From contig CAWJAC010000006.1 in the NCBI GenBank assembly GCA_963840745.1, positions 97,947 to 161,946 of the forward strand: a DNA stretch of 64,000 bases. The letters are read 5' to 3'. The position numbers and the translations under genes are program-made. Source of the stretch: Candidatus Zambryskiibacteriota bacterium (lineage in GTDB: Bacteria; Patescibacteriota; Minisyncoccia; Phycocordibacterales; WO2-35-19). The notes beneath the pieces were generated by a model. It saw nothing but the letters and a program-made list of their open reading frames with translations. It did no database searches and was not told where the DNA came from. This document shows positions 1 through 64,000 of the stretch, piece after piece (within the stretch, counting starts at the first letter, position 1; each line of letters opens with the position of its first letter).

Positions 1-22
1 TCTTAAAACAGATTAAAATAAA

Positions 23-1744
23 ATGACCGGAAGGATTCGATTTATATCCATCGTCATAATCATATTGGCGCTCTTCATGTCCATTCGTTTGTATTTTGTA
101 CAAATAGTTTATGGCGGATCATTCGTTTCTGATGCCGAGAGGCAAAATATAAACGAAAATACTATTTCCTACGACCGGGGAGATATTTATTTTGAAAGCA
201 AAACGGGAGAGACCATACCGGCGGCAATTTCTCGGTCCGGCTTTACCGTTGCCATAAATCCCCAAATTATAAAGGATCCGGAAGAAATTTATAAAAGTTT
301 AAGTCAAGTCTTGGCTATAAATAAAGAAGAATTTTTGGCCAAAGCAGGAAACAAGGACCTTGTCTATTATGAAGTGGCTCAAAATTTGAACGCTGAAACC
401 ACTGATAAAATAAAAGCCTTAAATATTTATGGCGTTACTATCTCTACCGACAAATGGCGTTTTTATCCCGGCGGCAAATTAGCTTCCAATGTTATCGGTT
501 TCGTCGGTTACAGTGGAAATGAACTGGCCGGCCGCTATGGCTTGGAGAGATATTATGAAGATACTCTGAAAAGAGATCCTTCAGAAGCTTATAATAATTT
601 TTTTGCTCAATTCTTTTCAAATGTTAAAGGATCCCTGAGTAATTCTCCACAGCAAGAAGGCAATATCGTTACTTCAATTGAGCCGTCGGTGCAACTTTTT
701 CTTGAAGATGAATTAGAAAATACCAGAAAAAAGTGGGGAAGCGACCAGGCTGGGGGCATAATTATCGATCCGACAAACGGAGAAATAATAGCTATGGCGT
801 GGAATCCTACTTTTGATTTGAATAATTTTAAAGAAAGCGACGTTAATCTTTTTGGCAATCCTTTGGTGGAAGGCAGATACGAAATGGGTTCCATTATTAA
901 ATCACTGACTATGTCAATTGGTCTTGATACCGGTACTGTCACTGCCAGCTCCACTTACAATGATACGGGTTGCACGACATTAAACAGTAAAAAAATATGC
1001 AATTATGACGGCGTGGCTCGGGGCGTCATACCCATGCAGCAAATTCTTAATCAATCATTAAACTTGGGTGCGGCTCATGTGGCTCTGGCTGTCGGCAATC
1101 AAAAATTTGCGGAATATATGAAAAATTTTGGCGTTGGCACCGAGACTGGCATTGATTTACCAAATGAAGGAGTGGGTCTTATTAGTAATCTTGACAGTAG
1201 CAGGCAAATTGAAATTGCCACTGCTGCTTACGGCCAAGGTGTCGCTTTTACTCCTATAGAAACAGTGAGAGCTCTTTCTGCTTTGGCTAATGGTGGCAGC
1301 CTGATAACTCCCCATATAGTGAAAAGAATAGATTATGATAATGGTCTGTCAAAAAAAGTATCCTTCGCTCCCGACAAGCAGGTAATTAAAAAAGAAACTT
1401 CGGAAGAAATCACCAGAATGCTGGTTAACGTAGTTGATGTGGCTTTGCGAAACGGCACCGCCAAGATTCCTGGCTATTCTATTGCTGCCAAAACCGGTAC
1501 AGCTGAAATGACGGATGAAGGCAAGCCCGGATATGTGCCCGGCAAATACCTACATTCTTTCTTTGGATATTTTCCGGCTTACAACCCCAGATTTTTAGTT
1601 TTTCTTTTTCACACTTACCCTAAGAATGTTAAATATGCCTCCGAAACTCTAACCGATCCGTTCCTCGAAATCACTAAATTTCTTATAAACTATTACCAAA
1701 TTCCACCCGATCGTCCCGAGGATGTGACAACCAACATGCAATAA
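23..1744 (+). CDS. Class B penicillin-binding protein (PBP2/FtsI-type transpeptidase)
   Basis: 573-aa ORF with an N-terminal TM helix. Carries the SxxK (SIIK), SxN (SLN) and KTG (KTGTA) transpeptidase motifs. Confidence 0.85.
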   Translation: MTGRIRFISIVIIILALFMSIRLYFVQIVYGGSFVSDAERQNINENTISYDRGDIYFESKTGETIPAAISRSGFTVAINPQIIKDPEEIYKSLSQVLAINKEEFLAKAGNKDLVYYEVAQNLNAETTDKIKALNIYGVTISTDKWRFYPGGKLASNVIGFVGYSGNELAGRYGLERYYEDTLKRDPSEAYNNFFAQFFSNVKGSLSNSPQQEGNIVTSIEPSVQLFLEDELENTRKKWGSDQAGGIIIDPTNGEIIAMAWNPTFDLNNFKESDVNLFGNPLVEGRYEMGSIIKSLTMSIGLDTGTVTASSTYNDTGCTTLNSKKICNYDGVARGVIPMQQILNQSLNLGAAHVALAVGNQKFAEYMKNFGVGTETGIDLPNEGVGLISNLDSSRQIEIATAAYGQGVAFTPIETVRALSALANGGSLITPHIVKRIDYDNGLSKKVSFAPDKQVIKKETSEEITRMLVNVVDVALRNGTAKIPGYSIAAKTGTAEMTDEGKPGYVPGKYLHSFFGYFPAYNPRFLVFLFHTYPKNVKYASETLTDPFLEITKFLINYYQIPPDRPEDVTTNMQ

Positions 1745-1789
1745 AAAATGGCGCCGCGTAAATCTTGTCCCCGCGACGCCTTATGGTTT

Positions 1790-1933
1790 TCAAACCATTT
1801 TTTCATTTTTTCTTGTTTCCCACGTCTCCTCGGCTCTACTTCTCATGCCAGCGCCTTTACAGACGCAATAGCAAAGGCCTACAATGAGAAGAGCCAGAAA
1901 AACCGCAGATATGATCACTGCTTTGAGTATCAT
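1790..1933 (-). CDS. Possible small membrane protein (47 aa)
   Basis: Internal ATG of the 69-aa track ORF, with GGAG about 8 nt upstream and one hydrophobic helix. The longer ORF version would run into the tRNA. Weak call. Confidence 0.25.
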   Translation of the reverse strand: MILKAVIISAVFLALLIVGLCYCVCKGAGMRSRAEETWETRKNEKMV

Positions 1934-1990
1934 AGAGAAACTCCTTCCAAAAATAAAACTAACACAAGATGCTAAAAATGTAAATGCTTG

Positions 1991-2062
1991 TGACCTCACA
2001 GAGAATTGAACTCTGATTCTTGCCTTGAGAAGGCAATGTCCTAACCGTTAGACGATGAGGCC
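1991..2062 (-). tRNA. tRNA-Glu (anticodon CTC)
   Basis: Manual cloverleaf on the minus strand: acceptor GGCCTCA/TGAGGTC, anticodon stem TTGCC/GGCAA with loop TTCTCAA, T arm CAGAG-TTCAATT-CTCTG. No encoded CCA. Confidence 0.85.
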
Positions 2063-2174
2063 TTAAATTTCATTATACACAACTTGCTATTTTATTTCAA
2101 AAAATGGCGTTGTATAATTCAAGTAAGTTAATGGTCGTTTTATTTATAAGAAATTAAAAGTTAAAATAAATTTT

Positions 2175-2375
2175 ATGCAAAAAGTAGCATATTGGCTCTT
2201 GGTTGTCGGCGGTCTTAACTGGCTCTTGGTTGGTCTTTTGAGCTGGGATATAGGAGAATTGTTTGGCGGACAGGGAGCTATTATCTCAAGGATCATTTAC
2301 ATCCTTGTCGGTCTTTCCGCATTGGTCATGATCTTCAAGCCGAAGTCTTCTGCTCCAGGTGCTTCTCAGATGTAA
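2175..2375 (+). CDS. DUF378-family small membrane protein
   Basis: 66 aa with two TM helices. The WLLVVGGLNWLLVG motif is typical of DUF378. Confidence 0.7.
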   Translation: MQKVAYWLLVVGGLNWLLVGLLSWDIGELFGGQGAIISRIIYILVGLSALVMIFKPKSSAPGASQM

Positions 2376-2444
2376 AGACAATATAAATAGAGTAATAAAC
2401 AATGCGCCCTTTGAAGGTGCATTGTTTGTTGTATAATTAAACAT

Positions 2445-5195
2445 ATGGAATACAAATTTCCTTTGCCAAAAGCTCCTTTTGAAAATCCTGAGGAAGAGAT
2501 TTCTCACCTGCGTAAATTAATTGCTGAGAAAGAAAAGGATTTGGAGGATATTGGTTTAAAAAAAGAAACTCTGACGCCAGCCAGAGAAGTGCTGGCACAA
2601 TATAAGGTAACTTCGGTCACCGGGACGCTTCATCCCGAATACGAGATAAAAAAAGAAGAAGTTGAAAAAATAGCTTTAAAACTTTCTCCCGAGGAGCATG
2701 ACAAACAGATAAATGAACTTGTAAAATTAGCCAAAGAAAAAGGCATTAAAAATGCCCTTTCGGTGGTGGAAAAAATGGCAAATTTCCATATCACCGATGA
2801 TTTCCACAGGTTTATTTCCGAATATTTGAAAGAGGGTTTTACTATCTCCGGCATGGATGCCAAAGAAAAAATTTCCAAAGGTCTCAATATGTCCCTTTAT
2901 GAAATTTTAATACCAGAGGAATCTGACAAAGATAATATCAAATCCAGCCTGGAAGAAGTAATTTCCGGTATGGAGCAATTTTATTCTGGCATGCTGTCCA
3001 TTTCCGACTCCGATAAAAAGGCAGAGAGCTGGATGTCACTAGAGATTGCCAACGCCAACTTTTCACAAGAAATAGTTTTTTATGTAGCTGTGCCAACCTC
3101 GAGGAAAAATCTTTTTGAAAAACAAATTCTTTCGGTATTCCATAATGCCAAAATTACCGAGAAGCCAGATGATTACAATATTTTCAATGAGACGGGACAA
3201 ACCGCCGGTGTTTCTGCTGCATTTACCAAAAATCCTATTTATCCCATAAAAACTTATGAGAGTTTTATGCACGATCCGCTCAACGCCATCCTTTCGTCCT
3301 TTTCAAAAGTAAACAGGGATGGGGAGGGGGCGGCTATACAGCTTATTTGGTCTCCAGTTGGAGATAAATATGTTAAAAAATACAAGGATGCTTTAGATAA
3401 AATACAAAAAGGCACGCCACTCAAAGAAGCCATAGATATACCAGATAGCGTCCCAGGGGAAATTTTTCACACCTTTAAAGATGTTTTTGGATCTTCAAAA
3501 ACAAAAGATAAAGAAAAGGAAGGGGAAAAATCTGAACCTATTGATCAGGGCGCCATTGAAGAAATCAGGCGCAAGATAGCGGCGCCCATAGTTAGGTGTA
3601 ATTTGAGGCTTCTGGCTTCTTCCACTACCACAGAGGAAGCTGATGAGATTGTAAATAGCCTCAAATCAAGCTTCAACCAGTTTGACAATACATTGGGCAA
3701 TTCTCTTAAATGGAAAAAGGCCGAAAAGGGAGATTTGCGCAGCTTAGTAAAAAATTTCAGCTTCCGCATTTTTGACGACAATGCCGCTTTGCCTATGAAC
3801 TTGCGGGAAGTAACCAGCATTATACATTTCCAAACTAAAGCAGTCAGCGCCTCCGAAGGCTTACGGCAATCTCGATCGGCTACGGCTCCGGCGCCGCTCG
3901 ATATAGGCAAAGAAGGAATACTGCTTGGAATAAATAATCACCGCAATATCGGCACAGAAATAAGAATGACCGAAGACGACCGGCTGAGACATTTTTATTG
4001 TATAGGGCAAACTGGCACCGGCAAAACCACTCTTCTTAAAGAAATGATTATTCAGGATATGCAAGCGGGTCACGGCGTTTGTATGATTGATCCTCACGGT
4101 TCTGATCTTCAAGATGTCATAGCGAATGTGCCGCTCGATCGTTTCGACGATGTTATTTATTTTGATCCAGCTTACACACAGAGGCCGATGGCGCTCAATA
4201 TGCTTGAATTTGATGAAAATTTTCCCGAGCAAAAAACTTTCGTAGTCAACGAACTTTTCAGCATTTTCCAAAAGCTTTATGGCGCTATCCCAGAATCAAT
4301 GGGCCCGGCTTTTGAGCAATATTTCAGAAACTCGGCGCTTCTCGTTATGGAAGATCCGAGCTCGGGCAATACTTTGGTTGATATGTCGCGAGTGCTTTCA
4401 GACAAAACTTATAGGAATTTTAAAATAACTAAATGCAAAAATCCTTTGGTCAAACAATTTTGGATTAATGCCGAAAAAACAACCGGTGAGCAAGGTTTGG
4501 CCAACTATGTCCAGTATGTTACCAACAAATTTGATGTGTTTTTGGCAAACGAAATTATGCGGCCGGTTATCGCTCAAGAAAAATCATCATTCAATTTCCG
4601 CGACATAATGGATAATAAAAAAATTCTGCTGGTCAATCTTTCCAAAGGCCGTCTGGGAGACATTAATGCCAATTTAATCGGTCTTGTTTTGGTAGGCAAA
4701 ATTTTGATCGCGGCTCTTTCTCGGGTGGATATGTTTGGCGGAGATTTCCCACCTTTTTATCTTTACATAGACGAATTTCAAAATATAACCACTGATTCCA
4801 TTTCCACCATTCTTTCCGAGGCTAGAAAATACAAACTTTCCCTCAATATTGCTCACCAGTTTATCGCTCAGTTGGAAGAGGGGATTCGCGAGGCCGTTTT
4901 CGGCAATGTTGGCTCAATCTGCGCTTTTAGAGTTGGCGCCGAAGATTCGGAAACTCTGGAAAACCAATTTACTCCCACTTTTTCCAAAAGCGATTTGATG
5001 AACATAGACAATCGCAATGCCTACTTGCGTCTCTTGGTGAACGGCAAGCCGGCCAAGCCTTTTAATATTGAAGTGCCTCCGCCGCCGCAGGGCAACAGAG
5101 ATCAGATAGAAAAATTAAAAGAAATGTCATATCTCAAATATGGCAGACCTCGCGAAGAAGTAGAAAAATTGATTTTGGAGAAATATAAAATATAA
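2445..5195 (+). CDS. VirD4/TraD/TraG-like (type IV coupling protein-like) P-loop ATPase with a large soluble N-terminal domain
   Basis: 916 aa. Walker A GQTGTGKTTLL and Walker B-like FYLYIDEFQN. The C-terminal half resembles the TraD/TraG/AAA_10 NTPase core. No N-terminal TM helices, and no T4SS genes nearby. Confidence 0.7.
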   Translation: MEYKFPLPKAPFENPEEEISHLRKLIAEKEKDLEDIGLKKETLTPAREVLAQYKVTSVTGTLHPEYEIKKEEVEKIALKLSPEEHDKQINELVKLAKEKGIKNALSVVEKMANFHITDDFHRFISEYLKEGFTISGMDAKEKISKGLNMSLYEILIPEESDKDNIKSSLEEVISGMEQFYSGMLSISDSDKKAESWMSLEIANANFSQEIVFYVAVPTSRKNLFEKQILSVFHNAKITEKPDDYNIFNETGQTAGVSAAFTKNPIYPIKTYESFMHDPLNAILSSFSKVNRDGEGAAIQLIWSPVGDKYVKKYKDALDKIQKGTPLKEAIDIPDSVPGEIFHTFKDVFGSSKTKDKEKEGEKSEPIDQGAIEEIRRKIAAPIVRCNLRLLASSTTTEEADEIVNSLKSSFNQFDNTLGNSLKWKKAEKGDLRSLVKNFSFRIFDDNAALPMNLREVTSIIHFQTKAVSASEGLRQSRSATAPAPLDIGKEGILLGINNHRNIGTEIRMTEDDRLRHFYCIGQTGTGKTTLLKEMIIQDMQAGHGVCMIDPHGSDLQDVIANVPLDRFDDVIYFDPAYTQRPMALNMLEFDENFPEQKTFVVNELFSIFQKLYGAIPESMGPAFEQYFRNSALLVMEDPSSGNTLVDMSRVLSDKTYRNFKITKCKNPLVKQFWINAEKTTGEQGLANYVQYVTNKFDVFLANEIMRPVIAQEKSSFNFRDIMDNKKILLVNLSKGRLGDINANLIGLVLVGKILIAALSRVDMFGGDFPPFYLYIDEFQNITTDSISTILSEARKYKLSLNIAHQFIAQLEEGIREAVFGNVGSICAFRVGAEDSETLENQFTPTFSKSDLMNIDNRNAYLRLLVNGKPAKPFNIEVPPPPQGNRDQIEKLKEMSYLKYGRPREEVEKLILEKYKI

Positions 5196-5220
5196 TAACT
5201 CGCCCCAATTAAAAAAAGAA

Positions 5221-5252
5221 CCCGACTAGCAAAACGCACATTGCTAGTCGGG
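5221..5252. terminator. Hairpin between convergent genes (bidirectional terminator candidate)
   Basis: cccgactagcaa / ttgctagtcggg forms a 12-bp stem, preceded by an A-run on the + strand. Confidence 0.5.
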
Positions 5253-5567
5253 GTATTGAGGAAGAGGGGCGACGGGAAATAAATCCGTCTGCTGAGGTGG
5301 GAGCCCTTTTGTATACTTGGGCGGGTGTTTTTGTTGCCGCGCCCGTAGTAAGCTTCCTACTTGGATCCTGACCATGTTTAGGATTTCAGGATCGTAAATT
5401 TCTGAATTGCGGAACGCCTTGCCAAACGCGTCCCGGAAACTGACACCAGTCCTCACTTCGGAGGCAACGGTGTCAGCCAGAATATCCAGATGTTGTCTGT
5501 ATTCCTCAGAATCTATGCTTATCAACATTCTGATTTCTATTATACACCCAAGCACCTGTTTTGTCAA
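5244..5567 (-). CDS. Hypothetical protein (GC-richer orphan)
   Basis: 107-aa ORF with no recognisable motif. Visibly higher GC than its surroundings. Confidence 0.4.
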   Translation of the reverse strand: MTKQVLGCIIEIRMLISIDSEEYRQHLDILADTVASEVRTGVSFRDAFGKAFRNSEIYDPEILNMVRIQVGSLLRARQQKHPPKYTKGLPPQQTDLFPVAPLPQYPD

Positions 5568-5587
5568 CTAGCGTGTGGACAACTCTA

Positions 5588-5614
5588 CTATTAGACGCTG
5601 AGCGTTTAGTGTTG
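5588..5614 (-). repeat. 27-nt palindromic repeat element, copy 1
   Basis: The reverse complement, caacactaaacgctcagcgtctaatag, matches 60633-60659 at 25 of 27 positions. The core is an imperfect palindrome, aaacgct-c-agcgtct. Confidence 0.7.
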
Positions 5615-5696
5615 ATAACGTGGTTGTCTTAATTAGAACAGTGTTATAAAATAATTACAGGTCTTATTTTAGCAGTTAATAGTTAATTTTAATATT

Positions 5697-5948
5697 ATGA
5701 ATTGGCAAAGTTTTATTGGAGGACAGACTCCTCCGGGTTTTGCAGGGGCAGCGGGGCTTTTGTTGGTTGTTGTTCTGATATGGTCACTGGTTTGGAAAGG
5801 AATGGCGCTTTGGAAATCGGCGCGAGAAGGAAGCAAAGTTTGGTTCGTAGTGTTGCTTATAGTCAACACAGTCGGCATCTTGGACATTCTATATTTGTAC
5901 GTCTTCAGCAAGAAGTCTTCACAGTCAGTTGAGTCACCCAAAATATAA
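5697..5948 (+). CDS. Small membrane protein (DUF5652-like)
   Basis: 83 aa with two TM helices. The WKGMALWKSAREGSKVWF motif resembles the DUF5652 family common in CPR genomes. Confidence 0.6.
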   Translation: MNWQSFIGGQTPPGFAGAAGLLLVVVLIWSLVWKGMALWKSAREGSKVWFVVLLIVNTVGILDILYLYVFSKKSSQSVESPKI

Positions 5949-5954
5949 AAAAGG

Positions 5955-5994
5955 AAAATAAAAACTGCTGGCGAAAACCAGTGGTTTTTATTTT
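5955..5994 (+). terminator. Intrinsic terminator candidate
   Basis: aaaataaaaactgctgg / ccagtggtttttatttt hairpin with a T-run. Confidence 0.55.
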
Positions 5995-6024
5995 GTGCTT
6001 TTTTTGTTATATTAAAAATGTTTA

Positions 6025-6095
6025 GGGCTCATAGTATAGCGGTAATACGCGTCCATGGGATGGACGAATTCGGGGTCCGACTCCCCGTGAGTCCA
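6025..6095 (+). tRNA. tRNA-Pro (anticodon GGG)
   Basis: Acceptor GGGCTCA/TGAGTCC, anticodon stem CGTCC/GGACG with loop ATGGGAT, T stem CGGGG/CCCCG. The T-loop TCCGACT is slightly non-canonical. No CCA. Confidence 0.8.
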
Positions 6096-6104
6096 CAAAT
6101 TTTA

Positions 6105-6899
6105 TCAATTGAATTTTTTTAAAAGTCCGCTCAAAGGTTCATGGCCGTTCTGAGAAGAATCATTTTCGACGGCTTTTTCTGAGTTTTCGTCATATTTAAG
6201 GCCTATGCGTATCGGCGCTTTTTTTATGATTTCCAAAATCTCTTCTTCATTGTCGGTGATTTTATACAAATGCAGATCTTTTTCTTCTATCATATTGTTT
6301 TGGAGGAGCACTTCTTTGAAAAATTGCTCCAAATGAGTCCAAAAAGATTTCCCAATTAAAATTATCGGTGCTCTTGGAATTTTGTTTGTCTGAACCAAAG
6401 TTAATATTTCCAAAAATTCATCAAGAGTGCCATAGCCGCCCGGAAAAAAGACGTAAGCTTCGGCAGAAAAAGAGAGACAAACCTTGCGGCTGAAAAAATA
6501 ATGAAAATCTTCCTTGTCGGTTAAATATTTATTGGTTAATTGCTCGTGGGGCAATTCAATGGTTAATCCCAAAGAATTGCCGCCGGCTTCGAAAGCTCCT
6601 CGGTTGGCCGCTTCCATTATGCCAGGACCGCCGCCGGTTATTACCGAATAATGAAGTTCTTTCACAATTCGTTCAGCAAGCGCTTTGGCTTTTTCATAAT
6701 AATGTTCACTCGTTTTTGCTCTGGCAGAGCCAAAAAATGTAACAGAACGCGGATAGTTTTTTACAAATTCAAATCCGTTAGTAAATTCTTTAGAGATGAG
6801 AGCCACTTGCTTTTGAGCGGCCTCGCTTATCTCAAACAAAGTCAAAGGTTTAATGTTTGCCATATATACACATTCTAATAGTTTTAAATAATAAGGCAA
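6105..6899 (-). CDS. LOG-family (TIGR00730) nucleotide 5'-monophosphate nucleosidase / lysine-decarboxylase-like protein
   Basis: TGGGPGIMEAANRGA and PGGYGTLDE motifs. The likely true start is MANIK at 6863. Confidence 0.8.
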   Translation of the reverse strand: MPYYLKLLECVYMANIKPLTLFEISEAAQKQVALISKEFTNGFEFVKNYPRSVTFFGSARAKTSEHYYEKAKALAERIVKELHYSVITGGGPGIMEAANRGAFEAGGNSLGLTIELPHEQLTNKYLTDKEDFHYFFSRKVCLSFSAEAYVFFPGGYGTLDEFLEILTLVQTNKIPRAPIILIGKSFWTHLEQFFKEVLLQNNMIEEKDLHLYKITDNEEEILEIIKKAPIRIGLKYDENSEKAVENDSSQNGHEPLSGLLKKFN

Positions 6900-6956
6900 T
6901 ATGGTATATTTGCAAGAAGTAAAAAGTAGTGAAAATTATCATTAATGTATTAGGAT

Positions 6957-7490
6957 ATGAAAAAATTGTCTAAAAAAGAATGGGTTGCGGTAGGTGTGGC
7001 TGTTATTTTTGTCGGCTATACTTTGTTTGGCAGCAATATTATGAGTTTATTTCAAAAAAATATAATGAATAATAATTCTTTAGGTGCTGTTGCCAGCTCC
7101 GATGTTTCAAATAATAATTCAAATAATAATGGGGTTATTATAAATGATGTTGTTGTCGGTAAAGACGCCGAAGTCAAGCAGGGGCAACTCGTTACCGTTA
7201 ACTATATACTTTCTCTTTCCGATGGCACCGTTATTCAAAATTCAAAAGATTCGGGTGCTCCTTTTCAATTTACTTTGGGGGCAGGCGATGTGATACCGGG
7301 TTGGGAAATGGGCTTTGCCGGTATGAAAGTTGGCGGTGTTCGCACCATTACAATACCCCCAGAACTTGGTTATGGAGCTAATCAGGTTGGTCCTATACCA
7401 CCAAATTCTACTCTAGTGTTTACTGTTGAATTGCTTGATGCCACTGATTCGCCTGCGCAGTCAGGTACGCCTTCTCCGGCAGCACAATAA
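6957..7490 (+). CDS. FKBP-type peptidyl-prolyl cis-trans isomerase, membrane-anchored
   Basis: N-terminal TM helix. FKBP core motifs GDVIPGWEMGFAGMKVGGVRTITIPPELGYG. Confidence 0.85.
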   Translation: MKKLSKKEWVAVGVAVIFVGYTLFGSNIMSLFQKNIMNNNSLGAVASSDVSNNNSNNNGVIINDVVVGKDAEVKQGQLVTVNYILSLSDGTVIQNSKDSGAPFQFTLGAGDVIPGWEMGFAGMKVGGVRTITIPPELGYGANQVGPIPPNSTLVFTVELLDATDSPAQSGTPSPAAQ

Positions 7491-7492
7491 AA

Positions 7493-8665
7493 ATGGGTTT
7501 TAAAATTGAAAAGAAATTAAAAAACTCTCTTGGTAGAGCAGGCATACTTTCTACTGCTCATGGCGACATTTTGACACCTGCTTTTGTGGTGGTTGGCACT
7601 AAAGCTACGGTTAAATCGCTGTCTCCAGAACAAGTTGCCGAGATGGGCTCTCAAGTAGTTTTGGCTAATACTTATCACCTATACTTGGAGCCGGGAGAAA
7701 AAATAATAAAAAAGGCAGGAGGTCTGCATAAATTTATGAATTGGTCGGGACCTATTATGACAGACTCAGGCGGTTTTCAAGCTTTTTCACTCGGCGCCGC
7801 TTATGGAGAAAATTTGAGTAAATTTGTAGGTGTTGAAAGACCCGCCGTCGCTAAAGCTAAGGCGAGCGAAGAAAAAATGGCGAAGATTACCGAAGATGGA
7901 GTTGAATTTAGATCAATTATAGACGGCAGCAAACATTTTTTTACTCCCGAAAAATCAATGCAAATTCAAAACGATTTGGGTGCCGATATTATTTTTGCTT
8001 TTGATGAATGTACTTCGCCCCATGCTTCCAAAAAGTATTTGGAAGAGGCAATGAGGAGAACGCATCGGTGGGCCAATAGGTGTTTGGTTGAACATAAAAA
8101 CAAAAAGCAAGCTCTTTTTGGCATTGTTCAGGGTGGTCGTTATGAGGATTTGAGAAAGGAAAGTGCGAAAGTAATTGGTAGCATGGATTTTGAAGGATTT
8201 GGCATAGGCGGCTCATTCGTTAAAGAAGATATGGCTGCTGCCGTTAAATGGGTAAATAAAATTTTACCAGAAGATAAGCCGCGGCATCTTTTGGGGGTGG
8301 GGGAGCCGGTTGATTTGATTTTTGGAGTTCTAAATGGCTGCGATACTTTTGATTGCGTAGTGCCGACTCGAATAGCTCGCAACGGCTCTCTTTATACAAG
8401 CAGAGGTAAAATAAATATCATGAATGCTAAATATAAAAATATTTTAAAGCCTATTGAAAAAGATTGTCAGTGTTATACATGCCAAAATTATACTGCTGCT
8501 TACATCTCCCACCTTTTCCGTTCTAAAGAAATGTTTGCCGCCACTCTCGCCTCAATCCACAATATTTATTTTCTCAACAACTTAATGTCCCAAATCCGCT
8601 CTTCAATTTTAGACGGCACATTTTTTAAGTTTAAAGAAAAGTTTTTGAGGGGTTATAAAATATGA
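7493..8665 (+). CDS. tgt: Queuine tRNA-ribosyltransferase (tRNA-guanine transglycosylase)
   Basis: TDSGGFQ motif and Zn site CxCxxC...H (CQCYTCQNYTAAYISHLF). Ends with a TGA stop that overlaps the truB ATG. Confidence 0.9.
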   Translation: MGFKIEKKLKNSLGRAGILSTAHGDILTPAFVVVGTKATVKSLSPEQVAEMGSQVVLANTYHLYLEPGEKIIKKAGGLHKFMNWSGPIMTDSGGFQAFSLGAAYGENLSKFVGVERPAVAKAKASEEKMAKITEDGVEFRSIIDGSKHFFTPEKSMQIQNDLGADIIFAFDECTSPHASKKYLEEAMRRTHRWANRCLVEHKNKKQALFGIVQGGRYEDLRKESAKVIGSMDFEGFGIGGSFVKEDMAAAVKWVNKILPEDKPRHLLGVGEPVDLIFGVLNGCDTFDCVVPTRIARNGSLYTSRGKINIMNAKYKNILKPIEKDCQCYTCQNYTAAYISHLFRSKEMFAATLASIHNIYFLNNLMSQIRSSILDGTFFKFKEKFLRGYKI

Positions 8666-9414
8666 TTTATAACCTTTATAAACAACGCGGAGAGACACCT
8701 CTAGAGTGCATTCAAAGATTTGCCAGGGCCAATTCTGAGTTAAGGGGACAAAAAATGACCTATATGGGGCGACTTGATCCATTGGCTGAAGGGGTTTTGC
8801 TTATGGCCAGCGGCGAAGATGTTAAAAGAAAAGAAGAATTTTTGGATTTGGATAAGGAATATGATTTCGTTTCTCTCTTTGGATTTGCCACTGACACTTA
8901 TGATATTTTGGGAAGAATCTTGAGAGTGGAAAAATTAAAAGAACTTTCGGAAAATGATGTGAGGAAAATGGCAATAATTTATGAAGGCGAAAGAGATCAG
9001 GAATATCCAAGATATTCTTCGAAGATGATTGCAAAAGGGAAATTTGAGGATGACCCTTTGGGGCAGGGGCAGTTCAAGGGTCATCCTCTGGAAAAAAAGA
9101 AAATCACCATTCATAAAATTCAATTTCATAAATTAGAAACCCTAAACAACAAAGAGCTTTTTGGTAGATTACTCATGGACATTTCAAAAGTAAAAGGTGA
9201 TTTTAGACAGCATGAAATTTTAACTTTGTGGAAAGAAATATTATTAGGTGGCAAAACCAGAAATCATTATTTGGGTAAATTTAGCACCCATGTTTCCAGC
9301 GGCACCTATATTCGAGGCATAGTAAACGATATGGGAAAAACTCTTGGCTTCGGTGCCACAACTCTTTCAATAAAGAGGACGAGAGTGGGAGATTTCAAAA
9401 TTGAAGATTCCTAA
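8662..9414 (+). CDS. truB: tRNA pseudouridine synthase TruB-like
   Basis: GRLDPLAEGVLL catalytic-Asp motif, plus KEYDFVSLFGFATDTYD. Confidence 0.75.
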   Translation: MIYNLYKQRGETPLECIQRFARANSELRGQKMTYMGRLDPLAEGVLLMASGEDVKRKEEFLDLDKEYDFVSLFGFATDTYDILGRILRVEKLKELSENDVRKMAIIYEGERDQEYPRYSSKMIAKGKFEDDPLGQGQFKGHPLEKKKITIHKIQFHKLETLNNKELFGRLLMDISKVKGDFRQHEILTLWKEILLGGKTRNHYLGKFSTHVSSGTYIRGIVNDMGKTLGFGATTLSIKRTRVGDFKIEDS

Positions 9415-9860
9415 GATAAAATTTCCTCAACTATTTTTTTAACCAAAGCGCCGTCGGCTTCGCCTTTGCATTCTTTCATAACTGCTCCCATAAACTGGCC
9501 CATTTTGGTTTTATCTATTTCACCCATCTCTTCTTTCTTTTTCAAAACAATTTCTTTTATTTTCTCCTCCGACATCTGGGCGGGTAGGAATTCTTCCAAA
9601 ACTTTAAGTTCTGCTTTTTCATTGTCAGCGAGATCAGCTCGGCCACCCTTCTCAAATTGTTCTATCGAATCTTTTCTCTGCTTAACCAGCCTTCTTATTA
9701 CAGCAACAGCTTCCTGGTCTGATAATTTATCTTTAGGTGTTCTTTTGAGTGCCACTGACTCGTTTGTAAAAGCGGCCAAAATGCCGCGCAAGGTCGTTAA
9801 TCTCACCTGATCTTTGGCCCGCATGGCGATCGGTATTTGGTTTTGTATTTTATCGTGCAT
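9411..9860 (-). CDS. GatB/YqeY domain protein
   Basis: 149 aa with a typical YqeY-like sequence (LRGILAAFTNE, KQRKDSIEQFEKGGRADLA). Confidence 0.8.
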   Translation of the reverse strand: MHDKIQNQIPIAMRAKDQVRLTTLRGILAAFTNESVALKRTPKDKLSDQEAVAVIRRLVKQRKDSIEQFEKGGRADLADNEKAELKVLEEFLPAQMSEEKIKEIVLKKKEEMGEIDKTKMGQFMGAVMKECKGEADGALVKKIVEEILS

Positions 9861-9889
9861 AAAATCATTATATTGTATATAATAATTTT

Positions 9890-10967
9890 ATGCAAAACAT
9901 TGCTTTAATAATATTGGCAGTAGGGCTGATTTTGGCTATTTTTGCTTTGCTCAGAAAAAAAGAAGAGCCCAAAAATAACGATACTGGTCTTAAACTCATC
10001 CTCCAGCAAATAAACGAACTCAATCGCACCGTGGATGCTAAAATCGGCGAAAATGCTCGCCAGACTAACGAAACAATAAAAACCCAGCTCGGCGAGTCCG
10101 CTTCGCTTATTCGCGAAGTGACAAAAGGTTTGACCAAATTGGACGAGACAAACCGCCAGGTGGTTTCTTTTGCCGACCAGTTGCAAAATCTGCAGGACAT
10201 TTTGAAAAATCCTAAACAGCGGGGAATTTTGGGCGAGTATTATTTGGAGACATTGCTCAAAAATGTTTTGCCGCCGGGGCAGTATCAGATGCAATATGCT
10301 TTCCCAAACGGCGAAATTGTGGACGCGGTGGTTTTCGTCAAAGACAAAATCATTCCGATTGATTCCAAATTTTCGCTGGAAAACTACAATCGTTTGACCG
10401 AAGCCAAAGACCCGGCGGAAAAAGAACGATTGGAAAAAGCTTTTTGTCAACGATTTGAAAGATGCGCATCACAGAAACGTCAAAATACATTCGGCCAGCC
10501 GAAAGGCACAATGGATTTCGCTTTCATGTTCATTCCGCACGAAGCGATTTATTATGATTTGCTCATAAATAAAATCGGGCGGAGTGACCGAGGATACCGA
10601 AAATCTGATCCAGCGCGCCGCCGGCAAGTATAAAGTCATCATCGTCTCGCCGACTTCTTTTTTGGCTTATCTGCAGACCGTTTTCCAGGGGCTGAAAGCC
10701 ATGCAGATAGAAGAAACGGCCAAAGATATCATCAAGCGCGTCGGTGAGCTCGGCGATCATTTGAAAAAATACGAAACATATCACAGCAAACTGGGGGCAT
10801 CTCTGGAAACGGTGGTCAATCATTTCAACGCTTCAAGCAAGGAGTTTAAAAAGGTGGATAAGGATGTAATGAGGATAACAGGTACGTCAGTTGAAATAGA
10901 AACGCCGCTTATTGAAAAGCCGGAGACGGAGAGTAGAAAGAGGGAAATAAAATTGTTCCTGCGTTAG
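9890..10967 (+). pseudogene. rmuC: DNA recombination protein RmuC, interrupted by about 4 frameshifts
   Basis: RmuC-like sequence is spread over three frames. Shifts occur at T5 10441-10445, the A-run 10458-10460, gaaagg about 10500 and the A-run 10571-10574. The conserved MDFAFMFIPHEAIYYDLL and KYKVIIVSPTSF blocks are present. Confidence 0.75.
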
Positions 10968-11006
10968 GTCGTAAGGATAAGGCTCTTGGAACAACATTAT
11001 TTCCCT
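10941..11006 (+). repeat. Conserved-loop hairpin, copy A (3' end of rmuC)
   Basis: 19-nt arms agggaaataaaattgttcc / ggaacaacattatttccct (17 of 19 paired). Loop tgcgttaggtcgtaaggataaggctctt. The rmuC stop TAG lies in the loop. Confidence 0.8.
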
Positions 11007-11050
11007 GTTTTCTTGCAGAAAATACAAAAATCCTGTAAAGTGGTATGACT

Positions 11051-11508
11051 ATGGCAGAAATAAGAGAAATCAAAACAACTCCACAGAGGCTGGGCCAAAG
11101 ACCCCTAAAACCAAGGGTACTTCAAAAACCACGAAGCTTAAGGCTGCTAAGAAAGCTCCTAGCGGCGGAGCTTTTGCCATAATTGAGACAGGTGGCAAGC
11201 AATACAGAGTGACTGTGGGGGATCTTATTAAAATTGAGAAAATGAAAGCCGACTCCGCCAAAGGCTCCGTCGAGCCGAAGAAAGGGGATTCGGTAATTTT
11301 TGATAAAGTTCTCTTGATTGACAATGGCATTGGTTCCACTGATATCGGCACGCCGTACATTGAAGGAGCCAAGGTTTCAGGTACTCTGGTTGAGATTGGC
11401 CGCAACGCCAAAGTTATGGTCATCAAATACAAACAAAAAAGCCGTTACTTCAAGCGCAACGGCCATCGTCAGCCATATTTCAAAGTTAAGATTGATAAGA
11501 TTGGATAA
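11051..11508 (+). CDS. rplU: Ribosomal protein L21 with a Lys-rich N-terminal extension; start uncertain
   Basis: AFAIIETGGKQYRV...KRNGHRQPYFKVKI. The ATG at 11051 is in a different frame from the conserved core, so there is either a frameshift or an unidentified start. Confidence 0.8.
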
Positions 11509-11540
11509 CAAAAAACCGAAATCAATCGGTTTTTTGTTAT
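11505..11540. terminator. Bidirectional intrinsic terminator
   Basis: ataacaaaaaaccga / tcggttttttgttat, a perfect 15-bp stem between convergent rplU and the VKOR gene. Confidence 0.7.
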
Positions 11541-12112
11541 CCAAAAAAGAAATCCCTAAAGTGAAAAAAGATTAAAAAAATAATTAAGAGATACCAAATG
11601 ATCAGAACTTGTATGTGGTTGCGGGAAACAAAATGAAAAAATGAGTCAAATTTTTTGGAAAAATGCCCTTCCCTAAAATTCCAAACGGTAGTGTAAAGGA
11701 AAAGAGGCCACGTGACTGCCCAAGTGATCATGCAATAAAGACAAAGAGAGCCGATGCGGTAAACGCTTTCAAAGAAGAACCACATGACGAAAACCATTGC
11801 TGCCAAAGTACCCAAATTAACCAGTAGCCAAAGCGGTTTTTTGGCTCGGCCTCCGGAAAATAGCATCACTCCGATAGCGAATAGCATCGCAAAAGCGGTA
11901 ATGCCCAAAAGGGAATTAGGGAAGCCGAAAATTTGGCTTTGCCAAGTAGAGGCAACTGAGGTGCAGCTTATGAAAGGGTTAATGTTGCAGGGCAGATTTA
12001 CGTTAGGATTTTTTATGAATTCTATGGTGTCTACCGTTAGCACGAAAGAAGCCAAGAGGCCTATAATACTGCCAATCATCAAAATATAGTGGTAAGTTTT
12101 TTGTATACTCAT
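11537..12112 (-). CDS. Vitamin K epoxide reductase (VKOR) family membrane protein
   Basis: Multi-TM protein with a loop Cys pair (CNINPFISC) and a CxxC (CLYC) in a TM helix. Confidence 0.8.
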   Translation of the reverse strand: MSIQKTYHYILMIGSIIGLLASFVLTVDTIEFIKNPNVNLPCNINPFISCTSVASTWQSQIFGFPNSLLGITAFAMLFAIGVMLFSGGRAKKPLWLLVNLGTLAAMVFVMWFFFESVYRIGSLCLYCMITWAVTWPLFLYTTVWNFREGHFSKKFDSFFHFVSRNHIQVLIIWYLLIIFLIFFHFRDFFFG

Positions 12113-12726
12113 GAACGATTTCTCAGAGCGTTTTTCATCGTCTCGGGATCAGTATACTCCAGTTCACTGCCCATAGAAAGACCTTTTCCCAAGTGAGAAA
12201 TTTTTATCTTATTTTTTTCTATTGTTGGTTTTAAAAATTTTTCTACATAATCTGCCGTATTTTCTCCTTCCGGATTCCAGTTGACGCCCAAAATTATTTC
12301 TTTGAGTCCCTCTTTTATTTTTTTATCAATAAAAGTTTTGAGTTCTTTTATCCTTATCCTTTTTCCCGGCTCTTTTTCAAGAATAGGAACTGATCCGCCG
12401 AGCACAAAATAAATGCCGTTAAATGTTCCGTTTTTTTCAACCGACTCCAAGTCGATGTCTCTTTGGACAAGCATCAAAGTAGTATTATCTCTAGTTTGGT
12501 CAGAGCATATTTTACAGAGAGCTGCTTTATTATTTTTACTTTCAAAAAATCTCATGCAATCTCGGCAGATAATAACGTCGTTTTTCAAATCTTTTATATT
12601 TAGAGAAAGTTCTCCCAGGGTGTCATTATTTCTTGTCAGCAAATAGTAAACGAACCTCCTGGCCTGCCTCGGTCCGATGCCCGGAAACTGCGAAAATATT
12701 TGGATTAATTTTTCAATGCTATTCAT
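12109..12726 (-). CDS. recR: Recombination protein RecR
   Basis: FPGIGPRQARRFVYYLL helix-hairpin-helix, a C4 zinc finger and a Toprim region. Confidence 0.9.
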   Translation of the reverse strand: MNSIEKLIQIFSQFPGIGPRQARRFVYYLLTRNNDTLGELSLNIKDLKNDVIICRDCMRFFESKNNKAALCKICSDQTRDNTTLMLVQRDIDLESVEKNGTFNGIYFVLGGSVPILEKEPGKRIRIKELKTFIDKKIKEGLKEIILGVNWNPEGENTADYVEKFLKPTIEKNKIKISHLGKGLSMGSELEYTDPETMKNALRNRS

Positions 12727-12736
12727 TTTTTGTTTT

Positions 12737-12769
12737 CCCTCCCCTGATCAAGGGGAGGGAAGGGTGGGG
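12737..12769 (+). repeat. G/C-rich hairpin repeat, copy 1
   Basis: ccctcccct-gatca-aggggaggg followed by aagggtgggg. Related copies at 17239-17274 (minus strand) and 45299-45329. Confidence 0.7.
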
Positions 12770-12770
12770 T

Positions 12771-14149
12771 TTAAAACTCTCTAAACTCACTTTCGGCGCC
12801 GGTGAACTGGGCTTTTTCGAGCGGCTGGAATGTGACTCTCTTTTCATTAAAAAAGAGCTCGACTTTGCCAGTAGCGCCATTGCGATGTTTTTCAATCAAA
12901 ATTTCGGCTATATTTGTTTTCTCGGACTCCTCGGTATTTTTGGATTTATCTTCGCGGTGTATAAACATAACCAGGTCAGCGTCTTGCTCGATGGAACCGG
13001 AATCGCGGAGGTCAGAGAGTTTGGGTTTGCCGCCACGCTGTTCGACGGCGCGGGAAAGTTGTGAGAGGGCCAGCACCGGCACCTCCAATTCTCTTGCGAG
13101 ATTTTTTAAGGAGCGGGAAATTTCAGTCACTTGGTTGACCATTGAATCATAATTTTTGGTTGTCATCATGAGTTGTAAGTAATCTACCACAATGAGTCCC
13201 AAACCTTTTTCATTTTTGAGGCGTCTGGCGACTGAACGCATTTTCAAAATATTATTGCCCGGCTGATCATCTATGAAAATGGGCGCCTTTGAAAGAGTGT
13301 CCAAAGATTGCCTAATTGCGGCAAAATCATCTTCCCTGATGCCTTTGCCTGTACGCATTTTCCATGCATCAACGTTTGATTGGGCCGCCAGCATACGGTC
13401 TACCAATTGTTGGGAGCTCATTTCAAGCGAAAATATACCAACCGGAGTATTGTGATAAATGGCTGTTTGGCGGGCAATATCTAGGGCAAGAGCTGTCTTT
13501 CCGACCGAGGGTCTGGCCGCCAAAATTATGAGATCTGATTTTTGCAATCCGGAAAGTTTCTCATCCAATTCTTTGAAGCCGGTCGGCACACCTCGCAATC
13601 CGTCTCCGGAATTATGCAATCTATCGAGACGTTCCCATGCTTCGGCCAGTTCGTCTTTCATTTCCACGAACTTGTGAATGCTGGAAATGTTTGTGACATC
13701 GTAAATTTTCTTTTGAGCTTGATCCAAAAGCTCTTCTAGTTCTGCCGCTTCGTCATAACCGAGGAGGAAATATAATCAGCGGCGCCAATCAAATTTCTGG
13801 CTATGTGTTTTTTTTGAATTATCTGGGCGTAGTAAGTGGCATTGGCGGCTGAAGGCACGCAATTGACCAACTCGCCCAAATAACTGTTGCCTCCTATTTC
13901 ATCCAAAATATTTTTTTCTTTTAATCTGGCAGAGACAGTGAGCAAATCTGTCGGATTGCGCTTTGAAAAAAGTTCAAGCATTGTCTCAAATATCAGGCGA
14001 TGCTTTTCTGAATAAAAAGAAGTCGGATTAGCCAAGTCTGTAATTTCAAACATCACTTCTGGGCGGAGCATCACTGAACCAAGCAGAGCTTTCTCAGCCT
14101 CGGTATTATTCGGTGGAATTCTTATGTGAGTTTTTTTCTGAATGTCCAT
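12771..14149 (-). CDS. dnaB: Replicative DNA helicase DnaB (one apparent frameshift near 13758-13772)
   Basis: N-terminal domain ORF 13736-14149 and RecA-like ORF 12771-13727 (ARPSVGKTALAL Walker A) abut. A 1-nt shift restores ...ADYISSLGYDEAAELEELLDQAQKK... Confidence 0.9.
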
Positions 14150-14205
14150 GCTTCTATCATAACTAAAATTAAATTTGCCACAAACTTACAGAGTTCGTAT
14201 AAGTT

Positions 14206-15114
14206 GTGTATAATATGTTTATGGCCACAGTTTACACATATCAAAGCTCAAATGTTGCTAAAACCTACCTATTAATGGGCTTGTTTTTGGTGATTGTCGC
14301 CGGACTCGGTTATTTCATTTCTTTTTATTATAACAATCCGGCCATATTTTATATTGCCATTATTTTCAGCGTGATCATGAACATTGCCAGCTTTTGGTGG
14401 TCTGACAAAATAGTGCTTTCTATTTCAAAAGCCCGTCCGGCCAGCCGCCAGGAATTTTTTGATTTTTATACGGTGACTGAAAATCTTTCCATCGCTGCTG
14501 GACTGCCGATGCCGAAGCTTTACGTCATTGACGATCCGGCGCCAAACGCTTTTGCCACAGGCAGAGACAAAAATCACGCTGTGGTTTGTGCCACCTCCGG
14601 ACTCCTCCAGAAGCTTGACCGGCCGGAGCTTGAGGGTGTGGTCGCTCACGAACTTTCCCACATCGGCAATCGTGATATTTTGCTTATGAGCGTGGTGGTA
14701 GTATTGGTTGGCTTCGTTTCAATTTTGTCTAACATATTCCTCCGGAGCATGTGGTTTGGCGGCGGCAGGAGTAGAGATAATGATGGGGAAGGCGGCGGCA
14801 TCTTGGCGATTATCGGCATTGTTCTTATCGTCCTTTCGCCTATTGTCGCCACTTTAATAAAGCTTGCTATTTCCCGCCGGCGCGAATTTTTGGCTGACGC
14901 TTCTGGAGTACTCTTGACTCGCTATCCGGAAGGATTGGCTAAGGCACTAGAGAAAATTTCCACCTATAATATGCCCATGAAGGCGGCCAACACCGCCACT
15001 GCCCATCTTTTTATTTCAAATCCATTCGGAAACAAAGGCACGGCAATATCAAATCTTTTCCAGACTCATCCACCCATTGCCGAACGTATAAAAATTTTGA
15101 GGAGTATGGAATAG
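14206..15114 (+). CDS. htpX: Zinc metalloprotease HtpX (M48)
   Basis: HELSHI zinc motif and four TM segments. The start is probably the ATG at 14215 or 14221. Confidence 0.9.
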   Translation: MYNMFMATVYTYQSSNVAKTYLLMGLFLVIVAGLGYFISFYYNNPAIFYIAIIFSVIMNIASFWWSDKIVLSISKARPASRQEFFDFYTVTENLSIAAGLPMPKLYVIDDPAPNAFATGRDKNHAVVCATSGLLQKLDRPELEGVVAHELSHIGNRDILLMSVVVVLVGFVSILSNIFLRSMWFGGGRSRDNDGEGGGILAIIGIVLIVLSPIVATLIKLAISRRREFLADASGVLLTRYPEGLAKALEKISTYNMPMKAANTATAHLFISNPFGNKGTAISNLFQTHPPIAERIKILRSME

Positions 15115-15192
15115 CTATTTTAGGTATAAAAGTTATAAACAGTTTTTTAAAGTTTTATTTTTTTGAGCATATACTTCTGATAGAGGTGTTCT

Positions 15193-15423
15193 ATGGAAAT
15201 TCACTTGCCAATCCCGCTTCCGCCAGGTTGTAATATCAAAGGGCAGGTTCTCATTGCCGAGTATGGCGATGGATCTGTTCACGAGAGTTTTTTGTACATT
15301 GATGGGGCCGATCCGGAACTACATTTTATCGGATCGACCGAAAGAATTAACAACCCGCAGGGCTTGCCAGAAACCAGAGTCAGGTTTGTTGAGGGGTTGC
15401 CCAGCAATTACTATCTTGGTTGA
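15193..15423 (+). CDS. Hypothetical small protein (76 aa)
   Basis: ORF with AGAGGTG upstream and a hairpin terminator downstream. GC-richer than the flanks. No recognisable motif. Confidence 0.45.
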   Translation: MEIHLPIPLPPGCNIKGQVLIAEYGDGSVHESFLYIDGADPELHFIGSTERINNPQGLPETRVRFVEGLPSNYYLG

Positions 15424-15425
15424 TA

Positions 15426-15462
15426 CCCTGCCATAACGAGTTTATGGCAGGGTGTGTTTTTT
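15426..15462 (+). terminator. Intrinsic terminator
   Basis: ccctgccataa / ttatggcaggg stem followed by a T-run. Confidence 0.7.
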
Positions 15463-15504
15463 ATTAAAATATTATTCTAAAATATGTTAAATTGTATATT
15501 GTCT

Positions 15505-15589
15505 GGAGGGTTCGCATAGCGGTCTAGTGCGCACGCTTGGAAAGCGTGTATGCCGAAAGGCATCAAGGGTTCAAATCCCTTACCCTCCG
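15505..15589 (+). tRNA. tRNA-Ser (anticodon GGA)
   Basis: Acceptor GGAGGGT/ACCCTCC, anticodon loop TTGGAAA, long variable arm atgcc-gaaa-ggcat, T arm AAGGG-TTCAAAT-CCCTT. Confidence 0.9.
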
Positions 15590-15667
15590 CATTGACAATT
15601 TAGTATTAACGTGTTCTTCTTACTTAAGAGTAATCTGCGATTCGAATATAACCGCAATTTTTTAATT

Positions 15668-15695
15668 TTGCATTATGTAAGGTTAGGAGTATAGT
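15668..15695 (+). promoter_or_regulatory. Sigma70-like promoter candidate
   Basis: TTGCAT, 16-nt spacer, TATAGT, just upstream of the AGGAG RBS and the ATG at 15714. Confidence 0.4.
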
Positions 15696-15713
15696 ATTAA
15701 AGGAGACATTAGT

Positions 15714-15959
15714 ATGAAGGGCGAGAAAAAGAATCCTGAGAAATCTGGATTTGGGACGGGTTTTAATCCGTTCGCGATGCGAACTGAACCGCAAAAACTG
15801 GTCTCGGAAAATTTGAAGACCGGTCATACCTGTCGTGTTATCGGCGGGGTCAAGATAGGTGGAATGTCGGTAGGAAGTCGATCATTTTATCCATTTCCAC
15901 AAGACAATCCTTTATCGTGGGAAGGTTGCCTTTCGGACTATGTTCGCCCCAAGCATTAA
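15714..15959 (+). CDS. Hypothetical small protein (81 aa)
   Basis: Good RBS (AAGGAG 8 nt upstream) and a GC-rich terminator hairpin downstream. No recognisable motif. Confidence 0.5.
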   Translation: MKGEKKNPEKSGFGTGFNPFAMRTEPQKLVSENLKTGHTCRVIGGVKIGGMSVGSRSFYPFPQDNPLSWEGCLSDYVRPKH

Positions 15960-15979
15960 TAAGGGACGGATTCAAATAA

Positions 15980-16005
15980 GGCCTGCGTGTTACGACGCGC
16001 GGGCC
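15980..16005. terminator. GC-rich hairpin between convergent genes
   Basis: ggcctgcgtg / gacgcgcgggcc stem of about 10 bp (two G-U pairs), followed by ctctttt. Confidence 0.5.
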
Positions 16006-16014
16006 ACTCTTTTA

Positions 16015-16860
16015 TTATTTGAGCGCCAAGAAGGCGTTTACGTAGTGAACGGCGATGCCTCCAAAATTTGGATATGATCCGAAGACACTGCTGATACTGC
16101 CCACTTCTTTGCCAAGATATTTTTTTGAAGTATTGTAAAAAGTTATATATGACGGAGAGGCCTTGCCGGTTTCTTGGGCTATAATTATTTTGGTGTCGTA
16201 CGATCCGCTTTTAGCGGTATCCATTTCATTTTTTGAAATTTCTATGGATCCGTCATAGCCGTCGGCAAAACTCCTATATGACATAATGATAATGGAATTA
16301 TCCGACTTCTTGTTTAAAATATTTAACAAATGTTTAAATACATATTCTTTATCTCCATTATATGAAAATTTCGGAGTCATGCCGTCTTTTTCGTCATAAA
16401 AATCAGGCACTACTACGGAAAGTTTGAGAGTGCTGGTAGCCATAAAATTTTGAGTCTGATCTATCAGACTGACAAAATTTTTCAAAACAGAAGCTTCATT
16501 CCCAACATATGAATCTAAGAGATACGGTTCTATGTCATATTGAAAGCCGCGGAATTTGTCTTTCTGTGTGTCGTTAAAATTTTTGACGTAGCTGACAACA
16601 GCGAATGCTTTGTAAATATTGTCGCCTTCCGCCCAATTGCGCCAGCCGGCCTCGGCATCTACCGCTATTCCAAAGCTTTTAGCCTCACTTATAAAATATT
16701 CCAATTTATCCGAGTAAGCTTTTTTTTGTTTTTCCCTTTCCGAACCTTTTGGCATTACAAATACATCCAGATAAGTATCAATAGAAACATACATAGTGTT
16801 TACCCCATTTGCTTTGGCGTCAGAGATTATTGATTTTATATATTGAGGTGACATGCTCAT
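16015..16860 (-). CDS. Putative glycoside-hydrolase-like TIM-barrel protein (C-terminal part)
   Basis: 281-aa ORF with alternating beta/alpha character. The frame stays open upstream of the ATG (…KEYGSWVWTPV), suggesting it was once joined to 16948-17241. Confidence 0.4.
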   Translation of the reverse strand: MSMSPQYIKSIISDAKANGVNTMYVSIDTYLDVFVMPKGSEREKQKKAYSDKLEYFISEAKSFGIAVDAEAGWRNWAEGDNIYKAFAVVSYVKNFNDTQKDKFRGFQYDIEPYLLDSYVGNEASVLKNFVSLIDQTQNFMATSTLKLSVVVPDFYDEKDGMTPKFSYNGDKEYVFKHLLNILNKKSDNSIIIMSYRSFADGYDGSIEISKNEMDTAKSGSYDTKIIIAQETGKASPSYITFYNTSKKYLGKEVGSISSVFGSYPNFGGIAVHYVNAFLALK

Positions 16861-16947
16861 AACCGGTGTCCAAACCCAGCTGCCGTATTCTTTGGCACTT
16901 TCTTTTGCCGGGGAAGTTGTTAGTAGTTTGGATGGCTTTAATCACCG

Positions 16948-17241
16948 CTAGCTATCTTGAGCAGTCGAAGGGCTCGTTAAAAAAGAGGATTTTGCTGAGA
17001 TATTATCAAAGGCAATATTTTTAAATTCTGGATTGGTCACTACGGCATTTTGGGTTATGTGACTATCGGAATATTGAGAAATTTTCGTATCTACCAGATC
17101 GCGGTGGGGGATTGAGGTGGGACTTTTTACCCGAAAAGATATTAATGTAACAAAAACCAAAATCGACAATAAACTTAGCAAAACAATTTTTTTAGCATTC
17201 CTCTTTGGTTTTTTACTTTTCACACTGTAATTATACCTCAC
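16948..17241 (-). CDS. N-terminal membrane-anchor fragment, probably of the same gene as 16015-16860
   Basis: 97 aa with a basic N-terminus and one TM helix. Separated from the downstream ORF by stops in two frames, so about 2 frameshifts would be needed. Confidence 0.35.
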   Translation of the reverse strand: MRYNYSVKSKKPKRNAKKIVLLSLLSILVFVTLISFRVKSPTSIPHRDLVDTKISQYSDSHITQNAVVTNPEFKNIAFDNISAKSSFLTSPSTAQDS

Positions 17242-17274
17242 CCCTAACCCCTCTCCTAGATGCAGGAGAGGGGG
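17239..17274 (-). repeat. G/C-rich hairpin repeat, copy 2
   Basis: The minus strand reads ccccctctcct-gcatct-aggagagggg-ttaggggtg. Confidence 0.7.
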
Positions 17275-17314
17275 AAAGTGCTCAAATTTTGTTTTTCTGA
17301 TATATTTAAATTAT

Positions 17315-17387
17315 GCGCGGTTAGCTCAGTTGGTAGAGCGCGTCATTGACGTTGACGATGTCAGAGGTTCGAGCCCTCTACCGCGCA
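17315..17387 (+). tRNA. tRNA-Val (anticodon GAC)
   Basis: Acceptor GCGCGGT/ACCGCGC, D loop AGCTCAGTTGGTAGAGC, anticodon loop TTGACGT, T loop TTCGAGC. Confidence 0.9.
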
Positions 17388-17422
17388 CAAGATAAATTAA
17401 GCAACATTTTTATAAAAATACT

Positions 17423-17479
17423 ATACTAAACGCTCCTCCTTCGCTAAAGCTATGGCGGGACAAGTGAGCGTTTAATAAT
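17423..17479 (+). repeat. Palindromic repeat element, copy 2, with a 30-nt insertion at its dyad
   Basis: tatactaaacgctc + [ctccttcgctaaagctatggcgggacaagt] + gagcgtttaataat. The flanks match the two halves of the 60633-60659 element. Confidence 0.65.
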
Positions 17480-17738
17480 TTCAAAAGGACAATGTTACAA
17501 ATATGCGATTTTGTCCTTTTGTATTTGAACCGTTTATTAAAGTTGAAATGGCGGTCTAAAAGCCGTCTTTTATAGTTGGGGATAAACCCTTTGAATATTG
17601 AGATTAAGGCTAGTAATCTAAACTTAAGTGCTAAAATTTTGTGCTAAGGCGTAAACTAACAATGTTGACAGCCGGTCGAAGATGGCGCGAGATTGAAGTC
17701 TGTTCTTTAATTATAAAAAAATAAAAATTAAATAAATT

Positions 17739-18700
17739 ATGAAGAAAATTATATTAAGTTTGGCGGTTATTGCCGTTGTGGCGACAGTCGCCGTCGGCGC
17801 CACGAGAGCTTTTTTTAGCAGCACAGTAACTTCAGTTGGAAACACTATTTCTGCCGGCACAATTGATATTTCGGTAGATGGTGGTAATTGGGCCAATCAT
17901 TATGCAACAGATCTAGCCGATATGAAGCCGGGTATGACCAGAAACATTACTTTTACTGTTCACAATACTGGTACAAATCCTCTCGTACTTAGAAAGCAAC
18001 TCGGGAATTTTGTTTTTGGTAGTACATTAGGAAGCGATGCTGCTACTCTTTGTGCTAATCACCTTGTTTCTGGGACGGTCAGACATGTCGAGCAAATGAT
18101 ACTCTGGGCACATATTTGCCTAGCGTAATGACTTACGATATGACTGTTAGTTCATCAACTGGTCCAATTGTAATGATTCCAGAATCTTGGAATGTTAAAA
18201 TGAGTGATGTTAAAGATCTTTGGATTCCGTTGGGTATTGTTCAACCTGGTGCCACACTTACTGTCACACAAAGCTATCATTTTGACGAAGCAACAACCAA
18301 CTGGGCTCAGGGCGATACTTTGGCGTTTAATATAAGCTTGTATGCTGAACAGGTTGGCGGTCCTGGTCCTAACACAACCACTGGCGTAGTTTTGGACAAC
18401 AAGGATACTAATTCTTGGGCTTCATTAGTTGATGGAACACTAGGTATTTTGAGATGGGATGGTTCTAACTACACCATGAAAGCATTTGGTTTGGATAACA
18501 GCTTGACCTACCACGTAGCATACTGGAATGGTTCAACTGAAACTGCCATTGATGCTGTCACAGGAACACCCTCTAGTGGCAATCTGACTCTAACAGGAAC
18601 TTACTCTGGATTTGGTAATACTGGTGCCAAATATTGGTTGAGACCAAATACTTTTGACAATGTCAAAACTCTTTGGGAAGGAAATATTGCCAATCAGTAA
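17739..18700 (+). CDS. TasA/camelysin-like secreted protein with a SipW-type signal peptide (one apparent frameshift near 18059-18075)
   Basis: N-terminus GATRAFFSSTVTSVGNTISAGTIDISV, PGMTRNITFTVHNTG, and C-terminal WAQGDTLAFNISLYAEQ. ORFs 17739-18128 and 18116-18700 join after a 1-nt shift. Confidence 0.75.
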
Positions 18701-18755
18701 TTCTTGAATCCTTTGACCAAACCTCTCTTTGGGGGGTTTGGGATTAAGGATTTAT

Positions 18756-19295
18756 ATGAAAACCGCTTCTAAAATTTTGGAAAAAGTAATTTATACCATA
18801 ATAATTTTGGTTGCGGTGTTGCTCGTCTGGTCTATTTTGCCAGTCAAAAATGGCCCCAAAATTTTAACGGTACTTTCTGGTTCAATGGAACCGGCGATTC
18901 ATACAGGCTCCGTGGTGGTTATAAAACCAGAAAGCATATACAAAGATGGCGACGTAGTTACATTTGGTCCGGATACAAAAACTCAAATACCAACCACTCA
19001 CCGCATTGTTTCCAGTCGAGTACAAGATGGGGTGATGATATTTAAAACTCAAGGCGATGCCAATAATGCTCCAGATAGTACAGAAATACGCCAAAGCGAT
19101 ATTCACGGCAAAGTTTTGTTTGATATTCCTCTGGCAGGTTATATAATTGATTTTGTCAGAAAGCCATTGGGTTTGGTTTTGGTCATTGTCTTGCCGGCCA
19201 TTTTTATTGTTTGTGATGAAGTCAGGAAAATAATGGGAGAAGTGAAAACCCTTCGACAAGCTCAGGGTAAAAAAACAAATGAAGAAAATAAATAA
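18756..19295 (+). CDS. Signal peptidase I, SipW/archaeal (S26B) type
   Basis: SGSMEPAIHTGSVVVIKP (catalytic Ser), THRIV (His) and a C-terminal TM helix. AAGGA RBS sits before the ATG at 18756. Confidence 0.85.
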   Translation: MKTASKILEKVIYTIIILVAVLLVWSILPVKNGPKILTVLSGSMEPAIHTGSVVVIKPESIYKDGDVVTFGPDTKTQIPTTHRIVSSRVQDGVMIFKTQGDANNAPDSTEIRQSDIHGKVLFDIPLAGYIIDFVRKPLGLVLVIVLPAIFIVCDEVRKIMGEVKTLRQAQGKKTNEENK

Positions 19296-20670
19296 AATTT
19301 TAATCATAACAGTTTTATTTTTGGGTCTTGCATTTTTTGATATTCCAAAAACCTACGCTTTTTTTAATGCTACCGAAAGTTCAACCGGTAATACTTTTAC
19401 AGCTGGCGTTTTAGATATAGGTATTTCTGGTGTAAATGTTTCTGATATAGTACTTCCGGAAAATTCTACCAGCACAATAATTACGATATCAAAAACAAAT
19501 CCGACAAATTTGGATTATCAATATTTTGCCAGTACGACGATTACCGACACCGACCAAACTGCTTGCGATTACATCACAATCTTGGCATCAAGCTCGCCTC
19601 AAATTATTTCCGTTCCTTTGAAAAATTTTATATCCGCCACAAGTTCTCCAACCGGTTTGGCACTTTGGGATTTTACATTTACAATTGCCAGCGTTGTTCC
19701 GACTAGCGATTTGGGCAAAATATGTCATTTCAAAATTTCTTACACCGCCTGGCAAACAAACCTACCAAACAATTCGCAGGGTTTCAGCGATGTCGCCGAA
19801 ATGACCGGTTCAATCCAAATCGGAACAGTGCCAAGTGTGCCAGATGTTGTATTAAATGAAATCTTACCAAATCCAGAGGGTACTGATAGTGATCCAATGC
19901 CAAACGGAGAATGGGTGGAATTATATAATAATACTAACTCACCGATTAATTTGAATGGATATTATTTGACTGATGCAGATAATCATAGGATTGATGTGGA
20001 GAGTTGTAGAATTATTGGCGGAAATACAACTATTTACGGCAAAGGATTTTTGGTAGTTTATAGAAAAGGTATTGGTACAGATTGCACATCTCATAATTTT
20101 GAACTTAATGACACAGGAGATACCGTGAATTTTTATAGTCCTACTGGGGCGTTGATTGATTTTTATACTTATGTCGGTAGTGCGACAGATGCTGATTCTA
20201 TTTCAGATAATACTCTGGGTTCCAGTAATAGTTTTACTGGCACAGAAAGTCCAGCACAGGAAGGTAAATCTTTTGCTCGCATTCCGGACGGCACTGGCAT
20301 CTGGGTGGACCCGATACCAACACCAGGTGAGCCGAATAAAATAGAAGAAAACATGCCTTTAACGGCTCAAATGGCAGGAAATGAGCCGTTGGTTGAAGAA
20401 ATAGCCACAACAACCCAGCCTTCGCTAGAAACTTCCGACGTCGCTGAAGCTATGCCTGACAAGACGGCGGACGAAGCAGAACCGGTTGCAACCACGACTG
20501 AAAATGTTATTTTGGATAATGCCACAAGTTCGCCAGAGATTATAACTGAACCTGAAGCATCGGAGGGATGTCAAAGTCGGACTTTGACACTTGACGAGCC
20601 ACAAGAAACATTGGCTCCTGAAATGGAGACAACAATAACAGAACCAGTCATAACTGAACAAACCATATGA
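19279..20670 (+). CDS. Secreted protein: TasA-type signal/N-domain + lamin-tail domain (LTD) + acidic Pro/Thr/Glu-rich tail
   Basis: AFFNATESSTGNTFTAGVLDIGISG. LTD signature VVLNEILPNPEGTDS...GEWVELYNNTNSPINLNGYYLTD. Overlaps the sipW stop. Confidence 0.7.
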   Translation: MKKINKILIITVLFLGLAFFDIPKTYAFFNATESSTGNTFTAGVLDIGISGVNVSDIVLPENSTSTIITISKTNPTNLDYQYFASTTITDTDQTACDYITILASSSPQIISVPLKNFISATSSPTGLALWDFTFTIASVVPTSDLGKICHFKISYTAWQTNLPNNSQGFSDVAEMTGSIQIGTVPSVPDVVLNEILPNPEGTDSDPMPNGEWVELYNNTNSPINLNGYYLTDADNHRIDVESCRIIGGNTTIYGKGFLVVYRKGIGTDCTSHNFELNDTGDTVNFYSPTGALIDFYTYVGSATDADSISDNTLGSSNSFTGTESPAQEGKSFARIPDGTGIWVDPIPTPGEPNKIEENMPLTAQMAGNEPLVEEIATTTQPSLETSDVAEAMPDKTADEAEPVATTTENVILDNATSSPEIITEPEASEGCQSRTLTLDEPQETLAPEMETTITEPVITEQTI

Positions 20671-21797
20671 AAAAACTTTTAATTCCAATTTTATTTTTCC
20701 TTCCTCTCTCGGCTTTTGCAGTTGCTGCTACACCTTTAATTGTTCATTTTCAGAATGAACCGCTTCCACTTTTCAACGAAGCTAATTTTGCGCCTGGAAA
20801 TGAAGTGACCCGCACCGTTGATGTTTCTAATAATTCTGGAACGCCGCAAGATATAATTGTTGAAGCCATCAATGCTACTAATGCCGGCGGTCTTGGAGAC
20901 AAATTAAATTTGATTATTAAAGAAGGGGACACCATACTATATAACAAAACACTGGGGGCATTTCTTAGCGCTGGCGAGGTTCCGCTTTCATCGCTTTCTA
21001 ATGATGCCAGCACCACTTACTCATTTAATATTATATTTGCAAGTGACGCCGACAATAATTTGCAAAATAAAACGCTCGGTTTTGATTTGTGTGTTGGCTT
21101 TAGCGGGGGAGACAGGCATTGTGGCGATACTGTGATAGGTGGTGAAGGCAATACCGACAGCGGGGGGACGAGCAGTACAGGAGAAACTATTTCTGGTACG
21201 GGAAGCAGTGGGGGAGGCGGAGGCGGTTCTTCCGGCGGTACTCATCAATTGATTATTTCCAATGAAAAAGCTACCGTTTCCGGCACGACAGTTATCATCA
21301 CTTGGGATACAAATTTGCTAGCGACCAGTCAAGTTATTTTTGGTCCTGTTTCTACCGGTCCATATAATTTAAATTTAACACTACCAGATATTGGTTTTGG
21401 CTATCGATTTTATACAGGAGAAAATTCAAATAAAGTTATAAATCATTCAATATCTTTGGTTGGTCTTGAACCGGGCGATTATGTTTATAGAGTGGTTTCT
21501 CGCGCTTCGCCTCCAACGGTAAGTTACGAACACGAGTTCACTATACCGATACCGGTTTTGGCTCAAAATGGTGGCGGAAATGGCCGAGCAATTGGTGAAA
21601 TACTTGGAGCAAGTTCTCAAAATAATTCCACTTCTACCGCTACGACAACCAGCACATCAACTTCTTCAGAAAATGTTTTAGGAAATAGTCTCGCCGCCGC
21701 TTTTTCTGCCGGCTGGTTTTCGTGGTGGTGGTTTTGGATTCTACTTATACTTTTGGCGATTTATCTTATATGGAAATTTGTTTTAAAAAATAAATAA
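20667..21797 (+). CDS. Cell-surface protein: TasA-like beta-sandwich N-domain, Gly/Ser linker, FN3-like domain, C-terminal Trp-rich TM anchor
   Basis: Signal peptide; FAPGNEVTRTVDVSNNSGTP; GSSGGGGGGSSGG linker; C-terminus WFSWWWFWILLILLAIYLIWKF. ATGA overlap with the upstream gene. Confidence 0.6.
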   Translation: MKKLLIPILFFLPLSAFAVAATPLIVHFQNEPLPLFNEANFAPGNEVTRTVDVSNNSGTPQDIIVEAINATNAGGLGDKLNLIIKEGDTILYNKTLGAFLSAGEVPLSSLSNDASTTYSFNIIFASDADNNLQNKTLGFDLCVGFSGGDRHCGDTVIGGEGNTDSGGTSSTGETISGTGSSGGGGGGSSGGTHQLIISNEKATVSGTTVIITWDTNLLATSQVIFGPVSTGPYNLNLTLPDIGFGYRFYTGENSNKVINHSISLVGLEPGDYVYRVVSRASPPTVSYEHEFTIPIPVLAQNGGGNGRAIGEILGASSQNNSTSTATTTSTSTSSENVLGNSLAAAFSAGWFSWWWFWILLILLAIYLIWKFVLKNK

Positions 21798-21833
21798 GGT
21801 TATAGTAAGAAAGTGAAAAAATCAAAAGAAATT

Positions 21834-22327
21834 ATGAAGCTTAAAATTGCTATTGCTTGTTTGGTAGTGTTGGTTGTTTTGGTGGGGACAGTGCCTTCTT
21901 TTAGGGCGCCGGTTCTTGATTCTCTCTCGGCTATTTATGCTTCAGTCTTGTGGGTCTGACAAATCAAAACAGGGCAGCGGCCAATGTCTCGCAGCTGACC
22001 GTCAGTCCGATTCTAGAAAAAGCCGCCCAAATGAAAGCTGATGATATGGCAGCCAAAGGTTACTTTGCTCACAATACCCCGGAGGGCAAAACCCCTTGGT
22101 ATTGGTTTGACCAAGCTGGTTATAAATACATTTATGCTGGAGAAAATTTAGCAGTTAATTTTGAAAACAGCGCTGATGTGGAAACCGCTTGGATGAATTC
22201 CCCCGGCCATTTCCTCAATATTATGAATCCCAAATTTACTGAAATAGGCATCGCCACATCAACTGGTATGTATAAAGGTAGGCAAGCGGTATTTGTCGTC
22301 CAGATGTTTGGCGCACCGAACAAATAA
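21834..22327 (+). CDS. CAP/SCP/PR-1 (YkwD-like) domain protein with an N-terminal TM helix (apparent frameshift near 21948-21953)
   Basis: LTNQNRAAANV...GHFLNIMNPKFTEIGIA is a CAP domain. The TM-encoding ATG at 21834 is in another frame. Confidence 0.7.
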
Positions 22328-22408
22328 GTAAAAACCAAAATAGCTACTGTTCCTGCGTTAGGTCATAAAGATAAGGCTCTTGGAACAGACTATTTTGGTT
22401 TTTACTTA
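22327..22408 (+). repeat. Conserved-loop hairpin, copy B (3' end of the CAP-domain gene)
   Basis: Arms aagtaaaaaccaaaatagctactgttcc / ggaacagactattttggtttttactt (about 25 bp with a 2-nt bulge). Loop tgcgttaggtcataaagataaggctctt. Confidence 0.85.
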
Positions 22409-22436
22409 AGTCTCTGCAATTCCAAATAAATATCTT

Positions 22437-23351
22437 CTAAAGCTTTACGGCGTCGCCTGCGGCTATATTATTTTGATGATAAAGACCATCAGTGCAATCG
22501 CCGGCTGCCCATATTCCATCCAAGCTTGTTCTCTGATTTTTGTGATCAATTTTTATGCGTTTGAATTCGTCCATTTCAACTAAGCCTTCAGCAAAATCGG
22601 TTGAGGGATTGTGGCCGATTTCTACAAATATGCCGTCTGTTTCAATTTCAACATTGTCTACAAAAGGCGCAGTTCTCTGATAAACTAGAGATTTTACAAA
22701 GTTACCTGCCCTGAGCTTGTCGAATGGGTCGCCTTTTATTTCAACTGGTGTGGCATTTGTCACAGCTTTCATTTTTGGATTGGCTAGCACTTTTTCAACC
22801 GTCACAGGATCGGCGCGGAATTCGCCTCGGTTTATCAAGGTTACGCTTTTACAATAGGCGAGAAGTTGGGCCGCCGATTCAAAACCGGCATTACCGCCTC
22901 CTATAACAACTACATTTTTGTCTGCAAAAAACGGTCCGTCGCAGGAAGCACAGTAAGTAATGCCTTTGCCTTCAAATTCTTTGGCCCCCGGGTATTTCCA
23001 ATTTTTTCCTGGAACTCCAGTGGCCATTAATACTGTTTTGGTTTTATAGTATCTTTATTTGTAGTGACAACAAATCCATTATCTATCTTTTGCTACTTTT
23101 TTCACTTTTTCGCCCTCTTTTATATCAACAAAACTATCGGCATATTTTTTAACATGTTCTTTAAATTTTTTAGCGAGATCGACACCTGAAATAGCTGGCG
23201 TGCCTATCCAGTTTTGAATTTCGTTTGATTCAACCGACTGACCGCCAAAACTTCCGGCAATAAGAAGTGTCTTTATTTGCTTTCTGGCCGCATAAACTCC
23301 TGCCGCCGCTCCCGCCGGCCCACCTCCTATAATAATTAAATCGTAGTTCAT
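22437..23351 (-). CDS. trxB: Thioredoxin-disulfide reductase (two apparent frameshifts, about 23034-23046 and 23076-23087)
   Basis: IIGGGPAGAAAG FAD motif, redox CASC, GGGNAGFE NADPH motif. The missing segment DNGFVVTTNKDTIK / TKTVLMATG is readable in the other frames. Confidence 0.85.
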
Positions 23352-23365
23352 AAAATTATTGTATC

Positions 23366-23440
23366 AAAAAAACAAATAATATCATTTCAAGAGCCTTATC
23401 CTTATGACCTAACGCAGAAATGATATTATTTGTTTTTTTT
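23366..23440 (-). repeat. Conserved-loop hairpin, copy C (3' end of ftsZ, minus strand)
   Basis: The minus strand reads aaaaaaaacaaataatatcatttc-tgcgttaggtcataaggataaggctctt-gaaatgatattatttgttttttt. The stem is about 23 bp and perfect. Confidence 0.85.
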
Positions 23441-23446
23441 GATAAG

Positions 23447-24603
23447 TTATTTAAGTTTTGATCTTCTCAAAAATGCAGGCACGGCGCCCCATTCATCATC
23501 GTCATCTATAATATTTTGTTTTTTCTCTTCCGGTTCTTCTTCTTTTTTATCTGATTTTTCATTTCTAAATACGGAATTAAATATTTTACCTTTGCCGTTT
23601 TCTGTCTCTCCTGCGCCTTTGTCTCCAAACAAATTGCTTTTCGTATAATTTTCTGGAAAACCGGAAGCGATAACGGTAATTTTTATCTCACCCTTTTTGA
23701 GTTTATCATCGCGGACGGTACCGAATATTATTTTAGCGTTTGGATCTACCGATTCGGTAATAAATTTGGCGGCATCGTGTATTTCAAACATTGTCAGATC
23801 ATCGCCTCCGGCAATTGAAAAGAGTACTCCTTTGGCGCCATTTATGGAAACTTCAAGAAGTGGGGAATTGATGGCCAATTTAGCCGCTTCCTCAGCTCGT
23901 TTCTCACCGCTAGCTCTGCCTATGCCCATCAAAGCTCCGCCGGCGCTTTCCATGATGGCCCGCACATCGGCAAAATCTATATTTATAATTCCGGGCATGG
24001 TGATGAGGTCGGAGATGCCTTCCACAGCTTGTTTCAATATGTCATCGCACATGGCAAAAGCGTTTTTGGCAGAGGTTTCTTTATCAATAGTAGCAAGCAG
24101 TCTATCATTTGGAATAACGATTAAAGCATCAACTGACTGCCGAAGCTCTTCAAGCCCGCTTCAGCCAGCCGCATTTTTTGCTGGCCTTCAAAAGAGAAAG
24201 GTTTAGTTACGACTCCAACTGTCAAAGCGCCTAATTCTTTAGCGGTACGAGCGATAACGGGACCGGCTCCGGTGCCGGTGCCTCCCCCGGATCCATAAGC
24301 AATGAAGACCATATCGGCTCCTTTGATAGCTTCCTGTATTTCTTCTTTGGTTTCTTCTACCGCTCGTTTACCAAGTTCCGGATTCATGCCGGTACCCAAA
24401 CCTTTAGTTAAATTTTTTCCTATGTGTATTTTCTTTTTGGCTTCTGAATGATGCAGGTCTTGAGCATCTGTGTTTACTGCAATAAATTCCACTCCTCTCA
24501 CTTTGGAGTTAATCATATGATTAACGGCATTTTTGCCGGAACCTCCGACGCCTATAACCTTTATTCTAGCAAAGACTTCTACTTCTGGTTTTATTTGAGG
24601 CAT
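23447..24603 (-). CDS. ftsZ: Cell division GTPase FtsZ (one apparent frameshift near 24146-24160)
   Basis: [11 protein letters not shown] and [11 protein letters not shown] tubulin signatures. A 1-nt shift restores ...[24 protein letters not shown]... Confidence 0.9.
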
Positions 24604-24671
24604 GGATATAGTTTACAAAAAGTGGCTAAAAAAGCAAATGTTGCATAAACATGATAATGTGTCATAAAAAA

Positions 24672-25883
24672 TCATGGCAGGAACTGTTTTATGGTTTGCA
24701 GCATTTTATTGAACACATTTTTACTTTGTTTTCTGAGGCCGAGTTTCTCTTCCTCATCTGGCAGGTTGCTTATAATGCAAAGTCCGTAAGCTACAGACCA
24801 GGAAGAATTTTTTATTTGGATTTTGCTTGCCTGTGCAGACGAGCCACTGCCTATATTTAAGGAAACGATGCGTGAAGGCAGACGTAAATAACTTCTGGCC
24901 AAATCCTCAATAGGGCCGACTGAAGATGACCCGCCGGTTATTATTATGCCGGCCGGCAAAATGCCGGACTTGCCTATTTTTTTGAGGTGAGCTTCCACAA
25001 GCTCAAAAATATCTCCAAGGCGAGCAGAAATAATATCTTCCAATTTTTTCTTTGAATAATTAGTGGCGGTAACTCCTCCCAGTTTTAGGACTTCCGCTTC
25101 TTCCAAGGATATTTTGAGGCCCAAAGCAATGTCATTGGTAATGTCTGAACCTCCGATGGGAAAAACTTCCAAAGATATCGGTATATTATTTTCAAACACC
25201 ACTATAGATACTGTCTCGGCGCCGATATTAGCCAGGACGCAGCCGGCAATCTTTTGGCTTTTTGTCAGGGTGACAAAGCTGGCAGCGATGGGAGAGGCAA
25301 CTACGTCTATCACTTCCACCCCGGTGGCTTCTACGGCTTCCACCAAATCATCTAAGTGCGATTCTATACAAGATACAAAGAGAGCTTTATTTTCAAGTTT
25401 TATTCCTTTTAATCCGACTACTCTGCCCAAGACTGGTTTGCCGTCTACTTTCCATAATGTTGGAATGGAATATATTATCTTCCGGTTTTGCATCAAAGTA
25501 CTCTGTATAGATTCCTCGGCTACTGAAATAGCTTGTTCCATATCATCCTCTGTGATTTCTTGGTCAGCTCTGGTCACAACAGTTGACCCTCCGGAATTAA
25601 TGCCGGAAAGGCCGACTCCTCCGATGGAAACAAAAACTTTTTTTATTTTAATGCCCGAAGATTTCTCGGCTTGTTTTAAGGCCAAATCTACACTTTTAGT
25701 GACATCGGCGGTATTTATTATGTATCCATGCCTTAAGCCTTTTGATTCAGCTCTGCCAGTGCCCAAAATAGTCGGCAAACTATTTTCCTCATTTCTTTCC
25801 GCAACGACTACTCGCACTTCATAAGTGCCTACGTCTATACCGGCTGTAATACGTGAGCTCATAAGCCTCCATTTTATCACCAT
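24672..25883 (-). CDS. ftsA: Cell division protein FtsA
   Basis: Actin-like ATPase lying upstream of ftsZ. GIDVGT phosphate-1 motif and ITGGSS. The likely start is the ATG at 25862. Confidence 0.85.
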   Translation of the reverse strand: MVIKWRLMSSRITAGIDVGTYEVRVVVAERNEENSLPTILGTGRAESKGLRHGYIINTADVTKSVDLALKQAEKSSGIKIKKVFVSIGGVGLSGINSGGSTVVTRADQEITEDDMEQAISVAEESIQSTLMQNRKIIYSIPTLWKVDGKPVLGRVVGLKGIKLENKALFVSCIESHLDDLVEAVEATGVEVIDVVASPIAASFVTLTKSQKIAGCVLANIGAETVSIVVFENNIPISLEVFPIGGSDITNDIALGLKISLEEAEVLKLGGVTATNYSKKKLEDIISARLGDIFELVEAHLKKIGKSGILPAGIIITGGSSSVGPIEDLARSYLRLPSRIVSLNIGSGSSAQASKIQIKNSSWSVAYGLCIISNLPDEEEKLGLRKQSKNVFNKMLQTIKQFLP

Positions 25884-25973
25884 GTGACAGCCCTTTCAAT
25901 CTTTTTGCTCCATTTACTGTGTATAAAGTCAATTAATTTGATTTAAATCATTTTTATGAGTTATAATAGCTAG

Positions 25974-27389
25974 ATGAATAGGGCTATATTACAAAAAGAA
26001 TACAATGTGGACGAGATTGATATTCTAAAAAATAATCCAAAAATTTTATCCTCTTTCTTTGAAACCAAAAATGATGGTTCTATCATTTATGTTCTAGAGA
26101 ATTTAGGCAGATTGGGGAACGAATATAGTAAAGAGCCTTTACTAAAATTGCTGGACAGTAAAAATGAAAATATAAGACTATTGGCAATTAAAAATCTTGC
26201 AAAAATGAGCGATACATCTATGCTCGAAGTTTTTCTTAAATTTGCACAAAAAGAAGAAAGCACGGAAGTGAGAAGAGAATCTGTCTCCGCAATTGGAAGG
26301 TTGAGAAATGAAAAAGTAATACCAGTTTTAATTGGACTATTATCAGATAAAGATCCCAAGGTTGTCATGCAAGCTATTAGGGGTCTACTTATTTTCTCAC
26401 AAAGTAGCATTGTAAAAGAGGAATTAAAGAAATTAATCAACCATCCTAACGAGTTAATAAAAGAGGTAATAGCTAAAGAAATCAATGGGATTAGTTATGT
26501 TTCCAACGACAAAGGTAAACATGATGAATTTCCTAAGTTTTTAAAAAACCTAGTAGTTCAGGGTGATGTAATAGAAACATTACCCCATGTGCCAAATGAG
26601 TCAGTTCATTTAACTTTTACTTCCCCGCCATATTACAATGCTAGAGATTATTCTATTTATCAAAGTTATGAAGAATATCTGCTTTTTTTGGAAGCGGTAT
26701 TTAAAGAAGTTTATAGAATTACCAAAGAAGGCAGGTTTTTTGTATTGAATACATCACCTATTATTATTCCAAGAATTAGCCGTGCCCACTCAAGTAAAAG
26801 ATATCCTATTCCTTATGATATTCATCCAATTTTAGTGAAAATGGGATGGGAATTTATTGATGATATAGTTTGGGTAAAACCAGAAGCAAGTGTGAAAAAT
26901 AGAAACGCGGGTTTTTTGCAACACAGAAAACCATTAGGGTATAAACCAAACGCTGTTTCAGAAATGGTGATGGTTTATAGAAAAAAAACAGATAAATTAA
27001 TTGATTGGAATATAAGTCAATATAATTGGGATAAAGTTAAAAAAAGTAAGGTTGCTGATAAATATGAGACAACAAATATTTGGCATATTGGTCCTACTTT
27101 TGATAAGGTTCATAGCGCAGTTTTCCCGATTGAATTATGTAATAGAGTAATCAAATATTATTCTTTTGTGGATGATTTAATTTTTGATCCATTTGCGGGA
27201 AGCGGAACATTGGGACTTGCTGCCGCCAATTTAAACAGGCATTTCTTTTTGACAGAAAAAGAGCCTAAATATGTTGATAGAATGAAAGAATATTTAATTA
27301 GAAATGGTAGTCTGTTTAATTCAAAAAATAATCAACCTAATTTTGTAGATATTAAAAATTTTATTTCTTTAATTAAAGAAAAAACATGA
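25974..27389 (+). CDS. DNA methyltransferase (N6-adenine or N4-cytosine, beta-class) fused to N-terminal HEAT/PBS-lyase-like repeats
   Basis: SPPY motif IV (TFTSPPYYNARDY) precedes motif I (DPFAGSGT). Residues about 40-170 are repeated LLxD.d..VR..A..ALg-type HEAT units. Confidence 0.8.
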   Translation: MNRAILQKEYNVDEIDILKNNPKILSSFFETKNDGSIIYVLENLGRLGNEYSKEPLLKLLDSKNENIRLLAIKNLAKMSDTSMLEVFLKFAQKEESTEVRRESVSAIGRLRNEKVIPVLIGLLSDKDPKVVMQAIRGLLIFSQSSIVKEELKKLINHPNELIKEVIAKEINGISYVSNDKGKHDEFPKFLKNLVVQGDVIETLPHVPNESVHLTFTSPPYYNARDYSIYQSYEEYLLFLEAVFKEVYRITKEGRFFVLNTSPIIIPRISRAHSSKRYPIPYDIHPILVKMGWEFIDDIVWVKPEASVKNRNAGFLQHRKPLGYKPNAVSEMVMVYRKKTDKLIDWNISQYNWDKVKKSKVADKYETTNIWHIGPTFDKVHSAVFPIELCNRVIKYYSFVDDLIFDPFAGSGTLGLAAANLNRHFFLTEKEPKYVDRMKEYLIRNGSLFNSKNNQPNFVDIKNFISLIKEKT

Positions 27390-28300
27390 CAATAACAGAA
27401 CAAGTTGCAAAGGATATCATTAAAAAATTACTCAAAGGAGAAGACTATAGAATCGAAATAGTAACTTTAATTGATACAGAATTTTTACAATTTGTGGTAG
27501 ATTTTTTTAAAAAAGTTGTTGATGCAAAATTTAAAAATCAGGATATCAATATAGATTGGTATAAAAAAGAGTTTCTTAACTCTAAATTACCAATAAATGA
27601 TATCGCTATTAACTCCGGATTAAACAAAAAGACCATACATAATATGTTTAATTCTTCAACAAAAGAAATAGTTATTGATGCTTCTGACGAACACTATGAT
27701 CTTTTGTATGAATCAATAAAAAATCTTGTGGATACAGAACATGATTTAGAGCTGACTCTGACAATTAAATTTAAAGGTGTTAGTGTCGATTTAAACGTTA
27801 GTGAGAGTTTAATAGTAATAAATACTCTTGCAGTAAAAAGAGCTGCAATAAGAGGTGGGTCTTGGAGTACCGCTGGTAAACGGGTAGAAAAGCCTTTAAT
27901 GCAGACTCTGTGTAGATTATACGGAGTTTCTAAAAAGAATTATGCTTTAAAAATAAAGGGTAAAGAACTTGAAGATGATGAGTTTGAAAGAGAAATTGAT
28001 TTTTATTTAATCGAAGGGAAAAATCAACATAAATGTGAGGTTAAATTAATGGGTATAGGAAATCCTGAAAGTGCTGATGCGGTTATAGCGAGAGATAGTA
28101 AGGTTTTTGTTGCAGATAAACTTTCAGATACCAATAAAAAACAACTGAGCAGTTTAAATATGGAATGGGTAGAGCTCAGAAGTAATGGTGGTTTTAAGAG
28201 ATTTGATACTGTTTTGAAAAATTTAAAAATTCCACACACAAAATTATCCGATAATTTTGAAAAAGAACTAGACATTGCTTTTAAGGAAATTTTCCAGTAA
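27386..28300 (+). CDS. Putative type II restriction endonuclease (cognate of the upstream methyltransferase)
   Basis: ATGA overlap with the MTase. A candidate PD-(D/E)XK core (IDFYL...CEVKLMG). Very AT-rich. No other recognisable family. Confidence 0.5.
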   Translation: MTITEQVAKDIIKKLLKGEDYRIEIVTLIDTEFLQFVVDFFKKVVDAKFKNQDINIDWYKKEFLNSKLPINDIAINSGLNKKTIHNMFNSSTKEIVIDASDEHYDLLYESIKNLVDTEHDLELTLTIKFKGVSVDLNVSESLIVINTLAVKRAAIRGGSWSTAGKRVEKPLMQTLCRLYGVSKKNYALKIKGKELEDDEFEREIDFYLIEGKNQHKCEVKLMGIGNPESADAVIARDSKVFVADKLSDTNKKQLSSLNMEWVELRSNGGFKRFDTVLKNLKIPHTKLSDNFEKELDIAFKEIFQ

Positions 28301-28648
28301 TTAATTAATCCTAAATTTTTTATAGTAAAAAGTTTCTAATTTCTCCATTTTGTCACCGTGTTTATATTTTTTCAAATGTAAAATACCGTGGATAACTAAA
28401 AATAGGAGATATTCCTCCAAAGTTTTTCCAAATTGAGGCGCTTTGGTTTTTGCAATCTCTTTGCAAATTAAAATTTCGCCATTGTTTTTTTCAAGCGGAA
28501 AAGAAAGAATGTCAGTCGCCTCGTTTTTCTTTCTATATTTTTTATTTAAAGATTTTATTTTGTTTTTGCTTATAAAAGCAAAAGAAAGCTCGTACTGCTT
28601 TCCTAAAATTTCATTCTTTATTTTTTCTATAGGTAGCCCTGCTTTCAT
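28301..28648 (-). CDS. ybeY: rRNA maturation endoribonuclease YbeY
   Basis: HGILHLKKYKH matches the HGxLHLxGYxH zinc motif. Confidence 0.85.
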   Translation of the reverse strand: MKAGLPIEKIKNEILGKQYELSFAFISKNKIKSLNKKYRKKNEATDILSFPLEKNNGEILICKEIAKTKAPQFGKTLEEYLLFLVIHGILHLKKYKHGDKMEKLETFYYKKFRIN

Positions 28649-28885
28649 TTATTCCAGCGTTCCCGGCATTTTGCCCATCTTGATAAGCTCCCTGATCCTG
28701 GCTCTTTCAGTCAATTTTTTGAGAGTTTTTTTCTTTTTGACGTATTCAGAAATTTTCCTTGAGCTGTATCTCCTTCCTCTCAGGCGTGCCAAAATACCAG
28801 AGCCTTGTACTCTTTTAGTAAACTTCCTGATCATTCCCAAATTATTATCGTTGCCGCTTTTTGTTATTTCTACATTTACTGCCAT
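28649..28885 (-). CDS. rpsU: Ribosomal protein S21
   Basis: 78 aa and highly basic. KFTKRVQGSGILARLRGRRYSSRKISE resembles S21. Confidence 0.7.
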   Translation of the reverse strand: MAVNVEITKSGNDNNLGMIRKFTKRVQGSGILARLRGRRYSSRKISEYVKKKKTLKKLTERARIRELIKMGKMPGTLE

Positions 28886-28926
28886 AGAAATACCTTATCA
28901 CACCTCTCTTTTTTATGCAAAATTGA

Positions 28927-30069
28927 TTAAGCTAATCCTTTTATTCTAGCCGCCAGATCGCAGATGGGAACGATTTCTTGAGCGCGGCTAGCAGTGTTGC
29001 GGATGACAACTGAATTTTCCAGCGCTTCTTTTTGGCCGATAAGAATGATGTACGGAGCTTCAGATACTTCTGCCGCACCTATTTGACCGCCCAATTTATC
29101 TTTGGCGATCGAGTGGATGACGCTTGTTCCTACTTTATAAAGCTCTTCTAATACAATAAAACTTTTTAATTTAGCTTCAGGGCCGAACTGAACCAAGTAA
29201 AACTGAGGTTTGGTTATTTTAATTTTTGTTTTCTTTAAATTTTTCTTGAGTCTGGAAGAAATATTCAAAACAGTGCCCGGCAAATCTTTTTTGCAGCCTA
29301 TTTTTTTGGCCAACCTATTAAAGCGGAAACCGTAAGCTAATTCTTCATTACCATCTTTTATGGAAAAGATGGTTTCTGATCCGATATCCGGATCACCGAC
29401 TAATGAATGGTTTATGTTGTAGGAAATATCCATAGCTTCCAAAAATTCAAGCACTTCTTTGAAATGCAATCGGCTCGATTCGGACAAAAAGTCTATTGAC
29501 TTGGGACATTCGGCTTCAAAACTCTGCCATTCCTCTTTGCATTCCCGAAGCACCGCAAACAAATCTTTCTTGACCGCTTGTCTCAAGTCGGCTGAAAAAG
29601 AATTTATGTTTTTTCTCACGAACAAAGCTAGCTTTTTTTGAAATTCATTTTCTGAATCTTTGTCTCCAATTGAATTTATCTGCACCTCAAGATTTTTGTA
29701 GCCCAAACTGTTTAATATCGCTAAGCCGGTTTGGATTGAGAGACATTCGCAAACACTTTTGGACGAGCCCAAAGAAACGAGAGCGCATTCAAGGCGTTTT
29801 GGCTTCTTATTTTCATTTGACCCACGGAGAGGCCTTTCGCAATAAAACATGCTTGGCTGTGGCATAGACATCATTTTTTCTTCAAAATACATGCGTAAAA
29901 AAGCCGCCTTTTCTTCCGGATAGCTAGACTGATTAAAATCTTTAGCATGATCAATATCTTGTTTTTCTATTGTTGGAGGAACGATTGGTTGAAAGCCGTA
30001 AAATTTTGCAATTTTTCCGACTGCTGTCGTCTCTTTAGCGCATCTGTCTTGAATTGGTTTGTGATCCAT
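28927..30069 (-). CDS. Histidyl-tRNA synthetase-like protein with degenerate catalytic motifs
   Basis: HisRS-like architecture (FYGFQPIVPPTIEKQD, MFYCERP, INSIGD) and a HisRS-type anticodon-binding domain. The GRxREFxQ, RGLDYY and GGRYD motifs are not conserved. Confidence 0.55.
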   Translation of the reverse strand: MDHKPIQDRCAKETTAVGKIAKFYGFQPIVPPTIEKQDIDHAKDFNQSSYPEEKAAFLRMYFEEKMMSMPQPSMFYCERPLRGSNENKKPKRLECALVSLGSSKSVCECLSIQTGLAILNSLGYKNLEVQINSIGDKDSENEFQKKLALFVRKNINSFSADLRQAVKKDLFAVLRECKEEWQSFEAECPKSIDFLSESSRLHFKEVLEFLEAMDISYNINHSLVGDPDIGSETIFSIKDGNEELAYGFRFNRLAKKIGCKKDLPGTVLNISSRLKKNLKKTKIKITKPQFYLVQFGPEAKLKSFIVLEELYKVGTSVIHSIAKDKLGGQIGAAEVSEAPYIILIGQKEALENSVVIRNTASRAQEIVPICDLAARIKGLA

Positions 30070-30080
30070 GTTTGTGATTT

Positions 30081-30677
30081 TTACACACCAGAAGGCGAAC
30101 CAGGCCAGATGCTGATATTATTTAAAGGAAGAAGCCTCAGAAATGGTATACCTATAATATATTTTCTAGGCAAAGTTCCCCAGGCTCTGGAATCAGAACT
30201 GCCGGCCCTGTTGTCTCCCATGACAAAATATTCATCGGCTCCCAATGTTGTAGAAAAATCTTCTTGTTTTATATAAACAACATATGGTTCATTCAGTTTC
30301 AAACCATTTTTATTTTGGTCATTATAAATAGTTACTATGCCGCCTTTTATACTCACGGTATCTCCGGGGAAACCAATTAATCTTTTTATAAAAAATTTAG
30401 AAGGGTCTTTGGGGTATCTTATAATGACAACAGATTCTCTTGCGGGAACTTCAAATCTCTGGCTGAGCTGGTCCACAATAAGGTAATCGGCATTTTTGAA
30501 AGTTGGGTCCATACTCGAGCCTTCCACTATATACGGCTGGGCTACGTAAATGCGAAAAGGAATAACTATAATCAAAGCAATAATGGCATAGCGTACGAAT
30601 TCCCAGAAGGAAGATTTGGGAGTTTGGGTGGAGAGCTGAATTGGGTTTGTGTTGTTTTCTTCCATAATTTCAGTCAT
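30081..30677 (-). CDS. lepB: Signal peptidase I (LepB type)
   Basis: GSSMDPTF catalytic Ser box, KRLIGFPGD, GDNRAGSSDSR. Confidence 0.9.
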   Translation of the reverse strand: MTEIMEENNTNPIQLSTQTPKSSFWEFVRYAIIALIIVIPFRIYVAQPYIVEGSSMDPTFKNADYLIVDQLSQRFEVPARESVVIIRYPKDPSKFFIKRLIGFPGDTVSIKGGIVTIYNDQNKNGLKLNEPYVVYIKQEDFSTTLGADEYFVMGDNRAGSSDSRAWGTLPRKYIIGIPFLRLLPLNNISIWPGSPSGV

Positions 30678-30709
30678 TATATTACATATACTAATTAATT
30701 CAAAATTTT

Positions 30710-31237
30710 ATGTTTTATATCATAGGTTTGGGGAATCCGGGAGAAGAATATAAAGGTACTCGCCATAACACCGGAAAAATGGCTGTAGAGTTTTTTGCTA
30801 AAAAAAATATAGCTAAAAATGTAAAAATTATTGAGTCAGGAGAATTTATGAATAATTCTGGCCGAGCAGTGGCTAAATTTATTAAAAGTAAAAAAGCGGC
30901 TCAAAATTTAATTGTAGTTCATGATGATATTGATTTGCCACTTGGCACCATGAAAATTTCTTTTAACAAAGGAGTGGGGGGACATCGAGGATTAAATTCG
31001 GTAGTCAAAGCGGTTAAAACAAAAGAATTTACTAGAATAAGAATAGGAATTTCACCATCCACTCCGAGTGGCAAAATAAAAAAACCGGAAGGAGAAAAGG
31101 CGGTCATTGATTTTATTTTGGGCAAATTCACTCCCAAACAAACCGAAGTTCTCAAAAAAACTATAAAAAAGGCAAGTGAGGCTATCCAAACTCTCATTAC
31201 CGATGGGCGAGATAGAGCGATGAATATGTTTAATTAA
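30710..31237 (+). CDS. pth: Peptidyl-tRNA hydrolase
   Basis: GLGNPGEEYKGTRHNTG and HDDIDLPLG motifs. Confidence 0.9.
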   Translation: MFYIIGLGNPGEEYKGTRHNTGKMAVEFFAKKNIAKNVKIIESGEFMNNSGRAVAKFIKSKKAAQNLIVVHDDIDLPLGTMKISFNKGVGGHRGLNSVVKAVKTKEFTRIRIGISPSTPSGKIKKPEGEKAVIDFILGKFTPKQTEVLKKTIKKASEAIQTLITDGRDRAMNMFN

Positions 31238-31238
31238 C

Positions 31239-32366
31239 TTATCTATTATCCACAAAACTCAAAGCCATTTTTTGTTCTTTGGGGTCAAAGATGTTTATTT
31301 TGAAATTGTAGGTTTTGCCGAGTTCAAGTTTTTCGCGCAATTTTTCTTCGGTGCCAAACTCAGAGATATGCACCAAACCGGCCACTCCTTCTTCGATAGA
31401 AGCCAAAGCGCCATGTTTATTGAATTTGATGACTACACCGCTGACCACGTCATCTTTTTTGTATTTTTTGGAGGCCTCGGTCCAAGGATTTTCTTTCAGG
31501 GCTTTTATGGAGAGGGAAATTTTGCCATCTTTCACTTCTATTATTTTCACTTTTATTTTATCTCCGACCTTGGCGAATTTGCGCGGGTCGTCAACCAGCC
31601 CCCAATCAATTTCGGATATGTGAACCAGACCTTCCAGACCTTCCTCTATTTTGACAAAGATGCCGAAGTCTACTATGCCAGTCACTTCACCTTCTAGTTC
31701 ATCATTCAAACTGTACTTGTCTATTATTTTTTCTTTTTCGCCGCTATCGGGGTCTTTTTCTGAGAAAATAAGTTTGCCTTCTTTGGCATTGACAGCAATA
31801 ATGGCTACCGATATTTTCTGACCAACCAGTTTGCGCAGTTCTTCCAGTATTTTGTCTTTATCTCCATCTGAAATTCTTGGGTAATGTTCGGTTTTTAATT
31901 GGGAAGCCGGCAAAAAGCCAGTAATGCCTTGCCAAACCATCATCAGACCTCCTTTGTTGGCCTCTTTAATGGGAAGATCGAACACTTTTTTGTCTCTTAT
32001 GGCATCTTCGGCGTCGCTCCAGATGAGAGCCTGTTTGGCTTCTTTCAGAGATATTTCTATATAACCTTCCTTATTATCATTGCCGATTATCTTGCCGGTA
32101 ATTTTATCTCCAAGATTTATTTTCTTTATAATGTCACGAGCGTTGATGTATTCCTTGCCGAAGATAACGCCGGTACCCCATGGCGGCAAATCCACAAAAA
32201 TAGAATTTTTGGCAATGGATATAACAACGCCTTCTATGATGGAATCTTTAGCGGGCGGCAGTTGAGAGTTGTCCAAAAGTTTGGACATTTTACTTTCTTT
32301 CACATTTTCCTCACTGACTACTTTTTTTGGCATATTTAAAAACGAAAAAACCGCAAGCTTTTCCAC
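31239..32366 (-). CDS. rpsA: Ribosomal protein S1 (four S1 domains)
   Basis: Repeated S1 OB-fold motifs (G.V....FG.FV....EGLVHISE). The start may be an internal ATG. Confidence 0.8.
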   Translation of the reverse strand: MEKLAVFSFLNMPKKVVSEENVKESKMSKLLDNSQLPPAKDSIIEGVVISIAKNSIFVDLPPWGTGVIFGKEYINARDIIKKINLGDKITGKIIGNDNKEGYIEISLKEAKQALIWSDAEDAIRDKKVFDLPIKEANKGGLMMVWQGITGFLPASQLKTEHYPRISDGDKDKILEELRKLVGQKISVAIIAVNAKEGKLIFSEKDPDSGEKEKIIDKYSLNDELEGEVTGIVDFGIFVKIEEGLEGLVHISEIDWGLVDDPRKFAKVGDKIKVKIIEVKDGKISLSIKALKENPWTEASKKYKKDDVVSGVVIKFNKHGALASIEEGVAGLVHISEFGTEEKLREKLELGKTYNFKINIFDPKEQKMALSFVDNR

Positions 32367-32439
32367 ATTCTCTCGCCATTTCGGGTATTGTGGAAGGTTA
32401 GGCCTTCGGAACTTCTTTTAATGACATTATAATAGCACC

Positions 32440-32468
32440 TTGACTTTTTATATGCAAGGGTATATACT
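32440..32468 (+). promoter_or_regulatory. Sigma70-type promoter of the RRM-protein gene
   Basis: TTGACT, 17-nt spacer, TATACT. It would give a ~100-nt 5' UTR. Confidence 0.6.
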
Positions 32469-32574
32469 ACTGAGGTAAGTGTTAAGTTCTAGATTGTTTG
32501 TTTTGCGGCTTTAAATCGCGGACAGCAAGCGGAACTCGCTTGGTCGTTTAATCGAAATTAATTTAAAGCACGCA

Positions 32575-32853
32575 ATGAAAAAGCTTTTCGTAGGCAATTT
32601 GCCGTACAAAGCCGCCGATACCGATTTGAAAGACATGTTCTCTCAAAACGGTGAAGTCACCGAAGCTGTCGTAATCATGGACAGAGAAAGAGGTGTCTCC
32701 AAAGGTTTTGGTTTTGTCACTATGACAAATGATGCCGAAGCAATTGCCGCCATAGAAATGTGGAATGGCAAAGATCTCGAAGGCAGAGCTCTGACCGTAA
32801 ATGAAGCTCGTCCTCAAGAGGCTCGTCCTCGCAGAGATAACTTCAGACGATAA
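32575..32853 (+). CDS. RNA-binding protein with an RRM (RNP-1/RNP-2) domain
   Basis: RNP-2 LFVGNL, RNP-1 KGFGFVTM, and an Arg-rich tail. Confidence 0.9.
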   Translation: MKKLFVGNLPYKAADTDLKDMFSQNGEVTEAVVIMDRERGVSKGFGFVTMTNDAEAIAAIEMWNGKDLEGRALTVNEARPQEARPRRDNFRR

Positions 32854-32877
32854 TATCGTTTTGTAAGTAAACAAGAG

Positions 32878-32899
32878 ACCCCGCTTAGCGGGGTTTTTT
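32878..32899 (+). terminator. Intrinsic terminator
   Basis: ccccgc-tta-gcgggg followed by T6. Confidence 0.8.
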
Positions 32900-32913
32900 G
32901 TTATAATAAAGAA

Positions 32914-33357
32914 ATGAAAAAAACAATAATAATTTTGGTGGTGGCCATAGGACTAGCGGTTTTGGCTTTTGCGGTCAATTACATTGAAAAAAGTCAGCAA
33001 AAAACTATAAATACTTTAAAAATAGGCGGCGTGACGATAAATATTATGGTGGCAAATACGGATGCAGAGAGAATGCAGGGTCTTTCGGGTAAAGACGACC
33101 TTGCGGAGAACGAAGGAATGCTTTTTGTTTTTGATAATGAAGGATATTACGGATTTTGGATGAAAGATATGAATTTTCCCATTGACATGGCTTGGCTGGA
33201 TAAAAATAAAAAAATTATACATGTGGAAAGTAATGTTTCGCCGGCAACTTACCCCCAAGTTTTCAATCCACCAGCTCCAAGTTTGTATGTTTTAGAAACC
33301 TCAGCTGGATTTTTGGGCAAAAATAACATCAAAATAGGGGATATTGTTGCCTTTTAA
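32914..33357 (+). CDS. DUF192 (COG1430) domain protein, membrane-anchored
   Basis: GLSGKDDLAENEGMLFVF...FWMKDMNFPIDMAWLD matches the DUF192 pattern. Confidence 0.75.
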   Translation: MKKTIIILVVAIGLAVLAFAVNYIEKSQQKTINTLKIGGVTINIMVANTDAERMQGLSGKDDLAENEGMLFVFDNEGYYGFWMKDMNFPIDMAWLDKNKKIIHVESNVSPATYPQVFNPPAPSLYVLETSAGFLGKNNIKIGDIVAF

Positions 33358-33436
33358 TCTTTTCTATTTCGTACGCTCTTATCCACAGTTTTTTTAGCCC
33401 AAAAAATTGTAGAATGAGGTACCAAAAACAAAAAAT

Positions 33437-35610
33437 ATGCCTCAAAAAACCAAAATAAAGCACATTTATAAGAAGATTAAAAAACGCAACGGTCGGATTG
33501 TTCCGTTCAAAAAAGAAAAGATTGCAACTGCTATAGGCAAGGCTGGAGCGGCAACGGGAGAGTTTGATATTGATAAGGCCGAAGAGCTGACCGAAAGAGT
33601 TTTGTGGCTCACTCGTGACAGGATTGACGGAGCCATTCCTGAGGTTGAACAAATACAGGACTTTGTGGAGGAGATTTTGCTTGCTTCACCTTACAAAAAG
33701 ACCGCTAAAGCCTACATCCTTTACCGTGATCAGCATAAAAAAATAAGGGAGATAACCAATACTTCCAGTGTTGATCTTATGGATCAATATTTGAGTAAAT
33801 TGGACTGGCAAGTTAAGGAAAACAGCAATATGGCTTATTCTCTCCAAGGACTTCACAATTATATTTCGTCCGAAATAAGCAAAGTTTATTGGCTCAATAA
33901 AATCTACCCCGAATCCATCAGAGATGCTCATACAAACGGCGATTTTCATTTGCATGATTTGAGCATATTGTCTGTTTATTGCGTTGGTTGGGATTTGTTT
34001 GATCTGTTACTTGAAGGATTTACCGGAGTTGAAGGCAAAATTGAAAGCAAACCGCCAAGTCATTTACAATCAGCTCTCGGACAAATCGTAAATTTCTTTT
34101 ACACTTTGCAGGGAGAAGCGGCTGGTGCTCAGGCTTTCAGCAATTTTGACACTTTGCTGGCACCTTTTATCCGCTACGACAAAATGACTTACAAAGAAGT
34201 CAAGCAGGCACTTCAGTCATTTTTGTTCAACATGAATGTCTCGACTCAGAGTCGGTTTTCAAACCCCATTTACAAACGTTACTCTAGATTTGAATGTGCC
34301 TAAATATTTCAAGAAACAATCGGTTATAGTCGGCGGCAAGTCTCAAAAAGAAACTTACGGAGAATTTCAGGAGGAGATGGATATATTCAACAAAGCTTTC
34401 CTTGAAGTGATGGCCGAAGGAGACGCCAAGGGTCGAGTTTTCACTTTCCCTATACCGACATACAACATTACCAAAGATTTCGATTGGGACAATAAAAATA
34501 TCTCTTTGCTTTGGGATGTGACGGCCAAATACGGTTTGCCTTATTTTTCAAATTTTATAAATTCAGAAATGAGTCCGGAAGACGCCCGCTCAATGTGCTG
34601 CCGCTTGCGCATTGACAATCGCCAGCTGGAACATCGCGGCGGCGGACTCTTTGGCGCTAACCCTCTGACCGGTTCGATCGGTGTCGTTACCATCAATTTG
34701 CCTCGCCTTGGCTATAATGCCAAAAACAAAAAACAATTTATCACTGCTCTCAAAGAACTTATGGTTCTGGCAAAAGAGAGTCTTGGAAATAAAACGCAAA
34801 ACTTTGGAGAGATTTACAGATAATAATTTATATCCGTATACTAAATTTTACTTAAGGGCAATAAAGGATGGGTTTGGATGCTATTGGAAAAACCATTTTT
34901 CAACCATCGGCATAGTCGGTATGAACGAAGCGGTGGAAAATCTCTTGGGTAAAAACATCGCTACTCCCGAAGGCAAGAAGTTTGCCGAGGAAGTTCTTGA
35001 CTTTATGCGCGACACTCTGGTTTCTTTCCAAAAAGAAACAGGCAATAATTACAATTTGGAAGCCACTCCGGCCGAAGGCACTTCTCACCGTTTGGCCCTC
35101 ATTGACCGCAAAAAATGCGATAATATTATTTTTGCCAATGGCCGCGGCAAAGAAACCAAAGATCCTTTTTACACCAACTCGACCCATTTGCCTGTTAATT
35201 TCACTAACGATATGTTTGAATTGCTTGATCTGCAGGATAATCTTCAAACAAAATACACTGGCGGTACAGTTATTCATTTTTTCCTCGGTGAAAAAGTAAG
35301 TGATAGCTCAAGTTTGAAAAATTTGGTAAAGAAAGTATGCGAAAATTACCATGTGCCTTATTTTACTTTCACTCCAAGCTTCAGTATTTGCAAAACTCAC
35401 GGCTATATTTCAGGAGAAAACTACACTTGTCCGACATGTGGAGAAAGTTGCGAAATATATTCACGAATTGTCGGCTACCTGCGGCCGATAAGCCAGTGGA
35501 ATGAGGGTAAAAGAGCAGAGTTTGATATGCGCAAAAAATTTGACGTCCCAGTGCCGATCGTCCCGCTGCCGAAATTGTCTTCTGTTGAAAGCTTTTCCCT
35601 TAATTCATGA
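33437..35610 (+). CDS. nrdD: Anaerobic ribonucleoside-triphosphate reductase NrdD (two apparent frameshifts, about 34250-34258 and 34782-34786)
   Basis: ATP-cone (KRNGRIVPFKKEKI), C-terminal Zn site CPTCG and glycyl-radical motif RIVGYLRP. Three overlapping ORFs are collinear with NrdD. Confidence 0.9.
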
Positions 35611-36306
35611 CCATCGGCGGTTTTGAAAAGTTTTCTTTAAACGATTATCCGGGCAAAACAGCGGCGGTTATTTTCACGCAGGGTTGCAACTTTCGTTGCC
35701 GATATTGTCACAATCCCGAATTGGTTCTGCCTGAAAAATATGCCAAAGCAATTCCCCTAGATGAAGTTTATAAATTTTTGGAGAGCCGTACTGGCAAGCT
35801 TGATGCGGTCTGTATAACCGGCGGCGAACCGACCCAGCATGCTGATTTGGGAGAGGTGATTAAAAAAATAAAAAAGATGGGATTTTTGGTAAAGCTTGAT
35901 ACAAACGGCAGCAGGCCTGAAATGCTCGAGGAAATTATTAAAGAAGGAAATGTTGATTACATTCGCCATGGATATAAAAGCTCCTCTTGATTCCGATTCC
36001 TACCAAAAAGTGTCAAGGGTGCCCCTTGACATGTCAAAAATCAAAAAAAGCATTTTTCTTATAATAAATTCGGGCTTGCCTCATGAATTTAGGACGACAG
36101 TAGTTAAAACACTCACCAGTTTTGATGACCTGCGCAAAATTGCCGAGAGTATAAAAGGCGCCGACAATTACTTCATCCAAAAGTTTGTCTCTGCCGAAAA
36201 ATTAAACGACCAAACACTTTCAAACGAAATATCCTATTCCGACGAAGAACTAAAATCCCTCGCTGTTGAACTCTCCACTTTTGTTAAACATTGCAGAGTG
36301 AGATAG
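35607..36306 (+). CDS. nrdG: Anaerobic RNR activating radical-SAM protein NrdG (apparent frameshift about 35961-35965)
   Basis: CNFRCRYCHN radical SAM cluster motif. A shift restores ...NVDYIAMDIKAPLD... Confidence 0.85.
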
Positions 36307-36322
36307 GTGATATAATTTAAGT

Positions 36323-37357
36323 ATGGAAAATAAAAAAATTAAAGTTGCTATAAATGGCGCGGGAAGGATTGGAAGAGCATTTCTCAGACTGGCTCAAAGT
36401 ACGCCGAGTATTGAAATTGTAGCCATAAACGATTTGGGTGATATTGAAAATATTGCTTACCTCATCAAGTATGACACTGCTTATGGGGCAGCACAGTTTC
36501 CAGTTGAAGTTAAATCTGATAAAAAAGCTCTTATTATAAATGGCAAAGAAATTGAATTTTTGAGCGATAAAAATCCAAGTGATTTACCTTGGAAATATTT
36601 AAATGTGGATGTGGTCATTGAATCAACCGGAGCCTTTACAACATTCAAAAAAGCCAAAGCTCACATTGATGCCGGAGCCAAGAGAGTAGTTATTACTGCC
36701 CCAGCCAAAGATGAGCCGGCAGACGAAACCCAAGCAACTATCTTAATGGGTATTAATGATGAAAAACTCGAAACTTGTCAGATAAGTTCAAACGCTTCTT
36801 GCACTACCAACGCTGGAGCGCCACTCATTCAAATTTTGAACCAAAAAATAGGTATTGAAAAGGCTGTTTTAAATACAGTCCATGGTTATACTGCCAGCCA
36901 GTCGATTGTAGATGGGCCTAGCAAAAAGGACTTCAAGGAAGGCAGAGCGGCGGCCCAAAACATTGTGCCCACCACCACCGGCGCGGCTATAGCGGTCACC
37001 AAAGCCGTACCGGAACTCATTGGCAAATTTGACGGCTTGGCTATGCGAGTACCTGTTGTTGCTGGCTCCATAGTTGATGTCACTTTCATTGCCAAAAGAG
37101 AAACTAGCGCGGAAGAAGTAAATAAAATTTTAAAGGAAGCATCAAGCGAAACGAGATGGCAAGGTATTTTCACGGTGACCGAAGACCCGATTGTTTCGGC
37201 TGATATTATAGGTTCACTTTATGGCTCGGTGGCTGATCTGGGACTGACCCGAGTAGTTGATAAAAATTTAGTCAAAGTCTGCGCTTGGTATGATAACGAA
37301 ATGGGGTACACCAATACACTTATAAAACATGTTTTGAAAATAGGAAGTTATTTATGA
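36323..37357 (+). CDS. gap: Glyceraldehyde-3-phosphate dehydrogenase, type I
   Basis: INGAGRIGR NAD motif and the active site SNASCTTN. Confidence 0.95.
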   Translation: MENKKIKVAINGAGRIGRAFLRLAQSTPSIEIVAINDLGDIENIAYLIKYDTAYGAAQFPVEVKSDKKALIINGKEIEFLSDKNPSDLPWKYLNVDVVIESTGAFTTFKKAKAHIDAGAKRVVITAPAKDEPADETQATILMGINDEKLETCQISSNASCTTNAGAPLIQILNQKIGIEKAVLNTVHGYTASQSIVDGPSKKDFKEGRAAAQNIVPTTTGAAIAVTKAVPELIGKFDGLAMRVPVVAGSIVDVTFIAKRETSAEEVNKILKEASSETRWQGIFTVTEDPIVSADIIGSLYGSVADLGLTRVVDKNLVKVCAWYDNEMGYTNTLIKHVLKIGSYL

Positions 37358-37800
37358 AAATTTTTTTCGCTAGTGATCACGCAGGATTTGAGATGAAAAG
37401 CTCGTTAATTGAGTTTGTAAAAGAACTTGGTTTTGAAGTAGAAGATTGTGGAGCTTATGAATTAAATCAGGAAGATGATTATCCGGAATTTATAAAAAAG
37501 GCAGCTCAAAAAGTTTCTGATGATCCAGAGAATTGCAAAGGAATAATATTGGGAGGCTCCGGGGAAGGCGAGGCCATGGTTGCCAACAGATTTCCAAATA
37601 TACGGGCCTCTGTTTACTATGGTGGCCCGAAAGAAATAGTGATTTTGTCCAGAGAGCACAATGACGCCAATGTTTTGTCTTTGGGCGCTAGATTTTTATC
37701 ACTTAATGAAGCCAAAGAAGCGGTGAAATTGTGGCTCGAAACAGAATTTTATGGTGAGGAAAGGCACGAGAGAAGAATTAGTGAGATTGAAAATTTATGA
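37354..37800 (+). CDS. rpiB: Ribose-5-phosphate isomerase B
   Basis: RpiB/LacAB family: MKIFFASDHAGFEMK, GGSGEGEAMVANR. Confidence 0.9.
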   Translation: MKIFFASDHAGFEMKSSLIEFVKELGFEVEDCGAYELNQEDDYPEFIKKAAQKVSDDPENCKGIILGGSGEGEAMVANRFPNIRASVYYGGPKEIVILSREHNDANVLSLGARFLSLNEAKEAVKLWLETEFYGEERHERRISEIENL

Positions 37801-38468
37801 TAGAAATAATTCCATCAATCATTCCACAGGATCTCAATATAATCAGAGAAAAACTCGAGCAAGTTTTGGGCTTGGTCAAAAAAGTGCAGATAGATATTGT
37901 GGACGGCGGATATGCTCCAGTCAAAACCTGGCCTTTTATAGAAAAATATTCGGACGATTTAATGAAATTGGCCAGGGGCGATGAAAAATTTCCTTACATT
38001 GACGATTTTTTAGTAGAGATAGATATGATGATTTTTCATCCTATTGAATACTTAGGTGATTTCATTTCGCTGGGTGCCAAAAGTTTCGTTATTCATGTTG
38101 ATTCTACCGATCATATAGAAGAATGCCTGGATACCATTAAAAATTCGGGCTGCAGCGCTGGTTTGGGTATTAAACCTTCAGTGGATGCAGATCTGCTTCA
38201 GCCTTTTTTGCCACAAGTGGATTTCGTCCAATTTATGGGCAACGATAAAATCGGCCATAGCGGCATAGAGTTGGATAATTCAGTCATAAATAAAATAAAA
38301 TATTTTCATGAAAAGCATCCTTCAACCGAAATCCAAATTGATATAGGAGTAAATGAAGAAACTATTCCCAAACTTAAAGCCGCCGGCGTCTCCCGCTTCA
38401 TTTCCGGCTCATCGATTTTCAACGCTCCGAGTACAAAAGAAGCTATAATAAAGCTTCAAAGTTTTTAA
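37797..38468 (+). CDS. rpe: Ribulose-phosphate 3-epimerase-like protein (divergent)
   Basis: IIPSI...QIDIVDGGYAP...GSSIF pattern of Rpe TIM barrels, in a pentose-phosphate context. Confidence 0.65.
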   Translation: MIEIIPSIIPQDLNIIREKLEQVLGLVKKVQIDIVDGGYAPVKTWPFIEKYSDDLMKLARGDEKFPYIDDFLVEIDMMIFHPIEYLGDFISLGAKSFVIHVDSTDHIEECLDTIKNSGCSAGLGIKPSVDADLLQPFLPQVDFVQFMGNDKIGHSGIELDNSVINKIKYFHEKHPSTEIQIDIGVNEETIPKLKAAGVSRFISGSSIFNAPSTKEAIIKLQSF

Positions 38469-38472
38469 CAAA

Positions 38473-39318
38473 ATGCTTCAACTGACTGATGAAAAAATAA
38501 AATGGATGGAAGAGAAGGCGCGGGATATAAGAATCTCGATTATTGAGATGCTGGTGGAAGCGGGAAGCGGGCATAGTGCAGGGGCGCTTGGTATGGCAAA
38601 TATTTTTACGGCACTTTACTTTTTTATATTGAAGCATGACCCAACCAATCCTATGTGGGAGGAGAGAGATCGCTTAGTGCTTTCAAACGGTCATATTTGC
38701 CCGGTGCTTTATGCGACCTTGGCTCATAGCGGGTATTTTCCATTAGAAGAATTAAAAACTTTGAGAAAATTTGGTTCACGACTGCAAGGACACCCTGACA
38801 GGAGATTTTTGCCCCTCCTCGAGAGCTCGTCGGGACCTCTCGGCCTAGGACTTTCTCAAGCGGTTGGAATGTGCTTGGCTGACAGGATAGATCACGGCAG
38901 ACATTCATCAAAACAATTTTATTGCATCATAAGCGACGGCGAACTTGACGAAGGAAATACCTGGGAAGGGGCAATGCTTGCGGCTAAGGAAAGACTTCAA
39001 AATCTGATTGTTATAATTGACCGCAACAAAATACAACTTAGCGGCAACACCGAAGATATAATGCCGCTTGAGCCCCTGAGGCAAAAATGGGAAGCATTTA
39101 ATTGGCATGTGCAGGCAATAGACGGGCATAATTTTAAGGAAATTATTGGAGCAGTGGAGCAAGCTCAAGCTGTTTTTGATAAACCATCTGTAATTATTGC
39201 CAATACAATTCCAGGCAAGGGAGTTTCTTTCATGGAAGGAAAATATGAATGGCACGGCAAAGCGCCAAGTAAAGAGGAGGGTGAGAAGGCAATAAAGGAA
39301 CTAACCCGAGTTGGGTAA
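38473..39318 (+). CDS. Transketolase, N-terminal (TPP-binding) subunit
   Basis: SGHSAGALGMA, GHP, DGELDEGNTWEG motifs. Split-gene form. Confidence 0.9.
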   Translation: MLQLTDEKIKWMEEKARDIRISIIEMLVEAGSGHSAGALGMANIFTALYFFILKHDPTNPMWEERDRLVLSNGHICPVLYATLAHSGYFPLEELKTLRKFGSRLQGHPDRRFLPLLESSSGPLGLGLSQAVGMCLADRIDHGRHSSKQFYCIISDGELDEGNTWEGAMLAAKERLQNLIVIIDRNKIQLSGNTEDIMPLEPLRQKWEAFNWHVQAIDGHNFKEIIGAVEQAQAVFDKPSVIIANTIPGKGVSFMEGKYEWHGKAPSKEEGEKAIKELTRVG

Positions 39319-39321
39319 ACT

Positions 39322-40314
39322 ATGTTAAATCCTAATTTAAAACTTAATACAAAAATTTTTGATGGGGATGTTGAAAAAATCTCGACCAGAGTTGGATTTG
39401 GCGAGGGGCTAGTGATAGCGGCAGACCAAAATAAAAATGTAATCGGGCTTTGCGCTGATTTGAATGAGTCAACTCATATGAACTTGTTTGCCAGGAAGTA
39501 TCCTGAAAGGTTCATACAAGTTGGTGTAGCCGAGCAAAATTTGGTGACAGTTGCATCCGGTATGGCAGCTATGGGTAAAATTCCTTTTGCTTCTTCTTAT
39601 GCTATGTTTAACCCGGGACGCAATTGGGAGCAAATAAGAACTACCATCGCTTATAACGATAGACCGGTTAAAATTGTTGGCAGCCATGCCGGAGTTTCAG
39701 TTGGACCAGATGGCGGTACTCATCAAGCTCTGGAGGACATGGCTTTGATGCGAGTTTTACCTAATATGATTGTTCTTTCTCCTTGCGACACCATAGAAGC
39801 TAAAAAAGCGACCATAGAAGCGGCTAAAATAAATAAACCTGTTTACATTCGTTTGGCCAGAGAAAAAACTCCTATAATCACAACCGAGGAAACTCCTTTT
39901 GAAATAGGCAAGGCCCAGATGTTTTTTGCTCCGCCTATGACTGCTCAAGTCGGTATCATTGCCACTGGTCCATTAGTTTATAATGCAATAATGGCTGCCC
40001 AAAATTTTGCTCAAAAGGGCATTTCGGTAAAAGTTTTAAATATTTCAAGCATTAGGCCTCTCGATTTTGAAGCTATTAAAGATTTGGCTAAAGAAGCGAG
40101 AGCAATTGTAAGTGTTGAAGATCATCAGGTCGTCGGGGGCTTAGGCTCGGCCATTGCCGAAGTTTTGGTCCAGAATTATCCGGTGCCTATGGAACTTATA
40201 GGCGTTCACGACAAATACGGCCAGTCCGGCACGGTTGCCGAGCTTATTGAATACTATGGTATGGGAGTGGGCAGTATTGAAAAAGCAGTGGAGAGGGTAA
40301 TGAGTAGAAAATAA
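39322..40314 (+). CDS. Transketolase, C-terminal (pyrimidine-binding) subunit
   Basis: VGVAEQNLV, GPDGGTHQALEDMALMR motifs. Confidence 0.9.
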   Translation: MLNPNLKLNTKIFDGDVEKISTRVGFGEGLVIAADQNKNVIGLCADLNESTHMNLFARKYPERFIQVGVAEQNLVTVASGMAAMGKIPFASSYAMFNPGRNWEQIRTTIAYNDRPVKIVGSHAGVSVGPDGGTHQALEDMALMRVLPNMIVLSPCDTIEAKKATIEAAKINKPVYIRLAREKTPIITTEETPFEIGKAQMFFAPPMTAQVGIIATGPLVYNAIMAAQNFAQKGISVKVLNISSIRPLDFEAIKDLAKEARAIVSVEDHQVVGGLGSAIAEVLVQNYPVPMELIGVHDKYGQSGTVAELIEYYGMGVGSIEKAVERVMSRK

Positions 40315-40482
40315 TCCCCAACTACATTTGCAATAACTTTTAAATTTTGCTAGTTTATAAACGGACGCGGAGAAAGGAGAGTGTCTAGGGGAGAGCGTTA
40401 CTCTGGTTCTTTGATTTTAAAGTTTTGAATTCCGCGTCCAAAAAGGGGGTCTAGTCTCTAGAGACAGGCCCCCGCTATTTTT

Positions 40483-41484
40483 TTACATAATTTTTTGAGG
40501 TTTGAAATCAGCAGGAGCGCTGGAAAGAAATTTTAAAATTTCTTCTTGGGTGAGCAAACCCTTTTGAGCGCCAACATATTGAACGACAGACATAGAGTTG
40601 ATCGGAGCCCAAAGGAAAGCGTCAAAAAGAGATTTACCTAAAGCAATAGCGGAAGTGAAGGTGGCAGAGAATGCATCTCCGGCGCCAGTGCGGCTATAAG
40701 GAGGTTTAGGATCGGGAAAAGGGGACATAAAAAATCCTTCATATCCATCGTAAGCATAAGCGCCTTTCGGTCCATCTGTTATAACCACTACATTCGGTCC
40801 CAAATTATGCATTTCTTTCAATAAATTTTTGACATCAGTTTCATCTGGCTTGTTCAAAATTTGTTTTGCTTCTTCAACATTGCAAAAGAAAATATCACAC
40901 CGAGAATATAAATCTTTCAAATTTTCAACTCCCATTTTCATCTGGAATGTGCCTGGCTGAAAAGCAAATTTTACCTCTTGATTATTTCTCAGAAACTCGC
41001 CTATTTGTTTGTGATAATCCAGAGAATTTTCACCAATGGAGGATAAATAAATCCACTTAGGATTGCCAATGTCCGGCAGTTTATAATCATATTCGTGATG
41101 CTTGACCAAAATGGTGCGATCATCTTCAAACCACAAGACATAGTGGTAGTTGGTCTCTTTGTCTTTTTCCACAGAGACAAAATCGGTAGCCACTCCATTT
41201 TTTTTGAGAGTGGCGACACACTCATGGCCATTATGGTCATCTCCAACATTGGTCACCAAAGCCGATTTAAGTCCGAGTCTTGTGGCGCAAACGGCAGCAT
41301 TAGCACTGTTGCCAACCGCCCGCACTTCTTCCATAAATTCATAAGGTACCTTGTCTCCAAATCTTAAAATTAGTTCGGACTTTTTGCCGCTTAAATCGCG
41401 ATTGACTTTGGCATCTTTGAGCCTATAAAAGCATCAGTTGTAATATCACCGATAGAAATAAAATCAACATGTTGTAAGATCCAT
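40483..41484 (-). CDS. PfkB/ribokinase-family sugar kinase (two apparent frameshifts, about 41420-41427 and 41464-41473)
   Basis: GAGDAFSATF motif near the C-terminus. The N-terminal VDFISIGDITTDAFI and RLKDAKVNRDLSGKKSELILRFGDKVPYEF segments are readable in shifted frames. Confidence 0.8.
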
Positions 41485-41536
41485 ACTGCAATTATACACC
41501 AGAAAAAATTTTTAAAGAATAAAAATATGATAATAT

Positions 41537-42427
41537 GTGGATATGAAAAGTTTGCGTGAATACATTGCGGAGGCAGAAGAAAAAAAGATAGCCATCAGCC
41601 ATTTTAATATTTCTGATAGCGTTGGCTTTTGGGCTGTAGTAAACGCAGCCAAAAAATTAAACTTACCGGCCATAATCGGCGTTTCCGAAGGAGAAAGGGA
41701 TTTCATCGGAGTAAAGCAAGTTAAGGCACTTGTAGATACAATAAAAACAGAGGGTTTTCCAATTTTTCTTAATGCCGATCATACTTATTCGGTAGACAGG
41801 GTAAAAGAAGTGGTGAATGCGGGTTTTGATGCAGCTATTATAGACGGGGCCGAAAAATCATTTGAAGAAAATATAAAAATAACAAAAGAATCTGTTGAGT
41901 ATAAAAATTATAACTTGCCTGCGCAGGCAGGAAATCCCGAAATTTTAATAGAAGGTGAACTCGGCTTTATAGGCAAATCTTCAAAAGTCTGGGATAAAGT
42001 GCCGGAAGGGGCGGATGCGGCAATGACCAAACCAGAAGAGGCGGCAGAATTCGTGAAAGAAACCGGAGTGGATTTGTTCGCGCCAGCGGTAGGCAACATC
42101 CACGGCATGGCCAAAAATTTGAATATCAATTTTGAAAAATTAGATATAGAAAGAATAAAGCAAATTCGTGAGGCGGCCGGAGTGCCCTTGGTCCTTCATG
42201 GCGGCTCTGGTATTAAAGATGAAGAATTCAAACAAGCCATAGCCGCCGGCATTTCTATTATTCATATAAATACCGAATTAAGAGTCGCTTACAAACAAGG
42301 TCTCCAAAAATCCCTTTCCGAAAACCCCGACGAAGTAGCTCCTTACAAAATTCTGCGCCCCGCTCGCGATGCTATGCAAGCTGTGGTGGAAAAGAGGATG
42401 ATGCTGTTTGCTAATTTGCCGATTTAA
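41537..42427 (+). CDS. fba: Class II fructose-bisphosphate aldolase
   Basis: NADHTYS and LVLHGGSG motifs. The start is probably the ATG at 41543. Confidence 0.9.
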   Translation: MDMKSLREYIAEAEEKKIAISHFNISDSVGFWAVVNAAKKLNLPAIIGVSEGERDFIGVKQVKALVDTIKTEGFPIFLNADHTYSVDRVKEVVNAGFDAAIIDGAEKSFEENIKITKESVEYKNYNLPAQAGNPEILIEGELGFIGKSSKVWDKVPEGADAAMTKPEEAAEFVKETGVDLFAPAVGNIHGMAKNLNINFEKLDIERIKQIREAAGVPLVLHGGSGIKDEEFKQAIAAGISIIHINTELRVAYKQGLQKSLSENPDEVAPYKILRPARDAMQAVVEKRMMLFANLPI

Positions 42428-42442
42428 ATTTTTAGTGATAAG

Positions 42443-43114
42443 ATGGTCGGCATGACCATAAATTTAAAAGCTGAAAAAAGAGAAAGGATAGGGAAATTAG
42501 AGAGTTTAAGGAAAGCGGGTTTTATGCCGGCGGTTTATTATGGACACAAAAAAGAGTCAACTCCTATTCAAATTAAAAAAATTGATTTTTTAAAAGCTTG
42601 GAAAAATGCCGGTGAATCCACCGTTATTAAATTAGAAACTCCGGATGGCGATTTGGAAGCCCTTATTCATGATGTGGATTTAGATCCAATTACGGATGAA
42701 CCGAGGCATGCTGATTTTTACGTTTTTGAAAAAGGTCATAAGGTTGAGATCGCGGTGCCTTTGGAGTTCATTGGGATTTCCCCAGCTGTCAAAGATTTGG
42801 GTGGAGTGCTTATGAAAATTTTGCATGAAGTTAAAGTTTCAGCCGAACCTTCTAATTTGCCTCACCAGATTGAGGTTGATATTTCTCCTATTACCGAGCT
42901 TGAAGGACAGATTTTGGCCAAAGATATTTCCTTGCCGAAAGGAGTTCTACTTATGGAAAATCCTGAAGAAGTGATTGCGACTGTGGCCACCCCTAAGGCA
43001 GAAGAAAAAGTAGAAGAAGCTCCGGCCGACCTCTCTTCAATAGAAGTTGAAAAGAAGGGTAAGAAGGAAGAAGAAGGAGAGGGAATCAGAAAACCATTGT
43101 CTACTAGAAACTGA
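42443..43114 (+). CDS. rplY: Ribosomal protein L25/Ctc
   Basis: LRKAGFMPAVYYG, plus a Ctc-type C-terminal domain and an acidic tail. Confidence 0.85.
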   Translation: MVGMTINLKAEKRERIGKLESLRKAGFMPAVYYGHKKESTPIQIKKIDFLKAWKNAGESTVIKLETPDGDLEALIHDVDLDPITDEPRHADFYVFEKGHKVEIAVPLEFIGISPAVKDLGGVLMKILHEVKVSAEPSNLPHQIEVDISPITELEGQILAKDISLPKGVLLMENPEEVIATVATPKAEEKVEEAPADLSSIEVEKKGKKEEEGEGIRKPLSTRN

Positions 43115-43156
43115 AAAGGCTCTAAAAGAATATATTTTTTGCTATAATAAACCTGT

Positions 43157-44546
43157 ATGAAAAAATATAGTTTTATTTTTGGTATTTTTCTGTTTTCTGT
43201 TTTCTGTTTTCTGTCACCTGTTACTATGCTCTGCCCAAATGACCGATGCCCAAAAAACAGCGCAAGAGGCACAGTGGCAAGCCGAACTTGATGCTACCGA
43301 AAAGGAAATCGCTCAGTGGCAGAGCGTGCTTGATCAAACAAAAAAGGGTACTGCTTCTCTCCAAAATGACGCGGCAGTTTTGCAAGCCAAAATAAACGAA
43401 GCAAAAGCTTTTATAAAACAAAGACAGATTCAAATACAGCAACTAACCAGCCAGATTGATTTAAAAACTGCGACCATTGCTCAACTTGAAGATCAGATAA
43501 ACAAGGGCAAAGAGTCATTGGCCGCCATTTTAAGGTCAACTAACGAGATTGATTCTTATTCACTTCCCGAAGTGGTGCTTTCGGATCAAAATCTATCAGA
43601 ATTTTTCACCGATATTGATTCTTACAATTCTATAAAAACTTCTCTGCAGGATAAATTTAAAGAAATAAGGGATTTGGAGACAAAAACAAATACAGAGAGA
43701 GTAGCTCTTGACCAAGCAAGAACAAATGAAGTAGATACGAAAGCTGAAATGGAAACCCAGCAAAAGAAAGTACAGATTGACGAGGCTCAGAAGCAACAAC
43801 TTATAACCATAAATAAAACTCAAGAAAAAACTTACGCCCAGGTTATTGCCGATAAGCAGGCTAAAGCCGCTCAAATCAGAGCCGCTCTCTTCTCTTTGCG
43901 CGACACTCAGGGTATTCCATTCGGAGATGCTCTCAAATATGCCACTTCAGCATCTCAAAAAACGGGAGTAAATACTGCTCTCATTCTTGCCATCCTCACC
44001 CAAGAATCAGATTTGGGCAAAAATCAAGGTTCCTGTTTAATTTCAAGTCTTGATACCGGTGACGGGGTTGGGAAAAACACAGGCACCATCTTCCAGCAGG
44101 TAATGAAGGCGCCGCGAGATACCGTACCATTCCAGAATATAACAAATAGATTTGGTATGGATTGGAAAATGACTCCTGTTTCTTGCCCTCCGGGAACTAT
44201 TTGGAGCTCTAGCAGAGGTTATGGAGGTGCTATGGGGCCATCACAATTCATACCTTCCACTTGGGAAGGTAATGGCTCGACTTATCTTGGTATAAAAACC
44301 GAGGTCGGTAATGTTATGAGTGTAGATCCAAATATTGTAAACCCGTGGAATCCCGAACATGCCATATTGGCCACAGCTGTTTACATGGCAGATTTGGGTG
44401 CAAACAGCAGCAGTTATACTGCTCAAATCAAGGCTGCCTGCAAGTATTACGGCACCGGCGGCTCGTCATGCAGTTACGGCAAGCAAGTTATGGCAAAGGC
44501 GGATAACATTCAATTGACTATGATTGATCCTCTGCAGGGATTATAA
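43157..44546 (+). CDS. Secreted coiled-coil protein with a C-terminal lytic transglycosylase (MltB/Slt-like) domain; the signal peptide is out of frame as sequenced
   Basis: TQESDLG (catalytic Glu) and GAMGPSQFIPSTWE. The ATG at 43157 encodes MKKYSFIFGIFLF but is in a different frame from the 43179-44546 ORF. Confidence 0.75.
43186..43213 (+). repeat. Heptanucleotide microsatellite (ttttctg) x4 inside the signal-peptide coding region
   Basis: Four perfect tandem 7-nt units. Loss of one unit puts the ATG at 43157 in frame with the main ORF. Confidence 0.9.
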
Positions 44547-44663
44547 AAATGTTACATTTGTGTAAAAATGTAACAAAATAATTGATCAATAAAAAACTGG
44601 TGTTAAAATATGGCTTAAAATAAAGCTATTTTGACTTATCCCCAATTTAAATTGATTCAACAC

Positions 44664-44691
44664 TTGACATTTTTTGTGGGTTTGATATATT
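44664..44691 (+). promoter_or_regulatory. Strong sigma70-type promoter (extended -10)
   Basis: TTGACA, 16-nt spacer containing TG, TATATT. Confidence 0.65.
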
Positions 44692-44695
44692 TGTG

Positions 44696-45027
44696 GACGG
44701 AAGAAGTAAACCAAATTTCCAACAAAACGAGGAGTACAGAGGGATGAAGACCCTTGCTAGTTTCCACGGCGGCAGTTCGGTTCGCTTTTGTTTGCTGTCC
44801 CGCCCGATGTGCGGGATGAGCGTTTTGTCAGTTCGTCAACTTTGATCGAGAAACGGGCAGCACAATGCTGACCCAGACTTCCTGTGTTTGTCCTAAATGC
44901 GGAAACCTTAGCCGGAGAGCGAAAGCTTATATGGATAGTTGTAGGAAATTCCGTCATGATCACGAACCTCGATCTCTCGAAAAAAAAGAATCAAGGCCGT
45001 TCAAACTACGAGTTTGCGGCCTTTTCT
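44696..45027 (+). ncRNA. Candidate structured RNA of unknown class (alternatively small Cys-rich ORFs)
   Basis: GC-rich island in a 500-nt gap, bounded by a promoter and a terminator. Long-range pairings: 44696-44700/44951-44955, 44714-44720/44944-44950, 44722-44729/44821-44828. Local hairpins: 44798-44816 and a GNRA hairpin at 44917-44928. Terminator hairpin 44993-45023 followed by TTTT. Confidence 0.4.
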
Positions 45028-45048
45028 AGTATATGCTAATATGTTTAT

Positions 45049-45288
45049 ATGAAAACAGAAATACACCCACAATATTATACTGACGCCAAAGTGAGCTGCT
45101 CTTGCGGCAATAAATTTACTGTTGGAAGCACTCAAAAGGAAATAAAGGTGGAAATTTGCAGCGCTTGCCACCCGTTCTTTACCGGCAATGAAAAAGTGAT
45201 TGACGCCGCCGGCCGAGTTGAGAGATTCAAAGCTCGCAAAGCTTTAGCTAAAACTCCAAAAACCAAAACTTCTAAATTGAAGAAATAA
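45049..45288 (+). CDS. rpmE: Ribosomal protein L31 (Zn-ribbon type)
   Basis: [10 protein letters not shown]...CSCGN...[10 protein letters not shown]. Confidence 0.95.
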
Positions 45289-45298
45289 TTTTTTTATT

Positions 45299-45329
45299 CC
45301 CCCTCTTGTTGTAAGAGGGGGTTAGGGGG
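45299..45329 (+). repeat. G/C-rich hairpin repeat, copy 3
   Basis: ccccctctt-gttgt-aagaggggg-ttaggggg, between rpmE and prfA. Confidence 0.7.
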
Positions 45330-45333
45330 CGTT

Positions 45334-46221
45334 ATGAATTTAGAAAAATACAAACAGAATCCCAAGACCAAATATTTGGCAGAAAGTTTGGAACGACTCA
45401 TTAAAGAGGGGGTTGACGTTTTGACGCAAGAGGTCCTGATAAAACAGATGGATGACATTTTAAATGAAGAGGAGCGCAAACAAAAAGAAGAAGAGGAATT
45501 TCCTAATGAAATAGTTTTGGAGGTGCGAGCGGGCGTGGGCGGCGAAGAAGCGGCTCTTTTTGCCGAAGAACTTGCCAATATGTACCGCAAATATGCCGAC
45601 TCTCGCGGCTGGACCGTTTCCATTATAGACGAAGCATTCTCGCCGCTTGGCGGATACAAAGAAGCTTCTTTTGAAATACGCGGTAAGGATGTTTATAAGG
45701 AATTGCGATATGAGACAGGCATACATAGAATACAAAGGGTACCCGAGACTGAAAAAATGGGCAGGGTGCATACTTCAACTGCATCAGTGGCGATATTGCC
45801 CATCCGCAAAAAAACAAAATTTGAAATTAACCCAGCCGATCTGGAAGTTGAATTTTCCCGTTCCGGCGGTAAGGGAGGCCAAAACGTAAATAAAGTAGAA
45901 ACCGCTGTTCGCCTGACCCATAAACCAACAGGCTTGGTGGTGAGATCAACATCTGAAAGAAGCCAGAGTGCCAATAAAGAAATAGCCTTGATGATTCTTT
46001 CAGCAAAACTTGAGGAAAAACAAAGAGCCGAAGAAGACGCAAAATATTCTGCTGATCGCAAAGAACAAATAGGTTTAGCTGATCGCTCCGAGAAAATAAG
46101 AACTTATAACATACTTCAAGATAGAATTACCGACCATCGGTTAAATAAAAACTGGCACGGCATAGAAAATATAATGAAAGGCCAGATGGGCAGTATCATT
46201 GACGCATTTAAGCAAATTTGA
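45334..46221 (+). CDS. prfA: Peptide chain release factor 1 (short form, 295 aa)
   Basis: GGQ motif ([11 protein letters not shown]). The RF1-type tripeptide region reads [14 protein letters not shown]. Confidence 0.85.
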
Positions 46222-46237
46222 TAGGATTTGTAACCGT

Positions 46238-46933
46238 ATGGCAGAAACAACTGAGACAAACAAAAATTTAGACGAGCTCTTTAAAGCAGGAGCTCATTTT
46301 GGATTTGGAAAGAGCCGAAGACATCCAAGTTCCGCCCCTTATATTTTTGGCTCCAAAAATAAAGTAGATATTTTTGATTTGGAAAAAACACAAGAGAGTT
46401 TAGAGAGGGCCTGCAATTTTATCTCCGAACTGGCAGCTGCTAAAGCTATTATTTTATTTGTCGGCGGCAAAAATGAAGCTCAAGAAATAATAAAAGAGGA
46501 AGCGGAAAAGTTGGCTCAGCCGTATTTAGCCGGCCGTTGGATAGGTGGCACTTTGACAAATTTTCCGGAGATAAGAAAAAGAATAGATATGATGACCGAT
46601 CTCTTATCTCAAAAAGAAAAGGGGGAGCTTATTAAATACACCAAAAAAGAAAGAATTCTTATAGACAGGAAAATAGAAAAACTCCAAAAGATGTTTTGGG
46701 GTATAAAAGACATGACAGCTTTGCCAAAAGCTTTGTTTATTGTTGATCCCAGATTTGAGGAAACGGCTTTAAGAGAAGCCCAAAATTTAAAGATACCGGT
46801 TGTCGCTCTGTGTGGTTCTGACAATAATATTGCCGATATCGATTATTCCATTCCAGCCAATGATTCCAGTATAGCCAGCATCAGATTTTTTGTGGATAAA
46901 ATAGCAGAGGCGTATAATAAGGGAAAGAAATAA
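46238..46933 (+). CDS. rpsB: Ribosomal protein S2
   Basis: LFKAGAHFGFGKSRRHP and RWIGGTLTNF motifs. Start taken at the MAETT ATG. Confidence 0.9.
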   Translation: MAETTETNKNLDELFKAGAHFGFGKSRRHPSSAPYIFGSKNKVDIFDLEKTQESLERACNFISELAAAKAIILFVGGKNEAQEIIKEEAEKLAQPYLAGRWIGGTLTNFPEIRKRIDMMTDLLSQKEKGELIKYTKKERILIDRKIEKLQKMFWGIKDMTALPKALFIVDPRFEETALREAQNLKIPVVALCGSDNNIADIDYSIPANDSSIASIRFFVDKIAEAYNKGKK

Positions 46934-47521
46934 ATGAACATTACAACTGATCAAATAAAAGAATTGCGAGATGAAACAGGGGTTTCAGTCATGCAATGCA
47001 AGAAAGCTTTGGAAGAAGCGGGTGGGGATATTGAGAAAGCCAAAATAATATTGCGCAAGATAAGCAAGCAAACTGCTGATAAAAAAACTGGGAGGACCCT
47101 TGGAGCGGGTGCTGTCGCTTCGTACATTCACAGCAACGGCTCGGTGGGAGCAATGGTGGAGCTTTTATGCGAAACAGACTTTGTGGCCCGCAATGAGGAA
47201 TTTAAGGCTTTAGCTAGAGACATTGCCATGCATATAACTGCCCTGGCACCAGAATATTTAAAAATGGATGATATTAAGGAAGAAGATAAAACCAGAGCCA
47301 AAGAGCTTTTTGAAAAAGATATCGATTCAAACAAATCGAAGGAAATTCGTGATAAAATAATGGATGGCAAGCTTTCTTCTTATTTTGGAGAAAAGGTTTT
47401 GCTGGAACAAGCATTTATTAAAAATCCTGAAGTCAATATTCGTACTTTGGTTGAACAAGCAAATCAAAAGTTCGGAGAAAGGACGGAGATCGGCAGGTTT
47501 GTCAGGTTTTCTATTAATTAA
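46934..47521 (+). CDS. tsf: Elongation factor Ts (short form)
   Basis: IKELRDETGVSVMQCKKALEEAGGDIEKA UBA-like N-terminus, then CETDFVARNEEF. Confidence 0.9.
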   Translation: MNITTDQIKELRDETGVSVMQCKKALEEAGGDIEKAKIILRKISKQTADKKTGRTLGAGAVASYIHSNGSVGAMVELLCETDFVARNEEFKALARDIAMHITALAPEYLKMDDIKEEDKTRAKELFEKDIDSNKSKEIRDKIMDGKLSSYFGEKVLLEQAFIKNPEVNIRTLVEQANQKFGERTEIGRFVRFSIN

Positions 47522-47530
47522 ATTAAAAAT

Positions 47531-47926
47531 ATGGTAACCATAATAGTATTTGCTTCATCTCTTTTTGTAGCATTAGTTTTGGTGTTTATAAAATATATGG
47601 AGCTCCGGAACGGCAATAAAAACATTATATTGAAATTTATAAGCAAGCTTGATTCTAAATCAAATGAGCTTGTCTCGGCTTTTAAATTTAAAAATCTGCA
47701 ATTAATACAAAGTATCCGTTATATTGTACTTGTCCAAATAAAGAAAGTTGTCAAAGATTTTTTCTACGAGACTCAAGATAAAATATTAAATGAGTATAAA
47801 GTAAGACAAAGCATAATGATGGGCCGCAAAGAAATTATAGGCAACGGTTCCGCTTCTTTTTATCTCAAGAAAATAACCGAGGATAGGAGTAATGGCGATA
47901 AGGGGAAGATAGAAGAAAGCTTATAG
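47531..47926 (+). CDS. Hypothetical membrane protein
   Basis: 131 aa with one N-terminal TM helix. No recognisable motif. Confidence 0.45.
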   Translation: MVTIIVFASSLFVALVLVFIKYMELRNGNKNIILKFISKLDSKSNELVSAFKFKNLQLIQSIRYIVLVQIKKVVKDFFYETQDKILNEYKVRQSIMMGRKEIIGNGSASFYLKKITEDRSNGDKGKIEESL

Positions 47927-47931
47927 AATTT

Positions 47932-48004
47932 GCCGGCATAGCTCAGTTGGTAGAGCGCCACTTTTGTAAAGTGGATGTCCGGGGTTCGAACCCTCGTGCC
48001 GGCT
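47932..48004 (+). tRNA. tRNA-Thr (anticodon TGT)
   Basis: Acceptor GCCGGCA/TGCCGGC, anticodon stem CCACT/AGTGG with loop TTTGTAA, T loop TTCGAAC. Confidence 0.9.
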
Positions 48005-48008
48005 CAGA

Positions 48009-48734
48009 TTAATTCATCTTGGTAGAAGTGGCTTCTTTGGGGGTTGAACTTGCGGCTTGCTCCGCGGCTTTTTGGGCGTCGATGGCTTTGAGGTCAGGAA
48101 TGGCCGTTTTAACATCATCAATAGACTGGAAACCATAATGAACGGTGTCATCAATGAGAAGCGCCGGCAAGTTATATTTTATTTTATAGATTGATACAAT
48201 AGCTCCCACGGCAGAAAGATCTAAGTTGTAATCAAAAGAATAGACTCTAAGTTCCGGATAATCCTCCCGCAATTTGGTCAAAACGAAGCCTTCTTTTTGG
48301 CAATCGGAGCAATCACCTTTGTTGGAGTAGAAGTAAATTATAGAAAGAGTTTTTTTGCCGCATCTATCAAATATTTTTTGGGCTAAGAGATAATCTTTAA
48401 TCTCTAGAAGCGAATAATATTTTTTTAGATTGATGACTTCCGGATCATTGGTGCCTCGGCTTTGTTCGGTGTAGGAAAGTTTGTCGCCAAGATCGGAAAT
48501 CTCTTGGGCAAGAGAAGAACCACTAATGTCTTTGCATGAAAGTTCTGAGAGCAAAGAAAATTGAGTTTCTGAAGATGATATGTCAACTGATATTTGGCTT
48601 TCTATGTTTTGAATTTCATTTATTTTCTTTTGACTAAAATAATTACTGGCAAAAATAGCCGTAGTGAAAATAGCGGCTGTAATGAGAAAAGTATATGCGT
48701 ATTTTTTCCATTCCATATCTTTATCGCCACTCAT
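48009..48734 (-). CDS. Membrane-anchored thioredoxin-fold protein (CxxC)
   Basis: N-terminal TM helix and a CSDC motif in a Trx-like context (FYSNKGDCSDCQKEG). Ser/Thr/Ala-rich tail. Confidence 0.45.
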   Translation of the reverse strand: MSGDKDMEWKKYAYTFLITAAIFTTAIFASNYFSQKKINEIQNIESQISVDISSSETQFSLLSELSCKDISGSSLAQEISDLGDKLSYTEQSRGTNDPEVINLKKYYSLLEIKDYLLAQKIFDRCGKKTLSIIYFYSNKGDCSDCQKEGFVLTKLREDYPELRVYSFDYNLDLSAVGAIVSIYKIKYNLPALLIDDTVHYGFQSIDDVKTAIPDLKAIDAQKAAEQAASSTPKEATSTKMN

Positions 48735-49956
48735 TTTCTTTAGAAAAGACTACATTGTAAATGGCTTTGGTCATCCAAAGGGGAGCAAGCATGGCGTAAA
48801 ATAGCACAAAAAGGAGGCTATCTAGGCCGATTTTATTTTTCTCTTCTGCTAAATTTCTTGAAGTTATAATTATTAAAAGAGTTCCTAAAATTGCGACAAT
48901 AGAGACAAAAACAATTACATTTGTATCCACATAGAAAAAATCAAAATTAAAACCTCGCCAAGAGAGACCGACTGTGGAAATTTCTTTCATTTTAACAAGT
49001 AAAGAATTGACCCAATCAAAAACGGCAGCGCCGAAAAAGTATATGGTGGAAAAAACAGAGAGGCCGGCTGCCGGCAACACCACCATTCCCAAATTTCCAT
49101 ACTGTGGTTTGAAAAACATATCTCTATAATCGATGGCATTCTTAAGAAAACCATAAACCCAGCGCAAACGCTGCCTGTAAAGAGCTTTGATGCTGGTTGG
49201 AGCGATAGTATAGATAAAAGCATTATGAACATTGCTGATTTTCATATTATTTTTTTGCATACGCATAGCAATTTCCATATCCTCGGTATTATGGGCATGT
49301 TTGTATCCGCCTATTTTTTCAAAAACCGACCGGCGAAAAATTGAAAAAGGTCCCGGTGTTATATAAAGAGCATTTAAATAACAAAAAACTTTTCGCAGGA
49401 ATATACCAAATATGTATTCGGCTTTTTGAATAAGACCCAGTATACCTTTCGGCTCAAATATTTTGATGGAAGGAGTGACAGCCATAATTTCACTATCTTC
49501 AAATCGGACTACAATTCTCCTTAAAGCTTCAGGATGAACAAATGAGTCTGCATCAAGGCAGCCGACAAGTTCGGAATCCACGAATTCCAGAGCGTAATTT
49601 AAGGCTGTATGCTTGCCGCCATTTTCTTTTTTCAAAAGCTTTATTTGTTTGTTCTTGGTAAATCTTTGAATTATTTTCCAGGTATTGTCAGTGCTGCCAT
49701 CGTCCACAATAAAAATAGAAAGTTTGTCTTTGGGATAATTGAGCCTAAGAAGCGAAAAAATGGTCTTGAGCACCGTAGTTTCTTCATTCCAAACAGGTAC
49801 TATAATAGAGACACTTGGCCATTTGTTTAATGATGGCAGGATTGAAATTTTCCTCTCTTTTTCTTTAAATTCAAAGTAGGTGATTAGAAAAAACACCTCA
49901 AAATAGAGTGCAATAAAAAGGAAAATATAGGTAATAGTTTCCGAAACCAGATGCAT
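48721..49956 (-). CDS. Family 2 processive beta-glycosyltransferase (PgaC/cellulose/chitin-synthase-like)
   Basis: DDGSTD, DADS, TEDME and QRLRW (Q-x-x-R-W) motifs, with flanking TM helices. Confidence 0.8.
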   Translation of the reverse strand: MHLVSETITYIFLFIALYFEVFFLITYFEFKEKERKISILPSLNKWPSVSIIVPVWNEETTVLKTIFSLLRLNYPKDKLSIFIVDDGSTDNTWKIIQRFTKNKQIKLLKKENGGKHTALNYALEFVDSELVGCLDADSFVHPEALRRIVVRFEDSEIMAVTPSIKIFEPKGILGLIQKAEYIFGIFLRKVFCYLNALYITPGPFSIFRRSVFEKIGGYKHAHNTEDMEIAMRMQKNNMKISNVHNAFIYTIAPTSIKALYRQRLRWVYGFLKNAIDYRDMFFKPQYGNLGMVVLPAAGLSVFSTIYFFGAAVFDWVNSLLVKMKEISTVGLSWRGFNFDFFYVDTNVIVFVSIVAILGTLLIIITSRNLAEEKNKIGLDSLLFVLFYAMLAPLWMTKAIYNVVFSKENEWR

Positions 49957-49984
49957 GTTTAGATTGTAGTATACTTTTTAATAT

Positions 49985-51172
49985 TTAGCGAATTTTCGCT
50001 TCGTAAGCTTCGGCTGTTTTTTGCTCCAATTTTTTGTGCATTGTGTCAACCTCGGTGCTAGTTAAAGTCCCTTCAAGGGAGCGATAAACAATCCTGTAAG
50101 CATAACTTATTTTGTCTTTGCCAATTTTTGCTTCATTTTCATATTTATCAATCATTTTTACCTCCTCAACAATATCTTCCCCGATTGTTTCCCGGATCAA
50201 ATCAAAATAATTATTTGGTACGAAATCCTTGCCCACCACAAAGGAAATATCGCGGACTACGGGCGGATATTTACTGACTTCTTTGTATTTTTGGCCGAGT
50301 TTAAGCTGTTTTTTGACCCGAGCATCTTCTGACCAAAGAAGCCTTATATCGGGCAATTCCATGCTGATCAGGGCCAGTCTTTCAAGTCCAAAACCAAAGG
50401 CCCAGCCGTTATAAATATTTGAATCTACACCAAGATTATCCAAAACTTTGGCCTTGACCACACCACTGCCCAAAACTTCTACCCATTTGTCGTCTTTTTC
50501 AATTTCCATTTCCAAGCTTGGAGTTGTGAACGGAAAAGTGTCTTCGTTGAATTTATATTTCACATCTTTACCGAAGACCGCTCGAGCAATTTCAATCAAC
50601 ACATTTTGTAAATCTTCGGTAGTAATAATTTTTTCGTCTTTGCGACAAAGAAACCAACCATCAATTTGATGGAAAACATTCATATGGTGTCGATCTATTT
50701 CGTCTTTTCTATAAACTTTACCATAACTGAAACAACCAACACTTTCTCCTTTTTTTATTCTCTCTTTGATTTCTGGAAGCTCCGTGTAGTAATACCACAT
50801 TATGGTAGTGTGAGTGCGTAAAATATGCTCGTCATCCGTATAATAAGTATCTGATTTGCTTCTGGTGGGATGATCTTTTGGAAAATCAAATAAATCAAAA
50901 CTAATATCAGCCGGCACTATTTCAGGATTTTTAATGACATCAAGATTGGACATTTCCGGAATATTCAAAATTCTCTGGACAATTTCGTATATGGGGTTGC
51001 CGGGAGCACGCGACAAGTCTGGCATACTTAAATAGCGCTTCATGCGCATAGCATCGGCGTCTTCTCTTTTATCCAGACTTTTAATCAGGGCTTCTTCCTG
51101 CCCGGCCGGCACTTCGTATTGATTTCTTTGCATAACCTTCATTCTAAATAAAAACGTGCTAAAATTCAACAC
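49985..51172 (-). CDS. pheS: Monomeric (mitochondrial FARS2-like) phenylalanyl-tRNA synthetase: PheS catalytic core fused to an FDX-ACB anticodon-binding domain
   Basis: HPTRSKSDTYY, FHQIDG and GWAFGFGLERLA class II motifs. The C-terminus KYPPVVRDISFVV...YAYRIVYRSLEGTLTSTEV closely parallels the human FARS2 C-terminal domain. Confidence 0.8.
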   Translation of the reverse strand: MLNFSTFLFRMKVMQRNQYEVPAGQEEALIKSLDKREDADAMRMKRYLSMPDLSRAPGNPIYEIVQRILNIPEMSNLDVIKNPEIVPADISFDLFDFPKDHPTRSKSDTYYTDDEHILRTHTTIMWYYYTELPEIKERIKKGESVGCFSYGKVYRKDEIDRHHMNVFHQIDGWFLCRKDEKIITTEDLQNVLIEIARAVFGKDVKYKFNEDTFPFTTPSLEMEIEKDDKWVEVLGSGVVKAKVLDNLGVDSNIYNGWAFGFGLERLALISMELPDIRLLWSEDARVKKQLKLGQKYKEVSKYPPVVRDISFVVGKDFVPNNYFDLIRETIGEDIVEEVKMIDKYENEAKIGKDKISYAYRIVYRSLEGTLTSTEVDTMHKKLEQKTAEAYEAKIR

Positions 51173-51802
51173 ATGGATTCGACAAGCTCACCACAAGTGT
51201 ATAAAAAAGGCTTTTCTTCAGATGAATTCGAAGAATTAAAAGATTCCATTATTGAACAAGGTTTTGAATATAAAAAAGTGAAAGTGGAGGATGCTCTAAG
51301 AGAAACCATTCCTTTTTGTATGGATGCCGTTTATAAAAATCCGTCTTCTATGCGTACCGATGCTCCGCAAGCTTTCAGTTGTTCATCTCTTATAAGCTAT
51401 CTTTATGTGCAAGCCGGAGTTTGGATGCCATCGCTCTCTATTGATAAATATGTTTTTGGCACTCCCATATCAAAAGAGGAATTGAAATATGGTGATCTGA
51501 TTTTTTCAAACAGCGGTAACGGTCGTGTCAGATACGAAACAGTTGAATATTTGCCGGAAACCAAAGTACCCGACGGTGTTGATCATGTCGGTATGTATTT
51601 GGGAAAAAACAAAGTAATTCACGCCACAAAAAAACACGAAAAAGTAGTAATAGAAACTCTGGATGATTTTAGAAACACTTCAAAAATAGTGGGATATAGA
51701 AGAGTGGCTGATATTGACGAGGAAAGATATGTGGTATCCATGCCAGACGACAGAGTTGATTTGTTAAAAAAGAGTAGCAAAGCGCTTGTAAATTTGCTAT
51801 AA
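51173..51802 (+). CDS. NlpC/P60 (C40) family peptidase
   Basis: Catalytic Cys context FSCSSLISYLY, then GDLIFS and HVGMYLGKNKVIHA. Confidence 0.75.
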   Translation: MDSTSSPQVYKKGFSSDEFEELKDSIIEQGFEYKKVKVEDALRETIPFCMDAVYKNPSSMRTDAPQAFSCSSLISYLYVQAGVWMPSLSIDKYVFGTPISKEELKYGDLIFSNSGNGRVRYETVEYLPETKVPDGVDHVGMYLGKNKVIHATKKHEKVVIETLDDFRNTSKIVGYRRVADIDEERYVVSMPDDRVDLLKKSSKALVNLL

Positions 51803-51812
51803 TGAAAGGGTA

Positions 51813-53873
51813 ATGGCAAAAGAAATTAAGGTTAAAAAGAGCAGTTATAGCGCCGAAAACATTACTGTTTTGGAGGGGCTAGAGCCGGTGCGCCGAAGGC
51901 CGGGGATGTACATTGGCACCACCGGTCCGGATGGTTTGCATCATTTGGTAGTGGAAATTTTTGACAATTCCCGTGATGAAGCGATGGGTGGTTTTGCGAA
52001 TGATATTGAAGTAGCCTTCCTTCCTGGCAATCGCGTTAGGGTAGTTGATAATGGTCGCGGCATTCCCGTTGATATTCATAAACAGACAAAAGTTTCAGCC
52101 CTTGAGACAATTATGACCACTCTCCATGCTGGAGGAAAATTTGGAGGAGAGGGTTACAAAATTTCCGGTGGTTTGCACGGAGTGGGAGCTTCGGTAGTAA
52201 ATGCTCTCTCTGTTTATATGCGCGCAGAAGTTCATAAAGATGGAGGAATTTATGTCCAAGAATACTCAAAAGGTAAAAAGAAAGCGTCTGTAAAAAAAGT
52301 CGGCTCTTCAAAATTGCACGGTACCATCATCACTTTTGAGCCGGATCCGGAAATATTTAAAGAAGGAGTAAATTTTGATTTTGAAAGAGTAGTCTATCAT
52401 ATGCGTCAGCAGGCTTATTTGGTCAAAGGTCTCAAAATATCCGTTTTGGATTTCAGAGAAACCAAAGAAAAAATAAAAGATACCGAAACTTTTTATATGA
52501 GGGATTTGGGATTGGAGGCTCCGTCAATGACATTCTACTTTGACGGCGGGCTGGTTTCTTTAATACGATTTTATAATCACAACTCAGAAACCGATCCATA
52601 AAAATATTTTTTATGTTGAAAAGACAAACGAAAATTTTGAAGGCGTAGAAGTGGCTCTGCAGTATGTGGATGATATTTCGGCGCGCATTATGCCCTTCGC
52701 CAACAATATTTATACCAGTGAGGGCGGCACCCACACTACCGGCTTCAAGACGGCTCTAACTAGAACTTTAAATAATTATGCCAAGAAAAACAATCTTGCT
52801 AAAAACGGAGATGATGTTTTTACAGGAGATGATGTCTTGGAAGGATTGACTGCTGTCATTTCAATCAAGCTGCGAGAAGTGCAATTTGAAGGCCAAACCA
52901 AAGCCAAACTCGGCAGTGTGGAAGCTCGCGGTATGGTAGAGAGTATTTTTGGAGAAGCTTTTGACGCATTCTTAGAAGAAAATCCCGACGACGCCAGAGC
53001 GATTATTAATAAAGTTGTTTTGGCTCTGCGCGCACGCAAGGCGGCTAAAGCAGCCAAAGATTCAATTTTGAGAAAAGGAGCTTTGGAAGGTATGACACTT
53101 CCGGGCAAACTAGCCGATTGTCAGAGCAAATCAGCAGAGGAATCCGAGCTCTTCATTGTGGAGGGAGACTCGGCCGGAGGCACTGCCAAAACAGGCCGAG
53201 ATAGGAAGAATCAGGCTATATTGCCTTTGCGCGGCAAGATTTTAAATATTGAAAGAGCGCGACTTGACCGTATGCTCGGTTCGGAACAAATTAAAAATTT
53301 GGTGGTGGCTCTTGGCACAGCCATAGGAGATACTTTTGATTTGTCTAAATTCGTTATCATAAAATAATTATAGCTACCGATGCCGACGTGGACGGCGCTC
53401 ATATTCGTACTCTCATTCTGACTTTGTTTTATCGATATTTCAGGCCGATTATTGATGGGGGATTTATTTATATCGCTCAGCCGCCTCTTTATAAAATTAA
53501 AAAGGGTAAAGAAGTACATTATGCTTACAGTGATGATGAGAAGGCTAGAATTATTGGGCGTTCCAGTGCCGAGGTTGACGAGATTGAACTTCCCGCTGCC
53601 GAAGTTGATCGTTCCGCTGCCGATGTTGACGAGTCTGAAAGCACTTCCAAAACTCCTAAAGTTTTAGTCCAGCGCTACAAAGGTCTCGGAGAAATGAATG
53701 CCGAAGAACTTTGGGAGACCACTATGGATCCAAAGAGACGCATCTTAAAACAAATAGCAGTTGAAGACGCTCAGGAAGCCGACCGCATTTTTGATGTGCT
53801 CATGGGCTCCGACGTCCCCGCTCGCAAATCTTTCATCCAGTCCAACGCTAAGCTGGCAACTATTGATATTTAA
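51813..53873 (+). CDS. gyrB: DNA gyrase subunit B (two apparent frameshifts, about 52586-52590 and 53347-53353)
   Basis: GHKL ATPase motifs ([22 protein letters not shown]) and Toprim ([17 protein letters not shown]). Three collinear ORFs. Confidence 0.95.
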
Positions 53874-53879
53874 AAAAAT

Positions 53880-54227
53880 ATGAAAGAAAGATTCGGACCA
53901 TGTGTAGATAAAAATTGTTCAACTTGTTGTGATCCAGTTAAAGTTGCAAGATTTTTTCCAAAAGAAAAAATTCCGAAAGATGCAGATGGTAATGATTTGT
54001 GGCAAAAAAGAGAAGAATTGTTAATTCCACAGGATCAACCTGAAGAAACAAAATTAGAAACTTATGATTGCAAAAACTTTAATCCAAAAAGTGGACTGTG
54101 CAAAGACTATGAAAATAGACCGGATATTTGTCGAAAAGCCGGATGTATAGATAAAGACTCAGCAGAATCAGAAGAATATCAATTTAAAAAATTAAGTGAG
54201 CAGAAATTTATAAAGATAACGCCGTAA
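53880..54227 (+). CDS. YkgJ-family Cys-cluster (CxxCxxCC-type) protein
   Basis: C-x4-C-x2-CC (CVDKNCSTCCDPV) plus a second Cys cluster (CKNF..CKDY..CRKAGC). Confidence 0.6.
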   Translation: MKERFGPCVDKNCSTCCDPVKVARFFPKEKIPKDADGNDLWQKREELLIPQDQPEETKLETYDCKNFNPKSGLCKDYENRPDICRKAGCIDKDSAESEEYQFKKLSEQKFIKITP

Positions 54228-54236
54228 AAATTTGGC

Positions 54237-55327
54237 ATGAAAAAGAAAATTAAAGTAGGCATTCTCTTTGGGGGCAAATCAGCTGAACACGAGGTATCTT
54301 TGCAGTCGGCAAAAAATGTAGTTGACGCCATTGATAAAGACAAGTATGAAGTTGCTCTTATAGGAATAGATAAAACGGGTAAATGGCTACTTCCAAATAA
54401 ATCCCAATTTTTGCTTAATGCAAATGACCCAAAACTGATTAAATTAAACAAAGCAAGCGAGGAAAGCGTTGCCCTTGTCCCACAAAGCGGTGGTGAATTA
54501 ACTAATCTATCAAACCAAAACTCAAATTATTCCGTAGATGTCGTTTTTCCAATACTACACGGTCCGTTTGGAGAGGACGGCACAGTTCAGGGGCTACTAA
54601 AATTGGCGGGAGTTCCTTTTGTTGGGGCAAGTATCCTTGGCTTGCGATTGGAATGGATAAAGATGTGATGAAAAGATTGCTACGAGATGCTAATATTCCT
54701 ATTGCTGATTTTCTCGCTTTCAAACGGAAAGACAAGATTAATTTTGAAGAAATATCAAAAAAATTAGGACTTCCGTTTTTTGTTAAGCCAGCTAATCTTG
54801 GTTCTTCCATTGGAATTAACAAGGTGAAAAACAAAAAAGATTTTCCAAAAGCTGTAAAAGAAGCATTTCAATATGATACAAAGATTATCATTGAAGAATA
54901 TATTCTCGGCAGAGAGCTTGAATGTTCTGTGCTGGGCAATCAAAACCCGGTTGCTTCTGCTGTAGGAGAAGTGATACCACATCAAGAGTTTTATTCTTAT
55001 GAAGCAAAATACATAGACGAAAATGGTGCTACCCTCGAAATACCTGCCAAAATAAATTCCAAAACTGTTAAAGGTGTTCAGGAACTAGCAATAAAGACAT
55101 TCAAAACTCTTTCTTGTGAAGGATTAGGTAGAGTAGATTTCTTTTTGAAAGATAACGGAAAATTGATTGTAAATGAAATAAATACAATTCCCGGATTTAC
55201 AAAAATCAGTATGTATCCTCGCCTTTGGGGAGCCAGTGGTATTTCCTATACAGAACTCATAAATCGTTTAATTGAACTCGCGATTGAGCGTTTTAAGCGA
55301 GAACAAAAAATCAAAACTTCTTATTAG
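54237..55327 (+). CDS. ddl: D-alanine--D-alanine ligase (apparent frameshift about 54638-54646)
   Basis: GGKSAEHEVSLQSA, ATP-grasp motifs GSSIGI and EINTIPGFT. Two collinear ORFs. Confidence 0.9.
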
Positions 55328-55340
55328 TAAAGATAAATTA

Positions 55341-57094
55341 TTATTTCTTTTCTTTGATTTCTTTTTGGAGGAGATCCAAGAATTTTTCTGCTGGCATTGA
55401 GCCGAGTTTTTTACCTTCACCATCACCGCGCACTTCAACTGTGACTTCTTTTGATTCAACCTCTTTATCACCAAGCACTATCCAGTAAGGAATCTTTTCA
55501 TTTTTGGCAGCACGGACTTTTTTGCCTAAATTTTCATCCTCCAAATCAACTTCAGCTCTGATGCCATTTTCTTTCAGCAAATCATAAACTTCTTGTGCAT
55601 AAGCATTGTGAGATTCCGCACCGGTATCACTTTAACCTGCATGGGCGAGAGCCAAAGAGGAAAGTTGCCGGCGTAGTGTTCAATAAGTATTCCCATAAAT
55701 CTTTCAAATGAACCAAAAATGGCAACATGCAAAACAACAACCCGGTGTTTTTTACCGTCTTCACCGGTGTAATCCATATCAAAATTTTCCGGCTGATTAA
55801 AGTCCAGTTGTATAGTAGTCAGTTGCCATTCTCGGCCAATTGAATCTTTCACTTTTATATCTATTTTGGGTCCGTAAAACGCTGCTTCACCTTCTTCAAT
55901 ACTATAGGCTACACTCCATTTTTTAACTTGCTCAATTAAAATTTGCTCAGCTTTTTGCCAAACATCATCGGCCCCAAAATATTTTTCTTTATTTTTTGGA
56001 TCTCTTATCGAAACTTCTACTTTATAGTCATTGAAGCCAAAAATTTTATAAACTTTCTGCATTAACCCTAAAATCATTTCAATTTCGGATTCGATTTGAT
56101 CCCCACGAATAATGTGATGGGTATCATCTTGGCATAAACCTTTAACTCGCAGTAGTCCGGACAATTCTCCACTTTTTTCGTTTCTATAGACTGTTGTGTT
56201 CTCGGCTATGCGCAAAGGCAAATCACGATAACTGTGTGGCTCCGCGTTGTAAATTTCAAAATGATGCGGACAATTCATAGCTTTTAATACAAATTCTTCA
56301 CCATTGTCATCTTTCATAATCGGCATCATGGCGTCGTATTTACCCAAGTGGCCACTACGAATGTAGAGTTCTTTCCTGGCAATGTGGGGAATTGTTACAA
56401 AAGAATATCCAAGTTTTTCTTTTTCAGAACGGATGAAATTTTCCAATTCGGTCCGGATTATGTTGCCTTTTGGTAAATACATAGGTAAACCTTTGCCGAC
56501 TAATTCGGAAATAGTGAATAATTTCATTTCCTTGCCTAATTTTTTGTGGTCACGCTTTTCGGCCTCTTCTTTCATGTGCAGATATTCATCCAATTTTTCT
56601 TTTGATTCAAACGCCAAACCATAAATGCGGGTCAGCATTTTATTTTTCTCGTCTCCGCGCCAATAAGCGCCGGCGATTCTCTCAAGCTTCCAAGAATCTT
56701 TTGGAATTTCATCAGCGTCTGAGACGTGGCCACCAACACAAAGATCTGTGAACTCTCCGGAAGTATAAAAAGAAATATTTTGACCATCTTTTTCTAAATC
56801 TTTTATAAGTTCAAGTTTATATTCGTTTTTTTCAAAAAACTTTTTGGCTTCTTCTGTGCTCACTTCCTTGCCTTCAAATTTTACCCAAGTTTTCAAAACC
56901 TGCCTCATCTTATTTTCAATCTTTTCCAGATCATTTTCTGAAATAGGGGATGAAAAATCAAAATCATAATAAAATCCGTTATCAATGACCGGCCCGATGG
57001 TTGGCTTGGCATCCGGATACAGCTCCAGTACCGCAGCCGCCAGTAAATGCGCCAACGAATGCCTAACCTTCTCAATTTTTTCCTCTTTTGACAT
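55341..57094 (-). CDS. thrS: Threonyl-tRNA synthetase lacking the N-terminal TGS domain (apparent frameshift about 55616-55624)
   Basis: Starts at the editing-domain HSLAHLLA motif. Class II core (FRNE-like VYRNEKSGELSGLLRVKG). The anticodon-binding domain is split off by a 1-nt shift. Confidence 0.9.
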
Positions 57095-57103
57095 AAATAA
57101 ATA

Positions 57104-60100
57104 TTACAACTTCTTGGCTTTTTCGGCAATGAGAGTTTTTTCGCCATTGCGCAGGGAGACGCGGGCTTTGATGGCAATACATTGGTCGGGAACAAAGACG
57201 GAAGAAAATTCCTGCAGAACGCGGGGAAAACGACAAGTTCGATTTCGTCAGTCAAGTCAACAAATTTAATGAAAAACATTTTGTCTCCGTTTTTGGTCAA
57301 AATGTCTCGCATATTTTCGATGAGTCCGCCAACTATCACCACTTCGTTCTCTTTAGACTTTTCTTTTATATTTTTTATACTATTTTTTTGACTCCCTAAT
57401 TTGTCTTTAAATTGATCCAGTGGGTGGCCGGAGATGTACAAGCCTAAAAGTTCTTTTTCCCAAGCTAGCCGTTCGGCCACAGTAGCAGGATTTGATGGTA
57501 TTAAGTGCAAAGGCGAATATCCGGTTGTGGCAGCAAAAAGCGAACTTTGGTCCAGATTGGCCGCCGATTCTTTGCTGTATTCCAAAAGGATATCGGTGTT
57601 GGAAAGCAAAAGACCTCTTTCGCCAAAATTGTCAAAAGCGCCGGCTTTAACCAAAGCTTCCAGAGATTTTTTATTCAAATTTCTGTCTTGAATTCTAGTT
57701 AAAAAATCTTCAAGCGATTTAAACTTTCCTTTTTCTTTTCTTTCAGCAGTAATGATGTGGGAAATGCCTTCTCCAAAATTTTTGATGGTAGTTAGTCCAA
57801 ACCTAATAGTCTCGCCTTCATTTTTTATTTCTGATTCATTTTTCTTAACCAGAGTAAAATCAGAAAAACTTTCATTGATATCAGGTGGCAAAATTTCAAT
57901 ACCCATGCGCTTGCATTCGGTAATAGAAGTTGCCACTTTTTCGGTATCTCCCGATTCGGCTGAAAGTACTGCTCTCATGTATTCTCCGGGAAAATTAGCT
58001 TTGAGATACGCAGTCTCATAAGCCACTCGACCGTAAGAGACGGAATGGGCCTTGTTAAATCCGTAAGCGGCAAAAGGTTCTATCCAACTCCAAATTTGCT
58101 TGGCCTTTTTCTCGCTCCAGCTAGAATGTTCCATACATCCTTTGATAAATTTTTCTCTTTGCTTTTCCATTTCTTCCGGAATCTTTTTACCGACCGCTTT
58201 ACGGAATTTATCGACTTCGCCCCAAGTATAGCCAGCCAATTTGTTGGCCATCATAAGCAAGTCGTCTTGATAAACCAAAATACCGTAAGTTTTTTCAAGT
58301 ATGGGCTCCAGAGCCGGATCAAGATAAGTGATCTTTTTGGGGTCATGTTTGCGAGCAATATAATCGGGAATAAATTGCATCGGTCCTGGACGGTAAAGGG
58401 CCACCATAGCATTTATGTCATGGATGGCTGTGGGCTTGAGTTCCACCAAAAATCTGGTCATACCGTCACCGTTGAGCTGAAATAGGTCTTCAGTTTCGCC
58501 TCGAGCCAACATCTCAAAAGTTTTTTTATCGTTAATGGGCATTTTGTCCAAATCTATCTCTACTCCTTTGGTTTTTTTAATAAGTTCAAGAGTAGCCGCA
58601 ATAATAGAAAGGTTTTTAAGCCCCAAAAAATCAAACTTCAAAAGTCCGGCGGCATTTTCATCAATACTATACATATCGTACTGAGTGATTATTTTTCCCT
58701 CGCCTTTGGGATCGTATTGAAGGGGAGTGAAGTCGGTCAAATCAGTCGGGCTAATGACCACGCCAGCTGCATGGACACCAATATGGCGCGCGCAGCCTTC
58801 TATTTTTTTTGCCATATCTATAATTTTTTTTGAATCCGGATCTTTTTTATAGAGTTCCGTAAGCTCCGGCACTTCATTTAAGGCACGATCAATGGTCATA
58901 GGGAAACCTTGCTGACCCATGGGTATGAGTTTGGCTATCCTGTCTCCGATTGTATAAGCGAAACCGAGCGCCCGAGCCGTATCGCGCACAGACCCTCGAG
59001 CCATCATTGTGCCGAATGTTCCTATCTGGGCAACTTTATCTTCGCCATATTTATGTTTTACATATTCAACCATTTCGTCACGCCTATCGTCAGCAAAGTC
59101 CATATCAATATCTGGAGCAGAAGGCCGATCTGGATTTAAAAATCTTTCAAAAGGTATTTCGTACTCAAGCGGATTTATATTTGTAATGTGAGCGGCATAA
59201 GTTGCAAGAGAACCGGAAACCGAGCCTCTGATATTAGTTAAAATACCATGCTCGTGAGCATAATTCATAAGATCAGCCACTACCAAAAAGTAAGGTGAAT
59301 AGCCTTTCGTTTTTATAACATTAAGCTCATATTCTAATCTCTCTATCACTTCCTTGCTTTTAGGAAGCCCGCGATCTTCCAATCCATCATAAGCAAGATC
59401 GTGTAATTCATCATCATAACTTTTTCCTGACTCGACTTTAATGTCAGGAAAAGACCATTTACCAAGTTCCAGTTCAAGATTGCAGAGAGCGGTTATTTTG
59501 TGATTATTAAAAATAGCTTCTGGATAATTTACAAATCTCTCCTTAACCTCTGCTTCGGAAATAAAAGAAAAGTCTTCATCTTCATTATTCCAAGCTCCTC
59601 TTTCTGCCCCGATGGCCATCGGGGCACCTTGGCTTACAGCCATAAGAGTATCTTTAGCTTCTTTATCTTCTGGTGCAATGTAATAAACATCATGACAGGC
59701 CACAATAGGCAGCTCTTTTTCTTTGGCAAACTCGGTCAATGTATTCATGTGTTCGTTATGGCCGATAAGCTCCGGATGCATAGTGATTTCAATATAAAAA
59801 TCGCCACCATCATCATTTGAAAAAATTTTCTTATACTTTTGCACTAATTCATTGGCCAGCTCAATATTTTTATTCCTAAGAGCAGTAGAAATATCTCCGC
59901 TCCAAGATGAAGAAATGCAAATGAGCCCTTCTTTATATTTTTCCAAAAGTTCAAAATCAATGCGAGGTTTGTAATAAAATCCTTCTAAATAGGATGCCGT
60001 CACCAGCTTCATTAGATTTTTATATCCAATCTCATTTTTGCAAAGCAAAATTAATCTGAACCTGTCTTTATCAACACCGGCCTGCTTATCAAAACGGGTG

Positions 60101-60315
60101 CGGCTGGCTAGGTATGCGTCAACTCCAATAATTGGTTTAATACCAGATTTTTTGCACTCCTTATAAAACTCAATGGCGCCGTACATATTACCATTATCCG
60201 TAAGCGCTAGAGTCTCCATCTCATTTTTTTTGGCCGCTTCAATAAGCTCTGGAATTTTGGGTAAAGCCTGAAGGAGGGAATAGTGGGAATGGGTGTGTAG
60301 GTGAGTGAATTTCAT
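57104..60315 (-). CDS. dnaE: DNA polymerase III alpha subunit DnaE (apparent frameshift about 57220-57230)
   Basis: PHP domain FTHLHTHSHYSLL and a PolIIIA core. After a shift at ttttcccc the C-terminus reads ...VVFPRVLQEFSSVFVPDQCIAIKARVSLRNGEKTLIAEKAKKL, stopping at 57104-57106. The track ORF extension to 56905 is an artefact. Confidence 0.95.
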
Positions 60316-60337
60316 ATATAGCAGTATAATACAAAGT

Positions 60338-60933
60338 ATGAAATATGTTTACGGAGTAGATGAGGCGGGTAGGGGGCCACTGGCAGGGCCGATTACGCTT
60401 GCGGCATTTTCGGCACCTCAAAATTTTAGAAACAAATTAATAAAAATATTGGGGGTAAAATAAAAGATTCAAAACAATTCTCGGCAAAGAGAAGAAAAGA
60501 AATTTACAAAGATCTTTTGATATTAAAAAAGGAAGAAGAAGTAGATTTTAAAGTTTCTCATATTTCAAATAAAATAATAGATAAAAGAGGTATTAGTTAT
60601 GCGACAAATCTGGCAATAAAAAGAGTGTTCGTCAATACTAAACGCTCAGCGTCTAATAATGATGCGGTAAGGCTTGACGGATTATTGAAAGCGCCGTCAA
60701 AATTTAAAAATCAGAAAACGATTATAAAGGGTGATGAAAAAGATGTTTTCATTGCCTGCGCATCTATTGTCGCCAAAGTTCGCAGAGACCGCCTGATGTG
60801 CCGTATGGCAAAAAAATATCCTCAATATAGCCTTGAAATTCACAAGGGTTATGGTACAGTGTTCCACCGCCTCCTTATTCAAAAACACGGCCTATCTGGA
60901 ATTCACCGCAAGTCGTTTTGTACACACATTTAA
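60338..60933 (+). CDS. rnhB: Ribonuclease HII (apparent frameshift in the G5 run at 60451-60455)
   Basis: GVDEAGRGPLAGP, DSKQFSAKRR, and GDEKDVFIACASIVAKVRRD motifs across two frames. Confidence 0.85.
60633..60659 (+). repeat. 27-nt palindromic repeat element, copy 3, inside the rnhB coding sequence
   Basis: caatactaaacgctcagcgtctaataa matches the reverse complement of 5588-5614 at 25 of 27 positions. Encodes NTKRSASNN in frame. Confidence 0.7.
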
Positions 60934-60978
60934 TTGTTTTTATTTTTCATTGAGAGCATTCTTAAATAGGGGTTATTT

Positions 60979-61275
60979 ATGAGACTGGGTTTTACCGAAG
61001 GAACCGAATTTTTTGAAAGAATGATTGTCTGGTTTTCTTCTCCGTCTAGAAGAAGCACGCCAATCAATCATTTTGAACAAAGAGAAAAAATGTGTGAGAA
61101 AGGAAGAGAGCAATTTTATCACTTTCTTGCAAACCCAGCTAACGATACTGCATTTCTTGCCCACGTTGAGCCAACAAAAAAGAATGGCGGGTGCTTGAAA
61201 TGCCGCAAAGTGTTTTGTAAATATATAGAATCAGTCACAAGTGTTGGTGACACTTCATATAGCGTTAGCAGATAA
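60979..61275 (+). CDS. Hypothetical protein (position suggests a YceD/DUF177-like partner of rpmF; not supported by motifs)
   Basis: 98-aa ORF immediately upstream of rpmF, with a CxxC near the C-terminus. Weak. Confidence 0.3.
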   Translation: MRLGFTEGTEFFERMIVWFSSPSRRSTPINHFEQREKMCEKGREQFYHFLANPANDTAFLAHVEPTKKNGGCLKCRKVFCKYIESVTSVGDTSYSVSR

Positions 61276-61329
61276 ATCTCGCGACGCTATTTTCTTGCCT
61301 TATTTTATTAAATATATTAAGATACAAGC

Positions 61330-61533
61330 ATGGTAGTTCGAATGAGACATAACAGGAGCCAGACGGGAAATACAAGGAGTCATCATGCGCTGGTGAGTCC
61401 GTCTTTAACTTTGTGCAAAGAGTGCGGTTCGCCCAAGGCCCAGCACAGCGTCTGTCAGGTTTGCGGTAAGTATAAAGGCAAGCAGGTGATTGATGTCCAT
61501 GGCGAAATTAGCCAAGAAAGAAAAAAGAGCTAA
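61330..61533 (+). CDS. rpmF: Ribosomal protein L32
   Basis: RSHHAL...CKECGSPKAQHSVCQVCGKYKGKQV zinc-ribbon L32 pattern. Confidence 0.9.
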   Translation: MVVRMRHNRSQTGNTRSHHALVSPSLTLCKECGSPKAQHSVCQVCGKYKGKQVIDVHGEISQERKKS

Positions 61534-61613
61534 GGAGAAAGAAAAAGAATCCCGATAAATTCAAGTTTGTAGACTTTTATAATTTTGAATAGTTTGGTAT
61601 TCTTATAAGGAAT

Positions 61614-62495
61614 ATGGCAAACAGGCACCTTGCAAGATCAACAGTTCTTCAAACTCTCTATGAGTGGGATTTTAGCGGTCAAAAAATAAATCCTGAGGAC
61701 ATACTTCGAAGGGATGTTACTGAATTTGCTCCGGGCGCAGAATCTCAGAATTTTATGACGGATCTTTTGGGCGGAATAATTTCCAAACAAAAAGATCTTG
61801 ATAATGTAATCGCATCCGCCGCTCCGGAATGGCCAATTGAAAAAATCAGTGTTATGGATAGAAATATCCTGAGGCTCGGTCTTTATGAATTGCTTTTTGC
61901 CGATAGAGAACAGGTTCCTCCCAAAGTGGCCATCAATGAAGCCATCGAACTGGCCAAGAAATTCGGTGGCGAGACAAGCGGCAAATTTATAAACGGCGTT
62001 CTGGGCGCAGTTTACAAAGAGATGGGTGAGCCGGGCAAAGATGATAAAAGCGCTCCAAAAAAACCAGCTACATTGGAAAGTCATGCCGGTGCTGTCGTTT
62101 ATGCTAATCACCAAAAAGAAATATATGTGGCATTAGTTCACGACGTCTTCGGTCATTGGACATTGACTAAAGGCAAGATGGAAAAAGGGGAGAGCGAAGA
62201 AGATGCCATAGTGCGTGAAGCCAAAGAAGAGCTCGGCATACCAATTGAAGTCAAAAGCCGCCTCGGTGAAAACAGTTACGAAACATTTCATCCTGAAAAG
62301 GGCAAGTTGAAAAAGCACATTATATACTTTTTGGCCGAAGCGCCGTTTGAGGAATTGACACTGGAGAATAAAGAAAAGAAAGGTGGTCTCGATGATGTCA
62401 GATGGTTTAAGCTGGCCGAAATACTTGACTTGAATTTTTATGATGATATTTTGCCTATTGTCACCAAAGCCATCAACTTATTAGTGAAAAGTTAG
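61614..62495 (+). CDS. nusB: NusB antitermination factor fused to a C-terminal Nudix hydrolase domain
   Basis: NusB: ARSTVLQTLYEWDF, AINEAIELAKKFGGETSGKFINGVLG. Nudix box: GKMEKGESEEDAIVREAKEELGI. Confidence 0.85.
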   Translation: MANRHLARSTVLQTLYEWDFSGQKINPEDILRRDVTEFAPGAESQNFMTDLLGGIISKQKDLDNVIASAAPEWPIEKISVMDRNILRLGLYELLFADREQVPPKVAINEAIELAKKFGGETSGKFINGVLGAVYKEMGEPGKDDKSAPKKPATLESHAGAVVYANHQKEIYVALVHDVFGHWTLTKGKMEKGESEEDAIVREAKEELGIPIEVKSRLGENSYETFHPEKGKLKKHIIYFLAEAPFEELTLENKEKKGGLDDVRWFKLAEILDLNFYDDILPIVTKAINLLVKS

Positions 62496-62501
62496 AAAGC
62501 C

Positions 62502-63200
62502 ATGAAAGAAAAAGAACTTGACGGATTTGAAAAACTGATCGAAATAGAATTTAAAGATAAAGATTTGCTTAAGCAGGCGTTTACTCACCGCTCTTTTTTG
62601 AATGAACACAAAGCTCTCAAGAGCAAGCACAATGAGCGGCTTGAATTTTTAGGAGATGCGGTGCTCGAACTTGTCATCACTCATTATTTATACGAAAAAT
62701 ATCCGGATAAAAATGAAGGCGATTTGACCTCTATCCGGAGCGCCTTGGTCAACGCCACCACCTGCGCCGAGGTGGCAAAAAAATTGGAAGTCAATGATTA
62801 TCTGCTCCTTTCAAAAGGCGAGGCTAAAGATACGGGGCGAGCTAGGCAATATATTTTGGCTAACGCTTTAGAAGCGATTATCGGAGCCATTTATGTTGAT
62901 TTGGGATACGAGTCGGCGCAGGATTTTATAATGAAGCATATCGCTCCCATGACCTCTCAGATAGTCAAAGAACAACTTTGGGTGGATGCCAAAAGCAAGT
63001 TCCAAGAAAAAGCTCAAGATATAGAAGGAGTCACTCCATCATACAAAACCATAAAAGAAGTCGGCCCCGATCATGATAAAAAATTTACAGTTGCTGTTTT
63101 TCTCGGTGACATTTTGGTCTCCGAAGGCGAAGGAGAATCCAAACAGGACGCCGAACAATCAGCCGCCCGCAACGCTCTCAAAGAAAAGGGATGGGATTAA
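62502..63200 (+). CDS. rnc: Ribonuclease III
   Basis: NERLEFLGDAVLEL signature and a C-terminal dsRBD. Confidence 0.95.
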   Translation: MKEKELDGFEKLIEIEFKDKDLLKQAFTHRSFLNEHKALKSKHNERLEFLGDAVLELVITHYLYEKYPDKNEGDLTSIRSALVNATTCAEVAKKLEVNDYLLLSKGEAKDTGRARQYILANALEAIIGAIYVDLGYESAQDFIMKHIAPMTSQIVKEQLWVDAKSKFQEKAQDIEGVTPSYKTIKEVGPDHDKKFTVAVFLGDILVSEGEGESKQDAEQSAARNALKEKGWD

Positions 63201-63273
63201 AAATTGCAAAAACATTGTTTCTACGTTAAGTCATAAGGATAAGGCTCTTGAAACAATGTTTTTGCAATTTTTT
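63199..63273 (+). repeat. Conserved-loop hairpin, copy D (3' end of rnc)
   Basis: Perfect 23-bp arms aaaaattgcaaaaacattgtttc / gaaacaatgtttttgcaattttt. Loop tacgttaagtcataaggataaggctctt. Confidence 0.9.
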
Positions 63274-63294
63274 CTGTTATAATTTACTACAATT

Positions 63295-64000
63295 ATGCTT
63301 AAATCGTTGGAGATATCGGGATTTAAAAGTTTTGCTAAGAAAACCGAACTTAATTTCAAATCGCCCATCACCGCCATAGTCGGACCAAACGGCAGCGGCA
63401 AATCAAACGTTGCTGAGGCTTTTAGATTTTGTTTAGGAGAACAATCCATTAAATCAATGCGCGGCAAGCGCGGCGAGGATTTGATTTGGAACGGTTCAAC
63501 TGAGGTAAGCCGCTCAAACAGAGCCAGTGTAAAAATTGTTCTTGATAATAGCAAAAATTTATTCGGTTTAGATTTCGAAGAAGTGATCATTGAGAGAGTG
63601 GTCAATAGAGACGGCGGAAACGAATATTATTTGAACGGCTCTTTGGTGCGGCTTAAAGATATTATTGAACTCCTCTCCCAAGCCCATATTGGCGCTTCGG
63701 GACATCACATAATCTCCCAAGGAGAGGCAGACCGAATATTGTCAGCAAACATAAAAGAAAGGAGAGAGATGATAGAAGATGCATTGGGGCTTAAGATTTA
63801 CCAATATAAAAGAGAAGAGAGCGAAAGGAAACTTTTGAAAACAGAGGAAAATATAAAACAGGTGGAATCTTTGAGGAGAGAAATCGCGCCGCACATCAAA
63901 TTTTTGAAAAAACAGGTTGAAAAAGCGGAGAAGGCGGAGGATTTGAGAGTTAAGCTTTGCAATTTTTACAGGCAATATTTAAAAAAGAGAAAAAATATAT
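63295..64000 (+). CDS. smc: Chromosome segregation protein SMC, N-terminal part (runs off the window)
   Basis: MLKSLEISGFKSFAKK...GPNGSGKSNVAEAF Walker A, then a coiled coil. The frame is open to position 64000. Extended -10 TGTTATAAT at 63275-63283. Confidence 0.9.
   Translation, partial: MLKSLEISGFKSFAKKTELNFKSPITAIVGPNGSGKSNVAEAFRFCLGEQSIKSMRGKRGEDLIWNGSTEVSRSNRASVKIVLDNSKNLFGLDFEEVIIERVVNRDGGNEYYLNGSLVRLKDIIELLSQAHIGASGHHIISQGEADRILSANIKERREMIEDALGLKIYQYKREESERKLLKTEENIKQVESLRREIAPHIKFLKKQVEKAEKAEDLRVKLCNFYRQYLKKRKNI

Follow-up and report, generated by a model that had tools for sequence, protein, structure and literature searches.

A dispersed family of terminator-like hairpins with a conserved loop in Paceibacteria, and an rmuC reading frame that runs on into one of its copies

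Background

The bacterial repeats REP/BIME, Correia/NEMIS, RUP, BOX and ERIC are conserved in their arms, either the REP stem or the terminal inverted repeats. The attC sites of integrons have conserved boxes at the base of the stem and a variable tip. The origin hairpins of replicons which use HUH nucleases carry a conserved nonanucleotide in the loop, on variable stems. The genomes of Patescibacteria are tiny and their intergenic spacers very short; to our knowledge almost no regulatory RNA has been characterised in these bacteria.

Here we describe a hairpin found in a stretch of 64,000 nucleotides from Candidatus Zambryskiibacteriota bacterium (contig CAWJAC010000006.1), which we will call the window. 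It is placed between rmuC and rplU, and a reading frame of rmuC enters it and stops in its loop. This hairpin is a member of a dispersed family of terminator-type hairpins, specific to the class Paceibacteria. Its centre is conserved and its arms are not, so that it differs both from intrinsic terminators and from the REP, Correia and RUP repeats. We consider it quite probable that the locus as a whole is explained by such a hairpin family together with a run-on of rmuC caused by the loss of its stop codon. Literature searches on the loop sequence and on repeats of hairpin or terminator type in the Candidate Phyla Radiation gave nothing relevant.

The hairpin between rmuC and rplU

We will start with the copy next to rmuC, copy A, which occupies positions 10941-11006 of the forward strand. 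Direct reading of the sequence gives arms of 19 nt, paired at 17 of 19 positions, and a loop of 28 nt, exactly as the initial annotation had it. The left arm (10941-10959, AGGGAAATAAAATTGTTCC) and the right arm (10988-11006, GGAACAACATTATTTCCCT) have two mismatches, A10951/A10996 and A10952/C10995. Pairing extends outwards to about 10936 on the left and about 11011 on the right, and an inverted-repeat search gives arms of 23 nt with 87% complementarity. The fold has an energy of -30.4 kcal/mol and a z value of -4.1 against shuffles; the three other copies in the window (B to D) fold with z values of -7.1 to -8.3.

The loop of copy A (10960-10987) is the exact 28-mer TGCGTTAGGTCGTAAGGATAAGGCTCTT. 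It is made of three parts, all on the forward strand: a 5' strand at 10960..10970 (TGCGTTAGGTC), nearly invariant in 28 aligned copies; a tip GTAAG at 10971..10975, the segment which is hypervariable across the family, where it has 5 or 6 nt; and a 3' strand at 10976..10987 (GATAAGGCTCTT), invariant in the 28 aligned copies. The GC-clamped stem (AGGG/CCCT) is followed on the forward strand by a T-rich tract GTTTTCTT at 11007..11014, which may be read as the U-tract of a terminator. The promoter-like sequence of rplU, TTGCAG-N17-TAAAGT (11013..11041, forward strand), begins 1 nt past the end of the hairpin pairing. The hairpin lies in the 70-nt gap between the stop position of rmuC and the rplU promoter. 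In the transcript the clamped stem (AGGG/CCCU) would be followed by GUUUUCUU, and copy A would most likely end the rmuC transcription unit.

Copies in the window and in other genomes

When up to 3 mismatches are allowed, the 28-mer has 4 sites in the window, against 0.00 expected from 100 shuffles. They start at 10960 (+), 22354 (+), 23389 (-) and 63222 (+). Copy B (22325..22408, forward strand, loop 22354-22381) is flanked by a CAP-domain gene and by trxB, which is convergent to it. Copy C (23366..23439, reverse strand, loop 23389-23416) lies between ftsZ and trxB, while copy D (63199..63272, forward strand, loop 63222-63249) comes directly after rnc, the gene of RNase III; both have a perfect stem of 23 bp. 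The hairpins score 60-79 bits with a covariance model of the family (R1) and everything else in the window at most 19 bits.

More than 30 further copies are found in other Patescibacteria of the class Paceibacteria. A pattern scan with one genome per species gave 13 loci, 12 of which are hairpins in 7 Patescibacteria MAGs, labelled Nomurabacteria, Zambryskibacteria, Paceibacteria or "Patescibacteria group". The other one (L002) comes from a Gammaproteobacteria bin: a match of 31/35 nt inside an ORF of 327 aa (..AAGHKDKALEYGKD..), with no stem and a covariance score of 34.8 bits. We take it as due to chance: tens of such matches are expected in the 596-Gb collection. A metagenome scan, whose pattern caught only variants with a 29-nt loop, gave 15 more loci. 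Fourteen of them have the hairpin, 4 being duplicates, which leaves 10 distinct new hairpins; the remaining one (L021) has no stem and was left out. Five further copies were detected inside these loci, two with a looser pattern (L023a, L029a) and three with model R1 (L025b, L010b and L017b, the last one duplicated in L022). Several loci have two copies within 0.2-2 kb.

Two scans of viral contigs for the hairpin were both empty. In Rfam 15 no family reaches its gathering threshold at the hairpins; only 4 tRNAs pass in the window. The best Rfam matches of copies A and D are microRNA-precursor models, with 30-32 bits against thresholds of 70-90. All these sub-threshold matches are to generic models of long hairpins, or similar matches due to chance.

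Stem and loop

The stems have 20-29 bp and are AT-rich; their sequence differs among copies, yet pairing is kept. In an alignment of 28 hairpin sequences (A1), the paired fraction of the stem cells is 91.9%; shuffles give 78.1% and slid partners 33-53%. Changes on both sides are found at 9 stem pairs, and the pair beside the closing C-G appears as UA, CG, GC and AU. As far as the alignment allows us to judge, the pairing of the stem is under selection. The arms are shared only over the inner 4-14 bp, within sub-families. Such sub-families have a common inner stem of 12-14 bp, either AAAAACATTGTTTC or ATCAAACYTTRC, on differing outer stems; the ATCAAACYTTRC stem carries a conserved imperfection. 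Stem G-U and A-C pairs number 18 and 26, counts which are uninformative as to strand, neither one being favoured.

Conservation of the loop is uneven. Its length is 28-29 nt, with the flanks TGCGTTAGGTC and GATAAGGCTCTT nearly invariant and a free middle of 5-6 nt, in which we have found the variants RTAAG, ATAAA, ATTTAA, ACAAAG, ATCAAG, ATATAG, ATTGAG, ATGGAG, AGCAAG and AGTTAA. The three copies found by the covariance model only have changes at G35, G36 or T41. In RNA form the apical module would have the strands 5'-UGCGUUAGGUC and GAUAAGGCUCUU-3', a possible GUC/GAU helix of 3 bp and the hypervariable tip of 5-6 nt. We propose, as a model, that the loop may continue the stem as an irregular helix with G14-C39, G16-C37, U17.G36, U18.G35, tandem purine mismatches, the GUC/GAU helix and the tip. 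Alignment A1 has no covariation inside the loop, and the proposed pairs never covary. Two copies break one of the proposed loop pairs, and a variant at C22 disrupts the GUC/GAU helix.

We also compared the loop with some known motifs. A site of the dif/Xer type (11+6+11 = 28) was rejected by inspection, as the arms are not mutual inverted repeats and the element is present in many copies. A Shine-Dalgarno-like or CsrA-type GGA in the tip was discarded because several copies, the AAGAT variants, lack the middle GGA. A likeness to the 16S 3' region (GUCGUAA) or to SRP or RNase P RNAs finds nothing in the Rfam searches.

The twenty-odd nucleotides of the tip are identical across species whose proteins are only 60-70% identical, so that something must recognise the element. 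The conserved tip would most likely be a recognition surface for a trans-acting factor, or a conserved core for the spread of the repeat. Tentatively, and leaning slightly against it ourselves, we put forward that the apical module might be an undescribed structured nucleic-acid motif, found across the class Paceibacteria and bound by a dedicated trans-acting factor. Candidates for such a factor would be, for example, an RNA-binding protein or RNase cofactor with 3' ends as its target, or else a nuclease or transposase of single-stranded DNA. If so, the hairpins would represent a new functional motif family, not a passive terminator repeat. The family may possibly lead to a new RNA- or DNA-binding partner.

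The end of rmuC

Two ORFs on the forward strand correspond to rmuC. The first one (9890..10633, 247 aa as called) is an N-terminal fragment which matches positions 2-187 of the Pfam family RmuC (PF02646, E = 3.6e-34) and includes out-of-frame stretches. The second one (10584..10967, 127 aa) matches positions 186-272. The profile is covered, but it is split over the two ORFs, with no full-length match in one frame; tblastn of orthologous RmuC against the window gives two HSPs in different frames. In a three-frame translation the order of the frames is 2, 0, 1, 2, 0, with four changes between about 10439 and 10582. A pairwise DNA alignment with the orthologue in locus L015, whose protein is 92% identical, reveals a net gain of one base at each of four points in this region of the forward strand (10439..10582): at about 10439, at 10461, at 10496-10502 and at 10578-10582. 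Each of these single-base gains adjoins purine runs.

The second ORF ends in ...ESRKREIKLFLR, that is ...KPETESRKREIKLFLR*, with its stop on the TAG at 10965..10967 (forward strand), positions 6-8 of the loop. The initial annotation was right in stating that the rmuC frame stops there. Its last ten codons, RKREIKLFLR (10935..10964, forward strand), start at the hairpin foot and take in the left arm and the first five bases of the loop. When we searched with a frame-repaired RmuC, the matches listed included 120 orthologues, 78-92% identical and mostly of 345-348 aa. All 120 end at ...KP[ED]x[ED]x, with KP[ED] followed by 3-5 residues, at the position of ...KPETES in the window, about 10 residues before its stop. 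Not one of the 120 has a tail similar to RKREIKLFLR, nor the same C-terminus or stop position. The absence of the tail from all listed orthologues means that the last codons derive from the element, as had been supposed. Alignments by tblastn stop at 10931, with residues aligned to ...KPETE and none of RmuC missing.

The same gene order (tgt-truB-yqeY-rmuC-rplU-VKOR-recR-dnaB) is present in five syntenic loci of relatives (L014, L015, L031, L032 and L033). Codon by codon, the stop of these five orthologues (TGA, TAA or TAG) aligns with an AGA at 10935..10937 of the forward strand. This AGA is at the hairpin foot, which is the stop site in almost all other copies in sense orientation. An out-of-frame TAG abuts the foot at 10934..10936 (forward strand). 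If the hairpin is taken out, the window reads ..gTAGa followed by GTTTTCTTGCA, which matches ..aTAGc GTTTCTTGCA in L031, where TAG is the stop. Because of this match the TAG at 10934-36 looks ancestral: it would be the presumed original stop of rmuC, now one base out of frame.

None of the five relatives has the conserved-loop hairpin in 55 kb, so that at the rmuC-rplU site it is found in the window only. At this junction L015 and L033 have ordinary terminator hairpins with a GC core, and a small additional ORF is found in L014 and L032. In L031 the gap is only 36 nt, and the stop is followed directly by the promoter TTGCA-N17-TAAAGT, a sequence also present before rplU in L014, L015 and L033. 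Judging from these alignments, the hairpin looks like a gain of about 69 nt between the ancestral stop and the rplU promoter.

It had been suggested that the 3' end of the gene received the element by insertion, or that the gene end co-evolved with it; the loop TAG would then be a legitimate stop. The frame as it stands does end on this TAG, the tail derives from the element, and the empty site in five relatives indicates that the element arrived or was replaced here. However, the element starts at the orthologous stop position and not before it, no RmuC residues have been lost, and no other credible gene ends inside the element in about 32 copies. Furthermore, an out-of-frame TAG stands at the expected stop site of a gene with four other frame shifts, which makes loss of the stop the simplest explanation. 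We find insertion or co-evolution very improbable.

The stop would have been lost either by the disappearance of one base, which leaves the TAG at 10934-36 out of frame, or by a change from TGA to AGA. Reading would then go on for 10 codons up to the next in-frame stop, by chance the loop TAG. The loop of copy A has stops in two of its three frames: the TAG at 6-8, and TAA at 13-15 and 19-21, the middle one of the loop falling within the hypervariable tip. With stops in two frames of three, a run-on that ends in the loop is unremarkable and likely in any case. A three-frame stop cassette was rejected, as frame 2 reads through as ALGRKDKAL.

We infer that the loss is either a mutation in a decaying gene or an error of assembly or sequencing. 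The statement that the loop supplies the stop of rmuC is literally true and biologically trivial, and it may reflect an assembly artefact. The left arm had also been described as coding. The frame does run through it; however, it is not the frame of an intact rmuC, as the gene is frame-shifted and its normal stop has been lost. The run-on is very likely incidental. A run-on into a downstream hairpin by stop loss, in a frame-shifted gene and such an assembly, is ordinary and little follows from it. Ribosomes actually translating the run-on would open the left arm, which should weaken the hairpin. This follows from what is generally known of terminators too near to a stop codon, as in PMC4824070.

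Other broken genes

The window contains other broken genes. The gene rplU (L21; 11051..11508, forward strand, Pfam L21 match on 11209..11505) has a frame shift in its N-terminal extension, with MAEIREIK... and ...PKTPKTK...AFAIIETGGKQY in different frames; its orthologues have 143-159 aa. Also dnaB (13736..14149 and 12771..13727) and ftsZ (24121..24603 and 23447..24052) are split, and trxB has two frame shifts. Intact neighbours are a gene of 916 aa, tgt, truB, yqeY, recR and an M48 peptidase. The four shifts of rmuC fall within 150 nt, while its 916-aa neighbour is intact; real pseudogenisation and assembly error are both candidates. The window would therefore derive from an assembly which contains indel errors or from a genome in which some genes are decaying, if not from both. 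As rmuC, dnaB, ftsZ, trxB and rplU are all broken, gene ends in this region should not be taken at face value.

The run-on could be a pure artefact of assembly: in the organism rmuC would be intact and would end in ...KPETES*, with the TAG at the hairpin foot. We hold this to be evenly poised. Essential genes (dnaB, ftsZ and rplU), as well as trxB, are frame-shifted, the four events in rmuC are single-base gains beside purine runs, and correction of a single-base error would restore the TAG at 10934-36. Nevertheless this correction requires a missing base, whereas the four events are extra bases, and many neighbours (among them the 916-aa gene, tgt, truB and recR) are intact. An artefact of this type is a sub-case of stop loss next to a terminator-type hairpin, and there is no contradiction between them.

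Genomic placement

Most hairpins are associated with the end of a gene: of 29 copies, 25 lie beside the 3' end of one gene or more. In most sense copies the upstream stop is found from -19 to +5 nt with respect to the hairpin foot. The genes upstream include groEL, ftsZ, pgk, rnc and small basic proteins, which are probably ribosomal. About 15 copies are in sense orientation, 6 are antisense, 4 lie between convergent genes and 4 are found in the promoter regions of divergent genes, among them one between a HIT-family gene and recJ. This mixture of orientations speaks against the tip acting strictly as RNA of the sense strand. Among about 32 copies, only copy A has a credible gene which reads into the loop; ORFs which enter it in L004, L029 and L030 are short and antisense to HIT-family or xerC-like genes, and we consider them spurious.

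The outer arms have an A-run on the left and a T-run on the right, as is also seen in bidirectional terminators of the ordinary type in this genome (such as the one at 11501-11544), and each of the four copies in the window has a T-run after a stem segment. The hairpins share with terminators a stable fold, a U-rich tract 3' of the stem and a position at the end of transcription units; they depart from them in the loop, of 28-29 nt instead of about 3-8 nt. A scan for consensus terminators made no call at the conserved-loop hairpin sites. Taken together, a terminator repeat is a reasonably likely reading of the family. The hairpins would delimit transcription units in very tight intergenic spacers; both this terminator activity and a role for the tip are what we infer from the sequences. 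Model R1 and alignment A1 may be used as a handle on transcript boundaries in uncultured bacteria. The role of the conserved tip may be at the RNA level (3'-end processing, stability or something related to RNase III, given stems of 23-29 bp) or at the DNA level (spread of the repeat).

The conserved strands, which look like an internal loop within a terminator stem, might also suggest an RNA switch, responsive to a ligand or a protein, which would tune read-through into downstream genes such as rplU, trxB and smc. An aptamer embedded in a terminator has a precedent in the HMP-PP riboswitch (PMC6478431). However, the genes downstream of our hairpins are unrelated, some copies are antisense or between convergent genes, and in the loop we found neither an alternative pairing nor covariation. 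A switch is extremely unlikely.

Retention and dispersal

One orthologous site is occupied in three genomes. Identity among them amounts to 61-70% for the upstream proteins and to about 68-75% for the final 150 nt of the coding region. The 52-nt core of the hairpin reaches 83-87%, with no difference in the two loop strands, while the outer stems have changed in a compensated manner. On the other hand, L005 and L029a agree over the whole 52-nt core, down to a shared C.A mismatch, and have different neighbours. With such signals of retention and of dispersal, the family behaves like other bacterial interspersed stem-loop repeats. It appears that copies have spread and have then been kept as hairpins.

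The hairpins could be mainly mobile DNA: a non-autonomous palindrome read as single-stranded DNA, or a sequence inserted at the apex of an existing terminator. Conservation of the loop would then reflect recognition by a transposase or an HUH-type nuclease and not an RNA function. Such mobility agrees with the presence/absence polymorphism at rmuC-rplU, with the core shared by L005 and L029a beside different genes, and with a common inner stem (AAAAACATTGTTTC...) on different outer stems which resemble the cores of ordinary terminators. The mixed orientation and the near-perfect DNA palindromes, with few G-T pairs, point in the same direction. Against it, we saw no target-site duplication or defined termini in the one comparison of a filled with an empty site (window and L031). 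We saw no transposase linked to the element, and the scans of viral contigs gave no match. The retained site, in genomes with proteins only 61-70% identical, weakens a purely selfish role. A mainly mobile element appears unlikely to us. Mobility would be compatible with a terminator role.

Comparison with known systems

Integron attC sites are also imperfect hairpins placed directly after a stop; they may overlap the gene end, and structure is kept over stem sequence. However, the conservation pattern is reversed here, the neighbours are housekeeping genes, and there is neither a cassette array nor intI. The origin hairpins of HUH replicons have, like our element, a conserved loop on a variable stem, as would be expected for single-strand recognition. 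They differ from our element, which has tens of chromosomal copies at gene ends, with no linked Rep or relaxase, no nick motif identified and no matches in viral contigs.

Bidirectional intrinsic terminators resemble our element in the stable hairpin directly after the stop, in the runs of A and of T in its 5' and 3' arms, respectively, and in the promoter which follows. The classical GC-core terminators of the relatives are found in the same place at rmuC-rplU. Unlike intrinsic terminators, our hairpins have an AT-rich stem of 20-29 bp and a conserved loop of 28-29 nt instead of a short arbitrary one, and the same tip sequence is found at many genes in many species.

With REP/BIME, Correia/NEMIS, RUP, BOX and ERIC the element shares a multi-copy, extragenic and palindromic nature and a location mostly at gene 3' ends. 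As in other interspersed stem-loop repeats, the stems have a length suitable for RNase III and copies with the same core are found in different contexts. REP and MITE repeats also have many copies in one genome; here there are 4 in 64 kb. They differ from our element, in which conservation is found in the centre and not in the arms, and for which we have seen neither a link with a RAYT or other transposase nor a target duplication. The element is filed among the interspersed terminator-associated stem-loop repeats, possibly as a variant of them.

Gene integrity and assembly quality

The genes dnaB (12771–14149), trxB (22437–23351), ftsZ (23447–24603) and rplU (11045–11508) are essential or near-essential, yet in the window frame shifts split every one of them, trxB by two. 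This suggests that the assembly is indel-prone, so that frame repair is needed for the gene calls of the window. In rmuC all four frame shifts are single-base gains, clustered in about 150 nt (10439–10582). In contrast the neighbouring genes are clean, which suggests either a local low-quality patch or a real decay of rmuC.

The rplU promoter and ordinary terminators

Directly 5' of rplU there is a promoter-like sequence TTGCA-N17-TAAAGT (11013–11041), also found in the syntenic relatives L014, L015, L031 and L033. It is kept across relatives, while the remaining intergenic DNA is unalignable. On its other side rplU is separated from the convergent VKOR gene by a bidirectional terminator (11501–11544): it has a perfect 19-bp stem, TTGGATAACAAAAAACCGA / TCGGTTTTTTGTTATCCAA, with a loop of 6 nt, and is the ordinary terminator style of this genome. 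An ordinary GC-core terminator is also found in L015 (1375–1415), at the orthologous rmuC–rplU site. It starts with GATAAGGCggTCTT, which resembles GATAAGGCTCTT, the 3' loop strand of the hairpin element; this likeness may be due to chance, or GATAAGGCggTCTT may be what is left of the element.

Hairpin copies in other loci

Several loci hold two hairpin copies 0.2–0.7 kb apart: L017 (5878–6136, the same as L022), L029 (380–905), L025 (1017–1758) and L023 (2245–2928). The HIT-family gene in L029 has one copy on each side. In the alignment of hairpin copies (A1), columns 8/46, five pairs below the loop, are unpaired in five copies. By eye, the position reads as A.C in four of these (L004, L017, L018 and L025); if the other strand were transcribed, this mismatch would become a G.U wobble.

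A loop-like match is found in L002, a gammaproteobacterial MAG (JAUIGR010000042.1, 6282–6326), where 31 of 35 nt match the family loop. The matching stretch falls inside an ORF of 327 aa, where it is translated as ..ITAAGHKDKALEYGKD..; we read this as a nuclease-like motif. It has no stem around it and scores 34.8 bits; we put it down to chance at database scale, striking though the match is.

Copy D and RNase III

Copy D, with a perfect 23-bp stem, is found directly 3' of rnc (62502–63272 for gene and hairpin), the gene for RNase III, identified by its Pfam match (E = 9.5e-41). A processing or autoregulatory link between RNase III and the family hairpins is conceivable, because their stems of 23–29 bp have a size suited to RNase III substrates.

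Follow-up and report, generated by a model that had tools for sequence, protein, structure and literature searches.

Pseudogene-rich decaying genomes, such as those of Mycobacterium leprae and of recent endosymbionts, spare essential genes, carry mixed types of lesion and show relaxed constraint. Slipped-strand phase variation, as in Neisseria, Haemophilus and Mycoplasma, acts through tandem repeats in the 5' coding regions of genes for surface or secreted proteins. In metagenome-assembled genomes (MAGs) from Nanopore reads, indel frameshifts inflate both pseudogene and coding-sequence counts, and correction matters more at low coverage (PMC8103633). Nearby allelic variants that are collapsed into one long-read consensus have been found to give rise to indel errors (Cosentino et al. 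2021, PMC8445201).

Here we report 26 frame changes across 18 genes, detected from ORF fragments, profiles and alignments in a window of 64 kb (the whole stretch of DNA that was analysed) on a 173,941-bp contig of an uncultured member of the Patescibacteria (Parcubacteria, Zambryskibacteria-like). The window resembles long-read assemblies and MAGs that are unpolished or of low coverage (PMC8103633; Kastor, PMC12007338), in which single-base indels fragment conserved genes, counts of coding sequences and pseudogenes are inflated, homologue-guided repair restores the genes and the fragments reach databases. It differs from those cases in that its sites are not dominated by homopolymers, in that insertions at non-repetitive positions make up half of the testable errors, and in that the sequencing platform is here only presumed. 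With genomes of the Mycobacterium leprae type the window shares its many frameshift-interrupted genes, whereas the sparing of essential genes, the mixture of lesion types and the relaxed constraint are absent from it.

The initial annotation had described about 25 single-base frameshifts in at least 15 genes between positions 9890 and 60933, and all 25 were reproduced from fragments, profiles and homologues, in 17 genes; an additional site lies beyond that range, in rpmF at about 61500. All 26 breaks are shifts of ±1 nt (12 of insertion type, 14 of deletion type), and none is a lone in-frame nonsense codon or a larger lesion, the sole in-frame stops (in the GH-like gene and trxB) being located within short out-of-frame stretches between compensating shifts. 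Homology is found on both sides of the break at 19 sites, whereas seven are recognized from gene architecture alone (two in the pfkB-family kinase gene, two in the GH-like gene and one each in rplU, the CAP gene and the transglycosylase-like gene), that is, from a missing start codon or the domain architecture, with no reference spanning the break. The sites are as follows, with a caret at a missing base, brackets around an extra base and a slash at the rejoined position.

rmuC, shift 1: 10441-10445, plus strand; extra T (T5, where T4 restores ...EKAF/VNDLKD...)
rmuC, shift 2: 10464-10467, plus strand; extra base in GATGCGC, repair giving ...LKD/RITETSKYIRP...
rmuC, shift 3: 10502-10504, plus strand; extra A (A3, where A2 restores ...RPAE/GTMDFAF...)
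rmuC, shift 4: 10577-10579, plus strand; extra G (G3, where G2 restores ...LINKIG/GVTEDTENLIQ...)
rplU (L21): 11052-11179, plus strand; one missing base within the interval, moderate evidence
dnaB: 13763-13764, minus strand; one missing base, TCCTC^CTCGG, homologues reading ISSLGYDE
GH-like gene, two shifts: 16934-16951, minus strand; missing base at about 16950 and extra base at about 16936, moderate to weak evidence
TasA/CalY-like gene: 18066-18069, plus strand; one missing base, CTTG^TTTCTGG
CAP-domain gene: 21920-21956, plus strand; one missing base, from the three-frame view, moderate evidence
trxB, shift 1: 23084, minus strand; extra A, GAT[A]GATAAT
trxB, shift 2: 23042-23045, minus strand; missing A (A4, where A5 restores ...DTIKTKTVLMATG...)
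ftsZ: 24154-24157, minus strand; one missing base, GCGGG^CTT, from Pfam and the three-frame view
nrdD, shift 1: 34248, plus strand; extra A, GACTC[A]GAGTC, absent from Logan contig L088
nrdD, shift 2: 34785-34786, plus strand; extra G, CTTGGAAAT, repair giving ...AKESLEIKRKTLERF...
nrdG: 35964, plus strand; extra C, ACATT[C]GCCATGG, absent from Logan contig L001
pfkB-family kinase gene, shift 1: 41465-41468, minus strand; missing base directly after ATG 41470, moderate evidence
pfkB-family kinase gene, shift 2: 41424-41426, minus strand; missing base, TTTATA^GGCTC, repair giving ...TTDAFIRLKDAKV...
Transglycosylase-like gene: 43186-43214, plus strand; +1 shift within a perfect (TTTTCTG)x4.1, moderate evidence
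gyrB, shift 1: 52578-52582, plus strand; extra base, ATCA[C]AAC, from DNA alignment to related locus L083 and blastx
gyrB, shift 2: 53349-53351, plus strand; missing base, TCTAAA^TTCG, from alignment to L083 and blastx
ddl: 54642-54643, plus strand; missing C, GGCT^TGCG, from comparison with L083 and L084
thrS: 55612-55616, minus strand; missing base between the catalytic core and the anticodon-binding domain
dnaE: 57220-57230, minus strand; missing C, TTTTCCCC^GCG
rnhB: 60451-60455, plus strand; missing base in or beside a G5 run, repair restoring ...KILGGKIKDSKQFS...
rpmF (L32): 61499-61501, plus strand; extra base, CAT[G]GCG, outside the range of the initial annotation

Each listed gene is split into ORF fragments that abut or overlap in different frames and together spell out one protein. 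Matches to Pfam profiles carry on across the breaks in RmuC (2-187, then 185-272), DnaB (the N domain in one fragment and DnaB_C in the next), TrxB, FtsZ (Tubulin 1-171, then FtsZ_C), NrdD (NRDD 1-161, 152-320 and 300-562 in successive fragments), GyrB (HATPase_c; DNA_gyraseB with Toprim 1-37; Toprim 55-95 with GyrB_C), Ddl (N domain, then C domain), ThrS and RNase HII (2-36, then 34-198). In a blastx comparison with the ORFs of 80 related loci, one and the same subject was matched in consecutive frames at gyrB, thrS, dnaE, rnhB, nrdD and nrdG, with 40-41 subjects at each of the two gyrB junctions (41 at shift 1) and 40 at the thrS junction, which is also marked by Pfam (core, then anticodon domain) and by DNA alignment. 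The same multi-frame scan of 12 related loci (~250 kb) gave no junction with more than one supporting subject, and therefore the number of breaks in the window exceeds chance. Two further "frameshifted genes" proposed by blastx on the minus strand, at 62963-63626 and 47378-47706, were rejected as antisense shadow ORFs of rnc/smc and tsf, respectively, given the synteny with L002 and L083, and a compensating pair at 62241/62258 was discarded as alignment noise in a divergent segment.

Among the individual genes, the four rmuC shifts were placed from the three-frame view and tblastn with the full-length RmuC references P0162, P0163 and P0156, and the junction of the TasA-like gene by alignment to P0426-P0431. 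In dnaB, residues 8-131 of PDB entries 2r6a/2vye align to the N fragment and residues 129-443 to the C fragment, while in ftsZ the site is spanned by AEAGLEELRQ in the JGI FtsZ proteins P0020 and P0021 (90-95% identical). The two trxB shifts are a compensating pair, with Pyr_redox_2 matched at 1-87 and then 98-285 in the same frame and 17 codons between them that can be read only in another frame. In rpmF the lysine-rich tail AKLAKKEKRAKEKEKESR is in the other frame, and the gene is in frame in Logan contig L085 and in the relatives L083, L002, L003 and L007. The final 41 residues of DnaE lie in the other frame, and the resulting false ORF extends 190 nt into thrS; the closest relative, L002, reads TTC CCC CGC at this site, C5 as compared with C4 in the window.

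Upon examining the sites recognized from architecture, we find that ATG 11052 of rplU is out of frame with the L21 domain, which starts at about 11170 (L21p 2-99 at residues 65-174 of the stop-to-stop ORF), and that in the three-frame view the L21 frame holds no start codon from the domain back to the stop at about 10978. Similarly, in the codon listing of the pfkB-family kinase gene the frame reading VDFISIGD has no start codon, PfkB 10-299 begins at residue 10 of the main ORF, and the main fragment (40486-41433) matched no PDB chain at E ≤ 1e-15. The break in the CAP gene falls between a signal/TM segment, in the frame of the 21834 ATG, and the CAP domain (CAP 2-117, beginning at residue 12 of the downstream ORF). 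The GH-like gene has no Pfam match, and in the three-frame view it contains two in-frame stops one codon apart (TAG CGG TGA, 16950-16942). In the transglycosylase-like gene, which has a weak SLT_2 match, the shift separates ATG 43157 (MKKYSFIFGIF...) from a 461-aa ORF, and deletion of either one heptamer or one base restores the signal peptide and joins this ATG to the main ORF.

The affected genes include the essential single-copy genes dnaB, ftsZ, gyrB, dnaE, thrS, ddl, rplU and rpmF. Orthologous genes, the comparison that the initial annotation had proposed, are in frame at dnaB, the tasA-like gene, gyrB, ddl, thrS, dnaE, rnhB and rpmF. Upon one-base repair, single ORFs are obtained for FtsZ (385 aa), DnaB (459 aa), TrxB (304 aa), RmuC (357 aa), NrdD (723 aa), Ddl (363 aa), RnhB (198 aa), DnaE (1070 aa) and L32 (75 aa). 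More than 100 DnaB proteins of 457-469 aa match the repaired DnaB with 90-93% identity and 99-100% coverage, and the merged 320-aa TasA-like protein reaches 100% coverage in alignments with TasA/CalY proteins of 305-335 aa. The nine repaired proteins had no exact look-up match, which is uninformative with short Logan contigs and with a DnaB query reading SSSGY where the homologue reads SSLGY. Exact look-ups of RecR, FtsA and a 463-aa ORF likewise returned no match, possibly with other starts having been chosen by the gene caller. Separately, a metagenome contig scan with the 463-aa protein (19279-20670) found one distant locus, and a concatenated five-gene homologue query returned only long intein-containing DnaB proteins.

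We next compared the window with other assemblies. Six Logan contigs, all from run ERR10755942, match 19.4 kb of the window at 99.8-100% identity and cover six of the frameshifts, of which three are absent from Logan (nrdD 34248, nrdG 35964 and rpmF at about 61500) and three are common to both assemblies (the tasA-like gene in L090, dnaE and rnhB in L085). For instance, L001 encodes an intact 232-aa NrdG. The Logan contigs carry at least two private frameshifts in turn, in rpiB (window position 37558) and in a CxxCxxCC gene (A6 to A5, window position 54004), and additionally one deletion at a contig end; agreement between Logan and the window is therefore not independent confirmation, because Logan is itself error-prone at this rate (at least two per 19.4 kb). 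Logan contig L089 stops 4 nt short of the ddl site, which is located in a 1.3-kb block (54030-55370) that is 99.6% identical to L083 and L084; both encode an intact 363-aa Ddl, from which the window differs at this site by one missing base. In total, four sites are absent from near-identical DNA (nrdD shift 1, nrdG and rpmF against Logan, ddl against L083/L084). As a further reference, the more distant relative L087 (from a "contig_NNNN" ENA assembly) was rejected, being 72-84% identical in nucleotides and itself heavily fragmented, and a literature search on ERR10755942 found no paper.

The DNA downstream of the shifts keeps purifying selection in the original frame. After removal of base 34248, NrdD is identical to that of L088 at 424 of 424 residues, and all 12 nucleotide differences between them, five of which lie downstream of the shift, are synonymous. 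In gyrB, the comparison with L083 gives omega values of 0.05, 0.03 and 0.11 across the three restored segments, and thus relaxed selection downstream of the lesion is absent in nrdD (all differences synonymous) and in gyrB (omega 0.03-0.11). The 12 synonymous SNPs of nrdD fall within 520 nt, and the population is clearly heterogeneous. A strain variant lies within 10 nt of three of the four sites that are absent elsewhere (34243/34248, 61498/61499 and 54633/54643), which is similar to the collapsed alleles of Cosentino et al. 2021 (PMC8445201), on a basis of four sites only; unlike in that diploid eukaryote, the "alleles" would here be co-existing strains of a metagenome.

We also investigated the sequence context of the breaks, which the initial annotation had attributed to homopolymer-type error. 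This attribution is only partly right: 4 of the 19 placed sites touch homopolymers of at least 4 nt, a chance level (16.4% of positions expected; P = 0.38) and thus no enrichment, and only G/C runs are in mild excess (2/19 placed sites against 1.3%, P = 0.026). Most break intervals contain no homopolymer of this length, the homopolymer length spectrum of the window equals that of related loci, and both G/C-run sites (dnaE and rnhB) belong to the trio that recurs in Logan. About 80 A/T runs of at least 7 nt are apparently intact in the window; because of this and of the missing enrichment, the pattern is not the classic homopolymer-dominated signature of Nanopore R9. The sites are locally clustered, with eight pairs lying no more than 150 nt apart where 1.4 would be expected (P = 3.5e-4), and rmuC holds four insertions inside 140 nt. 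On the larger scale, the unevenness (no sites at 1-10.4, 24.2-34.2 and 43.2-52.6 kb) is not significant after local clusters are collapsed (P = 0.15), and by eye no shared motif, such as a methylation site, is seen around the placed sites, CCATGG lying beside two only.

Taken together, the frame breaks are very probably indel errors of the assembly or consensus in an error-prone metagenome assembly rather than biology. This agrees with the initial annotation, which had read them as errors and not pseudogenes, in that the second assembly disagrees at three of six sites, selection is purifying, the repairs have the length of orthologues, all shifts are ±1 nt, fall in essential single-copy genes and form local clusters, and the relatives are clean. 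The contig would be a consensus with about one single-base indel error per 2.5 kb, presumably built from error-prone, most likely long, reads of several closely related strains, with no accurate short-read polishing. Each error would shift the frame of a normal, functional gene, and gene callers would then produce two to five fragments per gene or, as in dnaE, a false extension. Two classes of error may be involved: non-systematic insertions, often near strain-variable positions and differing between assemblies of the same population, and deletions in short or longer runs that recur in both assemblies and are probably systematic. We infer that the three Logan-shared deletions (tasA-like, dnaE and rnhB) are also errors, of the systematic kind; they would be real if run ERR10755942 were both accurate and independent.

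An unlikely alternative is that most of the shifts are errors and a minority are genuine population variants, the candidates being those in the tasA-like gene, the last 41 codons of dnaE, rnhB and the heptamer of the transglycosylase-like gene. The dnaE, rnhB and tasA-like shifts recur unchanged in L085 and L090; rnhB and TasA-like fibre proteins are often dispensable, and an altered DnaE tail might be tolerated. Against this, the Logan contigs make errors of their own, the DnaE tail, although out of frame, retains 85-95% identity to relatives, the loss of one C from a run of five is a classic undercall context, and the over-represented G/C runs at dnaE and rnhB are both Logan-shared. As in phase-variable loci, the signal-peptide region in the 5' coding part of the transglycosylase-like gene holds a perfect heptanucleotide repeat, its unit length not divisible by three, and gain or loss of one unit switches the frame, one unit amounting to +1; unlike in such loci, the heptamer has only about four copies, and 25 other shifts on the contig are not repeat-associated. 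A search for a near-identical contig covering the heptamer at 43.2 kb found none. That (TTTTCTG)n is a real on/off slipped-strand switch, and that at least one of the shared shifts (tasA-like, dnaE tail or rnhB) might be a true variant, is rather improbable; if true, the switch would represent a phase-variable surface or secreted enzyme in an episymbiont of the CPR/Patescibacteria.

Real inactivating mutations, in a decaying genome or in a defective lineage where pseudogenes build up, are exceedingly improbable. In nature, genes are inactivated most commonly by frameshifts, and three of the shifts are present in two assemblies, but dnaB, ftsZ, gyrB, dnaE, thrS and ddl are hit together, and their joint loss is not viable. 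Lone nonsense codons, larger deletions and downstream erosion are missing, near-identical DNA lacks half of the testable shifts, and the dense cluster of insertions in rmuC is not a mutational pattern. Finally, it is likewise exceedingly improbable that the cell decodes the shifts by means of programmed ribosomal frameshifting, slippage during transcription or a non-standard code. A few sites lie in short runs (T5, A4, C4, G5) that could conceivably allow slippage, whereas orthologues are in frame at every comparable site and thus offer no conserved recoding site, slippery or homopolymeric context is missing at most sites, +1 and -1 shifts both occur, stop-codon reassignment cannot explain breaks that are frame changes and not in-frame stops, and the release factor beside rpmE is a separate RF1-like gene without an internal shift. 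The in-frame stop between 45040-45285 and 45289-46218, considered as a candidate, is the end of rpmE before this RF1-like gene and not a recoding or prfB-type shift.

If the breaks are consensus errors, as we consider very probable, their consequences are already visible, with fragments of the split genes standing as separate entries in public protein collections; the DnaB N fragment, both TrxB fragments, NrdD fragment 1 and GyrB fragment 1 are representatives of 90%-identity clusters. The false pseudogenes and spurious overlaps foreseen by the initial annotation would number about 18 in the case of pseudogenes, or else about 40 spurious short proteins would be called, together with the false 190-nt overlap of dnaE and thrS. 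Estimates of genome completeness are expected to be distorted by the split genes, and the record requires polishing or frameshift-aware correction before use. Overall, the significance of the frame breaks is practical and not biological, and it would be unsafe to conclude from the MAG that this CPR lineage has lost genes or has a reduced metabolism.

We found that the frame breaks exist as the initial annotation had claimed: ORFs taken stop-to-stop in all six frames across the window gave collinear fragments in differing frames at every locus that it named, and ORFs, Pfam, blastx and references together yielded, for the range that it covered, 25 sites spread over 17 genes. Beyond that range, rpmF (L32) has a further frameshift at ~61499-61501, where the gene stays in frame in four relatives and in L085, a contig from Logan's assembly of run ERR10755942. 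With rpmF included, 12 sites are of insertion type and 14 of deletion type, and all lesions are ±1 shifts. When 12 related loci (~250 kb) were put through the same multi-frame scan as a control, no junction had more than one supporting subject. Domain continuity, read from Pfam profile coordinates from one fragment to the next, was as follows.

rmuC: Pfam RmuC 2-187, then 185-272
dnaB: DnaB N domain, then DnaB_C
trxB: Pyr_redox_2 1-87, then 98-285
ftsZ: Tubulin 1-171, then FtsZ_C
nrdD: NRDD 1-161, 152-320 and 300-562
nrdG: Radical_SAM within the first NrdG fragment
gyrB: HATPase_c; then DNA_gyraseB and Toprim 1-37; then Toprim 55-95 and GyrB_C
ddl: Ddl N, then C
thrS: tRNA-synt_2b, then HGTP_anticodon
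rnhB: RNase_HII 2-36, then 34-198

Seven sites were judged by gene architecture rather than against a reference spanning the break.

rplU: 1 site; L21 domain without a preceding in-frame start codon
CAP gene: 1 site; signal segment and domain in different frames
GH-like gene: 2 sites counted; two stops with one codon between
pfkB: 2 sites; VDFISIGD frame without a start codon, ATG in another frame
transglycosylase-like gene: 1 site; ATG at 43157 and 461-aa ORF in different frames

In a blastx search of the window against the full ORF set of 80 related loci, we observed consecutive HSPs in different frames to one subject for gyrB, thrS, dnaE, rnhB, nrdD and nrdG, with 41 and 40 subjects at the two gyrB junctions, 40 at thrS, 6 at dnaE and 4 at rnhB. 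Geobacillus DnaB structures align with the N fragment through residues 8-131 and with the C fragment through residues 129-443, and the TasA-like protein, once merged, can be aligned end to end (100% coverage) with TasA/CalY proteins of 305-335 aa. Full-length RmuC references bear out exactly the four rmuC breaks of the initial annotation, as one-base insertions inside 140 nt (10441-5, ~10464, ~10503 and ~10578), and reading the conserved RmuC peptides FVNDLKD and RITETSKYIRP requires a shifted frame in each case. The trxB shifts form a compensating pair with 40 nt between them.

We consider it very likely that these are assembly indel errors rather than pseudogenes, as had been proposed, given the disagreement with a second assembly, the purifying selection, the one-base repairs and the ±1-only pattern. 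After one-base repair, nine genes become single ORFs of orthologue length. Without base 34248, NrdD is identical at 424/424 residues to the version in L088, another Logan contig, and all 12 nucleotide differences between the two are synonymous, five of them 3' of the "frameshift", within the restored frame, so the downstream part has been under purifying selection in its original frame in the window's lineage. For gyrB, omega against L083, a contig from another sample, is 0.05, 0.03 and 0.11 in the three restored segments, and the final 41 residues of DnaE, out of frame in the window, are 85-95% identical to relatives.

Six Logan contigs, 99.8-100% identical to the window, together cover 19.4 kb of it.

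L001: window 35314-38717
L085: window 55876-63259
L086: window 47985-51880
L088: window 32197-34711
L089: window 53468-54639
L090: window 17854-18892

Three of the window's surplus bases are missing from these contigs: the A at 34248 in nrdD, the C at 35964 in nrdG and the base at ~61500 in rpmF. The genes are intact there, with a 232-aa NrdG, an NrdD frame that stays open over at least 424 aa and an in-frame L32 tail. Both assemblies share the deletions in the TasA-like gene, in dnaE and in rnhB. Breaks private to Logan, at places where the window is intact, are an insertion plus mismatch in rpiB (L001 2244 = window 37558), one A lost from A6 to leave A5 in the CxxCxxCC gene (L089 537 = window 54004) and a deletion inside thrS 5 nt from the contig end (L085 5 = window 55880). 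Over these 19 kb, window and Logan, drawn from essentially one population, thus differ at 5 or 6 positions that break a frame; neither assembly is therefore an accurate reference, and ERR10755942 is unusable as truth since its contigs hold frame-breaking indels of their own. Their private indels, about one per 6-10 kb, are far above the expectation for accurate short reads, from which we infer an error-prone run; its data are probably long reads, and may even be those from which the window's contig was built. The three window-private sites are all insertions where the sequence is non-repetitive, and the three shared ones are all deletions lying within or beside short runs (for dnaE, TTC CCC CGC in the closest relative versus TTCCCC-GC in the window), a pattern consistent with consensus errors of a non-systematic kind together with systematic under-calls. 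Between dnaE (1136-aa ORF) and thrS, the apparent 190-nt overlap (56905-57094) results from the dnaE frameshift; repaired dnaE stops ~10 nt ahead of the thrS start, likewise in L083 and L084.

Next, we examined the sequence context, where the homopolymer origin suggested by the initial annotation was not supported: 4 of the 19 placed sites touch a run of at least 4, versus 16.4% of positions (P = 0.38), and most break intervals have no such run. A mild excess was seen only for G/C runs (2/19 sites versus 1.3%, P = 0.026). The homopolymer length spectrum of the window equals that of related loci, and ~80 A/T runs of at least 7 are apparently intact. The profile is one of mixed small insertions and deletions, often ±1 on runs of one to three bases. 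Sites cluster locally, with 8 pairs within 150 nt versus 1.4 expected (P = 3.5e-4), which fits poor-consensus patches and not independent mutations. At three of the four sites absent in near-identical sequence, a strain variant lies within 10 nt (34243/34248, 61498/61499 and 54633/54643); in collapsed haplotypes of long-read assemblies, nearby allelic variants have been documented to cause INDEL errors (PMC8445201). Indel-driven frameshifts have likewise been documented to inflate pseudogene counts in Nanopore MAGs, where frameshift correction mattered more in low-coverage contigs (PMC8103633; on indel frameshifts in MAGs, see also PMC12007338).

At strain level, the window diverges unevenly from the Logan contigs, with the 12 nrdD differences falling within 520 nt (34006-34526) and a single difference in the 3.9 kb of 47985-51880 against L086, around pheS and a glycosyltransferase gene, which suggests co-existing strains with recombination. 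The ddl gene with its flanks (54030-55370, 1.3 kb) is 99.6% identical to L083 (ERZ28655897 WOOD18-1 scaffold_1583) and L084 (ERZ27254251 k141_307924), both from other samples and both with an intact 363-aa Ddl, the window carrying four substitutions and lacking one C. The neighbouring gyrB, thrS and dnaE are just ~73-89% identical between these contigs and the window, and the ddl block looks like a recent recombination or transfer between related Parcubacteria species.

A few sites might be real, namely the three deletions present in window and Logan contigs alike and the shift within the heptamer repeat of the transglycosylase-like gene. There, the signal-peptide coding region (43186-43214) holds a perfect (TTTTCTG)x4.1 repeat, in which gain or loss of one unit switches the frame, and the gene minus one heptamer gives MKKYSFIFGIFLFSVFCHLLLCSAQ... 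This could be slipped-strand phase variation; a short-tandem-repeat assembly error is the simpler reading, because 25 other shifts share the contig. Recoding is excluded, since relatives' orthologues keep the frame wherever a site could be compared, the shifts go in both directions and a slippery context is missing at most sites. Genome decay with real pseudogenes is excluded by the purifying selection downstream, the ±1-only lesions, the second-assembly disagreement and the essential genes broken, which include dnaB, ftsZ, gyrB, dnaE, thrS, ddl and two ribosomal protein genes; their joint loss is incompatible with life. A reassigned stop codon cannot explain the breaks, which are frame changes.

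Elsewhere in the window (G+C ~40%), an S24/S26-type signal peptidase gene (18717-19292) comes after the TasA/CalY-like gene (region 17739-19295), an order that resembles the Bacillus tasA-sipW arrangement. The tRNA-Pro(GGG) called by ARAGORN at 6025-6096 is below the Rfam tRNA gathering score, which the other four tRNAs reach, and might be an atypical tRNA or a further indel error in an RNA gene.

The closest DnaE and DnaB relatives are MAGs labelled Patescibacteria, Parcubacteria or Candidatus Zambryskibacteria, with identities of 81-87% for DnaE (best segment) and 90-93% for repaired DnaB. A related CPR contig, L087 (ENA ERZ1286166 contig_6445, 107,871 bp), has extremely fragmented called genes, with FtsZ in pieces of 61 aa and 117 aa and many products of 38-89 aa, and seems to represent a related organism in a far noisier assembly. 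By exact protein matching, the window proteins place on one 173,941-bp NCBI/ENA contig, under which many pieces of broken genes are entered as separate proteins. In the public library, cluster representatives include several window fragments (P0018, P0024-P0027), and the best-scoring RmuC representatives, P0153 and P0155, have out-of-family C-terminal ends, the former looking frameshifted and the latter chimeric. With the frame breaks read as an artefact, their interest is practical and not biological: the reference protein sets for the window's lineage are polluted by frameshift fragments.

Follow-up and report, generated by a model that had tools for sequence, protein, structure and literature searches.

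The window (the whole 64,000-nucleotide stretch of DNA that was analysed) derives from a member of the Patescibacteria (Parcubacteria, Zambryskibacteria-like) whose RF1 is 90% identical to a protein from a MAG labelled 'Patescibacteria group bacterium'; many of the RF1 relatives carry the labels Zambryskibacteria, Paceibacteria or Taylorbacteria. The neighbouring genes of the locus under study all lie on the plus strand: those encoding L25/Ctc (42443-43114) and a coiled-coil peptidoglycan hydrolase/transglycosylase of 455 amino acids (TG, 43179-44546), then rpmE (ribosomal protein L31, 45049-45288), prfA (RF1, 45334-46221) and, downstream of prfA, rpsB, tsf and a tRNA-Thr gene. The 502-nt gap between TG and rpmE holds a unit (44664-45026) that is probably an independent small gene, its product an RNA of ~330 nt rather than a protein, and a member of a fast-evolving, modular and clade-restricted family.

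Expression signals and composition of the unit

The unit opens with a sigma-70-type promoter (44664-44691, plus strand) in which TTGACA (44664-44669) and TATATT (44686-44691) are separated by a 16-nt spacer with a TG extension; it matches 11 of 12 consensus positions and is the top site of the region, which confirms the near-consensus promoter reported in a preliminary description of this DNA. Transcription is predicted to start at ~44697-44699, a position that excludes the first G of the GACGG with which the same description had begun, at about the transcription start, the 5' strand of a long-range helix. At the other end of the unit is a predicted intrinsic terminator (44993-45026, plus strand), consisting of a hairpin of 7 bp plus 6 bp (AAGGCCG-TT-CAAACT-ACG-AGTTTG-CGGCCTT, 44993-45023) followed by T's (TTTTC), whose calculated stability of -14.4 kcal/mol and T tract bear out the strong terminator claimed for this position; a consensus terminator scan missed the hairpin. 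The opposite strand offers a single weak (9/12) promoter-like site (45055-45028, minus strand). Elsewhere in the window, a look-alike promoter at ~5535-5575 (minus strand) was considered as the mark of a second unit and rejected, as it drives an ordinary ORF of ~95 amino acids.

Upstream of the promoter lies a palindrome, TGTTACATTT / AAATGTAACA (44550-44575; an inverted repeat of 10 nt, 100% complementary), which is a possible operator of the unit, and its half-site ATGTAACAT recurs 5' of the unit promoter in eight distinct relatives. It is followed by a conserved block (44612-44644, plus strand) that comprises a weak hairpin, GGCTTAAAATAAAGCT, and then the DnaA-box-like TTATCCCCA (44636-44644), and that can be aligned in five relatives (L001, L002, L003, L005 and L086). 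A replication origin was considered here and rejected, because the DnaA-box-like 9-mer, which is enriched across the window and also found upstream of other promoters, is a general promoter-proximal element in this DNA, and no switch of GC skew was seen.

Outside the unit, rpmE has a promoter of its own (45014-45051, plus strand, by direct reading), with an extended -10 element TGCTAATAT whose hexamer (45037-45042) stands 6 nt before the ATG (45049); this short distance implies that the rpmE mRNA would be leaderless. The arrangement TTGnnn-17-TGTTATAYT plus 6 nt to the ATG is kept in relatives with and without the unit, the exact 6-nt distance in most genomes. It bears on the main alternative mechanism for the unit, namely that it is a cis-acting, ribosome-mediated attenuator in which translation of a micro-ORF would set the balance between termination and read-through into rpmE-prfA-rpsB-tsf. 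As such an attenuator would have it, the terminator stands directly against this translation-gene cluster in every unit-bearing genome, but the promoter predicted after the terminator, at its fixed distance from the ATG and present also in genomes that have no unit, would serve rpmE independently of any read-through.

Between promoter and terminator the unit is ~330 nt long and has a GC content of 0.47-0.54, compared with 0.23-0.29 in the flanking spacer and ~0.40-0.45 in nearby coding DNA; it had been called conspicuously GC-rich, which holds against the AT-rich spacer only, the content being merely moderate beside that of coding DNA. The minimum free energy (MFE) of the whole transcript of the window copy has a z-score of -1.48 against dinucleotide shuffles and -0.5 against mononucleotide shuffles (-0.86 for the opposite strand), so that its folding stability is not above that of shuffled sequence of either type.

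The inverted repeats and local hairpins listed in the preliminary description all exist in the sequence. The repeats include I2 (44714-44725/44939-44950) and I10 (44722-44729/44821-44828), and the hairpins, both on the plus strand, are TCCCGC-CCGATGT-GCGGGA (44798-44816) and GAGC-GAAA-GCTT (44917-44928). The former is part of the MFE fold and was flagged as terminator-like; it has no counterpart in relatives, lying in a stretch unique to the window. The larger architecture that had been proposed fares less well. The repeat by which the 5' end would close a ~260-nt domain is there, but the helix (z = -1.2) has neither comparative nor thermodynamic support, the pairing of 5' and 3' strands not being kept in four relatives that share the 3' domain; similarly, the repeats ACAAAACG and CGTTTTGT are present, but the helix that they would form, in a stretch unique to the window, is supported by neither line of evidence.

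Distribution and turnover among relatives

Loci for comparison were gathered by RF1 scans of species-representative genomes and of metagenome contigs, and by twelve look-ups of contigs with TG homologs. The TG-rpmE arrangement is widespread, with a gap that ranges from 21 to 1117 nt, and the gap contains 24 units in 21 distinct related Patescibacteria genomes, each of which encodes an L31 at least 84% identical to that of the window. In all unit-bearing genomes the position is constant, between TG and rpmE, and the layout runs from an upstream block, in which a DnaA-box-like TTATCCACA is frequent, through the promoter, a body of 118-508 nt and a long GC-rich hairpin ending in T's to the rpmE promoter. 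The -35 box is TTGAC[A/G/T] in 24 of 24 units (19 TTGACA, 4 TTGACG and 1 TTGACT), and a -10 box, usually TG-extended, is likewise found in all 24. Terminators with different stem sequences occupy the same position in nearly all units; both signals that bound the unit in the preliminary description thus stand at the same place in relatives.

Two complete tandem units, each with its own promoter, are present in three genomes (L084, L088 and L162), in the first of which the upstream block was duplicated along with the second unit; complete units repeated in this way are a further argument against an attenuator of rpmE. Conversely, no unit is found in the close relatives L082 (RF1 85% identical), L085, L167-L169, L090, L163 and L008, in which the gap is 21-57 nt, nor in L007 (gap ~90 nt), and L083 has a terminator-like remnant only. 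Because it is absent from several close relatives, the unit is, by this comparison of genomes, dispensable.

The bodies of the units differ far more than their ends. Only one relative, L005, can be aligned over most of the window unit (nhmmer E = 6e-20); the other units have blocks of 20-130 nt in common in different combinations, so that the bodies are mosaic and mostly unalignable. The 5' module of the window is shared with L084A, L166, L170 and L009, and its 3' module with L084B and L164. The units of the closest pair, L084 and L170 (TG 89% identical), differ by whole modules. Besides the terminator no motif is common to all units, and neither blastn nor a covariance model (R1) found paralogs, whether elsewhere in the window or at the other loci. 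A phage origin was rejected, there being no blastn match in phage records; two pattern scans of viral contigs gave chance matches within coding DNA only.

Patchy loss and the weak folding of the window copy leave room for another reading, in which the unit would be decaying or without function, perhaps a remnant of some insertion or duplication at a site prone to recombination, and its transcript would have no role. The tandem copies and the mosaic bodies, found even between genomes with TG 89% identical, would fit such an origin, as would the MITE-like insert that the same locus has taken up in L003, L083 and L088. On the other hand, the gaps are very short in these genomes where the unit is missing (44-57 nt), and blocks of 34-128 nt are 81-91% identical between genomes whose flanking genes show ~80% nucleotide identity. 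Decay is also at odds with the compensatory stem changes and with the one-sided strand enrichment of translation signals described below, and it is considered quite unlikely.

Coding potential and RNA-level constraint

As an alternative to a structured RNA, the preliminary description had offered two short Cys-rich ORFs that might be one gene broken by an indel. The 33-aa ORF from 44744 exists, as does that from 44865, which encodes 54 rather than 55 amino acids. Frameshifts within conserved blocks, mismatches that show no codon phase and the lack of a Pfam match speak against the broken gene. In the module of the 33-aa ORF, the blocks GGAG[G/T]ACAG and GTTAGTTTCC are kept at the nucleotide level and the reading frame is not: the homologous ORFs have 5 codons in L166, where one extra G in a conserved block leads to MKDPC*, 26 in L170, 18 in L084A and 4 in L009. 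The 54-aa ORF acquires in L084B an in-frame TAG through an extra T that lies inside a 91%-identical block. In ten pairwise alignments, indels are mostly of 1, 2 or 4 nt and mismatches are spread evenly over the three phases; tblastx matches the same segments in all frames on both strands, and four ORFs have no match in Pfam. Protein coding is rejected for the unit. Comparison of homologs for codon-like change against covariation, which the preliminary description had put forward as a check, gave no codon pattern and, in some short modules, covariation.

The GAGGAG that had been pointed out as a ribosome-binding site before the ATG at 44744 proves to be one case of a family-wide feature. Within the initial 130 nt, 20 of 23 units have an SD-like pentamer (11.1+-2.4 in shuffles, 0/2000; 10 on the opposite strand) and 13 the strict GGAGG/AAGGAG (4.5 in shuffles; 3 on the opposite strand). 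An SD-like motif with ATG, GTG or TTG at a distance of 3-11 nt downstream is present in 17 of 24 units (6.7+-2.1 in shuffles, 0/1000), and one with ATG only in 11 (2.9 in shuffles), all these counts to be read in the light of shared ancestry among the units, the number of independent lineages being nearer ten than 24. Given that an SD-like motif is present, a start codon follows in 17 units, compared with 12.4 in shuffles (16/1000). For most units, folding predicts a pairing between the SD-like purines and a run of pyrimidines further downstream (CCUCC, UCUCC or UUUCC), which would place the start codon within the loop or close to it.

In the window, the micro-ORF behind the SD-like motif has 33 codons (44744-44845, plus strand). 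The ORFs opened by such motifs across the family have 4-33 codons with a median of 14, approximately the random expectation, and their peptides are unrelated. They end in a mixture of stop codons (7 TGA, 6 TAG and 3 TAA), for which reason a leader that senses RF1 was rejected.

A ribosome-mediated attenuator would be expected to have a short ORF with an unconserved peptide behind an SD-like motif and a start codon, as the unit does, and the several mutually exclusive GAGA/UCUC pairings of the structured RNA also suit it; if true, attenuation would couple the expression of translation genes to the capacity for translation. Inspection by eye showed no conserved antiterminator, however: the only candidate in the window, I3 (44758-44770/44996-45008), is not visibly matched in L166, L084A or L170, three relatives that carry the module M2 described below. 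The window ORF ends ~150 nt before the terminator, and the mixed stop codons also speak against a regulatory reading frame of this kind. Taken with the rpmE promoter and the tandem units, these observations leave cis attenuation of read-through a serious rival that is nonetheless unlikely.

That the unit is the mRNA of a small protein or peptide, whether a type I toxin, a dual-function sRNA or the indel-broken gene discussed above, is very unlikely. In type I toxin mRNAs the SD pairs with pyrimidines further downstream, and their loci are patchy and sometimes tandem; the units resemble them in the conservation of the SD-like motif and ATG, in the predicted pairing of this motif with downstream pyrimidines and in a patchy, sometimes tandem, occurrence. 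The peptides of L011 and L086 share ..GDLT(P)GP.. with changes at third codon positions only (by eye). Against this stand the peptides as a whole, which are unrelated and, at 4-33 amino acids, as expected of random sequence, with no hydrophobic or membrane helix apparent by eye; the frameshifts within conserved blocks (the extra G of L166 and the extra T of L084B); and the absence of codon phase in mismatches, of a frame preference in tblastx and of a Pfam match.

Constraint is instead visible in short hairpin modules, which are shown by their patterns of substitution to be conserved at the RNA level. In the module M2 (44726-44772, plus strand; alignment of five units), the SD-like GAGGAG (44728-44733) is predicted to pair with UUCC and to enclose a hairpin, AGGG-AUGAAGA-CCCU, in which the ATG at 44744 lies; a conserved GCTAGTTTCC forms the end of the module. 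The five units have the outer GGAG/UUCC pairing, and the innermost pair of the hairpin switches between G-C and C-G. Four relatives without the 3' domain of the window have an invariant 13-nt loop, GGCTAGGTGTAWT, closed by stems of three sequences (CTCCC/GGGGG, CCTCAG/CTGAGG and CCGAAGA/TCTCGG). In M2, 97.8% of cells are paired, compared with 37-71% in slid controls, and three pairs are changed on both sides; the covariation score is 0.44 for M2 (0.22 in shuffles, 0/500) and 0.83 for the stems of the invariant loop (0.24 in shuffles, 0/500), values from small sets of 4-5 sequences per module that are related by descent, so that the shuffle tests overstate their significance.

The 3' domain (44841-44985, plus strand) is collinear in alignments of the window, L164, L084A, L084B and L005, the only five units that R1 matches. 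It is bounded by the strands GATCGAG/TCGAGA (44844-44851) and CTCGATC/TCTCGA (44968-44980), and contains the hairpin GGG-CAGCA-CAA-TGCTG-A-CCC (44855-44874, plus strand) and the block TTAGCC-[GAGC GAAA GCTT]-GGATAGTTG (44908-44941, plus strand). After AACGGG, a hairpin recurs with the stem CAGCA/TGCTG, GGCA/TGCC, CGGC/GCCG or GGC/GCC. Between TTAGCC and GGATAGTT, the GAGC-GAAA-GCTT of the window is replaced in L084B by GAGC-GGAA-GCTC, a compensatory change that strengthens the case for this hairpin of the preliminary description. The stems are out of register between sequences; a model-fitted alignment has 71% of cells paired (35-49% with slid partners), and column-wise covariation of the five sequences is not significant (0.16 compared with 0.13 in shuffles, 72/500). 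When the sequences are folded singly, closure of the domain by the TCGAG/CTCGA strands is predicted for the window, L005 and L084A, and RNAalifold proposes a competing GAGAG/CTCTC helix, so that the predictions allow more than one fold of the window RNA. For the family as a whole, MFE z-scores average -3.9 (-2.1 once the terminator is left off) and lie below -2 in 12 of 23 units, the window copy being among the weakest.

Possible role and comparison with known systems

The unit is probably a previously undescribed sRNA gene, and it matches no described RNA family. A scan against Rfam 15 at the gathering threshold found only tRNAs in the window and ten loci, in agreement with the preliminary description, which could not place the RNA by eye; at E<=10, stretches of 521 nt and 1181 nt gave spurious miRNA and snoRNA matches only, and neither the window nor 19 unit-bearing loci gave a tmRNA in ARAGORN. 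A literature search found no description of such an RNA, and to our knowledge no regulatory RNA has been described for bacteria of the Candidate Phyla Radiation (CPR), the search having found none either. A highly diverged housekeeping RNA (6S RNA, tmRNA, RNase P RNA or SRP RNA) that current models miss would have a fitting size, a strong promoter and a terminator, and 6S RNA is poorly conserved in sequence. Nevertheless, the lack of any Rfam match on short stretches even at E<=10 and of a tmRNA call, the absence of the unit from close relatives and its doubling in others, and predicted folds that are multi-branched rather than rod-like with a central bubble make this reading highly improbable.

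By the generic marks of a bacterial sRNA gene, the unit has a predicted promoter and terminator of its own, no conserved ORF, and conservation in relatives, and the family occurs, on the genomes compared, only in one narrow clade, that of Zambryskibacteria-like Patescibacteria (Parcubacteria). CPR genomes are tiny and their intergenic gaps very short, and therefore a non-coding unit of 300-1100 nt with a near-consensus promoter likely does something. The search for partners within the loci gave little: duplexes with the starts of rpmE and prfA are no better than those of shuffled units (mean z of +0.3 and -0.2, respectively), the complement of the invariant loop GGCTAGGTGTAWT is absent from the loci, and an 8-nt match of this loop to codons 4-6 of rpmE was rejected as a pairing because it does not covary. 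GGA motifs number ~7-8 in the window unit (by-eye count), compared with roughly 5 expected.

The unit RNA may engage ribosomes. Our best guess, and a tentative one, is a trans-acting or decoy-type regulatory RNA, which is favoured because rpmE has its own promoter after the terminator, because units occur in tandem and because no conserved antiterminator was seen. The promoter and terminator are conserved in the family and the body is not; the RNA would act through binding of the ribosome (30S) or of a protein at its hairpin modules, and the micro-ORF would matter through being translated, not through its peptide. In a more specific version, which is quite unlikely, the unit would encode a ribosome-engaging decoy, a highly expressed, clade-specific RNA with a sequestered SD-AUG and interchangeable hairpins that tunes the availability of 30S subunits or initiation factors, or that takes part in an arms race with phages or with the host of an episymbiont; a single housekeeping locus would be the constant site at which its modules are rearranged, copied and lost. 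If true, such a decoy would explain the fast turnover of modules beside a constant promoter, SD-AUG and terminator.

The unit adjoins translation genes (those for L31, RF1, S2 and EF-Ts), and its significance is limited by the narrow distribution of the family, the dispensability of the unit and the want of a functional lead. If real, it would offer an uncultured phylum a tangible sRNA family that can be put to the test, and would illustrate how an RNA gene can retain its expression signals and SD-AUG through the reshuffling of its body.

Among known systems, the unit appears most like a leader-peptide attenuator or a dual-function or sponge sRNA, yet it lacks defining features of each. Leader-peptide attenuators (trp, his and antibiotic-sensing leaders) likewise have a promoter and, behind an SD and start codon, a short ORF with an unconserved peptide, within a structured RNA that ends in an intrinsic terminator directly upstream of an operon. 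They differ from the unit in that here the downstream gene has its own conserved promoter, units with their own promoters stand in tandem, the ORF lies far from the terminator, and neither a conserved antiterminator nor a run of regulatory codons is found. Dual-function sRNAs (SgrS/SgrT, RNAIII/hld and SR1/SR1P) are similarly independent, with their own promoter and terminator, and are structured RNAs of 150-500 nt with a small translated ORF, such as the unit carries by prediction; their peptide is conserved and their seed known, whereas the units have unrelated peptides, and the analysis revealed neither a conserved seed nor a target.

Type I toxin mRNAs (hok, tisB and ibs) resemble the unit as structured transcripts of 200-400 nt with a sequestered SD, encoded at patchy or tandem intergenic loci; unlike them, the unit has no conserved hydrophobic peptide, its ORFs go down to 4-5 codons, and its opposite strand has only the weak 9/12 promoter-like site. 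Like RNAs of the CsrB/RsmZ type and 6S RNA, the units vary in how many hairpin modules they have, change quickly in both length and sequence, and combine a strong promoter, preceded by a palindrome, with a rho-independent terminator, but they lack a repeated loop motif common to all copies, and an Rfam match. Finally, the unit is far less conserved and much more narrowly distributed than the orphan RNAs of GC-rich islands, such as the raiA motif RNA, and matches no such family of Rfam 15; in common with them it is a GC-enriched intergenic island with its own predicted promoter and terminator, discovered from sequence alone.

The rpmE start and its interruption in relatives

The rpmE gene, which encodes ribosomal protein L31, is preceded in the window (45014-45051) by a promoter of the form TTGnnn-17-TGTTATAYT that is conserved at the same position in eight loci from related Patescibacteria genomes (L001, L005, L006, L085, L086, L164-L166). 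In most relatives exactly 6 nt separate the end of this promoter from the rpmE ATG, a spacing that is also kept in relatives without the upstream small RNA unit. No Shine-Dalgarno sequence stands before the rpmE ATG, and the rpmE mRNA appears to be leaderless. Three other related loci carry a palindromic, MITE-like insert of ~75 nt between the rpmE promoter and the ATG: L003 (about 3725-3795), L083 (identical to L002; about 2640-2715) and L088 (about 2585-2655). The insert has the layout ATGAA|TCCCGTTAGAAGTT...AACTTCTAACGGG|ATGAAAAC, in which ATGAA looks like a target-site duplication, and it would place a large hairpin at the 5' end of an rpmE mRNA that is otherwise leaderless. The RF1 gene (window 45334-46221) encodes 295 aa, versus 314-320 aa in the complete gene calls of relatives; the usual length of RF1 is about 360 aa.

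Tandem units and shared modules

Two complete tandem units, each with its own promoter, body and terminator, are present in L084 (545-1620), L088 (2109-2546) and L162 (2841-3426). The second unit of L084 was duplicated along with the upstream hairpin/box block. The unit of the window resembles a hybrid in which the 5' module of the first L084 unit (L084A) is joined to the 3' module of the second (L084B). A pseudoknot-like arrangement, GGTCACC..CCGGGGA..GGTGAC..TCCCGG, is shared by L001 (about 3600-3650) and L171 (about 3035-3090), with 88% identity across 52 nt, whereas the rest of these two units differs.

Sites associated with promoters

Upstream of the unit is a perfect 10-nt inverted repeat, TGTTACATTT/AAATGTAACA (window 44550-44575), of which the L164 version is TGTTACAGCTGTAACA. 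The half-site ATGTAACAT is found again 5' of the unit promoters in L001, L003, L083, L084, L086, L166 and L170, and the repeat may be either an operator or what is left of an extended -10 element that was once duplicated. The DnaA-box consensus TTATCCACA, with at most one mismatch, occurs at 33 sites in the window versus 16 expected, among them 44636-44644 and others at 2073, 5574, 33379 and 41536. Many of the sites examined in the window are intergenic and directly 5' of sigma-70-like promoters, and in the source organism the motif seems to accompany promoters in general, not to mark an origin. On the minus strand at about 5245-5575, an ORF of ~95 aa is driven by a promoter built like that of the unit (TTGTCCACA box, TTGACA, TGTATAAT). 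Its ATG is 10 nt downstream of the -10 box and the gene is closed by a strong terminator; the whole resembles an ordinary gene for a small protein, with a leader that is very short.

What the first reader, a model, noticed from the sequence alone, without database searches (positions are those of the whole stretch)
49985..51172. Mitochondrial-type monomeric PheRS (PheS core fused to an FDX-ACB anticodon-binding domain) in a bacterium
The 395-aa protein has the class II PheS catalytic motifs. It then continues into a C-terminal domain (SKYPPVVRDISFVVGKDF..NNYFDLIRETIGEDIVEEVKMIDKY....ISYAYRIVYRSLEGTLTSTEVDTMHKKL). That domain lines up motif-for-motif with the C-terminal anticodon-binding domain of human FARS2 (SKYPAVINDISFWLP...[24 protein letters not shown]...[20 protein letters not shown]). 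Canonical bacterial PheRS is an (alpha-beta)2 heterotetramer, and the single-chain form is textbook-associated with organelles. No pheT is adjacent here. If the genome lacks pheT, this lineage uses the minimal, editing-free PheRS, which bears on the origin of the organellar enzyme.
Basis: partly seen in the sequence, partly recalled or inferred. Interest (0 to 1): 0.6.

Follow-up and report, generated by a model that had tools for sequence, protein, structure and literature searches.

The report
Single-chain PheRS replacing pheST in Patescibacteria
This ultra-small (CPR/Patescibacteria) bacterium charges tRNA-Phe with a one-chain, proofreading-free enzyme built like the human mitochondrial one, and the gene sits exactly where close relatives keep the normal two-subunit pheS-pheT genes, so the textbook "organelle-only" enzyme is also a bacterial housekeeping enzyme that has displaced the normal one many times.

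Summary
The ORF at 49985-51172 (-) encodes a PheS class II catalytic core fused to a C-terminal FDX-ACB anticodon-binding domain. Its best solved relative is human mitochondrial PheRS. The AlphaFold model (pLDDT 94.5) superposes over its full length on the closed form 3CMQ (TM 0.76). The likely start is ATG 51133, giving 382 aa.

The host is a Patescibacteria (Parcubacteria/Paceibacteria) bacterium. Hundreds of roughly 380-aa orthologues with 64-89% identity exist there, and their Phe pocket is invariant.

The gene lies next to gyrB. In 80 NusG-anchored Patescibacteria genomes, the slot between a tRNA-Met/Asp cluster and gyrB-secE-nusG-rplK holds one of two things:
- the monomeric gene (10 loci, plus 3 loci fetched earlier);
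- canonical pheS-pheT (27 loci, plus 3).

No locus holds both. The two states are interleaved on the GyrB tree. The monomeric gene tracks GyrB poorly (rho 0.18), whereas PheS and PheT track it better (rho 0.5-0.6). This points to repeated horizontal displacement in situ.

The enzyme is not a local fusion (bootstrap 100) and is not nested among the eukaryotic or viral forms (bootstrap 88-98). It is not the SrmL "mystery ligase".

Whole-genome absence of pheT could not be shown for this organism. For the complete genome CP066690.1 there is only an indirect indication.

The parts
49985..51133 (-). Monomeric PheRS coding sequence with the most likely start (ATG, Met14 of the 395-aa ORF; 382 aa plus stop). 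The maximal ORF runs to the GTG at 51172.
   Evidence: ORF listing; homologue lengths of 378-382 aa; upstream sequence; identical sequence in an independent assembly, L001.
50999..51133 (-). N-terminal helical extension (residues 14-58). It is specific to the patescibacterial clade, carries the 'RMKRYLxMPDLSR' motif, and is the least conserved part (49% mean identity).
   Evidence: Alignments A1 and A4; helices in the AF2 model; conservation figures.
50306..50998 (-). Class II PheS-type catalytic module (residues 59-289). Key residues are motif 2 Arg155, F167-H168-Q169-x-D171, F213-P-[F/Y]215-T216-x-P-S219-x-E221, and motif 3 G256-W-A258-F-G-x-G-x-E-R265.
   Evidence: Pfam PF01409, E 4.7e-55. 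These residues are invariant or nearly so in 131 patescibacterial sequences. A258 aligns with E. coli A294 and T216 with E. coli T251 / human Thr235 (PMC3275996).
49988..50275 (-). C-terminal FDX-ACB (B8-type) anticodon-binding domain, residues 300-395.
   Evidence: Pfam PF03147, E 9e-21. It matches the C-terminus of TIGR00472 pheT_bact at positions 693-798. It aligns with the human mtPheRS anticodon-binding domain.
51141..51169 (-). Promoter-like TTGAAT-17-TAGAAT element, ending 7 nt before ATG 51133. This would give a leaderless or very short-leader mRNA. It is a consensus match only.
   Evidence: One search found 5 promoter-like sites in the region against 6.0 expected from shuffles, so the match is not significant on its own. 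Sequence.
51173..51802 (+). NlpC/P60 peptidase gene. It is divergent from the PheRS gene and lies between it and gyrB. This is a local insertion or rearrangement relative to the usual PheRS-gyrB adjacency.
   Evidence: Pfam PF00877.
51813..53873 (+). gyrB, the conserved downstream flank of the PheRS slot. In this window it is split into three reading frames.
   Evidence: phmmer with a Patescibacteria GyrB hits all three ORFs. Synteny is shown in L002, L004, L005, L112-L114 and L115-L194.
55341..60315 (-). thrS (split into 55341-55580 and 55574-57094) and dnaE (56905-60315). They mark wider synteny with the canonical-type loci L113 and L114, where thrS and dnaE also lie downstream on the opposite strand.
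   Evidence: Pfam; gene tables of L112-L114.

Best explanation
The gene encodes the cell's housekeeping phenylalanyl-tRNA synthetase in a single-chain form.

Proposed mechanism. One polypeptide carries the PheS-type catalytic module, which activates Phe with ATP and transfers it to tRNA-Phe. The same polypeptide carries the ferredoxin-fold B8-type domain. In ordinary bacteria that domain sits at the end of the beta subunit and reads the GAA anticodon. By analogy with human mitochondrial PheRS, the enzyme should work as a monomer. It should rest in a closed state and swing the anticodon-binding domain open to accept tRNA. It has no B3/B4 editing site, so accuracy against Tyr rests on the synthetic site alone.

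Proposed history. This gene is a non-orthologous replacement of pheS-pheT. A monomeric PheRS gene from an old bacterial branch of the FARS2/SrmL family has spread horizontally among Patescibacteria. It has repeatedly displaced pheS-pheT in the same slot, between the tRNA-Met/Asp cluster and gyrB-secE-nusG-rplK.

Shown here: the architecture, fold and active-site conservation; the alternative occupancy of the slot; the patchy distribution; and the weak agreement with the host gene tree.

Inferred, not shown: monomeric activity, Phe and tRNA-Phe specificity, lack of editing in vivo, whole-genome absence of pheST in this organism, and the recombination mechanism.
For: Architecture and fold.
- Pfam finds PF01409 plus PF03147 and no PF02912.
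- The AF2 model has pLDDT 94.5 and pTM 0.90.
- The best Foldseek PDB hits are the human mtPheRS closed forms, TM 0.76/0.73, rmsd 3.4 A over about 390 columns. Canonical PheS chains match only the core, TM about 0.53.

Active site. Motif 2 Arg155, FHQ, FP[F/Y]T-PS-E and GWAFG-G-ER are invariant or nearly invariant in 131 patescibacterial sequences. These include the Phe-specificity positions equivalent to E. coli T251 and A294.

The same slot holds alternative occupants.
- Monomeric gene followed by gyrB-(secE)-nusG-rplK: L002 (complete genome CP066690.1), L004 and L005.
- pheS-pheT followed by gyrB-secE-nusG-rplK-tmk-gatB: L112-L114.
- In 80 NusG-anchored genomes that represent GTDB species, 10 loci have the monomeric gene and 27 have pheS-pheT directly upstream of gyrB. 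None has both.
- A tRNA-Met/tRNA-Asp cluster lies upstream in both kinds of locus.

Repeated switching. On the GyrB tree (638 columns) the two states interleave. Examples are L117 (monomeric) with L112-114 (canonical) at bootstrap 93, L164 with L171 at 100, and L139 with L175/L144 at 94. The Sungbacteria clade is mixed.

Horizontal spread. Pairwise identity of the monomeric enzyme correlates weakly with GyrB identity (Spearman 0.18, 91 pairs). The figures are 0.51 for PheT and 0.56 for PheS (351 pairs each).

Genome-level hints.
- A full published gene table of a canonical-type Patescibacteria genome (PMX_810_sub) contains PF01409 once and PF03147 once. That genome therefore has pheS plus pheT and no monomeric gene (PMC9600506 supplement).
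- A PheT search seeded with a Sungbacteria PheT listed 120 hits down to 44% identity. None was on the 923,469-bp complete genome that carries the monomeric gene.
- The window and the other monomeric-type loci contain no PheS or PheT.
Against: - No complete genome carrying the monomeric gene could be scanned end to end. A displaced pheST elsewhere in this organism is therefore not excluded. Only 64 kb of a 174-kb contig was seen.
- The one search test is indirect. It relies on contig-length fingerprints and on a list of only the best 120 hits.
- The window protein scores below NCBI's curated cutoff for the mitochondrial-type PheRS model (235.6 against 258.35). It scores slightly higher against the SrmL 'mystery ligase' model (244.8, cutoff 300).
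- A conserved Asp replaces the canonical Glu in FHQxEG. Some members of the eukaryote/virus-type clade share this change.
- In this window the gene is inverted relative to gyrB and separated from it by an NlpC/P60 gene.
- No tRNA-Phe was available to examine.
- No biochemistry exists for any bacterial member.
- The trees are neighbour-joining only.
Confidence: 0.8

Rival explanations
1. It is an accessory second PheRS, or a PheRS-like paralogue, kept alongside a canonical pheS-pheT located elsewhere in the genome. It might be a stress-, toxin- or inhibitor-resistant spare, or have a non-translational role.
For: The whole genome was not inspected. MAGs labelled with the same candidate phylum carry either type (P0099 against P0312). 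Bacteria do sometimes carry duplicate aaRS genes (general knowledge).
Against: - In 37 anchored loci plus 6 others the slot holds one type or the other and never both.
- Canonical-type genome PMX_810_sub has no monomeric gene.
- No PheT from the complete monomeric-type genome CP066690.1 appears among 120 Sungbacteria-like PheT hits.
- Conservation is extreme, and these genomes are reduced to about 0.6-1 Mb, which argues against a redundant spare.
Confidence: 0.1
2. It is a member of, or functionally equivalent to, the SrmL 'PheS-related mystery ligase' family (NCBIfam NF051887). In that case it would ligate something other than Phe, or act on a substrate other than tRNA-Phe.
For: NF051887 is the top NCBIfam hit for the window protein at 244.8 bits. 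In the rooted core tree SrmL groups with the patescibacterial clade, but only weakly (bootstrap 41-43).
Against: - The score is below the curated cutoff of 300, whereas true SrmL proteins score 376-447.
- SrmL proteins have a different pocket: H/Y-x-Y-T-x-x-G in place of FP[F/Y]T-PS, and GLA[L/M]G in place of GWAFG. The window protein keeps the PheRS residues.
- SrmL forms its own clade at bootstrap 100.
- The one SrmL context examined looks phage-like, not a housekeeping locus.
Confidence: 0.03
3. It arose locally and convergently by fusion of a patescibacterial pheS core with the B8 domain of pheT, for example through deletion of most of pheT in situ. On this view it is unrelated by descent to FARS2.
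For: It sits exactly where pheS-pheT sits in relatives. The FDX-ACB domain scores about as well against Patescibacteria PheT C-termini (median 31 bits, best 53) as against other monomeric forms (median 39).
Against: - With Patescibacteria canonical PheS included, the catalytic core groups with all other monomeric forms at bootstrap 100. The grouping of monomeric with patescibacterial canonical PheS has bootstrap 0.
- Mean distance to Patescibacteria PheS (1.40) equals that to any other PheS.
- The linker and the FDX-ACB domain align colinearly with FARS2.
Confidence: 0.03
4. It is eukaryotic contamination or mis-binning, or a very recent transfer from a eukaryote.
For: The best characterised homologues are eukaryotic mitochondrial enzymes.
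Against: - The gene is flanked on one contig by bacterial genes: rpsB, tsf, prfA, gyrB, ddl, thrS and dnaE.
- It was reproduced in an independent assembly.
- There are hundreds of orthologues on Patescibacteria contigs of up to 923 kb.
- Identity to eukaryotic enzymes is only 30-38%.
- The bacterial clade separates from the eukaryote/virus-type clade at bootstrap 98 and 88.
Confidence: 0.01

Closest known systems
Human/eukaryotic mitochondrial PheRS (FARS2; TIGR00469 pheS_mito; PDB 3CMQ, 3TUP)
   Same: Both are a single chain of a PheS catalytic module plus a B8/FDX-ACB anticodon-binding domain. Both lack the coiled-coil N-terminus and any beta subunit or B3/B4 editing domain. The full-length fold matches the closed form (TM 0.76). 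Thr occupies the position of human Thr235.
   Different: - Identity is only about 31-35%.
- The window protein scores just under the TIGR00469 cutoff (235.6 against 258.35). A 64%-identical relative, P0121, passes at 264.3.
- It has a different N-terminal extension (helical, 'MPDLSR' motif) and no transit peptide.
- It lacks the roughly 30-residue insertion after motif 2 that animal enzymes have, and has a short insertion after RTHTT.
- It forms a separate bacterial clade.
- It is chromosomally encoded in a bacterium as the apparent cytoplasmic enzyme.
Canonical bacterial (alpha-beta)2 PheRS, pheS-pheT, including the B2-less Patescibacteria form
   Same: The catalytic chemistry and Phe pocket are the same. 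The FDX-ACB domain is homologous to the PheT C-terminus. It occupies the same chromosomal slot as pheS-pheT in sister Patescibacteria.
   Different: It has no PheS N-terminal domain and none of the B1, B3/B4 (editing), B5 or catalytic-like (CLM) domains. One 1.15-kb gene replaces about 3.1 kb. The TIGR00468 score is 163.7 against a cutoff of 237.45. Phylogenetically it lies outside all canonical PheS (bootstrap 100).
SrmL, 'PheS-related mystery ligase' (NCBIfam NF051887)
   Same: It has the same two-domain single-chain layout and a similar length. It is the top NCBIfam hit.
   Different: The window protein scores below the cutoff. The SrmL amino-acid pocket is remodelled and SrmL forms a separate clade. 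The SrmL context examined is phage-like and sits next to two other aaRS-like genes.
Monomeric PheRS genes of huge phages and giant viruses (IMG/VR contigs; TIGR00469-type)
   Same: The architecture is the same, the length is about 340-385 aa, and there is no transit peptide.
   Different: Identity to the window protein is 27-41%. Most of them (40 of 42) cluster with the eukaryote-type clade and the other two with SrmL. None clusters with the patescibacterial clade. They are virus-borne auxiliary genes, not the occupant of a cellular housekeeping locus.

Membership tests
Monomeric (mitochondrial-type) PheRS | Single polypeptide with a PheS class II catalytic module followed by a C-terminal FDX-ACB (B8) anticodon-binding domain | tested here: met
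   PF01409 at residues 59-289 and PF03147 at 300-395. The alignment with human mtPheRS is colinear.
Monomeric (mitochondrial-type) PheRS | Absence of the PheS N-terminal coiled-coil and of the beta-subunit domains (B1-B7, including the B3/B4 editing domain) | tested here: met
   There is no PF02912, PF03483, PF03484 or PF17759 hit in the protein. No PheT-like ORF exists in the window.
Monomeric (mitochondrial-type) PheRS | Full-length three-dimensional similarity to solved mtPheRS | tested here: met
   The AF2 model has pLDDT 94.5. Foldseek against 3CMQ gives TM 0.76/0.73 and rmsd 3.4 A over 389 columns.
Monomeric (mitochondrial-type) PheRS | Score at or above the curated cutoff of the equivalog model TIGR00469 (258.35 bits) | tested here: not met
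   The window protein scores 235.6 bits. The clade straddles the cutoff, since relative P0121 scores 264.3. It is therefore a sister clade of the curated family and not a member by NCBI's rule.
Monomeric (mitochondrial-type) PheRS | PheRS-type amino-acid pocket and class II motifs 2 and 3 | tested here: met
   R155, F167-H-Q, F213, [F/Y]215, T216, S219, E221, G256-W-A258-F-G and R265 are invariant or nearly invariant in 131 sequences.
Monomeric (mitochondrial-type) PheRS | Active as a monomer in Phe-tRNA-Phe synthesis, with no editing activity | not testable with these tools
   This needs enzymology. It is inferred from the architecture and from the published properties of human mtPheRS (PMC3275996).
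Monomeric (mitochondrial-type) PheRS | It is the only PheRS of its compartment or cell (no pheS-pheT in the same genome) | tested here: inconclusive
   At the locus level the two types are mutually exclusive: 10 monomeric against 27 canonical, with 0 loci holding both. Indirect evidence points the same way for the complete genome CP066690.1 and for the canonical-only genome PMX_810_sub. This organism's full genome was not available.
Canonical bacterial PheS (TIGR00468) | Score at or above 237.45 bits, an N-terminal Phe_tRNA-synt_N domain, and an adjacent or co-encoded pheT | tested here: not met
   The score is 163.7 bits. There is no PF02912 hit and no pheT in the window. The protein lies outside the canonical PheS clade (bootstrap 100).
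SrmL, PheS-related mystery ligase (NF051887) | Score at or above 300 bits against NF051887 | tested here: not met
   The score is 244.8 bits. Bona fide SrmL proteins score 376-447.
SrmL, PheS-related mystery ligase (NF051887) | SrmL-type remodelled substrate pocket | tested here: not met
   SrmL proteins have H/Y-P/Y-Y-T-x-x-G and GLA[L/M]G. The window protein has FPFT-PS and GWAFG.

The most novel reading that the evidence does not exclude
The single-chain PheRS is an old bacterial (and virus-borne) invention, not a eukaryotic one. Patescibacteria are its cellular reservoir. Mitochondrial FARS2 descends from such a bacterial or viral donor, not from remodelling of the alphaproteobacterial endosymbiont's pheS-pheT. 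Within Patescibacteria the gene behaves as a mobile, locus-specific replacement cassette. It has overwritten the essential pheS-pheT pair many times at one site, possibly through recombination in the tRNA and gyrB flanks or with help from phages. This yields editing-free translation of Phe codons in a sizeable fraction of these bacteria, about a quarter of the loci sampled here.
Probability: 0.3. Interest if true: 0.8.

Novelty: new member of a known kind. Interest (0 to 1): 0.66.

Why it matters
Textbooks and reviews (for example PMC3275996) list three PheRS forms and tie the monomer to mitochondria. This analysis shows that a distinct bacterial clade of the monomer serves at a housekeeping locus in many Patescibacteria.

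Why that is useful:
- It gives a natural experiment in replacing an essential, multi-subunit, proofreading synthetase with a minimal enzyme that has no editing domain. It shows such replacement can recur at one chromosomal site.
- It supplies a non-eukaryotic sister group for rooting the origin of FARS2. It links that question to huge-phage and giant-virus homologues and to the uncharacterised SrmL ligases.
- It explains why NCBI annotation calls these proteins 'hypothetical'. It also warns that marker sets which use pheS and pheT will under-score the completeness of such genomes. This last point is an inference.
- It predicts altered Tyr and m-Tyr quality control in these organisms.

No paper describing this was found in the searchable library.

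Tried and rejected
Literature. Nine full-text searches found nothing on monomeric PheRS in CPR or on SrmL.

Supplementary gene tables. Those of five Patescibacteria papers were searched. Only PMC10936435 and PMC9600506 were useful, and they describe a canonical-type genome.

Finding a Patescibacteria PheT seed.
- A viral-contig scan with a Staphylococcus/E. coli/Pseudomonas PheT alignment returned only ordinary PheST loci.
- A hand-made degenerate B5-motif DNA pattern was too strict.
- The metagenome scan with a B2-less PheT alignment finally yielded L073.

Ideas dropped.
- tRNA-Thr adjacency as a sign of positional replacement. The other loci do not support it.
- Recombination tracts reaching into the 5' end of gyrB. 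Only two pairs showed raised N-terminal identity (0.83 and 0.84 against 0.70 and 0.72 overall), so the result is not conclusive.

Unresolved.
- Origin of the FDX-ACB domain. Bit scores against monomeric forms and against PheT C-termini are not discriminating.
- The root within the monomeric family. The competing splits have bootstrap 41 and 51.

Full report
**1. The observation**

[quoted passage not shown] It finds no PheS N-terminal domain.

The best solved relatives are human mitochondrial PheRS chains (E about 1e-56).

An independent short-read assembly (L001) equals window 47985-51880 at 99.97% with no gaps.

The GTG at 51172 abuts the divergent NlpC/P60 start codon. Homologues are 378-382 aa long. 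An ATG at 51133 follows a TTGAAT-17-TAGAAT element. The real product is therefore probably 382 aa. That promoter match alone is not above chance, because 5 sites were found against 6 expected.

**2. Whose gene it is**

The window is a compact bacterial segment with about 40% GC. It carries prfA, rpsB, tsf, gyrB, ddl, thrS, dnaE, ftsA/Z, tRNAs and other housekeeping genes.

The protein search found thousands of candidate relatives. The best 120 are all 351-417 aa long, carry both domains, are 64-89% identical, and lie on contigs of up to 923 kb. Sources name them Candidatus Zambryski-, Lipton-, Sung- or Yanofskybacteria, Paceibacterota, or Patescibacteria group. NCBI calls them 'hypothetical protein', and JGI calls them 'PheRS alpha chain'.

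**3. What kind of enzyme it is**

NCBIfam places the window protein between families and below every cutoff:

| Model | Score (bits) | Cutoff (bits) |
|---|---|---|
| SrmL 'PheS-related mystery ligase' (NF051887) | 244.8 | 300 |
| pheS_mito (TIGR00469) | 235.6 | 258.35 |
| canonical pheS (TIGR00468) | 163.7 | 237.45 |

A 64%-identical relative just passes TIGR00469 at 264.3. True SrmL proteins score 376-447.

The alignment shows that the window protein keeps the PheRS pocket. It has FPFT-PS-E and GWAFGxGxER, with Ala258 equivalent to E. coli A294 and Thr216 equivalent to E. coli T251 and human Thr235. SrmL proteins have a remodelled pocket. Across 131 patescibacterial sequences these positions, the motif 2 arginine and FHQ are invariant or nearly so.

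An AlphaFold2 model built on a 34-sequence alignment is confident (pLDDT 94.5, pTM 0.90). Foldseek against the PDB returns the human mtPheRS closed-state structures as the only full-length matches (3CMQ, TM 0.76/0.73, rmsd 3.4 A). The tRNA-bound open state 3TUP matches less well (TM 0.57). Canonical PheS chains match only the core.

The most likely mechanism is therefore that of mtPheRS. This is a self-sufficient monomer whose own B8-type domain reads the anticodon, which must open to bind tRNA, and which has no B3/B4 editing site. That last step rests on the published properties of mtPheRS (PMC3275996) and was not shown here.

**4. Whether it replaces pheS-pheT**

This is the crux of the finding. 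It could not be answered by reading a whole genome, so several indirect tests were made.

(a) The window. No PheS- or PheT-like ORF occurs elsewhere in the 64 kb, even when searched with Patescibacteria PheS and PheT queries.

(b) Conserved position. In relatives the monomeric gene lies immediately upstream of gyrB-(secE)-nusG-rplK. This holds in L002 (the closed 923-kb genome CP066690.1), L004 (a 733-kb scaffold) and L005.

(c) The canonical genes sit in the same position. A metagenome scan with a B2-less PheT alignment recovered a Patescibacteria contig (L073) in which canonical pheS (335 aa) and pheT (693 aa; B3_4, B5, CLM and FDX-ACB domains, no B2) sit directly upstream of gyrB. Its relatives are named Patescibacteria, Yanofskybacteria, Paceibacterota and Nealsonbacteria. 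Three contexts all read pheS-pheT-gyrB-secE-nusG-rplK-tmk-gatB...miaA...thrS...dnaE. These are L112, L113 (a 651-kb contig) and L114. This is the same neighbourhood as L004, and the thrS and dnaE genes also occur in this window.

(d) An unbiased sample. A NusG-anchored scan of genomes that represent GTDB species returned 80 Patescibacteria loci. Ten have the monomeric gene and 27 have pheS-pheT directly upstream of gyrB. One has the monomeric gene 4 kb downstream of rplK. The rest lack gyrB or lack enough upstream sequence. No locus has both types. A tRNA-Met/tRNA-Asp cluster lies just upstream of the slot in both kinds of locus. The exchanged segment is therefore exactly the PheRS gene or genes.

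(e) A canonical-only genome. The complete published gene table for a canonical-type Patescibacteria genome (PMX_810_sub) lists pheT (682 aa) and pheS, with PF01409 and PF03147 each occurring once. That genome has no monomeric gene.

(f) A monomeric-type complete genome. A protein search seeded with the PheT of a Sungbacteria genome (L136), which groups by GyrB with CP066690.1, listed 120 PheT proteins down to 44% identity. None lies on the 923,469-bp genome or on the other long contigs that carry the monomeric gene.

Together these results make functional replacement the best reading. A relocated pheST in this particular organism is still not formally excluded.

**5. How it got there**

A GyrB neighbour-joining tree (638 columns, 200 bootstraps) interleaves the two states. 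L117 (monomeric) groups with L112-114 (canonical) at bootstrap 93. L164 groups with L171 at 100. L139 groups with L175/L144 at 94. The Sungbacteria clade contains both states.

Pairwise identity of the monomeric enzyme is almost uncorrelated with GyrB identity (Spearman 0.18, 91 pairs). The figures are 0.51 for PheT and 0.56 for PheS. At least three monomeric subfamilies exist, and the most divergent is 45-49% identical to the others.

The canonical genes therefore look vertically inherited. The monomeric gene looks like a horizontally moving invader that repeatedly lands in the same slot. Evidence for recombination tracts reaching into gyrB was weak.

**6. Where the family comes from**

The exhaustive representative search collapses the Paceibacteria proteins to essentially one 50%-identity cluster. 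The next-nearest sequences are:
- one from an Oligoflexia MAG (42% identity);
- a pair from a lineage whose gene has 13 in-frame TGA codons, which at the alignment positions inspected fall where homologues have Gly (genetic code 25, Gracilibacteria/Absconditabacteria type);
- many TIGR00469-type proteins, including Branchiostoma and Salpingoeca mitochondrial PheRS;
- an SrmL clade.

With 22 canonical PheS sequences included, three of them from Patescibacteria, all monomeric forms cluster at bootstrap 100. A grouping of the patescibacterial monomer with patescibacterial PheS has bootstrap 0. The enzyme is therefore not a local, convergent fusion.

Using both domains (318 columns), the split between the bacterial forms and the 73 eukaryote-type sequences has bootstrap 98. 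The bacterial forms here are the Patescibacteria, Oligoflexia, code-25 and SrmL sequences.

IMG/VR holds 47 loci with monomeric PheRS on huge-phage and giant-virus contigs. One TIGR00469-type representative lies on a 341-kb phage-like contig. When the 42 usable viral sequences are added, 40 join the eukaryote-type clade and two join SrmL. The patescibacterial/Oligoflexia/code-25 clade remains separate at bootstrap 88.

The root inside the monomeric family is unresolved: the competing splits have bootstrap 41 and 51. The direction of the ancient transfer between bacteria or viruses and eukaryotes therefore stays open. A recent eukaryote-to-bacterium transfer and contamination are both excluded.

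**7. Comparison with what is known, and novelty**

Functionally and architecturally this is the known monomeric PheRS. By NCBI's curated rule the window protein is just outside the mitochondrial equivalog. Phylogenetically it belongs to a sister bacterial clade. It is neither canonical PheS nor SrmL.

Nine full-text searches found no description of monomeric PheRS in CPR/Patescibacteria or of SrmL. Mukai et al. (PMC5370408) note only that many CPR PheRS-beta proteins lack the B2 domain.

I rate the finding a new member of a known kind. It comes with an unusual evolutionary behaviour: recurrent in-situ displacement of an essential two-gene synthetase.

**8. Caveats**

- All trees are neighbour-joining on Kimura-corrected distances.
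- Organism labels on MAGs are loose. Several loci in the anchored set carry 'Saccharibacteria', 'Gammaproteobacteria' or 'Bdellovibrionales' labels that are implausible given their NusG identity.
- The anchored sample is the best 80 of the first 599 pattern matches.
- Many genes in this window are frameshifted, so the assembly is imperfect. The PheRS region is independently confirmed.

Noticed in passing
window 51813-53873 (gyrB), 54237-55327 (ddl), 55341-57094 (thrS), 23447-24603 (ftsZ), 12771-14149 (dnaB), 22437-23351 (trxB), 9890-10967, 33437-35610: Many essential genes are split into two or three adjacent reading frames. At least the gyrB junction lies at A5/T6 homopolymers. This looks like indel errors of a long-read assembly and not like pseudogenes, but real frameshifts were not excluded. 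The PheRS gene itself is intact.
   Followed up: partly
L195 7306-8403 and L196 1959-3056 (SrmL protein P0273): A bona fide SrmL 'mystery ligase' lies in a phage-like context (T5orf172 gene, long run of small unknown ORFs, a gene of more than 1000 aa). It sits directly after two other aaRS-like genes (tRNA-synt_2 type and a faint tRNA-synt_1d type). This suggests a virus-borne set of aaRS-like ligases.
   Followed up: partly
L197 8001-9047 (341-kb contig) and L198-L244 (IMG/VR): Monomeric PheRS of the TIGR00469 type (about 340-385 aa, no transit peptide) is encoded on 47 IMG/VR contigs. Many are 100-540 kb huge-phage contigs, and several are giant-virus MAGs. They cluster with the eukaryotic mitochondrial enzymes and not with the patescibacterial clade.
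   Followed up: partly
L023 9463-10833 and L024 154-1524 (protein P0127): The nearest non-Paceibacteria relative has 13 in-frame TGA codons. At the alignment positions inspected (for example the motif 3 glycines) they fall where homologues have Gly. The gene therefore comes from a code-25 (Gracilibacteria/Absconditabacteria-type) lineage, and the database translation with Trp is wrong. Its neighbours include an F-type ATP synthase operon.
   Followed up: partly
L025 10001-11245 (GCA_019694465.1, Oligoflexia MAG, protein P0124): A GC-rich Oligoflexia MAG also encodes a monomeric PheRS of the bacterial clade (42% identity), in a non-translational neighbourhood. It is not known whether that genome also has pheST or whether the contig is mis-binned.
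   Followed up: no
L002 12174-15515; L116, L128, L129, L131, L158, L190 gyrB ORFs: Several Patescibacteria gyrB genes next to the PheRS slot are 1080-1508 aa long. L002 has a Pfam intein-splicing hit, so intein-containing gyrB seems common in this group.
   Followed up: no
PMC9600506 supplement file 5 (genome PMX_810_sub, genes 00193-00197): In this canonical-type Patescibacteria genome pheT-pheS lie between rpsS and a tRNA-Thr(TGT), not next to gyrB. The slot is therefore not universal even among canonical-type genomes.
   Followed up: no
window 2445-5195 and 17739-21797: There is a 916-aa protein with a TraG/TraD-type C-terminal hit. Separately, there is a cluster of secreted-looking proteins whose N-termini resemble signal peptides, next to what looks from its sequence (unverified) like a signal peptidase (18729-19295). 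These could be a secretion, conjugation or pilus-related island.
   Followed up: no
window 28927-30069 (-): A 380-aa protein has only an HGTP_anticodon domain hit at its C-terminus and no recognisable class II core hit at E <= 1e-5. It may be a divergent His/Pro/Gly-type aaRS or a HisZ-like paralogue.
   Followed up: no
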